47,699 nucleotides of DNA, taken from positions 8,374,567-8,422,265 of the forward strand of contig NC_057752.1 of assembly GCF_004010195.1 (NCBI RefSeq), read 5' to 3'. The position numbers were made by a program, and so were the translations under genes. Origin of the DNA: Chiloscyllium plagiosum (taxonomy: Eukaryota). Under the pieces are notes generated by a model. That model saw only the letters and a program-made list of their open reading frames with translations, did not search any database and was not told where the DNA came from. Of this stretch, positions 1-47,699 are shown piece by piece (the stretch's first letter is position 1; each line of letters opens with the position of its first letter).

Positions 1-252
1 AAAAAAAGAAAAAAAAAGAAAAAAAACAGGTGTGCTTGCCCTTTGATGTGAAGGGCAGTGTTTGTCACTGGCCACCCGGGTGTTTTCCTATCTTCCTGGT
101 GGTGGAATTTGAATAATGATTTGTACACTTTGTGTCTTTCATTGTGTCTCACACCTGCACACACACACACCATGGGTGCTGGGAAAAAAATAAGCACTAC
201 CGCACTTAGGTGGTAGTGTGGGGGTTAAAAAAAACAAAAACAAAAAAAAAAA

Positions 253-371
253 CAGGAGTGTCGGAGGTTCTGTTCACTCTGAGAGCTAGCTCTGGATCAG
301 TGGCAAGGACTCTCCACATGTAAATAAAGGGTGACATGGTGATGGGAGACCAGCCTCTGCGGAGTTATTTC
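253..371 (+). repeat. 3' part of an LTR of the same family as the 33563-38077 Gypsy
   Basis: Reverse complement of 37854-37970 (aataaagggtgac...cctctgcggagttatttca). Confidence 0.8.
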
Positions 372-1599
372 AAAAGGGAAGACTGAGGCTGTGGTTGTCA
401 GGATTTAATATTTTAAAAAGATCCTCCTTGTCCCTGGCTTCAGGAGCCAAGCAGTGACTTTGGAAAAGAAATGCAGGGGACACAGGCACAATGTTTGTAA
501 GGTGGGCCTATGACATGGCCAGGGTTGGGCAGGGGGTGAAGGATATTTTATAGTATCAAGTTAGTTGAATTTAGGGTGCAGGTTGGCATATATAGATAAC
601 AGGATTTTCCAAATAGGGTGACGTGAGGCCATTGAAAACTAAGACCTTGAAATGAACCTTTTGGGAGATGAGTGGAGATAAGTGAAGAGTTGGGTTATAG
701 ATTTCAAGATCCATTGAAATTTTGTGGTAACTGATGAGAATAGCATATTTAAGAAATTGACTGTTCAGGTGACAACTGGATGAAAGCTTTGTGTGGCTGA
801 CATTAAGTAATAAGCTAAGCGGGGAATGTTCTGGAGGCAAAATTGGGTATTTCTGAGTACAAAACTTCAGCCCCAAGCCAAAGCGAGGATTAAAGAGAAG
901 ACTGAAGCATTTGCTGATGATAATGATTCTAGATATCAAGAATTTAAGTTTTGAGGAGGGCTGAAGTTGGGCTTTGTTTTTTGGAATTTTCAAGGTTACA
1001 TGAAGAAAATTAGCAAAGTTTAGTATTTCGAGTTAAAAAGCAGAGGATAAAATTAAAATGGTGAAATTGGAATGAGAAGGGATGTCAGGTAGAGATTTTC
1101 CATTAGTTATAAACTTGTAAATTAAGTCACCACAGAATATCATAAGTGAACAATATAAATGATTTCAAGAGTCAATGAAATGTGTTTCTAGAGAGAAAAA
1201 ATATTGAAAAATGTAGTGAGGATGTGGAACTGGATCAAAAGAGAGGCTTGAGGGAATGATTGCCTTCATGTTTGTGAAAATTCTTATTCAAAGCAGAAAT
1301 AAAGAACTAATACCTTTCCTGGTCTCAAGACACTCGTACAAAAATGCGGCAACCAATTTACACAAGCAAGGTCCCACAACAGCAACTGAATAATGACCAG
1401 ATTGATTGTTTTGTTCAGTGAATGTTTGTGAAAGGATGAGTAGTGGCCAGGATGCCTGGGAAAGCCATGCTGCTCCTCTTCAAAATAGTGGCATTTGAAA
1501 GAGTGGACAGGGTCTGGATTTAACATAACTTAAATATTTCAGACAACTTTGTGAATATTTTTGAAGTCCTGTGTTGATGGGAGTGCTTCATGAGCTGTC

Positions 1600-2450
1600 A
1601 GCTGGTGATGTTCTTTGAAGAGAATGTTTTCCTTACAGACATCAGGAGCCTCAAAATGTACACACACAGGAAGCCACTCAAGCTGTGTTAGGAACAATTG
1701 CCATGACTTCCTGGAGGTGGATATCCATCATGTTTGTGTGGTGACTCCTGAATCAAGTTGAGCAGTATTATTCTGCCACAGTGTAAACCAGGCAAGTGAA
1801 AAAGTATGTACTGTGTTGGCTCTGCTGTCCCAGGGAGTACTTGCAAATCTCCATTTGAGATCCAGTTTGATCATGATCTTCATTCCAGTGTTCTGGAGGT
1901 GTTGCCAGCAAGTCAACATATGGCTAAGGGTGATGCCAAGGTAATTTGGCACTGGGATATGGGTTAGTGGTCAGTACAGAACTGAACATAGCATTCTTCC
2001 TGTCATTCAAGTTGTTCAGGTGGAAGGCTGAAATGGTAATCCTTGCAGTGTCTGAAGTCTCCATTTTCTAGAGGAGGCTAAAGTGTTCCTTACTGGCACA
2101 AACTTTATATCCTACAAATTGATGACAGCCTTATCTCTTGATGGTGACCTGGGTGACTGCAAACATCATGCATCACAAATTGATAGCTGACCAGTGGTGA
2201 AGTCACAGGTTTCCACCTTCCATGGAAAATGTGGACAAATCTCAGTTGCTGGAGGACAGGCCATTTCTCTATAAGTGCACCATGAGAAACAGCTCAAATT
2301 GTGAATGTGGCCATCCAATTCAGACTATCACTGACTGAAGTCCTGCCCTGAGAGATGCATTCCTGGTCACATCACAACAATTCACACTGCATCAGCTGAA
2401 GCCATTGAATGGACTATTAACCTTGAAACCAAACTATAACTGCTTCCCCA
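1600..2450 (-). mobile_element. Decayed non-LTR retrotransposon RT C-terminal region (I-group, Ingi/Vingi-like)
   Basis: PNYLGITLSHMLT...HLQN...TPWDSRANTVHTFSLA resembles the YLG.TLDR.L...GTTWGA.A.TLR...LAL motif; clade assignment tentative. Confidence 0.5.
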
Positions 2451-3205
2451 CCTGCAAAAAAAATCTGCATAAAACAAAATCTGAAATATGCTGATGAGAA
2501 ATGATTGGGTGATCAAAAAGGTAAATTTAAAAGGATCTTAAAGGCGTAAAGAGAGGTGGTGAGCAGAGAGGGTTAGAGAGAGAATTCAGAATTCAGAGTG
2601 GATTATAAGGTTTAACAATGGGAAGGGCAAGCCCATATAAGGATTTAAACACTAGCATTAGAATTTTAAACATGAGGCAGTGTGGGACTGGGACACAATG
2701 TGAATCACTAAGGAGAAGGGAGATAGGTGAGCAGATTTGATGTGGAACACAATACTAAGTGGATCAGAATCAAGCCATTTTTATTTGACAAGAAATGGCA
2801 TTTGAAAATCATCTCACTGGATTAATAAACACTATTCTGTTTATCAGGAATCAGTATTAAAATCCAGAACAGACTGATAGTATATTTTTTGTGAACTGTA
2901 AGGACTGTATGTGAAATCATTTTAGCTATTTTCAACATGTGCATATGGGTCTCAGCACTTGTTTGCTTTTACCAGAAATCATACCAGTCTACAGGCTGGC
3001 GTGTGAAATAGCAGTATAAAACTGGTGCAACTGAGGCTTCTTTTCTGAGATCAGAATTCACATTCATTGAGAAAGCAAAGTAAACTTGAACTGTATCTGG
3101 CCCACTAGATTGACATTATTCATCCTAATGAGCATAACTTCACTGTTTTTCCAAATAAATGAACCTGAAGTATGACTCACCTGATTCATGAGCATCAACA
3201 TACAT

Positions 3206-3224
3206 TTATTTTTGAATGGAACTG
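3206..3224 (-). CDS. slc4a8: Putative last coding exon (exon 3181-3224; codes (S)SSIQK*, TAA at 3208-3206, then 25 nt of 3'UTR before a donor)
   Basis: Strong acceptor ctttcttttacag|CAG and consensus donor CAG|gtgagt; phase-2 entry gives a short tail and stop, as in the short terminal exons of SLC4A8/SLC4A10. Homology is positional only. Confidence 0.7.
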
Positions 3225-3877
3225 CTGTAAAAGAAAGTCATATTACTAAGTATAACGAAGGAAGATGTTAAAGGTGTTCTTCTCAATATTTATGGGCTAA
3301 TTTTCATACAGGATGCACACTAAGCAGAGCAATCACACTGTCCACCCAATGAATGTCAGAACCATTTTCATGTTCAGGCCTTATTGACTGAGATTGGCAA
3401 ACTGTCAATGCTAAACAAGAACTAGTAGATAATTTGTTAATTATCCAAAGATCAAGCTGCTCCTTTAATCAGTCAAGAGTTTGGGAATAAAAGGGCACCC
3501 ATGTCACCATCAGTAGGAGTAAAGGTTTTATGAGGCTGAAAGAACAACAAAAAATTAATTCCATAGATATATTGGGAGTTTTTTCTGAGCAGCTTACAGC
3601 AATTCCTTTAAGGATTACTGGTTAGGTGGCTCAAAGCTCAGTACCAATTGGCAGAGTGTGCATGCAAATTAAGTCAATTCAAATTTTTAATAAATGTGCC
3701 ACCTGATTTCAGGCAGGAAACTGAGTATGTAATTGAAATTTTACTCAAGAATCAAGTTTGGCAGGGCTCTGGTAGCCAGTGGGTGATAGGTTTTAAAGTT
3801 CACCATGGTGAGTTTAGTGGCATGGAGGCATTTAGTCAATGAGTAGAGTTGTAATAGTGCACCCATCACTTTCCCAC

Positions 3878-3975
3878 TTCTGAGGCAGGGTCACTGGACC
3901 CAAAATATTAACTCTGCTTTCTCTCCACAGATGCTGCCAGACCTGCTGAGCTTTTCCAGCAATTTTTATTTTGTA
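3878..3975 (+). repeat. Old PLE-like pseudo-LTR fragment (third family) with decayed hammerhead; related copies at about 11295-11420 (-) and 42815-42930 (+)
   Basis: ctgaggca-gggtc-actg-gaccc-aaaatatt resembles CUGANGA-stemII-GAAACGUU after CpG decay; shared tail ctctccacagatgctgccagacctgctgag. Confidence 0.6.
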
Positions 3976-4058
3976 CCTTCCCATTTTTGTCCAAGTTAAA
4001 TCTGTAATGGGGAAGGTCACAGGGTGTAGGTTTGCTCGCTGAGCTGTAGGTTTGATAT

Positions 4059-4098
4059 CCAGACGTTTCATTACCTGGCTAGGTAACATCATCAGTGG
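4059..4098 (-). ncRNA. Minimal type I hammerhead ribozyme motif, PLE family A, core intact
   Basis: CCA-CUGAUGA-U-GUUACCU-AGCC-AGGUAAU-GAAACGUC-UGG: stem I CCA/UGG, stem II hairpin, palindromic ACGU stem III, GUC cleavage triplet. Confidence 0.8.
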
Positions 4099-4562
4099 CG
4101 ACCTCCAAGTGAAGCGAAGCTGTTGTCTCCTGCTTTCTACTTATATGTTTTTTTGTCCTGGATGGGGTTCCTGGGGTTTCTGGTGATGTCATTTCCTGTT
4201 CGTTTTCTGAGGGGTTGATAGATGGTATCTAGATCTATGTGTTTGTTTATGGCGTTGTGGTTGGAGTGCCAGGCCTCTCGGAATTCTCTGGCATGTCTTT
4301 GCTTAGCCTGTCCCAGAATAGATGTGTTGTGCCAATCGAAATGGTTTTTTTCCCACTGTGTGTAGGGCTAAGAGGGAGAGAGGGTCGTGTCTTTTTGTGG
4401 CTAGCTAGTGTTTGTGTATCCTGGTGGCTAACTTTCTTCCTGTTTGTCCTACGTAGTGTTTCTGGCAGTCCTTGCATGGAATTTTGTAGATGACGTTGGT
4501 TTTGTCCATTGGCTGTACTGTATACCTGCGTATACAGAAAACCGACAAACACTGACCAAATA

Positions 4563-5500
4563 NNNNNNNNNNNNNNNNNNNNNNNNNNNNNNNNNNNNNN
4601 NNNNNNNNNNNNNNNNNNNNNNNNNNNNNNNNNNNNNNNNNNNNNNNNNNNNNNNNNNNNNNNNNNNNNNNNNNNNNNNNNNNNNNNNNNNNNNNNNNNN
4701 NNNNNNNNNNNNNNNNNNNNNNNNNNNNNNNNNNNNNNNNNNNNNNNNNNNNNNNNNNNNNNNNNNNNNNNNNNNNNNNNNNNNNNNNNNNNNNNNNNNN
4801 NNNNNNNNNNNNNNNNNNNNNNNNNNNNNNNNNNNNNNNNNNNNNNNNNNNNNNNNNNNNNNNNNNNNNNNNNNNNNNNNNNNNNNNNNNNNNNNNNNNN
4901 NNNNNNNNNNNNNNNNNNNNNNNNNNNNNNNNNNNNNNNNNNNNNNNNNNNNNNNNNNNNNNNNNNNNNNNNNNNNNNNNNNNNNNNNNNNNNNNNNNNN
5001 NNNNNNNNNNNNNNNNNNNNNNNNNNNNNNNNNNNNNNNNNNNNNNNNNNNNNNNNNNNNNNNNNNNNNNNNNNNNNNNNNNNNNNNNNNNNNNNNNNNN
5101 NNNNNNNNNNNNNNNNNNNNNNNNNNNNNNNNNNNNNNNNNNNNNNNNNNNNNNNNNNNNNNNNNNNNNNNNNNNNNNNNNNNNNNNNNNNNNNNNNNNN
5201 NNNNNNNNNNNNNNNNNNNNNNNNNNNNNNNNNNNNNNNNNNNNNNNNNNNNNNNNNNNNNNNNNNNNNNNNNNNNNNNNNNNNNNNNNNNNNNNNNNNN
5301 NNNNNNNNNNNNNNNNNNNNNNNNNNNNNNNNNNNNNNNNNNNNNNNNNNNNNNNNNNNNNNNNNNNNNNNNNNNNNNNNNNNNNNNNNNNNNNNNNNNN
5401 NNNNNNNNNNNNNNNNNNNNNNNNNNNNNNNNNNNNNNNNNNNNNNNNNNNNNNNNNNNNNNNNNNNNNNNNNNNNNNNNNNNNNNNNNNNNNNNNNNNN
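4563..5500. other. Assembly gap
   Basis: Run of N. Confidence 1.
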
Positions 5501-5548
5501 ATATAAATAGAAAGCAGGAGACAACAGCTTCGCTTCACTTGGAGGTCG

Positions 5549-5588
5549 CCACTGATGATGTTACCTAGCCAGGTAATGAAACATCTGG
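5549..5588 (+). ncRNA. Hammerhead motif, family A inverted copy, mutated (GAAACAUC)
   Basis: Same as 4059-4098 except a G>A change that destroys the ACGU palindrome. Confidence 0.65.
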
Positions 5589-6549
5589 ATATCAAACCTA
5601 CAGCTCAGTGAGCAAACCTACACCCTAAACCTCAACCTGAGCTACAAACCTTCACAAACCGGGAAGGTCACAGTTGGCCTTCCCATCCCACTGCAAAATG
5701 AGGCAGCTAATTGGCCCCTGCTACCAAATTCCCCACCACCACCAACCCATCTCTCGTCACTCATGGTCAGGTCCCTTCATGAACCTGAATCTCTGATGGG
5801 TTCATTACTAATAGTAGCTAACTGGTATTGTCATTTATTGAGGCTAACCATAAAATTGTGAATTAAATAATGTAACAAAAGAATGCAAAACAGGTAATAA
5901 GAATCTACGTCTGACAAAATTAACCCCTATTAACAAGGTCATTCAATGAGGAGCATAGTTCTCTCGATACCAACTGCCTTGAATTACCCAAAGCAAATTA
6001 TTATTCAAGTGTGAATATAACAAGCAAAGATCGACAAGCTATTCGACAGTGGGAAGAACCAGAATCAAGCGTGATTCTGTCTCTCAGGATGTCTACATGT
6101 TCCCTTTCCATGTTACTGGATAGCAGATAGCAGTGAGAACCTTGACTGATGATCCCTTCTGTTACTAGGACTGAGGTCAATTGAAGGTCCGTCTTCTGAC
6201 CAAAGCTAGCACTCTGAGGTCAACCAGCACAGACTGGGGTCAGACCAGACTTCCCAAGCTGTATATTATGATTGTATAATAACTGTAATAACTGAGCCCA
6301 CCATGGAATGGAGACTTGAAGCTCTGCCTCAAAAACTTGGAATAGGCACACATTTGTGCGTTGCTGAAGGAAAGAAAAACAAACTAACTGTGTGGGAACC
6401 TTTTCCTTGTTCAAGAATAGTGCATCAACTACCGTAATTGTAAATCACACAGCGGCCTACTCCATATTTTTTGATCCAGTAGGAAAGGATGACTATGTGA
6501 CCAGAATGACAAAAACGTTAAAATTACATTAAATGAATACTAGTTTTAC

Positions 6550-6663
6550 CTTTTTGAAGTTGTGTTATCCTTTGTTTTGTTGCTCTCTGTATTCATACTG
6601 AGTGCCTTCCAAACTGTAGATTTAGACATTTCATCAGAGATATTAATTTCAGATGGATCACAC
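6550..6663 (-). CDS. slc4a8: SLC4A8-like C-terminal exon (CDPSEINISDEMSKSTVWKALSMNTESNKTKDNTTSK)
   Basis: tttgattatag| acceptor and AG|gtaaaa donor; 114 nt, phase 2/2; matches the recalled NDCBE-A motif RCDPSEINISDEMPKTTVWKALSMN. Confidence 0.92.
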
Positions 6664-9395
6664 CTATAATCAAAGTTGAGGTGCCATAATCAAGAAAGAG
6701 ATTATCAAGATTTTAAGAAAATTCTAACAGATTAATACATAATCAACTCAACAGTATCATTTCCAATTCCAGTCACATAATAAAGGCAGTCAGAGAACTG
6801 TTTTCAGCTCAGAGAATGGGCAAGTGAGCCGAAGATTTGTTTAGAGCCACTGCTGCTATAACTCCTGAACAGTGGTGTTTACTATGAGTTGTGGTGCTGT
6901 TTCATTTTCACTACTGAGGAAAATCTCCCCTCCCAACTTCAATTTACAAGACACAATATGCTGTGGGGCATGCATCCAAATCTGAATACTACTACTTATA
7001 TTAAATTGTTGAGTTTTTGTAAAACAAAAATGAATATGGTTTTAATTACATTTCATAAGTTTAACCCAGCAGTCAGCATGTCTGCATGACTGAAATATAC
7101 TTTTTCACATAATAAAACCATGATTATCACTTCAGTAGGACACCAATCATTTTACATCTCAGCAGAATGAAGATTCTCAAATATTGTGTTAGTAATTCAT
7201 ATCTGGAATTTTGTCCATTTGTTTAATTATTTAACAAGCAAAACGAGTGTAATGTGGAGAAACTTGTACTGCGTGCACTAGTTCAGTATTTGCCCTTTTT
7301 TTGCGCTTATTTCAAAATTGCTTCTTGCATTAGCAGTATTAAGGGAGGTTCTGTGGCCAGGTGCAGTCTATATGACCAGTGTTCTTGCCACTGGAACTTA
7401 TATTTACCCTTTTTACCACTAGCACACTGGCTGCTGCATGTACTATCTTTACATATACTGTAGCAATTTACCAAGCTTAATGCAGTAGCATTTTTTAATC
7501 CTATGAAATTTCGCACCAAGAAGGCCAAGAGCAGCAATGTCTTGGGGACAGGAACATCTCCAAGTTCCCATTCAAGGCACACCATCCTGACTTGACATTA
7601 TGACTGTTGCTTCATCATCAGTAGGAGAAATTCCTGGTATTTCCTACTTTCAGTAGAACAGTAGCAGTGGAGGAGGAGTTCCATGACCACTTTCTTATAA
7701 CAACAAGTAAGCCCTCACTATTGAGGCCAAGATCATCCCAAATAAACTGAAACATAGCACAATGACTGGTCATGCAGAATACACTGTTAGGCTACAGACT
7801 GTGAAATTTATTTTATTTTGGCATGTGCTGTATTGTTGTTCCGCTACATAAAAACTTTGAAACATAGAAAATGTAACTATTCCACAACAATGGAAGTTCC
7901 ATTCAAGTAGTGATACTTCCATGCTTATTTAAATTACTCAGCTGAAAATACTTTCAAAACATAATGAATTCTGTACCAAAGCGTTACACTAAAATTATAA
8001 TTTCAGAAGCACAACCAAATTATATCTTCCCTGTGCGAGTGTAAAATCTTTCACTACATACCTCATGAAGAATTCTGTACTGGAAATGTGATTTGCTGCT
8101 TTCTATTTTAAAAACATACTCATCTGTTCCAGGACTTGTTGGATATTCATGTTGGATCTGGTAATAAATGTTATTAAATATGCAACAAGAAGCACTGTTG
8201 CAGTTTTAAACTTGGGACATCAATATTTTATTCACTAAAAGGCAGGAACTCAGGAAATAAACAGTCTTTTAGGATTTCCCATATGCTCAGCTTGTCAACC
8301 AAAACAAAGAAACATAGATTCTACATGCTGTACAGCAATATTAGCAGTGTTTTGCAGATTTCAGTTTTTAAATCCATGGTTAACAGGTGAACAACTGGTG
8401 CATTCACTATATTGCAAGTATGTACAAATTGTGCGCTCTTTGCAATGCATTTTACTTTGCATAAGTTCCATTCAAGAAAATAGCGCAAATCTTCAAGTCA
8501 CTGACATTTTAAATAATTTTTCTTTTATACATCTTTAATATACATGTCTGGAATATCATTGCAACAGATAATTAGCTTTAGTGCACAAAAAGGCCACACG
8601 TATCTTTCTCCATTAGAGAGGGACAACTGGCTATATGTAGCTTGAAAAGCACCTGAAAAAAAGCATGGGGCAAGTCGAGGAGAAACGCTTCCATTAACTA
8701 CTAATTGTAACACATATCCAAAGGATTGAGACAATGCTGGCCTGGATGATACTTTTCTTGCGCAGTAATAGGATGTTGCTGATGGCACGCATTGCATTTT
8801 TTGTAATACTGCTGGTAACGACAGTGCATTCAATACATTCTTGCATTGTTTTACCATAATTATAGAATTAGCCGCCAGAGTATGAAGCTGCAAGATATGA
8901 AATATTTTTTGAACATACTGGTTTGGAGTCATGCCTCAACATAATTGTACAACATTGTGAACTCGTCGTAAAAATCTTTGGACAACAGGTCATTAATTTT
9001 TCTGGTACACTTATAATTAATCAAACTTGCTGTTTTGGTAGTTTGGCATTACAGTGTACCGACATTAATGGCAATGACAAATATCACTTTACTTGGTAGA
9101 CAAGTTAACTATAAATAGGAAACACTCAGAAACTGGCAATATACTTACGGATATACTCTATATTTATAGAGAATATCAAATCTGATCCATTTACACAGAC
9201 TGGTATTTTTAGAATTTAAAAAATTACTTATTACTTAGTTAATGCAATTTATATTTCATTTTCATATGTGATATCATCTGGGTAAGAAATGGCTGGAAAT
9301 GTTCAAGACAAACAACATTAAAAACATCGCTATGGCAACTATTGAAGCTCTACTAAGTAACCGTGAAGTATTAGAAACACTATTGACTAGATTAC

Positions 9396-9493
9396 CTATA
9401 AATATTACTCTTTACTGGGCTTTGAAGCAGTTTTCTACTTTCCATTGGTAGGTGCACACCACCGTCCCCTGGTTCCAGCATTTTCTCTGATTC
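9396..9493 (-). CDS. slc4a8: SLC4A8-like C-terminal exon (ESEKMLEPGDGGVHLPMESRKLLQSPVKSNIY-R)
   Basis: ctctctctaatctag| acceptor and AG|gtaatc donor; 98 nt, phase 0/2; aligns with the recalled human NDCBE-A EAEKMLE...PLESRKLLSSP. Not shown in the ORF track. Confidence 0.9.
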
Positions 9494-12066
9494 CTAGATT
9501 AGAGAGAGATACAAACACTGTTATAGACTGAAAAAAAACCCGACCAATAACGGGTTGTTGTTCTGCTAAACCAAATCCACAATTTTATAAAAATGATGAT
9601 TAATACTGATCCTAGGATATTATTGTACTATAGTGCCAAATCATTACACAGATATCGCAATTAAGAAGTGGGTTTTTTTCTGTATGAGGGAGGTGGCTCT
9701 GAGAACCTTGTCATGACTGAAGTCCATATCTTTTCAGCATATTCTATTATTTATGTAACTTCAAATACTGGGAAATGCCAAATTGTTCTTATTTTTGAAA
9801 AAGATCACAAATTCCATGCGCTAAAATATATTTTTGCCAGTTTTATTCAGAATTTTCTACATCATACAAAAATGAATTGTGTATTTAATCCTAATTAAGC
9901 ACAGACTAGGATGATTTATAAACTACTTCATCATGTTTCAGACATTTTAACTTTTTAGTTCATCAAAATAATTTGTGAATTAACTCTATTTAAGTAATGC
10001 CAAAAAAGTAAATCAACCCACAAAATGTGTGATGCATGGCTTAGTATAGTTTCCTTATTTTTCAAGGAGAGACACAAAATTGTGTGGAGAAAGTGAGGTT
10101 TGTTTACAATTGTTACTCGTATTCTCATTTGTTGTTTGTAAAATAAAGCAACTTAATGATTTGAGTCAGACCCGGTTTCACCGAGCGTTTATCAGCTTGT
10201 CTACTGAAAAACATGGAATATGCAAAAATCTTAACGAATATTTCCAAACTATGTAATCTGAGAATTGTGATTTGCAGTGTCCAAAAGACATATCAATCTA
10301 ATTCAGATCACAAGTTAATTACATTTAGTTAATTTGTCAATAGAGCCATTGAAAGGTTACAGTACAGAAAGAAACCATTTAGCCCGTTTTGTGCTTGTGC
10401 TAGCCGAATAAACTCTAATCTGAAATTTAGAAAGCCAGATAATTATATAAATGTATATAATGAAATTGAACAGACTATATGCAAGATTACAAAGATTCTA
10501 TTTTGAGATTGTTAATTCAGTGCTTGCCTTTAAATTATTGAATTGAACTGGGGTGTCAAACATGGATAGACTTCAAAGAAGCATGCTTTTGAAACAGATG
10601 TCAGAAGCCTTAAAGAAGAATGAACTTCAGGAATGCATTACAAGTGTTTCAGGTGTGACTGTAAATATCAATGCGTGACAAATTGTTCGAACCAGAATAA
10701 GAAGGCTTTCAAAATGACATATGACACGGAAGGTTCAAAAGGAGAAAAGAGTGATACTGAAGAGTGATCACACTGAAGAATTTGTGCTGGTCACAAAAGG
10801 CTTTAGCCCAGTAAGGAATGTTGTAGCTACAGATGCACTCAATTTCATTGTGTAAGTTAGTGGATGGACTTCAAGTGTGTGGAGTGGCTTGGTTAAAATG
10901 TTATGTAGGTTCTTTGAATAATAAGTATTGCAAGAAATGTCCACAGCAAATACCTGGTTCTGCTAAGGTCTCCCTTGGATATATAAACTGCCACTGATCC
11001 TTTTCATAATACTGGCCAAAGGGACTTAATGATATTAACTGGTAAAGGATGAACTATTCATATAAGTTCTCAACAGAACAGACAAAATGTTGAGTTAGAA
11101 GAAATAGTTCATTACATTGCTATCTAAGATAACAGGCTACATTAGCGTCAGACTGGTTAGCTGTATTATGCTTAGCAAACGACAGTAGTATCTCCTAACA
11201 GATACTTAGCTAATAAAAGTTACATGCTTGTTAACAGTAAGAGATATGATAAACAGATGGGAACAACTGCAATGGACAACTAGTGCCAATTAAAAACCAA
11301 AAGAATTGTAGAAGCTGGAAATCAGAAACAAAAACAGAAATTGCTGGAAAAATTAAACAGGTCTGGCAGCACTTGTGGAGAGAAATTAGAGTTAACTTTT
11401 CGAGTCCAATTGACTAGCTTCTCCCAGACACAATCACATATTTCTCAGTAGGCAGAGATATACAAGGTTTCAAAGTTAAACCTTTCAGGCCTACAACATC
11501 TCCTCTAAGATATTTTCCGTTGTTTAACCAATTATACAACTGCTTTAACAAGTATATCAAGGTTGATAATTCTTCCAGCCAGTGCATATGTTGGACTCAG
11601 AGCACTGATGTGAGTTTTGAGGACGGTGGATTCAAACTTTGATCATTACTGGAGTGAATTCTGAATAATCTTCTCATGATGTTCATCATTAGGTTCATCC
11701 CACTGCAGTAGTAAAGGGCTACAGTTTGTGCAGTGATAAGGCTTTTGCAATTTCTGTGCACAGTTCTCTCCAATGTGTTGACAAGATATAAACGTTGTTG
11801 ATCTGCCAATTGTTGTATCACTATCATTTTTATTGAGATCTCTTATCTACACTTGTTGCTGTGGGCCCAGTTTGGCAACTGTTCAGTGCAGTAATATTTA
11901 TTATACTAAGTAGCTAGCTGCTGTAAATAATGCTGTCCTTTACAGTGAGCATTCTTATAGTCTTTGAGATTCATCGGAGTCAACTTTTTTGGAAGTATGG
12001 GAAGCTAAGGTTTCAACCTTCTTCCACAGTGGATGTTCTGAACTGATAGTTCAGCAAAGCTGTACA

Positions 12067-12500
12067 CAGGCAGTCTCCAGGTTGTGAATGGGGTAAAAGC
12101 AATGACTGCAGATGCTGGAAACCAGATTCTGGATTAGTGGTGCTGGAAGAGCACAGCAGTTCAGGCAGCATCCAAGGAGCTTCGAAATCGACGTTTCAGG
12201 CAAAAGCCCTTCATCAGGAATATTGTTTTTAACCCTACTGTGAATCCTCTTGCAAGGATGCCTGCCTTGAAGAAGTTTTCCTCCTCTCTCTACAGGTTGT
12301 GAATGGGTTCCGTTCTTGAGTCTGTTTGGAGGTTGATTTGTACACAAGTTGGAACACAATGCAGAACAGTTTAAAGTAGCCATTCGTAAGTACAGGAAAT
12401 TTTTGTATGTCATATCTTTAAAACTACATCCCTATATGGGATCGTGTCCATAAGTAGGAGCATTTATAAACTGGACGTTTGTAAATCAAGGACCCCTTGT
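12067..12500. mobile_element. Probable Tigger/pogo-like MITE, host of the 12093-12292 PLE insertion
   Basis: Degenerate inverted termini caggcagtctccaggttgtgaa / tttgtaaatcaaggaccccttgta. Confidence 0.45.
12093..12292 (-). mobile_element. 200-bp non-coding PLE family B derivative carrying a hammerhead motif (12186-12221)
   Basis: Pseudo-LTR homology to 16279-16410; CUGAUGA-A-GGGC-UUUU-GCCU-GAAACGUC; 15-bp TSD caggttgtgaatggg at 12078-12092 and 12293-12307. Confidence 0.85.
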
Positions 12501-12759
12501 AGGAATCAATGTTCTCATCAAAGATCCAAATCAGGGATCTTGTGAACATAAAATAATTCACTTAGTACTGTAACAAATGCATTAGTGGTTGTATGCATTT
12601 TAAAAATCTCAATCTACTAAGAGTAATAATTAACAGCAATGAGACAAGAGCATCATAAATGTATCGAACATAAATGGGTCAGTTCCCATTTGTTCTCATG
12701 ATCTAGTATGGACGTTATTAGAAATTAATGGCTCTCTATGTGTATGTCTGTGTATAGCA

Positions 12760-14900
12760 CTTACAATGAGCTTTGAGATCTTCTATTTCTTTTGCAATCC
12801 GAGCTCTGGACTCTGAATTTTGGTAATACCTAAATATCCCTGATGTACCTTATCAGGTCAAAGTGAAGGTGGAACGATCAGTCTGTCATCAAATCCAATA
12901 AGTCATCTATAATAGTGAAGTGTTATCGATGTTTGAAGGAAAGCTTCATAGTCAAGCCATTGGGCTTTTTCTCAGCTAACCATTGACACAGTAACTGATG
13001 AATGGTGACACATTCTGGGTCATTTTTTTGCTCCTGTTTGATGTGATTTAGTCTTTGCTCTATGAATTAAATTCACAGACAAAGTCTTAATTGGCCTTGT
13101 AAAGTTGTCCATAGTAGCTCTGGAGAAGGCATTTTCTGACTTTTGCAGCTTCCCTTGAAATCTCTGTATTGAGAAGGCATCTTTGCAACTCCTTTCCATC
13201 TAAAAGGGATACCAGTGGGTTATGGTCAGTTTCTATGACAACATTGAGACCTAGAATGTAATCTGAGAATCTCTCATATGCCCAGGTGACTGAGAGAGTC
13301 TCTTTCTCAATAACTACATATTATGTTTCAGTATCAGACAATGCTCTGAATGGATAATGTCCTGGTTTCCTGTGTCCTTTTGCTTGTTCCTAAAAGAGCA
13401 CTGCATTATACCTGTGGCTAAAAGTATCTGCAGTAATAATAATTGGGAACAATGGATTAAATTGGGAACAATGGATTATACTGGGTCAGGAGGTCTGTGG
13501 AAGTCAGCATGTCTTTGATTCTTTGAAAGCATCTATTTGACTCATGACATTTTTAGTCTCAAGGGTTCAACTGTGATTGCCAAATGAAGCAAGAAATTTG
13601 ACAGATGATTATCCATGCCTAATTATCTTTGTTAATTATGTACTGGTTATGGATTAGGAAACTCCTCAAGAGCTGTCCCTCTTCTGTTCTTATATTGGTT
13701 TTATCTGTGATGTGTCTGGAAGTTTTTTTTTAAACTCGTGAGACACGAGTGTTCCTGGCTGGCCAGCATTTATTGCCCATCTTTAGTTGCCCTTCAGAAG
13801 GTGGTGATGAATTGCCTTCTTGAGCCCCCACAGTCCATGTGCTGTAAGTTAACCCACAATGTTGTTATGGAGGGAATTCCAGGATTTTGACCCAGTGACC
13901 ATGAAGGAATGGCGATATGTTTCCAAGTCAGGATGGTGAGTTACTTGAAGGGGAACTTGCAGGTAGTAGTGTTCCTGTGTAGATTATAATTTTACATTTT
14001 TCAACTGAAGGTGTTTTGTTGGATAACACAGTGACACTTGATCCTCTGTCATGCCTGGTTCAGATGGGTCACCTAATTTCTGTGGTGTTTCACTGGAAGG
14101 AGGAATGTCACCATCTAAATATGCATGTTCTAATGGAAATATGTCTTGTGAATCACAATTTTTTATTATTGCTTTACAGTGGTTTTGTGGTTTATTTATT
14201 GTTCCTAAGCATTGTTCCTGCATATTTTTTGAAAACATCCCACTGTCTTGCAAAAGTGACATTCTTGTGATAGAGCTGCACATTCATTTTGTGTGGTGTT
14301 TTTGCTCCACATCTTGGGCAATGACTTCTGGCATCAAAAGATTTGAGCACATCTTTCATTGGTTCATCTTGTGATTGATTAGAGCGTTTTGTAACTTATG
14401 AAGGTGAGAGATGTGGTTTTTTTGTATCTCAGCTTCTAAAACAAGCTGGATAGCCTTTTCTGACATGAGACCTTCTTTTAATTATAAAAGCTCTGAAAGA
14501 TGAATTAGAAATTTTGACAACAATTCTATTTCTAATTAGTTCTAGTTGTAATGCTCCATATTCAAAAGATACATACAATATGTACAGATCATTGATGAAG
14601 CTGTCAACAGGCTCTCCTAGAAACTGTATTCTTTCATTGAATCTTGCTCTCCATAATATGATTGCGTCTTAAAGTGAAAGAATTGACAAATACTTTAAAG
14701 TCAAATGGATCAGTATCTATTTCAAGTTTTTGTCCATTAATAGTCTGCTAATGGTTCCACAGAATAAGGCAGTATGTTAATTTGTTCTGCTTGTGATTTG
14801 GTGTGTGGACCTGAAGCAATTCTGTATCTCATGAATTGTTTCTTCCATGTTGACCAATTCTCTGTCAGGTAACATTGCATCTGCCATTTCTGTGTTTAAA
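12760..14900 (-). mobile_element. Highly decayed Gypsy-like internal region
   Basis: Gag-like ERARFNERIQFLGEPVDSFINDLY near 14580-14655 and a protease-like RGSSVTVLS remnant near 14020-14050; boundaries approximate. Confidence 0.6.
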
Positions 14901-16373
14901 ATAAATTGTTTACTTTAATTGTAAAAATCGTTAAGAATTTATATAATTTCTACTGTATCTTCAGCTTTTTATCTTTAAGTTTGAACTATGGCTTCAAGCT
15001 GGTATAAATCTTTTTTAAAATAGCAATTAAATTTTAATTACTGATAAACTGGATTAAATCTTCCAACGAAGCTTTAAATTGTAATTGATTGTTATTTTAA
15101 GAAAAATTTAAGAATTTTCAGGTGTAAATAAAACTTTGTTTAAGTTTCAAAATTATTATTTTCAATAAAATCATCTTCTGCATTTGACTTTTATATTCTA
15201 ATAAGAACAATTGTACTGCTGGTTTAAATAATTTATTGAAGAATAACCTCATTTTAGAAGAATTGTCCTGAATTTTTAATGTTGAAAAGATGCTTGTTGG
15301 ATAAATAAGATGATTTATGCCCTCTTTCAGTTTCCAGAATTTTACCATAAAATTAAGCATTTTCATCTTTCTACTGAGACTTACTTCTGGAGTCCAATAT
15401 GATGTACATTTTTCCTGGGTCATGACTCGGATTTTCCTGTTCAGCTTTAGTAAGACTCCTTCTGGTCTTCACAGACTTTGAAGTACATTTTATTCCTAAT
15501 TCTGGCTGACTTATTCTTGTACAGAAGGCTTTTCCAGCTGTGATCTGCTACTGCTGCAAGAGCTGACTGGACCTGTGTTGTGAGGGGTTGCAGATGTCAG
15601 ATGCTAATATCCATGAATGAGAGCTGCATGCAGATGCTGCCCATGGATATTGCCCTGAGATGCTGTTTGGTCCTGAGCAACATGAAGGCAATACACTGAA
15701 ATTGCTGAGTACCTGCTGATTTCCGTGTTGAGATTATTTGACATCTAGCTTGATTAATGTGTTTGGTAAAATAGGAAGGTGAATATTAATGAGGCGAGTT
15801 GTAGTTTTAATAAGGCATTTAACAAGCAATATTCCCTCTTAACTAGCAACTTGCCGCTGCCTAGTGAGAAACTTGCCTCATTCTTGGCAGATGCATAAAA
15901 GTTGGAGCAAGATACTCCCAATATTGAGACAAGCCTCGCTAGACTTCTCATTCGATTTTGCTACAAATCTCATCATAGCCCACATCGCTCAGATGCCTGT
16001 GAGACTGCGCCCAAGGCTACCCATTGGATGCAAAAAAGCAATGGAGTTTAATTCAGGAAATTTTAAACAAGTTGACAAAAATAGCATATTGACGACTTGT
16101 ATCAAGTTACCTGTAACATATTTGGTAAATTACTAGTTGAGTGTAGTATTATGCAAATGCATGATTTTGCATGTAACTGTATAGTTGAAAAGATTATCAA
16201 AATATGAAACTTTTTTTACATTAATTGAACATCAACAGCCGACTTGGTGAAGGGAAAGACAGTCTAGGGTAGTACTTAGAGGAGAAAGTGAGGTCTGCAG
16301 ATGCTGGAGATCAGAGCTGGAAATGTGTTGCTGGAAAAACACAGCAGGTCAGGCAGCATCCAGGGAACAGGAG

Positions 16374-16409
16374 AATCGACGTTTCGGGCATAAGCCCTTC
16401 TTCAGGAAT
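16374..16409 (-). ncRNA. Minimal hammerhead ribozyme motif, PLE family B, core intact
   Basis: AUUC-CUGAAGA-A-GGGC-UUAU-GCCC-GAAACGUC-GAUU. Confidence 0.8.
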
Positions 16410-16500
16410 GGGGAAAGTTTGTCCAGCAGGCTAAGATAAAAGGTAGGGAGGAGGGACTTGGGGGAGGGGTGTCGGAAATGCGATAGGTGGAAAGAGGTCA

Positions 16501-17070
16501 NNNNNNNNNNNNNNNNNNNNNNNNNNNNNNNNNNNNNNNNNNNNNNNNNNNNNNNNNNNNNNNNNNNNNNNNNNNNNNNNNNNNNNNNNNNNNNNNNNNN
16601 NNNNNNNNNNNNNNNNNNNNNNNNNNNNNNNNNNNNNNNNNNNNNNNNNNNNNNNNNNNNNNNNNNNNNNNNNNNNNNNNNNNNNNNNNNNNNNNNNNNN
16701 NNNNNNNNNNNNNNNNNNNNNNNNNNNNNNNNNNNNNNNNNNNNNNNNNNNNNNNNNNNNNNNNNNNNNNNNNNNNNNNNNNNNNNNNNNNNNNNNNNNN
16801 NNNNNNNNNNNNNNNNNNNNNNNNNNNNNNNNNNNNNNNNNNNNNNNNNNNNNNNNNNNNNNNNNNNNNNNNNNNNNNNNNNNNNNNNNNNNNNNNNNNN
16901 NNNNNNNNNNNNNNNNNNNNNNNNNNNNNNNNNNNNNNNNNNNNNNNNNNNNNNNNNNNNNNNNNNNNNNNNNNNNNNNNNNNNNNNNNNNNNNNNNNNN
17001 NNNNNNNNNNNNNNNNNNNNNNNNNNNNNNNNNNNNNNNNNNNNNNNNNNNNNNNNNNNNNNNNNNNNNN
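16501..17070. other. Assembly gap
   Basis: Run of N. Confidence 1.
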
Positions 17071-17303
17071 GGGCATCGTCGACCACGTCGGGGGGGAAAT
17101 TGCGGTCCTTGAAGAAGGAGGCCATCTGGGTTGTGCGTTTTTGGAACTGGTCCTCCTGGGAGCAGATGCGGCGGAGTCGAAGGAATTCCAGTCTGACCTA
17201 TCACCCTCACCTTGACCTCTTTCCACCTATCACATTTCCGACGCCCCTCTCCCAAGTCCCTCCTCCCTACCTTTTATCTTAGCCTGCTGGACAAACTTTC
17301 CCC

Positions 17304-17339
17304 ATTCCTGAAGAAGGGCTTATGCCCGAAACATCGATT
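17304..17339 (+). ncRNA. Hammerhead motif, family B inverted copy, mutated (GAAACAUC)
   Basis: attc-ctgaaga-a-gggc-ttat-gccc-gaaacatc-gatt. Confidence 0.65.
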
Positions 17340-17656
17340 CTCCTGTTCCCTGGATGCTGCCTGACCTGCTGCGCTTTTCCAGCAACACATTTCCAGCTAG
17401 GGTAGTACTTATGCAATCTATGTACCAATATACATGCCACAAATGTTCCTGATGGCTTGAAGACCCCAAGCAAAATCTCTAGTTATAAACTTTCACTAAA
17501 ACATCAAAATAAATTTCTCATATATAAGTATTATTTTCTTCTGAGATGGGAGAGCACATTGAAGGAATTAAAGCATTGACTTTCTCTCCCTTTAATCGCA
17601 CTCTAGTTCCGCATATTCATTCCCTGTTGTAATCCAATGTGATAATCAAATCTTAC

Positions 17657-17791
17657 CCCATCCTCTTTGACTTTTTTGGCATCGTCCAGTTTTTTCTTCT
17701 TACTTTCAGGCATTAGATCATCAAGCCAGCTTAGCTCACGCTTCAGAAAGCAAAGGTCCATCAATTTTCTAACAAAAACTAGAGCTAATAC
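17657..17791 (-). CDS. slc4a8: SLC4A8-like exon (VLALVFVRKLMDLCFLKRELSWLDDLMPESKKKKLDDAKKVKEDG)
   Basis: atattgcag| acceptor and |gtaaga donor; 135 nt, phase 0/0; ELSWLDDLMPESKKKKLDDAKK is characteristic of SLC4A8. Confidence 0.95.
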
Positions 17792-18739
17792 CTGCAATAT
17801 ATCATCAGAGATCAGGTTAAGAAATATTGAGGGCATGCACATAGCAGTTGAAAAAGGTTCATTGTTAACAATTAAATTTAATACATATACTAAAACAAAA
17901 GTACACAATTCCTTTCTCACAAGGCAGACCTTCACTTTTGTCATTTTTCCCCAGTTGTTAAAAGGAGAAATGCAGTTTACTGCTTTGCCACATAATGCTA
18001 CATAGAAGTGGCATATATAATGGGTATCACAATCCTTGTTACATTATCTGTTGCTCAATTGGATCAGTATTCCAGCACACACAAAATCTAGTTACCACAG
18101 AAGACCAATGTTAATATTTACATTAGTATTTTTCATCAATAAAATTCATAAATACCAGTAATTATAAACAATAAACAGTATTAAAATTCAATGTTAGCAT
18201 ATACTAATATCTGAGGTTGAAAGACCTAATGACATAAGAGAAATTCTTCATTCTTTTTGTAATTCTTTTGCATTTTTCGTTCAAATGTACAGAAATACAG
18301 AATTCTGCAAGTATTTATGGGAGATTGTTCACTCCAATATACAATGACCAACCATCCTGCTAGCTAGGCACAAATTAGTGAGCAAGAGGCACTTAATATG
18401 TGAAAAAAATGCATTTTTCACAAATCCAGCAGTGAAACAAGAAAGTTGTCCAGAATATATGGTAGAAAACTAAAATGCCCCACAAACTCTTAAATGCATG
18501 TAGGTGTGCCAAATTAGCCTGTTTGGAGTCAGGAAATAGTGTATTAAGTAAAATTACATTCAATGCAGGAAGAGATCGCATGAATGAGGAGTTGTGCGTC
18601 CACCATATTTGGTTTGAAGTGATGCTGTGAGGCCTTAAGTGAAAGGTTAACAATTATTTTTAATATGAGATCCTAAACAAAGTTGCAGCTATGAAGAAAT
18701 ATATACAAGATCAGCAACATTCAGAAGACTCAATAAAGA

Positions 18740-19420
18740 AACAGAAATAGGCCATTCAGCCCTGAGCTTGTTCTGCCATTCAATTAGATCATGACTGATC
18801 TATGACCTAATTCCATATACCCGTCTTTGCCCCATTTTCCTTATCATTCTTTGGATATAAATCTAAGATATAAAGCTTACAAGTAATCTAGCATAATTTG
18901 TTAGTTGTGGAAGAGAGATCCAAACTTCTACTACCATTTCTGTGTTGGGGTGTTTACTAAGGTGTTTATTAATGTCACTCCTGAAAGATCAGACTCTAAG
19001 TTTTAGACTGTGCCACTTAGTTCTGGACTCCCTTATCTACCCTATCTATTCAGTTTTAAAAACTTCAATCAATTGATCCATTTATCTTTTAAATTCCAGA
19101 CAATACAGCCATAGTTTGTGTAACCTCTGAGAATATAACTCTGGGAATCCAGGTATCATTCTGATAATTCCACATTGCACTCTCTTCCTAGGACAGAGTG
19201 GACTAGTTGTACCGAAAGGTCTGTTTCCAAGCTATATGACTCTCTGACTCTCCCTAATGTATGGTACCCAGAACTGCTCATAAGATTTTAGGTATGGTTT
19301 TATGAGATATTTGCATAGGTACAACATACTTTTACCCTTTAATGTACTCTAGGTCTCTAGCTCAAAAGGCCAGCATTCCTTTAGATTTTAAAAATTATTT
19401 TCTGTACCTGTTCATGGTAT
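18740..19420 (-). mobile_element. Old CR1 3' fragment
   Basis: ggccattcagcc...ccattcaattagatcatgactgatc tail similar to 20280-20340 and 40650-40700. Confidence 0.65.
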
Positions 19421-21039
19421 CCTTAGCATTCTGTAAGGGCATGAAAAGGATGGACTTCATGGTTGGACAAGTAGTTCAATATAGTAGTGAACATCTTGTG
19501 TTAAAGGGGAGCCATTATTGTCCATCCCTGAAAATGTTCTAGAAAGATTAAGTTTGGAAGGGCTCCAGTTGAAACAGATAGAGGAAAGAAACTCCCAAGA
19601 GTGGATCCATGCTCCCTCAGGTAGTTTGAGGAGACTTTGATAAGAAACGAGGCAACAAGAAAGAATATGGAGCCATCCTGTTTGATTGGTACTTGTTACT
19701 TAATGATCTTATGATTTTGCTGCATGACTAATGTGTTATATATCTAGTCTTATTCTCTAACTAAACTCTATATATTCATCATAATGGTTGCTGTCAACCC
19801 TGCAAATTGAATCCCTACAGTAGGTGATCGAAAGATACAAATACTAAAGGAATTTATCAGTGATCTTGAGGAGCAGACACAAGGTAGGTCTTAGAGCATG
19901 GGTGACCAAAGAGTAATGTTAATGGCTAAAGAAGGGAAGCCTGATACAAGGGGAAGGTCCAGCATGTTGAAGGAACCTGCTGCTTTTGTTTATGATTTGC
20001 AACAAAGGATACCACTTTTCAAATTAAGGATGACCTGTTAGTATTAATGTGTCATCCTTGCACTGCATGCTGATTATAATAGTATTGTTAAAGTATGAAA
20101 ATGTTAAATTAGATTCTGTTAATAACATAATGGGTGCTATGACGAAAGAAAGTGTGACACAACCAGTGGCTACTTAGGGGAACTGCGAAGGAGACCTCAA
20201 TGGTGCGGAAATTGCACAAAGGATCTTCTTAATGCTGGCACTCATGATAAAATCAAAAGACCATGAGCTGTAGTAGCAGACGTAAATCATTCAGCCCATT
20301 AAGTCTGCTCTGCCATTCAAAGAAATCATGGCTGATTTGATCATCATTTGATAATCCTCAAAACCACTTTCCTGCATTTTCATTTAATGATTAAATGCTG
20401 TCTGTCTCAGTCTTGAATATGTTTAATGAGCCAGCCTTGATAGCCCCCTGCCGTAAAGGATTCTACAGATTCACTACCTTCTGAGGGAAGAAATTCTTCC
20501 TTATCTCTGTCTTAAATGAACAGCTCTATATTCTGAGATTATGTCTGGTACTACACTTTAGAAAGGATATTCTGCTTCGAGACTGTTCCAGAAGGTGAAA
20601 CAACCTCTCTGCATCAACCCTATCAAGTTCCCTCAGAATCTTCTACAATTCATACAGTCCTAGAATCACACAGCACAAAATGAGACTCTTCAGTCCAACC
20701 AGTCCATGCCAAACATAATCCCAAACTAATCTAGTCCCACCTGCCTGCTCCTGGCCCATATCCCTCTAAACCTTTCCTGTACATGTATCTAATTCTGCTA
20801 CTACATCTACAGTTAAACATTGTAATTGTACCCGTATTCACCACTTCCTCAGGAAGTTCATTCCATACGTGAATCACCCTCTGTGTAAAACATTTGCCTC
20901 TCATGTCTTTTTAAAATCTCTCTCACCTTAAAAATGTGCCCCCCCGTCTTGAAATCCCCCATCTGAGGGAAAAGACAACTAGGATTAACTCTCTCATTAT
21001 TTTATAAACTTCTATCAAGTCACCTTTAAAAATCCTATG

Positions 21040-21204
21040 CTTATGATTTTGCTGCATGACTAATGTGTTATATATCTAGTCTTATTCTCTAACTAAATTC
21101 TATATACTCATCATAATGGTTGCTGTCAACTCTGCAAATTGAATCCCTACAGTAGGTGATCGAAAGATACAAATGTTAAAGGAATTTATCAGTGATCTTG
21201 AGGA
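21040..21204 (+). repeat. 165-bp direct copy of 19708-19872 inserted in a CR1
   Basis: Five substitutions in 165 nt by eye, no indels. Confidence 0.92.
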
Positions 21205-24200
21205 ACAGCCTATCCAGCTTTTCCTTATAATGAAAACGTTCCATACCGAGCAACATCCTGGTGAATCTCTTCTGAACCCTCTCCAGCTTAATAATATCCT
21301 TCCTGTAACTGGACGGCCAGAATTGCACACAGTACTCCAGAAGAGGCCTCATCAATGTCCTGTACAACCTCAACATGACATCCCCAACTCCTATACTCAA
21401 AGGTCTGAGCAAAGAAGGCAAGTGTGCCAGATGCCTTTTTTAAACACCCTGTTTATATGTGAAAGAATTATGTACCTGAACCCCAAGGTCACTCTGTCCT
21501 ACAATATTACCATTACTTGTATAAGCCCTACCCTGTTTGTTGTACCAAAATGCAATACCTCGCATTTCTCCAGATTGAACTCCATCTGCCATTTTTCAAC
21601 CCATTGACCCATTTGATCAAGATCCCTTTGTAATCTTAGAAAACCTTCTTCACTGTCTCCTATGCTACCAATTTTGGTGTTGTCCATAAACCTACTAACC
21701 ATGCCTTCTATATTCTCATTCAAATCATTTATGAAAATGACAAACAAAAGAGGACCCAGGACTGATCCCTGTGGAACATCACTTGTCACAGGCCTCCAGT
21801 CCGAAATGCAACCCTCCACCACCACTCTCTGTCTCCTGCCATTAAGCCAATTATGTATCTAATTGGCAAGCTCACCCTGAATCTCATGTAACCTAATTTG
21901 ACTAATTAGTCCATCATGCAGAACCTTGTCAAAGGTTTTACTAAACTCCAAATAAACAACATCTACTGCACTGCCATCATCAATCTTAATGGTAACTTCG
22001 TCAAAAAACTCAATCAAGTTTGTGAGACACGATTTTCCTTGCACAAAACCATGCTGACTATCCATAACAATTTTTGTCTCTCTAAATACCCATAAATCCT
22101 ATTTTTTATAATCACCTCCAATAATTCACCCATAGCTGAAGTCAGACTCACAAGTGTATAGTTCCCTGGTTTCTCCTTACAACCTTTCTTAAACAAACAT
22201 ACAACATTAGGCACCCTCTAGTCATCAGGCATTTCACGTAGTTACAGATTATGCAAATATTCTGCAAGGGGGTCTCACAATTTCCTCCCTTACTTCCCAC
22301 AATGTTCTGGTTTCAATAAAGTCTCCTCTCATTCTGCTAAACTCCAATGAATACAGGCCCAACCTACTCAACCTCTCCCCCAAAAACATTCCTCCATACC
22401 CAGGATCAGCCTAGTGAACCTTCTCTGGACTGCCTCCAATCCTACTATATATTTCCTTAGTTAAGGGGGCTAAAACTGTTCACAGTATTCAAGGCATAAT
22501 CTAAGTAATACTTTGTATAGTTTTAGCATGATTTCCTATTTTCATATCCCATTCCCTTAGAAATAAAGCACTTCCCAATCACCTACTAAACTCGTACGAT
22601 ATATTTTTGCAATTTATGCACAAGGACCCCCAAATCTCTCCATATTGCAGTTTTCTGCAGTCTTCCTACATTTAAATAATATTTAGTTCCTGTAAACTTC
22701 CTGCCAAAACACATAACCTCACATTTCCCCATATTACACTTTTGCCCCACTTTAGTCTGTCTGCATCCCTCCATAGACTTTGCCATCCTCACCACCTTCC
22801 TTCTTGTCATCCACAAACTTGGCTATAGTATATTTCCTGATCTGAGTCATTAATATATATTATAAATAATTGTGGTTTCATTGATCCCTGTGGCACTCCA
22901 CTAGTAACAGGTTTCCAACCTGAAATTGCCTCCCACTCCTGCCTTATTCCAACTTTCTGCCTTGTATTAGTTAGCTAGTCTTCTATCCATGTTAATATAC
23001 TACCCACAACACCTTGGGCTTTTATCTTATGAGTAGCCTTACAGTGATACCTTAGCAAATGCCTTTTGGAAATTCAAATATACTGCATCTTTTGGTTTCC
23101 CTTTATCTATCCCTGCTTTGTTACGTCTTTAAAGAATTTTGGTTAAATTGGTCAGGCATGATTTCCCCGTCAAGAAGCCATGCAGACTGTTCTTACTGCA
23201 ATGTAAAAGTGTTCTGCTTTTACATTGTTTATAATAGACTAATATTTTTCCAATGGCAGATTTTAAGCTAAGTGGACATTTTTGTCTCTTTCTTTTTTGG
23301 ATAAAGGTGCCACATTAACAGTTTTCCAATTCTCTGGGGCTTTTCCAGAATCTCGGGATAGGATTACTACCAGGTCATCCACTATCTATACAGCTACAGC
23401 CCCATTCATTCCCCTCATGTTCTTTTTTGTCTGATGATAGATTTTCTATTTATTTTCTTTTCCCCTTTAGCCCTTTGATGATTTAATATTTTTGGAATGC
23501 TATTACTGCCTTCTACCATGGAATGCTATTAGTGTCTTCTTTATTCAACTCCTCTGCCATTTTTTGGTTTCCCATTATTATTTTTCCAGCCTCGTTCTCT
23601 CAGGGGCCTCTGTCTACTTTGGCCCCTCTCTTCCCTTTTTATACATTTAAAGATGTTCTTGCTGTCTGTTTTTATATCACATGCCAGTTTACCCTCAAAG
23701 TTTATTATCTTCCTTTTTTGTTGTCATCTTTTGTTGGCTTTTAAAACTTTACTAATCCTCTGGCTTACCGTTAATCTTTGCTGCATTGTATATTTTTCTT
23801 TCAATTTATCTTGAACTTTCTTGGTTATTCATCATTGGTTTACCCCTTTCCTAGAATCCTTTATCCCTGGAATATATCTTTGTTGTGAATCATAAACTTT
23901 TTTTTAAACACCTACCATTGTTGATAAACTGTCTTTTCTGCTCAACCCCTTTTCCTAATCCACTCCAGATGTCTGTGTCCTCATTTCTTTATAAATATCC
24001 TTTTTAAAGTTTAGCACAGTTGTTCCTAACCCAAGCTTCTCACTCTCAAACTAAATGCTAAAATATACCATGTTATGGCCACTGTTTTCTCAGTGATCTT
24101 TTACTCTGAGATCATTTATTAAAACTTCTTAAGTAGACATTACTTGATCCAAAATAGCCTGACCCCTGGTTGGATCCACAGCATATTGTTCTAGAAAACT

Positions 24201-24270
24201 GTCCTGAATACACCCTGTCAATTTTTGCTCATGGCTATCTTTGCCAACTTGACTTTCCCAATCTATGAAT

Positions 24271-24795
24271 CTGGTCACCCTGCTATAGAAAAGGTATTAT
24301 TAAATTGGAGATGTTTCAGAAAAGATGGACCAGAATGTTGCCAAGACTGCATGGTTTGAGATACAAGAGGTGGCTGGATAGGCTGGGTATCTTTTCACTG
24401 GAGTATAAGAAGTTGAGGGGTGACCTTATAGAGGTTTATAAAATCATGAGGGACAAAGACAAGGTGAAAAACAAAGATGTTTTCCCTAGAGTGGGGGAGT
24501 TCCAAACTAGAAGGCATATTTTTAAGGTGAGAGGAAATAGATTCAAAAGGGACCTAAGATACAAACCTTTCACACAGAGAATGGTTCATGTGTGGAATGA
24601 ACTGCCAGAGGGAGAGGTAGATGAAGGTACAGTTAAAACATTTAAAAGACATTTTGACGGGTACATGAATAGAAAAGGTTTGGAGGGCTATGGGCCAAAC
24701 GCAGGAAAATGGGATTAATTGAGTTTGGGAAATTTGGATGGCACAGACAAACTGGACTGAAGGGTCTGTTTCCATGCTGTATGGCTCTATGACTA
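24271..24795 (+). mobile_element. CR1 3' fragment
   Basis: QKRWTRMLPRL...LRGDLIEVYKIM...GYGPNAGKWD; tail ctctatgact. Confidence 0.92.
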
Positions 24796-27679
24796 TTAAA
24801 TTCATCCAACATGAATATACTGCCTTTTTTACATGCCCTCATTATCACCTGATTTATTCTCTGTTTGAAAGTATCCTACCATTAGAGGGCCTATAGACTA
24901 CATTCACCAATGTCTTCTTCCCCTCATTATCTCTTATCTGCACCCATATGGATTCTACATCTTCTGATCCAAGATCATTTCTTGCTATTGTACTTATTAT
25001 GTCTCATTCTAACAACGCTACCCCACCAACATTTCCTTCTTATTTGTCCTTTCAAAAAATGATGTTGACTTCAATGCACTTGAGACAAGTATCAATGAAA
25101 GAACAGAGAACTTATTGCAGTACAGTAATCTGTGCTGAACAGATCAGTGGTCTCAGTTACAGAATGTAGCTTGCAGGCAAGACATCATTGCAAGTGCACA
25201 GAAATGGCAGGTGTGCCATAACAGTCCCAGCGTGCATCACAGGAACAGATGATGCATTTAAAAGCTACAAAATATGAGTGCAGAACAGCTTATTCCTGGT
25301 ATAGATAAAGATTCCTCCAGATCACTGGTAAGTGGAATTAAAGGCCATTGAAAAATCTGGAAATGTGCAAGGGTTGTCAATTACCAGTTTATCCTTAAAG
25401 CAGATATTTGCCTAATGTCATGCATAATACAGGCATTTCATATTAAGAATTTCAGTCAATGTTTTTGAAAATTGGACACAAGCTGTTAAAATGGCTGCCA
25501 CAAATCATGCAACCTTTGGCACTTAGACCAGACAGTATCAAGTCTCAGGAAAATGCCTAATTAAATGTAGACATAGTGAGGGTACCTGTGGAATTCACAT
25601 GTTATTGTTTAAGAATGGGTCAAAACACAGACTATGAAGTTGACAGACTCCCTGCCTCAATGTTTCATACTGAACAAAAGGGAACGTTGAAACTTCTGAA
25701 CCCTACTCAGTCTTGTTTGGATGGGGAGGCCATTATGATTGGTCGCTGTCACCTTCCCATTGCATCACAATGCCTCCCCATCCAATCCGGACTGGGTAGG
25801 CCTCAGAAGGGCTAATACACAACAGGGGATGTGGATTCAACTTGAACTTGTAAAAGGCCACTTGATAAGAAGGCTGATCTTTCAGATGGAAAAAAAAATG
25901 GCAAATTGCTGTTTGCAGGTAGATCCAGCAATCCATCAGTTGTTAGCCAGTCTGAGAACTAGACTTTGAAATGAGCTGCTAGAGTACTTAGTCTGATACA
26001 GTTTCAAAGTTAACCTAAAAACCAACCTCCGAGATAATCAACTCCAAGAAACCTCACAACCTGCTGTAACCTTTTATTTTACAAGACTCTCTTTTCAACT
26101 TTAAAGCATCAAATCCATTCAAGAAATCACAGGTCTGCCAAGTGGGAGACCAGAGATCAAATATCAATAACTGTAATCTGTAACTATTCAGGTGTGTATG
26201 TCTGTGCAAATGGCCATGCATGATACAGAATGTGCCATAGCATTAACTTGCAGCAAGTGCAAGAGTATAAATAACCTTTAGTTTTAAACTTAAGATCGGT
26301 TGCTGCTGGATTATTTAGTTGCAATACACACTCTAAAGTTAAGAAAAAGCACATTACTTTCCATACAAAACATACTTATTAAGGTTAGTAAGCAGCACAT
26401 AAACACTGTCTGTGACAAAAGGAATAGTACATGAGCTAGTTCAAGTTACTCTAGTTTACAATACATGAGAAGAAAGTGGAGCACATGGATCATATTTACT
26501 GCAAGTACTATTAGGCAAATCAAAAAAAAGTCACTCAAATCTTGAAATAAGTCTTTTAATATATGCAGTAGAAATCCAAAACACACGAAATATGTCAAGA
26601 CAATACAAACATGACAGGGTTAAAGGGGAAAATTACACAAAGCAGGAGATGCTCATGAACAAATCTGACCTGGTCTGCTAAAAAAATCTTTCAGCTTCTT
26701 TCTTAGGATAAATCATCATGCTTTATGACATAGCAGTCTCTATTGTTGCATGGCTGATTTTGTGATGATAATTGCTGCATCCTGTGGCCTATGGCTTATT
26801 GTTGCTACTCAGATATTGTTACAGTGAAGCCTTTATCCTTGGAGAGATGTGTGCTACATGTCACACACGAAATGGACTGGAAATCTTCTCTATTGCAAAG
26901 GCACTCATAATTGGTCAAAATGTCTGATACCTTGCTGGAGTTCCCTCCTCTGAATTTTACTCATTATAGTTCTGCTCTATCAAGGAAAGCATACAAATGT
27001 AATGAACCATGGTTGCACTATAATCGGCTGAAATGTACAAGTCAAGTGCTCCTTGGAAAAGGTCAACAGAATGATTTTTTTAGTCAATGATTCCATGTTC
27101 ATCGAGTAACAACGCTTCCTCTCAATTAAAGTGCAAAATTATGTACAAGCACACAAGCATCCACATGTAAAGTTTATGATTCTATGTCTCCTAGGAAAAT
27201 TGAAATACACTTGTGTGTTGCTGCTCATTGTCAAGGTTTATAGGTATATGCATGGTGAAATGGAGCAATTGTCACTTGTTTTATTAAATTAGTTAATACA
27301 TCAGTATTTGATGTAAACAAATGAAAGGCTCTGTGGCACACTAGTTGAGTGTGATGTAGAGTTCCCCTGTGGCTGATAGTATAGTACAGACGTTGGACTG
27401 TGTCTACATGTCTATTCTTTGAAGATGGTACATCTTAGTGGCAGCCTTTCACTGAGCCATGGTCTGCATGGGCTTTCATCTGCTGAGATTTAGGGAGCCT
27501 ATGATCGCACAGTTTATCCACTTACGTGGAATATTGGCAGTGGTAATCTCTTATGCCCACAGTTCCCTCTATTTGCTTACCTATATGATAATTTGATCTC
27601 CACCCATGTAATTAAACATTTCAAACAAAAACTTCTTTCTCTACTGAGATTATTATTTTCTGTAGATCCAAAGAAAGAA

Positions 27680-28010
27680 CTGGTACTTGTATTACGCCGC
27701 TCATGACCTCAGAATATCCCAAAGCATTTGACAAACAATCGATTACTTTTGAAGCAGAAATGTAGGAAACACAGCAACTAATTAGCGCACAGTAAATTCT
27801 CATAAACAGCAATTTAATCATGACCAGGGCATCTGTTTTTATTAAATATTAAAATATTGTTGATTGAGGGTTAATTATTTCCTAATGACTAGGGATAATG
27901 TCCAGTTCTCTATGAGAGAGCAGACAAGATCTCTGTTTAATGTGCCATCTGAAAACATTACTACTAACAGCGCAGCACTCCCTTAGTACTGCACTGGAGC
28001 ATCAGCTTCG
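27680..28010 (-). mobile_element. Deu-domain SINE (SacSINE1-like); related copies at about 1300-1530 (-) and 41998-42337 (+)
   Basis: ccctcaatcaaca...aaaacagatgccctggtcatgattaaattgctgttt...gtgcgctaattagttgctg resembles the Deu domain. Confidence 0.65.
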
Positions 28011-28487
28011 ATTTTTATGCTCATAAATTTTATATTGTACATGATAAGTGGAAGATCGAAAGTGAGGGCTTTAATTTGCATGACTCGTTTTAGCTCTAGA
28101 AAAGTTAAAAACAGCATTATGTTGGCAACATTCATAAACTATTGTAAGAGCTTCACTGGAAGTTCTGAAAATGCATTAAAAAGAAATCAAAATTGCCTGG
28201 TTGATGCTTGCTTTATTTAGATATATCAACCTAAATGCACATAATGGAGCAACATTATGTTCAGAGTTCCCAATCTCCTTGAACAATTCAGAAAAGTGAA
28301 GAAGGGGAAAATTTACAGAACCTGTAGCAAGCTCATTTTTATGTATTTCCTGATAGGAGGTTAAAGGGCAACGTTGCCCACTGTTGGGCAGAAGCCGATA
28401 TGTATCTCAAAGAGACCTAAAGGAAGGTAGGAAGAGGAAAATAACTTTAAAATCAAATAAACAGTGCAAAAAAAACCAAAATTTTAC

Positions 28488-28661
28488 CATCATAGGAAAG
28501 ACAATTGCCGCAGGTGAGGCTTTGATGACCCACAGCAGGACCAGACAGGTGAGCTGTATGAGTGTAAAAAGGTGAACTTTGCGCAGAGGCACATGACGCA
28601 GGTAGATAAAATCTGGTTGGTGCTTGGCTGGCATCGCAAATAGTTGCAGACGATCAAAGAA
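28488..28661 (-). CDS. slc4a8: SLC4A8-like exon ([58 protein letters not shown])
   Basis: tttttccag| acceptor and |gtaaaa donor; 174 nt, phase 0/0; near-identical to the recalled mammalian NDCBE sequence ([25 protein letters not shown]). Confidence 0.95.
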
Positions 28662-29382
28662 CTGGAAAAAGCAAGATTTAATAATTAAAAGGGTTGGTAA
28701 CTTTCAAAAGATCAGGCTCATCCATAGTATTCATTACAAAATTATATTGTGTTAAATTTGTGAAACCATTATCAGCCAAAGGAAAGATTTTTGAATTAAG
28801 ATAATAAAGTAAGCAACAAACATCTTCAGGTGTAATGCAGTTTGCATCTTTCCAAAATTGTTGTGTGAGGGGAGGAGAAAAAGAAGTTAATATAAATGGG
28901 TACTAAAATATGTGTCACTCAATTTTGGGAATATATTATACTGAAACACGTTTGATACCTGAAAAAAAAGTCCAGTTTGTCTGCTTGCCTTTTTGCTTCT
29001 AAATGAAACCAACCGGTAATTTACTCTTTTACACAGTAGAAGTAAATTCATAATGCCTTTTCTAACAATGCTGAATATAATGTATGAAGAAAATGAGACT
29101 TTGTTTAATTTTCTATTTGAAATGATGTCTCTAAATTTGCTAAATTATGCAAAGCATATTAACAATTGAAATTCTACAATTATGAAACTCAACATTAAAT
29201 AGCACAAAATTGTTTACTTGTTTGACAAAGCAGTTAAAATATTTGGGTTCCAGAGAAAATAATGAATATACAGTATATTTTCTTCATAGTATTAAATACT
29301 ACTGTATTACAAATTTCATATGGCGAGTATAATTCTGCTACATGTTGCAGTGGAAAGTCTGTTTTCTGAATGTACTCCTCAC

Positions 29383-29451
29383 CTGAATTCCTTTCAGTGA
29401 TGAGACCCCCATGTAAAGAAAGACTCCATAAAGCACTGGCATCGGAATGAA
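29383..29451 (-). CDS. slc4a8: SLC4A8-like exon ([23 protein letters not shown]), transmembrane region
   Basis: Minus strand reads ...tattcacag|TTC ATT CCG ATG...ATT CAG|gtgagg; 69 nt, phase 0/0; peptide is the conserved SLC4 Na+/HCO3- transporter motif. The upstream exon was not found in the window. Confidence 0.95.
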
Positions 29452-29686
29452 CTGTGAATACAAAGTGATTGCAAGTGTCACAAATGAAACTGGCACATAT
29501 TGCTGGTCCACTCAATCAATGTTTCTCCTGATGTGACTTTCCCCTCTACTGTACAAAATGATTTTACAAACAGTATTGGTTACTGGTAATTCAATGCCAA
29601 GACTAATTTGTAACTATAGTAATTTTTTACAGCTTAAAAGGAAGCCATAGCTTGCTGCACATGACAACATATGTGACAACTATTCA

Positions 29687-30048
29687 TAGAATCCCAAAAC
29701 TGTGGAAGCAGGCCATTGGCCCACCAAATCCATACTGACCCTATGAGGAGCATCTTATCCAGACTTACACTGCCACCCTATGCCTGTAAAGCTGCATTTC
29801 CCACGCATCTCTGGACACTATGGGTAATTTAACATGGCCATCCACTTAACCTGCAAATCTTTGGACTGTGGGAGGAAACCGGAGGACCCGGAAGTAGCCC
29901 ACACAGACCATAAGACATGGGAGCAGAGATCAGGCCATTCAGCACAGGGAGAATGTGCAAACTCCATACAGACAGTCACCCGAAGCTGGAATCGAACCCA
30001 GGTCTGTAGTGCTGTGAGGCAGCAGTGCTAACCACTGATCCTCCATGC
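29687..30048 (-). mobile_element. HE1-like (V-SINE) tRNA-derived SINE
   Basis: Minus strand tcagtggttagcactgctgcctcacagc...ctgggttcgattc (A and B boxes), central gagtttgcacattctcccc, CR1-like tail. Confidence 0.8.
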
Positions 30049-30299
30049 GATCTCTGTTGGTGTGCAATAAATTCAAACTGATTTTTCCATTCTCTCTTCC
30101 AGCAAAATGTGTTCCCCTTCACTCAGCAACTTTCCTAATAGTACATTCAAGGGAAAGATAATGGCATAGTAATGTCACTCGACTTGTAATCCAGAGGCCC
30201 AGGCTAATGTTCCAGGGGCATGGATACAAATGTCACTGCTGCAGCTGGTGGAATTTAAAGTTAAATCATAAATCTGGAGTTGAACATTGAAACTATCAT

Positions 30300-31170
30300 T
30301 GATAGGTTGTTCAGGGTTTCAGAAGGATAGAGAGAAAGGAAAAGGAGGTGTTGTAGCTTTGTTAGTAAAGGATACATCAGTGCTGTAGTGAGAAATAATT
30401 TTGGCACTGGAGATCAAGACAAATAGGTAGAAATAAGAAATAGCAAAAGAAACAAGTCCCTAGTAGGCATAATCTATACGTCCCCTCAGTAGATCCACAG
30501 TAGAACACAGTATAAACCAGGAAATAATGGAGGCTTGTACAAAAGTTAGAAATAATTGTGACTGATTTTAATATGCTTAATTAAATTGGGAAGTATTGTC
30601 TCGATGGAAAGCTCAGAGTGTATTAGAGATTGATTCTTGGAACAAAGATCTAGAATTGTTTAATGAGATGGGATTAATTAATGATCTCATAGTAAAGGAT
30701 CTTCTAGGAACAGTGATCACAGCAGACTGGAAAGGGCAATAAATTTGATCCCACATTAGTGTTCTGATATTAAACAGATATATGAGGACAGATTTGGACC
30801 TAGTGGATCTGGTAGAAAGACTAAAAGGTAGGATAGTTGATGAATAGTGGCAGACACTGCCATTCAGTTGCTCCCAATGAAATTATATTCCAGCTGGGAA
30901 GAAAGATTGTAAGGGTGATAAAGCATCCACGTCTAAGCAAGGAAGTTAAAGATACCATAAAGGCAAAAACCAAGGCATACCATATTGCAAAGGTCAGGCT
31001 AGAGGCGGGAGGATTTGGAATCTTTTAAAGACCAACAAAGGCCTACTAAAAACGTAATAAAAATAATGATGGTTAATTATGAAAGATAACTAATGCAAAA
31101 CATAAAAATGGACAGCAAATGTTTCTGTAAGTACATAAAAAGAGAATAGCTGAAGTGAATGTTGAATGTA
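30300..31170 (+). mobile_element. Decayed CR1 ORF2 fragment (endonuclease region)
   Basis: Remnants such as RKGKGGVVALLVK and LGNSDH. Confidence 0.6.
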
Positions 31171-31744
31171 AACTCAATAGGCTGAAGTGTCTCATCTACT
31201 GACCCATCTACAAACAGCCTCCCTTGCTGTTTCAACAAAGCAGCACTGTAAACATGACTTACAACGAGTTTTTTCAAAAGTGCAGCATTCCTTTCACAAT
31301 CCTTGGTTTAAAATAGTCCTTTTCCTTTTTCAGTCCACAATGAATAATACTGAAAGATAAAGCAATGCAGTCTTTGTATAAGGATTTGATTAGCTGACTT
31401 GATCAGTGTTCTGGGACCGGAGAATATGACTACAAGTGAGTCAGCTAAAGGGCAGGATCACAGAAGCCTTGGCCTTTGTAATTGTCCAACAGGTTTGAGG
31501 ATTTTTTAGTTTGTCTGAGGTGAGAATGAAGGCTGCAGGATGGATGAGCAAACTGAGCATGCCGCAGTGGTACAAGAAGCCATTCAACAGGAGTGAGTAA
31601 GGAGAAATGTTGTGTAGTAGGGGATGGTATAGCGAGGGAGATTGATTCTCTGCAGCAAAGAACCTGAGTCCAGATGGCTGTGTCGCTTGTCTGGTCTCAA
31701 GGATTGGCATATCTGTTCAGGGTTGGAGAGGAACTTGCAGTGTT

Positions 31745-33185
31745 ATAGAGGTCTACAGCTCAGTAAAAAAGGCCCTTTGGCCAATCATGTCTAGTCAAAA
31801 ACAAGTACCCAACTGTTCTAAGTCCATTTTCCAATTCCTGGCCCATAGCCTTGTTTGCTTCAGGATCACAAGTGCATGTCTAAATATTTCCTAAAGGTTA
31901 TGAGAGTTTCTCCCTCTATCACGCTTACAGATAGTGAGTTCCAGATCTACAACACCGTCAGGGTGAAAGACATTTTCTTCATATTCCCCTCTAAACCTCT
32001 TGCCCCTTATCATAGACCTATGTACCCCATCATTGATCCCTCCACCATTGGGAAAAAATTCATTCTTTCTAACTTACCTATGCCCCTCATAATTTTGTTC
32101 ATCTCAATCATGTCCTTCCCCTCAGTCTCCTCTGCTCCAAGGAAAACTCCAACCCCAGTCTGTCTAAACTCTCTTCATAACTGAAACTCTCCAGCCCAGG
32201 CAACATCCTGGTAAGTCTACCCTGCTCCCTCTCCAGTGCCAACACATCCCTCCTATCATGTGGATTCCAGAACTGCACACAATGCTCTAGCTGTGGCCTA
32301 AACAATATTTGTATATAGTTCCGGCATAGCCTCCCTCTGCTTAAACTCTATGCTTTGGCTAATAAGAGCAAATATCCATAATGCTTTCTTAACCAGTTTC
32401 TTAACAATTTAAGGGACCAGTGGATATGCACACCAAGGTACCTCCGACCCTCAGTGATTCTGAGGGCTCAACGTGTACTTCCATGACTTGTTTGTCCTGC
32501 CCAAGTTCATTGCCTCATGCTGATTGGGACTGAATTCCATTTGCCACTGACCAGCCATCTATATCCTAATGTCAGCTAAAGTTATCCTCCTCACTATTTA
32601 CGATCCTATCAATTTCCATATCATCCACAAAATCACTGATCAATGCTCCTACCATCAAGTCTAAATTATTTATATATACCACAAACAGCAAGAGCCCCAA
32701 CACTGATGCCTGTGAAACCCCACTGGACACAAAAACACACCTTGACCATCACTCTCTGCTTCCTGCCACTCCACCAATTCTGGATCAATTAGCCAAATTT
32801 CTTTGAATCCCATGGGCTTTACCTTCACTACCAGTCTCTCATGTGGGACCTTATTAAAAACAAACATTGCTGAAGTCCAAGTAGACATCAAATGGATTGT
32901 CCTCAGATACACACCCAGTCACCTCTGAAAAATTCAATCAAGTTGGTCAGACATGATCTCCCATTAACAAAACAATGCTAATTGTTCTTGATTGATCCCC
33001 ATCTCTCCAAATACAGATTAATTCCATCCCTCAGAATTGCTTCCAATACCTTCCCCATCACTGACGTTAAACCGAATGGCTTGAAGTTTCCTGGCTTATC
33101 CCTTCCTCCCTTCTTGCATGATCTTAGCACATTGACTGTCTTCCAGTCCTCTGGCACCTCTCCTGTGATGAGAGAGGAATTGTAA
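31745..33185 (-). mobile_element. CR1 LINE fragment
   Basis: RPQLEHCVQFWNPH...LTRMLPGLESFSYEE; FNKVPHERL. Confidence 0.88.
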
Positions 33186-33191
33186 ATCAGT

Positions 33192-33545
33192 GTGCCTTGC
33201 TCATCAGCCTGGGTTACATTTCATGAGGTCCAGTTGGCGGATCCAGTCGTCATGGTCTATGTAGGCACCAATGACATTGGTGGGAAACTAAGAAGCAGGG
33301 CCTCAAAGGTCATAATCTCTGGATTATTACCTGAACCGCATGCAAATTTCTTTATGGAAAATCAGATTAAAGAAATGAATGCTTGGCTCAAAACTGGTGA
33401 GAGAGGTGGATTCCAGTTCATAGAGGACTGGCATCAATACTGGGGAAAGTGCAATCTGTATTAATTGGATCATGTCCACCTAAACTGTATTGGTGATTTT
33501 GCTGAAGTATAATTAGGGATGGAGGAAGAATTTTAAATTAAGCAG
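33192..33545 (+). mobile_element. CR1 ORF1 remnant (SGNH esterase-like); appears to continue after the Gypsy at about 38078-38465 (ORF2 endonuclease)
   Basis: VVMVYVGTNDIG...KVIISGLLPEP; DLVAITETWLQDD at about 38290. Confidence 0.75.
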
Positions 33546-35885
33546 TGGAGATAGGGGGAAGCAACTCCACAGAGGCCAATATCCTGTGACCAAGTCACCC
33601 TCTGTTTATCATGGAGAGTCCTTGACATTGATCCACTTCTGCAGAGCCAGGGCTCAGACTGAACAGAACCTGTGATACTCCAGTTTATATTTGTCAGCCA
33701 GGTCTCCCTGATTGGACCAGATTAACAGCCTCAATCAGGGAACTCATATTTTATGAGATCCACCCGACTGACCTTGTTAGACTCATTACATCCCTCTCCC
33801 TCTGAGTCCGAGTACATAGACTAGTTCTTTGTTTTTGTAACTCCTTCTGGGCATTTTAGCACTGGGTCAGGTCCCTCCAACTCTGCCTCTGATACGGGCA
33901 GCGCGTAACACATAATAGTTCACCTCTTGCATCCAGAGTGTTTCCTGAAGGCTATGGCTTGGCTACACGACCATTTCCAAGGCTAGCCGATTTTTAAGAG
34001 TTGATGCAAAGTTGCCAGGATGAAGACCAAGTTATGTATGGACCTTCTGTAATTGTTCACCAGCCCAAGGAAAGACTTAAGCTCTAGTACATATGTGGGA
34101 GACCTTTGATCGTCCTCACTTTATCTTCCAAAGGGTGTAACCTGTCTTGTCGATTCTGTAGCCCAAATAGGTCACTTAGGGTGCCTGGAACACATATCTT
34201 TCCCTTCTAAGGCATACACCCATCTGGGAGAAACATCTAAGGACTATTTCCAAGTTCTTTAAGTGCTCCTTATTGATCTTCCCTGTGATTAGCACATCAC
34301 CTTGATATATGGCGACCAGGGCTAAACCTTGTAAAATGTTCTCCATCGTCCACTGGAAAATGGCACAGGCTGAAGATACCCCAAATGGCAGTCTTTGTTT
34401 ATTGGTACAAATCCTTATGGATATTAATTGTAGCATACTTCTGGGAATCCTCATCTAACTGCAATTACAGGTACGCATGGCTCATGCCAAGCTTCGTGAA
34501 GGACAGCAACCCCTTCCAGCTTTGTGTATCAATCCTCTATGTGAGAGATTGGGTATTTATCCAACTGTGAAAAGCAGTTTACCATTCACAAAGGCAAACC
34601 GACCCAATGGGGCTTAACAATCGGTGCTGCCTGTTTCATAAACTGGACTGGTTTGACAATTCCTTCACTTTCCAGCCTGGTGATTGCTGCCTCTACTTTT
34701 GCCTGTAAGTCAAATGGCACTGGACGGGTCTTGCAGAATCATGGAATTACTTCCTGGTCAACATGCAAGGTGGCCTTGGCTCCTTTGATAGTCCCTAGAC
34801 CTTCCTGAAAAACCTCTGGTTATTTAATTAGGACTTCACTCGGGCAGTCATTTTCTACTTGAAAAATGTTGAGCCGATCATGTGGAATCTGTCTCAAACA
34901 ATTCTGTCCCATCCAGCTTGGGCCTGAGCCTTTTACTACAATCAGTGGGAACCAAACCAGCTGCTTCTGATAAGAAGCCAGAACCAAAGTTGTACCCTTA
35001 ATCTGTAAAGGTTCCCCGATATCGGTTCTCAGTGTAGCTGAGGTCTTACACAAACCTAAGGGTTGGAGTCCAGAGTGAATTTTGTTAATGACTAGTTCTG
35101 CGATCACTGATACAGCTGCACCGGTATCAATCTCCATTAGAATTAGGTGACCATTTACCCAGACATTTATTTGATTGATTCTGTTTGGATGTTGCTAAGC
35201 AATTTAACTGTTCCAAACCAGATGTAGGTGGACTTCCCAGGACGTGCACTCTCCTGGATACTGACCTATGAGTTGTCTTACTCAATTCAGGCCCTAGTGG
35301 ACTCTTTTGTTGTCTCAAGTCCTTATACCGGCAGCAACTACAATGGCTTACCAACTCAGATCCTGAAGAAAAATTTAACTGGCCAATGCCTGGCTTGTTT
35401 TGGGGTTTTGCTGTGGGCTGACCTCGAGTCCCTCTGTTCAGGATATGTCCTGAATGAGGCTATGCAATTGCCATCCCTCATGTGGTGTTCCCCAAGCTCA
35501 GTTGGAGTGTCGAGGATGTCCACTTCCACCAGAATACCCTATAACTCATATGCTCCACTTGCCACATTGTCCAATGATAAAGACAAATGTAGTGCATGTT
35601 TAAAGTCCACTTGGACTTTAGCTAGTAGGTGCTTTTGCATAATAACATAATTAATCCGACATACCAAATGGGCTCTCAGCATCTCAATAAGGGTTAAACC
35701 AAAGTCACATGCCTCTGCCAGTCATTCAAACTTGGTCAAAATCCCAACATGGATTCCCCAGTTCTCAAATTGCCAAAAAAAAAGCATCTCAGAATTAGAG
35801 GAGGCTTAACTAAGTCCATCAACTCTGGAAAGGTTTAAATATCTGGTGCCTCAGGGAAAGTTAGGCTCCTAATAACCAAGAAAGC

Positions 35886-37632
35886 TGTTGAGGAAGTTTG
35901 AAAGCCACAAATTTTTACTTCTTTATCATGACATACTGGAACTCAAGGGTTAAAATTCCACTACTAAAAGAAAGACAGAGGGTAGTGGTGGAGGGTTGTT
36001 TTTCGGACTGGAGGCCTGTGACCAGTGGAGTGCCACAAGGATCAGTGCTGGATCCAGTACTTTTCATTTATATAAAAGATTTGGATGTGAGTATTAGAGG
36101 TATAGTTAGTAAGTTTGCAGGTGACACCAAAATTGGAGGTGTAGTGGACAGCGAAGATGGTTACCTCAGATTACAACGGGATCTTGATCAGATGGGCCAA
36201 TGGGCTGAGAAGTGGCAGATGGAGTTTAATTTAGATAAATGTGAGGTGCTGCATTTTGGGAAAGCAAATCTGAGCAGGACTTAATGGTAAGGTCCTGGGG
36301 AGTGTTGCTGAACAAAGAGACCTTCAGGTACATATTCATAGCTCCTTGAAAGTGGAGCCGCAGGTAGATAGGATAGTGAAGAAGACATTTGGTATGCTTT
36401 CCTATATTGGGTGGAGTATTGAGTACAGGAGTTGGGAGGTCATGTTGTGGCTGTACAGGACATTGGTTAGGCCACTGTTGGAATATTGCATGCAATTCTG
36501 GTCTCCTTCCTATCAGAAAGATGTTGTGAAACGTGAAAGGTGTTCAGAAAAGATTGAAAAGGATGTTGCCAGGGTTGGAGGATTTGAGCTATAGGGAGAG
36601 GCTGAACAGGCTGGGGCTGTTTTCGGAGGCCGAGGGGTACCCTATCGAGGTTTATAAAATCATGAGGGACACGGATAGTATAAACAGAGAGAGTCTTTTC
36701 CCTGGGATGGGGGACTCCAGAACTAGAGGGCATAGATTTAGGGGTGAGAGGGGAAAGATATAAAAGAGACCTAAGGGGCAACTTTTCATGCAGAGGGTGG
36801 TCTGTGTATGGAATGAGCTGCCAGAGGAAGTGGTGGAGGCTAGTACAGTTGCAACATTTAAAAGGCATCTGGATGGGTATATGAATAAGAAGGGTTTGGA
36901 GGGATATGGGCCAGGTGCTAGCAGGTGGGTCTAGATTGGGATGGCATGGACGGGTTGGACCGAAGGGTCTGTTTCCGTGCTGTACATCTCTATGACTCTA
37001 TGACTCACTGCAGTATCGATTGTATGCTTGTCCTCTTACAGAATGAGATGGGGCATCACAGCAGGGGGGCTGGCTGACTCCAAGAGAACAGAATCCTCTG
37101 GAGCCATACATGTGGATTTCACTTGCAGCCTCAGGCAAAGGTGTTTGTCCTCCCTGGACAAGGCTGATAGCCTTGTCCGTAACCTTATTGACTGCATCCT
37201 GTTCCCATTATCATGCTTCCCCTACCTATTAACATGGGCATGTGAATTCAACAATGAGAACAAAGCAAAGTCCTTCTGTCTAAATCCCTATCCATCAACA
37301 TATGATTATGAAGATTACAATAACCAATCCCTGTAAACCATTCGCTAGTTGTCACAGGAAATCGGCAATCACCGGGCATTGTAAATTTGTTATTACCTGT
37401 CTTAGACCAATGTAACGGCAATCAACCATGTGATTTGTTGACCTCTGTATTATTCCTATAAAATATCCTGCCTTTGTGTGTAGGGCAGAGATTCGTTGAG
37501 AAGTGCCACCACAAGTAAACTACAAGACTCCTTTGGTGTCACTGAGAATCTCTCGCCAATTGTCTGATAATAAGCATCTACCGTTGTACTAAAACTTGTG
37601 TCATCCAGATTTGCGGAAAAATTACTTCAACA
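35886..37632. mobile_element. Probable solo LTR (TGTTGAGG...CTTCAACA) inserted in the Gypsy gag and itself interrupted by a CR1
   Basis: Inverted termini TGTTGA/TCAACA; gag sequence resumes on both sides; TATA-like ctataaaa near 37457; no clean TSD seen. Confidence 0.55.
35970..37006 (+). mobile_element. CR1 LINE, 5'-truncated (RT C-terminal part and 3' tail)
   Basis: QRVVVEGCFSDWRPVTSGVPQGSVL...KFAGDTK...WQMEFNLDKCEVLHFG...RPLLEYCMQFWSP; tail (ctatgact)n. Confidence 0.93.
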
Positions 37633-38467
37633 AACTGTCAGGAGAATTACTCATTGCTTTTCATCTGCACCAATGTCATTTGCCCAGGAAAAAATGACAT
37701 ATTCTTTCCATGTACTGGGCCCAGACTTCAACAGCAGTATCAAATGAGTCAAACTTCTTAAATAATAGTTTGATGCCAGAAATGTTTGCCCCAACTCAAA
37801 GGTGACTGTTGTAAATGAATTTCTTCAAGACCGTGCTTTTCTCTCGTTGCCACTGAAATAACTCCACAGAGGCCAGTATCCCACCATTGAGTCACCCTTT
37901 ATTTACACGTGACACTGATCCAGCTCCCTCAGAGCCAGCTCTCAGAACAAACAGAACCTCTGACATCCTGTTCATATCTATCAGCCAGGACTCCCAGATT
38001 GGACCAGATTAACAGCACCAATCAGGGAACTTAGATTGTATGAGGTCCACCTGGTTGACCTCATTATAATCAGTACACAAGGGATACAATATGAGGAGAT
38101 GTGGTAATTCGAACAGCAGTGACAAGACCAAAGAGAATGGTATTAAGTAAGATATCAAACAGGCTGTGACAGGAAGGAATAGAAAGTATAAAGTTAATAA
38201 CCAACATACAAGAACAGAATTTAACATAATGGATAAAACTAAAGGCTTTGCGTCATCTGACTGCACACAGCATTCAAAACAAAACAGATCTAGTGGCCAT
38301 TACAGAGACCTGGCTACAGGATGACATAGATTGGGTCCTGAAACATAAAGATTACATGACATTTAGGAATGACAGGAAATTAAGAGAAGGCAGAAAGGTG
38401 GCTCTATTACTTAATGATGGTATTAGCACATTAGAGAGGGATGACCTAAGTTCAGGAAAAAAAGGGT

Positions 38468-39210
38468 GAGGTGATACACTTTGGAAGGAGTAACAGGAGT
38501 ACAGAGTACTGGGCTAATTGTAAGATTCTTAGTAGTGTGGATGAGCAGAGAGATCTCGGTGTCCGCGTGCATCAATCCCTGAAAGTTGCCACCCAGGTTG
38601 ATAAGGTTGTTAAGAAGGCATATGGTGTGTTAGCTTTTAGTGGTAGAGGGATTGGGTTTAAGAGCCATGAGGTCATATTGCAGCTGTACAAAACTCTGGT
38701 GTGGCCACACTTGGAGTATTGTGTATAGTTCTGGTTGCCGCATTATAAGAAGGACGTGGAAACATTGGAAAGGGTGCAGAGGAGATTTACCAGGATGTTG
38801 CCTGATATGGAGGGAAGGTCTTATGACTTGAGGCTGTTTTCATTGGAGAGGAGAAGGTTGAGAGGTGACTTGAGACATACAAGATAATCAGAGGGTTAGA
38901 TAGGGTGGACAGTGAGAGCCTTTTTCCTCAGATGGTGATGGCTAGCGTGAGGGGACATAGCTTTAAATTGAGGGGTGATAGATATAGGACAGATGTCAGA
39001 GGTAAGTTCTTTACTTAGAGAGTAGTAAGGGCGTGGAACGCACTGCCTGCAACAGTAGTACACTCACTAACTTTAAGGGCACTTGAATGGTCATTGGATA
39101 AACATATGGATAAAAATGGAATAGTGTAGGTTAGATGGGCTTCAGATTGGTTTCACGGGTCAGCACAACATTGAGGGCTGAAGGGCCTGTACTATGCTGT
39201 AATGTTCTGT
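38468..39210 (+). mobile_element. CR1 3' fragment
   Basis: IHFGRSN...QRDLGV...LYKTLVWPHLEYCV; tail gggctgaagggcctgtact. Confidence 0.92.
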
Positions 39211-39277
39211 GATATTTATTAAAGCAAACAAGTAACAGGTTATCTGGATTTGCATACAAAGCCAATATGAAAGATTT

Positions 39278-39992
39278 GGGCCCTCTTGTGGCAGGGTGGT
39301 AGTGTCCTTACCCCTGGACTGAGATGCCTGTGTTCATGTCCCACCTGCTCCAGAGGTGTGTCATAACATCTCTGAACAGATTGATTAGAAAATAAGTGAA
39401 AGAGAAAAGCAAATATGAATGGTCTGAGGGCCATCTTGTGATGCAGAGATAGTGTCCCTACACCTGAGCTCAGAACCTTGGCCCAAGTCCCACCTGCTCC
39501 AGAGGTGTTTAACAACATCTGTGAACAGGCTAACTTAGAAAAAAAGGTTAAATAATTTTTTAAAAATGTTTGAGGGCCTTCTTGTGGTGCAGTGGTAGTG
39601 TCCTTAGCATGGATAGGGAAGCCTAAGCTCAAGTCTCACCTGCTCTGGAGGTGTGTAATAACTTCTCTGAACAAGGTGATTAGAAAAATAGGTTAAATTT
39701 TAAAAAATGAAAGGTCTGAGGGCCCTCTTGTGGTGGTGGTAGTGTCCCTATTGCTGGATTGAGAGACCTGAGTTCAAATCTCACCTGCTCCAGGAGGTGT
39801 ATAATAACATCTCTGACCAGGACAAAAAGAGGAATCGAGGAAAACAAAACAACAGGTTTGGTGGTGGTGGTGGGGCAGGCTCTGTGGTGCTGTAGTGGTG
39901 TCTCTGTCCCTGGACCAAGAGACCTGAGTTCACATCCCACATGCTCCAGAGGTGTACAACAACATCACTGGACAGGTTGATTAGAAAAATAG
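39278..39992 (+). repeat. Tandem array of five ~146-155 bp tRNA-like units
   Basis: Units start near 39278, 39428, 39574, 39720 and 39875, each approximately gggccctcttgtggtgcagtggtagtgtccct...gttcaagtcccacctgctccagaggtgt..taacatctctgaacagg..gattagaaaa. Confidence 0.85.
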
Positions 39993-40014
39993 ATTAAATA
40001 AAATAATAATAATA

Positions 40015-40080
40015 TGAAAGGTTTGTGTTTGTAATGGTTAAATAAGTGATCTACTAACCATTACAAACATAAACCTTTCA
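40015..40080. repeat. 26-bp inverted repeat with 14-nt loop
   Basis: tgaaaggtttgtgtttgtaatggtta (40015-40040) pairs with taaccattacaaacataaacctttca (40055-40080), with one G-U pair. Confidence 0.9.
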
Positions 40081-40639
40081 CATTTTAGATTGGTTTACTG
40101 CAACAGAAATCAATTTGGCTGTACATCGTGTTTAGACAGAAATGTGCTTTATGCTGTATAACATGTTCCACACACATTAAACTATTCATATTGACATTCA
40201 TGTTTATTATACTATTTTCAGTGTTAGTTACATCAGCTTAACCAAACTTAAATTAAAATAGGTGACAGAAACTCACCATAACATTTCAATTCATTAAGCT
40301 CTATGATTCTGTCAGACCAAAGACACATACTAACATGAAGCTTCTACAAAAGAGATCACATTTCAATCCCAGTCAAGCTGTAGATACCAAAGCCAGTAGA
40401 AAAAGGTGAAACACATTTAATTTATTACGAAAGTAATAAGGAACTTTATGATTCAAACAGGAATTTTTAAAAAATAAAACTTATTTATAAATCTGGCCAT
40501 TTTGTTGACAGCTCTTGGGAGTAGGGTTTCCTCCCCAATTTAGGTAGAAGACATTCATCTTACACTGGAATTTTAATTTTGCATTATCATCTTCAAACGG
40601 TAGCATCTACTGATTTTTGGTTCACACTCGCATTCAATT

Positions 40640-41740
40640 GTTAATATCTCTGGCCTATCGAGTCTGCTCGACCATTCTCAGAAATCACGACTGATTTGAT
40701 TATCCTTAACTCCATTTTACTCCCTTTTCCTCATAACCCTTAATTCCCATGATGATTAAAAGTCTATCAATCCAAACCTTGAGATACTTAATGAGTCAGC
40801 CCTTAACAGCTGTCTCCGGTAAATAATTCCACAGATTCAGTACCCTCAGAGTAGAAATTCCTTCTCATCTGTGTTTTAAATGGGTGGCCCCTTACTAGGA
40901 GATTATATCCTCTGGTCTGAGACTCTCTCACAAGGGAAAAAAAACCCTTCTGTGTCTACCCTGGCAAGTTCTCCAAGAATCTTACGTGCTTCAATTAAGG
41001 TCACCTCTCATTCTTCTAAACTCCAATGATATAGACCCAAAATATTCAGCCTCTCCTCATAAGACAGTCTCTCCATGCCCAGAATCAATCTAGTGAACCA
41101 TCTCTTGACTGTCTCCAATTGCATTTTCTCCTTTCTTAGATAAGAGTCTAAAACTGTTTACAGTATGCTAGGTGTGGACTGACTAGTGCCTTATATATTT
41201 TTAGCAAAACTTTCCTACTTTTGTATTCCATTCTCTTTTGAAATAAAGATCAACAGTCCATTTGCCTTCTCTATTATCCACTGAACTTTTAGATAATTTT
41301 AATCAACCTGTTCAGATATGCTATGACAATTGTTTGAGCCACTGGAACTTGAAGCTCAACCTTCTGGCCAAGGACTGCATCACAAGACCCTCTCCTGCTA
41401 AACTTGTATGCTACCTTCTTGTGATTCATGCACAAGGACCCTCAAATCCCTTTGTGATACAGCTTTCTGCAGTTTTTCTCCATTTAAGTAATATTCTGCT
41501 CTTCTATTCTCTCTGACAAAGTACATCACCTCATATTTCCCACATTATATTCCACCTGCCAAGTTTTAGCCCACTCACTTAACCTGTCTATGTCCCCCCC
41601 CCCCGTAGACTCTTTGTGTCATCCTCTTCAATTACCTTTGCACCTTTTATCATATCATCTGCAAACTAGGTAATAGTACATTCACTCCTGTCATCCAAGT
41701 CATTAACATATATTGTAAATAATTGTGGTCAAGCACCGAT
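40640..41740 (-). mobile_element. Old CR1 3' fragment
   Basis: Colinear similarity with 20280-20650 and 22310-22880. Confidence 0.8.
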
Positions 41741-42344
41741 TAAAAATTCTGATCCATGTGTAATATTCATCAAATCAAAGAGTACAGCAATGGAAGGTAG
41801 CATTAAATTTAGTCAGCATGCTAATACTAAAGATTTGATAAATACTTATACTTTGATCAAACATATAAGAGCATGTTATTGAAAAAGGTGAGGTTCCTAA
41901 CTGTAAGGGAGTAAGACCTGTCTCCAGCAACTGCTGTGAAATCACTGAAGATGGTAATATAAGGCTCCCAAAGTGATCATAAATAATTGTAATTTACATC
42001 TCAGCTATGACTCAGCGGTAACACTCTCACTTCTGTCAGAAGATAATGGGTTCAAGTCTCACTTCAGAGAGGAGCTTAAAAGTCTAGGCTGGCATTTCAT
42101 TGTAGGAGAAAGGAAGCAAGTTGCATTTGTCGGAGGTGTTCGACTCTCAGCTAGGACAGTAAATCAAAGTCCTGGCTTGCTCTCTGATATGAATACAGTA
42201 GATCGGAACACACAATTTAAAAGAAGAGCAGAGTTCTCCTCCCTGGTGTCCCTGGCCAATATTAATATTTCAATAAACCTCACTAAAATAGAATATCTGG
42301 TAACTATCTTCTTTGTTGATTGTGGAGCCTTGTAGCATGCAAGG

Positions 42345-42730
42345 GGAGGCGGTGGTGTAGCAGTCTTGGACTTGTAATCCAGAACCCCAGATTAATGCTT
42401 TGGGGACATGAGTTCAAATTGCATAAGGCAGATGATGAAATCTGAATCCAGTAACAGTCTGGAATTGAAGGCGAGCCTAATGGTGACCACATAACCACTG
42501 CTGATTGTTACAAAACCCATCTGGTTTACCCAAGTCCTTTTGGGAAGGAAATCTGTCATTCCTTACCTGGTGTGGCCTACATATGACTTCAGACCACAGC
42601 AATGTGATTGACTCTAAAAACCACCCTCTGAAACAGCCCAGCAAGCCACTCAGTCATAGAGCAATTAGGGATGAGTAATAAGTGTTGGCGTAGACAGTGA
42701 TATCCACAACCCATGAACAAACAAAAAAAA
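42345..42730 (+). mobile_element. tRNA-headed SINE-like repeat; related fragments at about 30160-30300, with the 3' tail shared by 7520-7740 and 13735-13980 (-)
   Basis: ggtggtgtagc...ggacttgtaatccaga...gagttcaaat head; tail gcaattagggatgagtaataagtgttggc. Confidence 0.55.
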
Positions 42731-43240
42731 GCCGATAGTTGCACTTCCTCATAAGATTGTGGCTAATCTTTATAAATACTGCACTAGTTATAATAAAAAG
42801 AAGTGCTGTTCAAATTCTTCTTCATCAGGACTTGCAATGTTAACTCTGTTTCTCTCTCCACAGATGATGAAAGACCTGCTGAGTTTCTACAGCACTTTCT
42901 GTTTTTATTTCAGATTTCCAACATCCGTGGTATTTTGTTTTCATTTGTTATAAAATGCTTTGGCACAGTCTGCAGTAGTGAAAGGAGCAACACAGATGCA
43001 AATATATTTTTCTAAAAGTGAATTTAAAAATAGGCTTCACCAAAATAAAATACCACAAATGAGACAAATACCACAATGGCCAAATGGAATACTCTAAGTT
43101 TGGATGTGGAAGCTGAGAGTAAATGCCTGTAAATCAAGTCATTGGGCAAAATCTTCCATTTTCATTGGGTGTCTCAATAACTTTTTAGCAAGTGACTGTA
43201 ACTGTTGAAGGCAAGGCCTGCTGTATCTTTCTCCAATCAG

Positions 43241-43374
43241 GGTCTAGATTAGAGTGGTGCTGGAAAAGCACAGCAGGTCAGGCAGCAGCCGAGGAGCAGG
43301 AAAATCGACGTTTCGGGCAAAAGCCCTTCATCAGGAATAGAGGCAGGGTGCCTGCAGAGTGGAGAGATAAAAAG
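43241..43374 (-). mobile_element. 134-bp non-coding PLE family B derivative carrying a hammerhead motif (43303-43338)
   Basis: CUGAUGA-A-GGGC-UUUU-GCCC-GAAACGUC; 12-bp TSD ttctccaatcag at 43229-43240 and 43375-43386. Confidence 0.85.
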
Positions 43375-43799
43375 TTCTCCAATCAGTTTGCTTGGATGGT
43401 GGTAGCATTTGTCTGAAACCAAGTTCCTGGGGAGAGAGGACTCATCAACCAAGAGCTGCTGAGCAAACAGAAGGAAGCAGATCTCACACTTGGTAGCGCC
43501 ACTGAGGTGGCTTTCAGTGACCACACCTATGCCCGGTCCTTCAATTGTGCACAAATGAATGCAGATCAATCTCCCATCCCCGCTAATTAAGGACCTCAAG
43601 TGATGATGGAGTTGGCAAAAAGCGCTTGGGCCTTTGCACCAGAATTTAATGCACAGAATCACAGATTTGTTATGTTGCAGAAGGAGGTCATTCAGCCCAT
43701 CATGTTTGCATTAGCTGTCTGAGCATTTTAACTTAGTATCAATCTCTTATATTTTCCCCATAACCCTCATGGTCCTTCTTGAAATATAACACAGGAAGA

Positions 43800-45079
43800 A
43801 AACTGGTGACAAGTATAAAGTTTTGTGAGATCCACTGGAGCAATCCACAGATTTGTCAAAAAAAATCATGGTCCTAACTGCAGATCTTGGAGGCATTTTG
43901 ATAAAAAGAAGAAAGGAAATCAAAATATGCTATCACTGCACTTTGGCAGGTACCTGTCAATAGAAAAAGAATTCACCCAAGAAGAGTTGAACAGTTCAGA
44001 AGAAGGTCGCATGGGCTCCACCCTGAAGGAACACTGTAATGCATACCCTACAGGGAGGGAAACGTTTTGAGTTGGGGTGTTTATTTTAAATGTAAAGAAG
44101 TGAGACAGTGCTAAACTGTTTCATGGTACATCATGCTACACAGGCCCTTCCCACTTAAAAAACAAATGAAATAGCAAGAACCATATGGTGAAAATACAGA
44201 AAGCAGGAACTCCTACACAGAGAGTTTCTAATATTTTGTTTGAGCTAACAAAATTGAAGCAGATATACTAGCTTTCCTGAGTATTGTGAGGTGAGAAACT
44301 TTTAATTTCCTAAGGAGTCTGGTACAGCCAGAGAAACTGGGTTCCAACACTTACAATGAAATCATAGGAATCCTACAGAACCATTTTTCACCAAAACCAT
44401 CGGTGATTGCTGAAAAGGATCAGATTCCACAAACACAACCAGCATGATGGTGAATCTACCTCCCAGGCTAGTCACAATTTTAAAGAAGTTAGCAGAATTT
44501 CACAAATTGGAATACAAATGATGTTATCAAAGATAAACTGGTGTGTGGTTTAAGATGTGAAGCAATCCAGAAGACATTACTGACAGAAAAGGAACCTAGA
44601 CTTAAAGAAGGACTGGAAATGGCAGTCTCAATGGAACTAGTGGCCAATGAAGCTCAACAGCTAAGCTCAAGCATGAGAGTTCATAAAATAGCAGATGAGA
44701 TTCAAAACTGCCAATGGTGGGGAAAAACAAATCATGCGACAGCAAATTGCTGGTAGAAAGAAGCTGTATGTAGAAACTGCACCAAAAAAGGGCACATTGA
44801 ACAGATGTGTTTAAGGAAGAAACATGAGCAACTCATAGCAAAAATACAGAAACTGAAGAGCAGGAAGAAAATCTACACAGGACAAGAAGGGCATGAGAAA
44901 AGCCCAGAGTCTCAGTCCAAAGACGATCTGTTATTAAAGATATTATCCATCGTTGATGACACCAATTGATGCTGGATCACTCCCTTAATGAATGGCAAAC
45001 CAGTAAGAATGGAGTTGGCACATGAAGCAGCGGTTTCATTGATATCTGAAAGCGTGATCAGAAGCAACTATGTCACATT
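43800..45079 (+). mobile_element. Decayed Gypsy gag-protease, interrupted by a hAT transposon
   Basis: LQNHFSPKPSVIAE; CGLRCEAIQKTLLTE; zinc knuckles (CQWWGKTNHATANC, CRNCTKKGHIEQMC); protease-like NGKPVRMELAHEAAVSLISE; PBS-like actggtgac at about 43802. Confidence 0.85.
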
Positions 45080-46792
45080 CAGTGTTCCCTCTAATTTTCT
45101 GGGGCCCACTGGAACCTGGAGTAATCTGTGCAGGATATTGCATTCCATTGAGCAGAAGTCATATTGCAATTTTTTTTCAGTTTGTTTATTAAGTATTAAA
45201 AGTGTGCATTCATATTATTTTACAGTTACAGGTAATCTATCTGCATACAACAATTTTTTTTTTGCAGTGTTAACTATTAAAAGTGTGCAGTTATATTGTT
45301 TACAACTACGGGTATTCTACCTGCTAAAATAAACAAAACTGCTTCACTCAGAAGTCTGGGGATATGTTTACTGGTGTACAACACATACTACGTGACCAAA
45401 AGAAGACACTATTAATTTATTCACTCCTTTGTTGACAGCTTTTCACACCTATCTTTATTTACTGCGCAATGATTGTATACTATATTTAGGTTTATATTTT
45501 ATCCAGATCAAAAGTATGACTTAATTTGCATCAAGTTGTCTAAGTGGACCATTTCTACTCTCTTTCTGAATTTACACTTAATCAAGTTCATGAAGCTAAA
45601 TCCATGCATACAGTCAGCACTGGATGCTTGAAATGTTGCACAAATGTCCAGAAGAATAGACATTACTTGGGACTGATTGTCTTTCAAAACATATTCCACT
45701 AAATCATTTATCATCTAAATGGAAGCTATCTTGACTTTTTCCACAACCATAGATTGGAAATCAGTGTGTCATTGTGGCCAAACTTTTGTCATAATATGGT
45801 ATAAAATGAAATATTTTGATTACAGTTGCATAATACTGTCTTTTTAAAAATCATATTTGATTGTCCTGGCGAATGCAGCCTGATTAAATGCATTTCACTC
45901 ATGTAATTCCTCTTCTGGAAATCTGCTTTCCAGGTGGCTATATAGCAGTTGAATAAATCGAAGGATTAAAGCAGGGTTCACATCACTATAGAGAGCAGTG
46001 AGAACTTTCTTAACTTCCTCACTCCAATAAACGTGTTCAGTTTATTGATCTTGGCCTTTGCAAATTGCATAACTTCGATCATTGTCAAACAGATTCTCTG
46101 CAAGAATTTGCACAGTAATGCCAGTTCACCAAGGACACTATTCAGAGCTGGCAATGCAAGGTGATAATGTGGCATTATGAGCATTTTCAGGCAATACAGT
46201 ATTTGTTTATTGGATTGTTGCACTTAGTTCACTTGCCCTATGCAGTACTTGATCAAGACATTGTAGTTTCGCATCAATATGCACCCTGCAAGGTGTCTTG
46301 ACAATCACATCACTTCATTCACAGGTCAAAATGCGACTCTACATTACACTCAAACTTTGGAAAAATCTTCAAATTGCCTTTTCTTCACAATTGATCTGCT
46401 GAACATCGTATATACTGTTATTAGAAGCATTTCAATACCTTGCATAATTGACATCTGCATCTGAACATCATTTATTCCAAGCTCTTCTGTGATCAATGCA
46501 ATACTGTTGCAACAAACAATGTTCCAAGGTTGCAGCTACTCTAATTTTCTTTCCCAGCAAAACAGAAGGTCCTTTTGATGTAACCACCATCTTCTGTAAA
46601 TCAAGGTTACTGTTCACATAAAATTGTTTGATTATTGTCACAATGGAGAGAAACACTGTTGTCAGCAGTCAGTTTCAATGTTCCTGCAAAGACTGTCGTG
46701 TAAGCATGTTCAGAACCTGGTCAAAACTTGATGTACAAAATCAACATTTTTTGTACTGAAATGACTGTACTTTAATCCGACAATCAATGAAT
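45080..46792 (-). mobile_element. hAT-superfamily DNA transposon, 3' part with decayed transposase
   Basis: TIR-like start CAGTGTTCCCTCTAATTTT at 45080; hAT C-terminal dimerisation-like ILLDICATFQASSADCMHGFSFMNLIKCKFRKR...LDNLMQI. Confidence 0.8.
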
Positions 46793-47475
46793 GATGACAA
46801 GTGTGGAAGTACAGGTAAATCTCTGTCGGATGTGGAAGGATCCTTTGGGGCCTTGGATGGAAGTGAGGAGGGAGGTGTGGGCGCAGGTTTTGCACTTTGT
46901 GCGGTGGCAGGGGTAGGTGCAGGGAGTGGAGGGTGGGTTGGTGGGAGCGTGGACCTAACAAGGGAGTCGCAGAGGGAATGGTCTCTGTGGAAAGCAGATA
47001 GGGGCAGGGAGGGAAATATATTTGGGTGGGGTCTGTTTGTAGGTGGTGGAAATGGCGGGGGATGATGCGATGCATCTGGAGATTGGTGGGGTGGAAAGTG
47101 AGGACCAGGGCATTCTGTCGGTGTTGTGGTTGCAGGGGTGGGGTTTGAGGGTGGAGGACCGGGAAGTGGAAGAGATGTACTGGAGGACATTGTCGACCAC
47201 GTGGGAGGGGAAATTACGGTCCTTGAAGAAGGAGGCCATCTGGGATGTTCTATGGTGAAATTGGTCCTCCTGGGAGCAGATGCGGTGGAAGCAGAAGAAT
47301 TGGGAATAAAGGGATAGTGTTTTACAAGAGGCAGGGTGGGAGGAGGTGTACTACAGGTAGCTGTGGAAGTCGGTGGGTCTGTAGTAGATGTCCGTGTTGA
47401 GTCTGTTGCTGGAAATGGAGATGGAGAGGTCGAGGAAGGAGAGGGAAGATGTCTGGGATGGTCCAGGTGAACTTG
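46793..47475 (-). mobile_element. Degenerate PLE family B ORF fragment (RT thumb, linker, start of GIY-YIG region)
   Basis: Frameshifted translation LKFTWT...FLDLSISISSNRLNTDIYYRPTD...MASFFKDRNFPSHVVD...PLSAFHRDHSL...QGPKGSFHIRQRFTCTST. Confidence 0.85.
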
Positions 47476-47699
47476 AGGAGAAAGTGAGGACTGCAGATGC
47501 TGGAGATCAGAGCTGAAAATTGTTGCTGGAAAAGCGCAGCAGGTCAGGCAGCATCCAAGGAACAGGAGAATCGACGTTTCGGGCATAAGCCCTTCTTCAG
47601 GAATGAGGAAAATGTGTCCAGCAGGCTCAGATAAAAGGTAGGGAGGAGGGACTTGGGGGAGGGGCTTTGGAAATGCGATAGGTGGAGGGAGGTCAAGGT
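47475..47699 (-). mobile_element. PLE family B pseudo-LTR (3' end) with intact hammerhead motif at 47569-47604; continues beyond the window
   Basis: Highly similar to 16279-16500, with the same gaggagaaagtgagg terminus. Confidence 0.88.

Follow-up and report, generated by a model that had tools for sequence, protein, structure and literature searches.

Hammerhead motifs in slc4a8 introns of the shark Chiloscyllium plagiosum are probably passengers of Penelope-like insertions, and their shared core change looks like CpG decay

Seven minimal hammerhead motifs were found in a 47,699-nt stretch of the Chiloscyllium plagiosum genome (hereafter the window). According to our preferred reading, to which we give a probability of about 0.85, these motifs are passengers of Penelope-like element (PLE) insertions and the G>A change shared by the two antisense copies results from CpG decay that takes place regardless of orientation. 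This shared change looks like common DNA decay, and not like a sign that the sense copies are kept active.

The first-pass annotation had described five core-intact motifs that are sense to slc4a8 and two antisense copies carrying the same G>A change, and a direct sequence check confirmed the coordinates and strands of all seven motifs, as well as this change. The pattern CTGANGA-N8-30-GAAACRTC matches exactly 7 times in the window, while 0.03 matches are expected by chance and 0/100 shuffles gave 7 matches. The core reads GAAACGTC in the five minus-strand (gene-sense) copies, compared with GAAACATC in both plus-strand (antisense) copies. The CUGANGA and GAAA core boxes with a bulged base before stem II are present in 7/7 motifs, and a loop-less palindromic stem III followed by NUH is found in five of the seven, being broken in the two copies that lie in inverted arms (see below). 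Stem I has 3 bp in the 2 family A copies and no more than 2 contiguous bp in the 5 family B copies. The predicted cut of the 4059 copy falls 3' of C17, between 4062 and 4061, just where it had been placed before, and the predicted C17 positions of the other sense copies are 12190, 16378, 43307 and 47573.

These motifs are located in PLE terminal repeats: the family A hammerhead is found directly downstream of a GIY-YIG remnant in insertion A, family B hammerheads adjoin RT/linker fragments in insertions B and E (read from translation, without a database match), and insertions C and D are homologous stubs. The seven motifs are minimal hammerheads of PLE terminal repeats, a kind that is already known, and their earlier assignment to the minimal type I class, in two PLE families and inside slc4a8 introns, is supported. 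With the metazoan PLE motifs described by Cervera and De la Pena (2014, PMC4209133), they share the type I core, the bulged base before stem II, a G-C or similar closing pair, the loop-less palindromic stem III, the short stem I and the mostly solo truncated copies; close opposite-strand dual motifs were also already described there. Unlike the closing pairs given in that source, stem II of family A is closed by G-U, and family B has a 4-bp stem II and 2 contiguous stem I pairs where 4-5 bp are given for Schistosoma; a 2-bp helix I is described there for D. virilis. Rfam covariance models gave no hammerhead match in the window at E<=1, and minimal motifs without stem III may fall outside those models. 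The sole Rfam match in the window was a weak U6 at 20020-20121. Two degenerate hammerhead patterns had 0 matches in metagenome contigs, and one such pattern had 0 matches in viral contigs. A non-LTR retrozyme was also considered and rejected: its units, of a few hundred bases, would form head-to-tail tandems, and such tandems were not found. Copies on one strand lie 4.2, 26.9 and 4.3 kb from each other and are bounded separately by duplications.

The host gene is slc4a8, on the minus strand, with its 3' part in the window (3206..29451), as identified by a Pfam HCO3_cotransp match and by a best PDB match to 7rtm, the electroneutral sodium bicarbonate exchanger 1. Using tblastn with 10 of 92 homologues, coding exons were mapped at 29451-29383, 28664-28485, 17791-17657, 9493-9395 and 6668-6552, with the last one at about 3226-3206 matching the C-terminus of P0001, and these homologues revealed no exon upstream of 29451 in the window. 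No public RNA dataset was found to contain the gene stretch 6200-10500. Considering this last exon, the motifs at 4059 and 5549 lie in the last slc4a8 intron, and a location beyond the gene end is ruled out. The motifs at 12186, 16374 and 17304 are within the intron 9494-17656. We infer that the gene continues upstream beyond the right end of the window, and that the 43303 and 47569 motifs are also intronic.

The young insertions that carry the motifs are all in the direction of the gene (5/5, P=0.06). Insertion A (4023..5660, minus strand) is a single PLE insertion. It consists of a direct terminal repeat (about 4023-4146), a GIY-YIG-coding remnant (4140-4560), an assembly gap (4563-5500) and an inverted arm (5501-5626) extended by a 34-nt tail to 5660, between 13-bp target-site duplications (4010-4022 and 5661-5673). 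The remnant matches GIY-YIG with E=0.002, under Pfam's cut-off, and its atlas matches (0.94-0.95) are to clusters in which 10-16% of the members have GIY-YIG. The core-intact hammerhead of insertion A is at 4059..4098 (minus; stem II of 7 bp), and in the copy of its inverted arm, at 5549..5588 (plus), a CpG transition alters the stem III palindrome. Insertion B (16279..17396, minus) comprises a direct terminal repeat with a 36-nt tail (16279-16500), a gap (16501-17070), an RT-coding fragment (17071 to about 17190) and an inverted arm (17213-17396), with 15-bp duplications at 16264-16278 and 17397-17411. Its core-intact hammerhead is at 16374..16409 (minus) and its inverted-arm copy, whose stem III palindrome again has a CpG transition, is at 17304..17339 (plus). 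Family-wide depth steps of family B fall at 16279-16281, 16316-16325 and 16409-16410. Insertion C is a 200-nt 5'-truncated terminal-repeat stub (12093..12292, minus; 15-bp duplication 12078-12092/12293-12307) with a hammerhead at 12186-12221, in which a CpG change makes one stem II pair G-U, and insertion D is a 134-nt stub (43241..43374, minus; 12-bp duplication 43229-43240/43375-43386) with a hammerhead at 43303-43338. In element E (46787..47699, minus), a terminal repeat with a hammerhead (47569-47604) and a tail, running from 47475 to beyond the window, is joined to a broken RT/linker fragment (47474-46787) that carries C-X4-C-X2-C and that had no Pfam or atlas match; Pfam searches of window fragments gave a match for 2/10 and 1/6 of them. 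By its motif pattern, this linker would be Neptune-type, as a CX2-5CxxC linker between RT and GIY-YIG is described as a Neptune-type pattern shared with Nematis (PMC8557442). Degenerate copies of a third family, with the core lost, were detected by blastn and nhmmer at 3871..3965 (plus), 11338..11431 (minus, gene-sense) and 42827..42897 (plus), using an nhmmer profile that included the 3871-3965 copy itself.

The idea that the seven motifs are seven independent insertions was rejected, since each antisense hammerhead belongs to the inverted arm of an insertion, A or B, whose other arm is the sense copy across the assembly gap. The two arms are 98% and 97% complementary in A and B, respectively, and 2/2 of these insertions display the inverted-pLTR layout, with an inverted repeat, a one-sided 30-40-bp tail and a flanking duplication, which is known for PLE insertions (PMC3846280, PMC8557442) and breaks assemblies (PMC8557442). 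A and B are textbook examples of this layout. They resemble the complex insertions described for PLEs with an endonuclease (Arkhipova et al. 2013, PMC3846280; Craig et al. 2021, PMC8557442) in the head-to-head inverted arm, the tail at one end, the duplication around the whole unit and the internal gaps, which here hide the interiors of A and B; shark duplications are of 12-15 bp, compared to the 8-10 bp given for rotifers in these sources. Caution is needed when counting such motifs: paired motifs on opposite strands are here arms of one insertion.

The core G>A is a CpG transition in both antisense copies, and the stem III palindrome holds the only CpG that is common to both families, so that both can show the same change there. 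Six of the 9 differences between arms are CpG transitions, affecting 6/22 CpG letters versus 3/290 other letters (P=4e-6), with 2/6 of the CpG changes being in the sense arm, and the CpG observed/expected ratio of the window is 0.21. Orientation effects were then analysed on public reads aligned to family B only (the commoner family), with two DNA runs from two organisms and RNA reads from one sample (a fragmented poly(A) single-cell library, duplicates retained); in the family B difference table, the core-CpG comparison covers G>A among the changes listed. A further run, X22, yielded 0 aligned reads. Of the summed contig depth, the core G>A took up 10.1% in one DNA run and 12.9% in the other; among RNA reads, it was present in 142/940 versus 104/685 by direction (15.1% versus 15.2%), giving an odds ratio of 0.99 (0.76-1.31, or 0.42-2.37 if one in ten reads is independent). 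Very similar values were obtained for the neighbouring CpG at G12 (8.3% and 14.3% in DNA; 135/892 versus 97/644 RNA reads; odds ratio 1.01), so that the sense-dependent conservation of a host-exapted intronic ribozyme was not seen in family B at either site. This lack of an effect answers, for the greater part, the refutation condition set by the first-pass annotation. Since other sites are up to 4.7-fold apart between RNA directions, a few abundant loci could shape both read pools.

Chance CpG decay, which the first-pass annotation had offered as its alternative, is favoured by this CpG spectrum and by the lack of a direction effect, and a meaning for the split between sense and antisense copies is not supported. 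On whether the change is independent of orientation, the family B RNA reads showed no effect, but the in-window split of 0/5 sense versus 2/2 antisense copies with G>A keeps its nominal P=0.048 (1-in-21), a value that is unchanged when the three degenerate copies are added (intact in 5/6 sense versus 0/4 antisense). At the measured rates, this exact in-window pattern had a prior chance of 0.6-1.0%, and simple arithmetic gives a chance of 0.44-0.59 that five young copies are intact at 10-15% decay per site. Two further observations speak against the preferred reading: the common direction of the five young insertions, which follows the gene (P=0.06), and the difference in C17 changes between read directions given below. 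In the literature searched by titles or abstract starts, we found no report of orientation-dependent decay of PLE hammerheads, and searches for Penelope hammerheads in a shark genome or for Penelope orientation bias in introns gave no match.

One may also propose that it is the arm that matters, the inverted arm losing CpGs, or the core of the hammerhead, more quickly than the direct one whatever the gene direction, through a separate, more error- or deamination-prone synthesis step or through heavier methylation. Both core changes are indeed in inverted arms, and the RNA-direction test is blind to such an effect because both arm types occur in both directions. CpG sites changed in 4/11 cases in inverted versus 2/11 in direct arms, but this difference, from two insertions only, gives P=0.64, and in insertion B the direct and inverted arms have 2 CpG changes each, making arm-specific loss improbable.

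The first-pass annotation had instead proposed that sense copies pair in cis through stem III and cut introns co-transcriptionally, altering slc4a8 processing or freeing PLE RNA; on that model, sense copies are kept intact while antisense copies drift. The in-window split agrees with this model, as do the computed pairing of intact stem III palindromes (-3.1 kcal/mol, versus +0.2 and +2.8 for mutated ones), two same-intron pairs with a compatible 2-bp stem I that lie 4.2-4.3 kb apart (12186/16374 and 43303/47569), sense reads that are not depleted (940 versus 685) and a C17 CpG change that is rarer in the sense-read pool (95/958 versus 99/674 reads, odds ratio 0.64, nominal P=0.004). A cis-pairing set made of the five copies is nevertheless not supported: the 4059 copy has no stem I match to the other family (0 stem I pairs in 4/4 cross-family pairings), and a 97-98% complementary arm comes before 4059 in the transcript, and likewise before 16374, with arm duplexes predicted at -248 and -389 kcal/mol, compared to -26 to -53 for the arms alone. 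With 16374 masked by its own inverted arm, only 43303/47569 remains as a pair. Moreover, neither the core G>A site nor G12 showed a direction effect, core loss is also seen in the gene-sense copy of the third family, and five intact young copies are often expected anyway. No pile-up of read ends was seen along 16230-16500 in family B, a weak null considering that contigs cannot show ends and that the RNA library was fragmented. We thus consider this model very unlikely.

Folding calculations, which leave out tertiary contacts and proteins, placed the fold with two hammerheads 9-18 kcal/mol above the minimum for the dimer in 11/11 same-family pairings, and cofolding gave inter-copy stem III pair probabilities of <=0.002 in 15/15 pairings, a result that we weigh lightly since models of this kind represent active hammerheads poorly. 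PLE hammerhead monomers are described as inactive, with low dimer activity (PMC4209133), and the hammerhead of Anolis Poseidon, which lies upstream of the tail as in the shark, was inactive without the element's protein, with no reads ending at its site (Frangieh et al. 2024, PMC11167929), as for shark family B. Activity was assayed for that vertebrate motif. Cutting by cis dimers thus appears unlikely from these models, as two sense copies are masked, 4059 lacks a compatible partner and the PLE hammerheads in the literature are weak or need protein. A-to-I editing was rejected as a firm claim.

It is highly improbable that either G>A call, or both, arose as an assembly error, from reads of other copies drawn into the consensus near gaps: both mutated copies do adjoin N gaps and the variant is common in the family, but both arms continue via a tail or repeat end to unique flanks with correct duplications, both retain private features of their partner arm, and the other arm differences show the same CpG spectrum.

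Altogether, the reading that we prefer, PLE passengers undergoing CpG decay, would unfold as follows. Five independent PLE insertions entered slc4a8 introns, four being bounded by duplications and the fifth leaving the window, and two of them placed an antisense hammerhead beside a sense one through their canonical inverted terminal repeat. The mutation spectrum suggests that copies were methylated after insertion and then underwent CpG decay. In family B, about one copy in eight carries the core change, in either RNA orientation. Within nascent transcripts, both inverted insertions are modelled as most likely zipping into 125- and 184-bp duplexes that would bury their sense hammerheads. By analogy with published elements, cutting by the remaining stubs, with a 2-bp stem I and partners at least 4 kb away, would probably be rare or absent unless the element's protein is present.

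The amniote conserved intronic ribozymes and CPEB3 (reviewed in PMC6765202) are self-cleaving and sense to their introns, like the model of the first-pass annotation. They are described as specific host-gene ribozymes, whereas the shark motifs belong to young transposon pieces present in very many copies, show no sign that their conservation depends on orientation and have no stable fold as monomers. Sense hammerheads kept intact in introns would have meant that, in a vertebrate, ribozymes from transposons act genome-wide on the pre-mRNAs of their host, which the literature searched does not show; since the orientation test found no effect, the value of our finding is modest: it gives a negative result, resolved by strand, for a PLE family with a very high copy number. 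It is unlikely, in our view, that hammerhead cores are stripped genome-wide from inverted arms while direct arms are spared and that intronic copies also shape host pre-mRNAs. If this were true, core stripping would record a distinct making or marking of the inverted arm; with well over ten thousand copies in introns, unmasked same-intron pairs such as 43303/47569 would cut nascent RNA, and masked pairs would form editable duplexes, often enough to influence how shark pre-mRNAs are processed, in the manner of inverted Alus in primates.

The first-pass annotation had described seven minimal hammerhead motifs, and all of them were recovered where it had placed them: five sense to the slc4a8 transcript, on the minus strand (4059, 12186, 16374, 43303 and 47569), and two on the plus strand (5549 and 17304). 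A strict pattern search returned exactly these 7 motifs in the window versus 0.03 expected, and an Rfam scan of the window gave no hammerhead match at E<=1. By their sequence features, they belong to the minimal hammerheads of Penelope-like elements (PLEs), with putative self-cleavage. The minus-strand host gene was also confirmed as slc4a8 by domain, structure and homologue matches: the exon at 28.5 kb matched the bicarbonate-transporter domain and, as best solved structure, electroneutral sodium bicarbonate exchanger 1, five exons were placed with 10/92 homologues, and the final coding exon, a sixth one at about 3226-3206, matched the C-terminus of a bamboo-shark protein. Since the exons reach down to this last coding exon, every motif below 18 kb falls within an intron, and we infer that 43303 and 47569 do too, as the window shows no further upstream slc4a8 exon. 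The penultimate coding exon could run into an in-frame stop at 6551-6546 if its donor was skipped, while the tiny last exon encodes six residues before a stop that overlaps AATAAA, two fewer than in other cartilaginous-fish proteins.

The two plus-strand hammerheads are not independent of the sense copies, as they lie in the inverted arms of the same insertions, so that the seven motifs correspond to five insertions. Positions 4021-4146 and 5501-5626 are 98% complementary, and 16315-16500 and 17213-17398 are 97% complementary. Each inverted pair has an assembly gap between its arms, is enclosed by a single target-site duplication (13 bp for 4059/5549, 15 bp for 16374/17304) and carries a 34- or 36-nt extension on one arm only. 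This is the inverted-pLTR-plus-tail layout of endonuclease-bearing PLEs, assembly trouble included, as described in the available text of PMC3846280 and PMC8557442, and that of PMC4209133 already notes minimal hammerhead pairs close together on opposite strands. Hammerhead 12186 sits in a 200-nt stub with its own 15-bp duplication, 43303 in a 134-nt stub with its own 12-bp duplication, and 47569 in a terminal repeat that runs past the window end and adjoins a broken RT/linker fragment. The fragment at 47474-46787 begins mid-RT and ends at the endonuclease start without a terminal repeat of its own, and the terminal repeat with its tail is joined to it directly, possibly through insertion of one element within or next to a second one. 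Family A (4059/5549) directly follows a GIY-YIG remnant (a sub-threshold Pfam hit with E=0.002; atlas 0.94-0.95), and family B (the other five motifs) has a C-X4-C-X2-C linker of Neptune/Nematis type, a candidate clade by pattern match. An older third family adds two antisense copies and one sense copy, all three with the core lost, scored with a profile that was built with these same copies and is thus not independent of them. The body faces the same way as the gene in 5/5 insertions (two-sided P=0.06), or in 6/8 once the degenerate third family is added (P=0.29).

Further repeats were seen in the window. The long upstream intron holds a tandem array at 39264-39990, made of roughly five units that are each 146-156 nt long and 60-76% similar to one another. 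Two 169-nt direct repeats (19708-19876 and 21040-21208; 96% alike, 1332 nt apart) flank LINE-like pieces and a weak U6 match at 20020-20121, and may mark both ends of a small composite insertion. Two short hairpins, at 25693-25809 (38-nt arms 41 nt apart) and 40011-40084 (30-nt arms 14 nt apart, 93%), are unrelated to the hammerhead families.

Both plus-strand copies share a G>A change in the stem III palindrome of the core, and this change is a CpG transition. Between arms, 6/22 CpG letters differ versus 3/290 other letters (P=4e-6), in a CpG-poor window (0.21); four of these CpG changes fall in inverted arms and two in a direct arm (4/11 versus 2/11 sites, P=0.64). Because the core CpG is the sole CpG within the motif that is common to families A and B, the same change in two families naturally falls there. 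The asymmetry is best explained, at a probability of roughly 0.85, by two insertions of real and already known elements having undergone CpG decay in their inverted arms. This is the alternative that the first-pass annotation had itself offered as chance CpG decay, and it is favoured by the CpG spectrum between arms and by the lack of a direction effect in family B.

The direction effect was assessed with public runs (two DNA, two RNA) aligned to 16230-16500 at 85% likeness, which covers family B only. Two DNA runs from two organisms gave 87,005 and 64,498 matching contig records, in which the core change made up 10.1% and 12.9% of summed depth and the change at the neighbouring CpG at G12 8.3% and 14.3%, as depth shares rather than copy counts. 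RNA counts came from one single-cell poly(A) run of one sample (3,305 reads with any duplicates kept, split by direction), the second RNA run contributing 0 matching reads; 93% of the matched reads continue into unlike sequence, as expected for embedded copies, with barcodes contributing. The two read directions are different molecule pools and the library behaves as stranded, since depth differs 2.6-fold between directions at the tail and three further sites show differences of 2.7- to 4.7-fold. The core change was found in 142/940 versus 104/685 reads (15.1% and 15.2%; OR 0.99, 0.76-1.31, or 0.42-2.37 with one read in ten counted as independent), and the G12 change in 135/892 versus 97/644. 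We assumed which direction is the sense pool from the usual behaviour of such libraries, and an odds ratio of 1 makes the conclusion independent of this choice. The proposed sense/antisense asymmetry thus does not extend to family B RNA, where the core change is independent of direction in a comparison blind to inverted versus direct arm. For family B, this is the outcome that the first-pass annotation had named, in the part concerning orientation, as refuting its proposal. Most family B copies are stubs spanning the hammerhead front to the tail; family-wide depth drops about three- to six-fold at 16409-16410, directly upstream of the core, and ends pile at 16279-16281 and 16316-16325, about 36-45 nt apart, downstream of it.

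Some results stand against CpG decay. Within the window, the core change splits by strand with P=0.048, a value that stays the same when the degenerate copies are included. The exact pattern, which was noticed after the fact, has a 0.6-1.0% chance at the measured rates. The two directions do differ in the C17 CpG change (95/958 versus 99/674 reads; OR 0.64, nominal P=0.004), as one of 10 rows tested, chosen from 40 shown; six were nominally unequal, indicating large pool noise. Under the established NUH rules, a C17 change would not abolish cleavage. The direction counts cover the rows listed and the reciprocal change at the core CpG is one of 61 further rows outside them, so that the symmetry of decay is not visible there.

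The same RNA reads displayed a T>C skew on the plus strand (A>G in the hammerhead sense) at 16311, 16349 and 16391, reaching 28%, 18% and 25% in one direction, compared with 8%, 8% and 11% for reads of the second direction and 1-8% for DNA; several A>G rows lean the opposite way. This skew fits A-to-I editing of inverted-copy duplexes, the DNA compared being from other individuals. However, a 5' G, which such editing disfavours, precedes two of the three positions, and the same skew could come from a single abundant locus.

The first-pass annotation had also proposed that several copies in one nascent transcript could pair in cis and cut introns co-transcriptionally. In a double hammerhead, stem I and stem III both form between two copies. 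The ends of families A and B form 0 stem I pairs in 4/4 cross pairings, leaving 4059 without a sense partner. The inverted arms are transcribed ahead of their sense partners and can form 125- and 184-bp duplexes, with computed energies of -248 and -389 kcal/mol versus -26 to -53 for the arms alone; 4059 and 16374 should then be buried. The five copies therefore reduce to 43303/47569 as the remaining pair, 4.3 kb apart in the same intron, with a 2-bp stem I and a computed active fold 12 kcal/mol above the dimer minimum. In the accessible parts of PMC4209133, minimal PLE hammerheads show no activity as monomers and low activity as dimers; in those of PMC11167929, the Anolis PLE hammerhead cleaves only with its protein and no RNA reads end at the site. 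No pile-up of read ends at the cut site was seen in the public runs on 16230-16500, which is weak evidence. Rare cutting by these hammerheads is possible, and an effect on slc4a8 finds no support.

Judged by titles and abstract starts, no report of orientation-dependent decay of PLE hammerheads was found; shark motifs may be listed in the supplements to PMC4209133. PMC6765202, as far as its available text goes, reviews intronic ribozymes for which host roles have been proposed. In the portions available, a 2026 preprint describes retrozymes of a related kind from a cartilaginous fish, along with a depletion of retrozymes from Xenopus introns. This depletion, if it points anywhere, suggests that active intronic copies are selected against.
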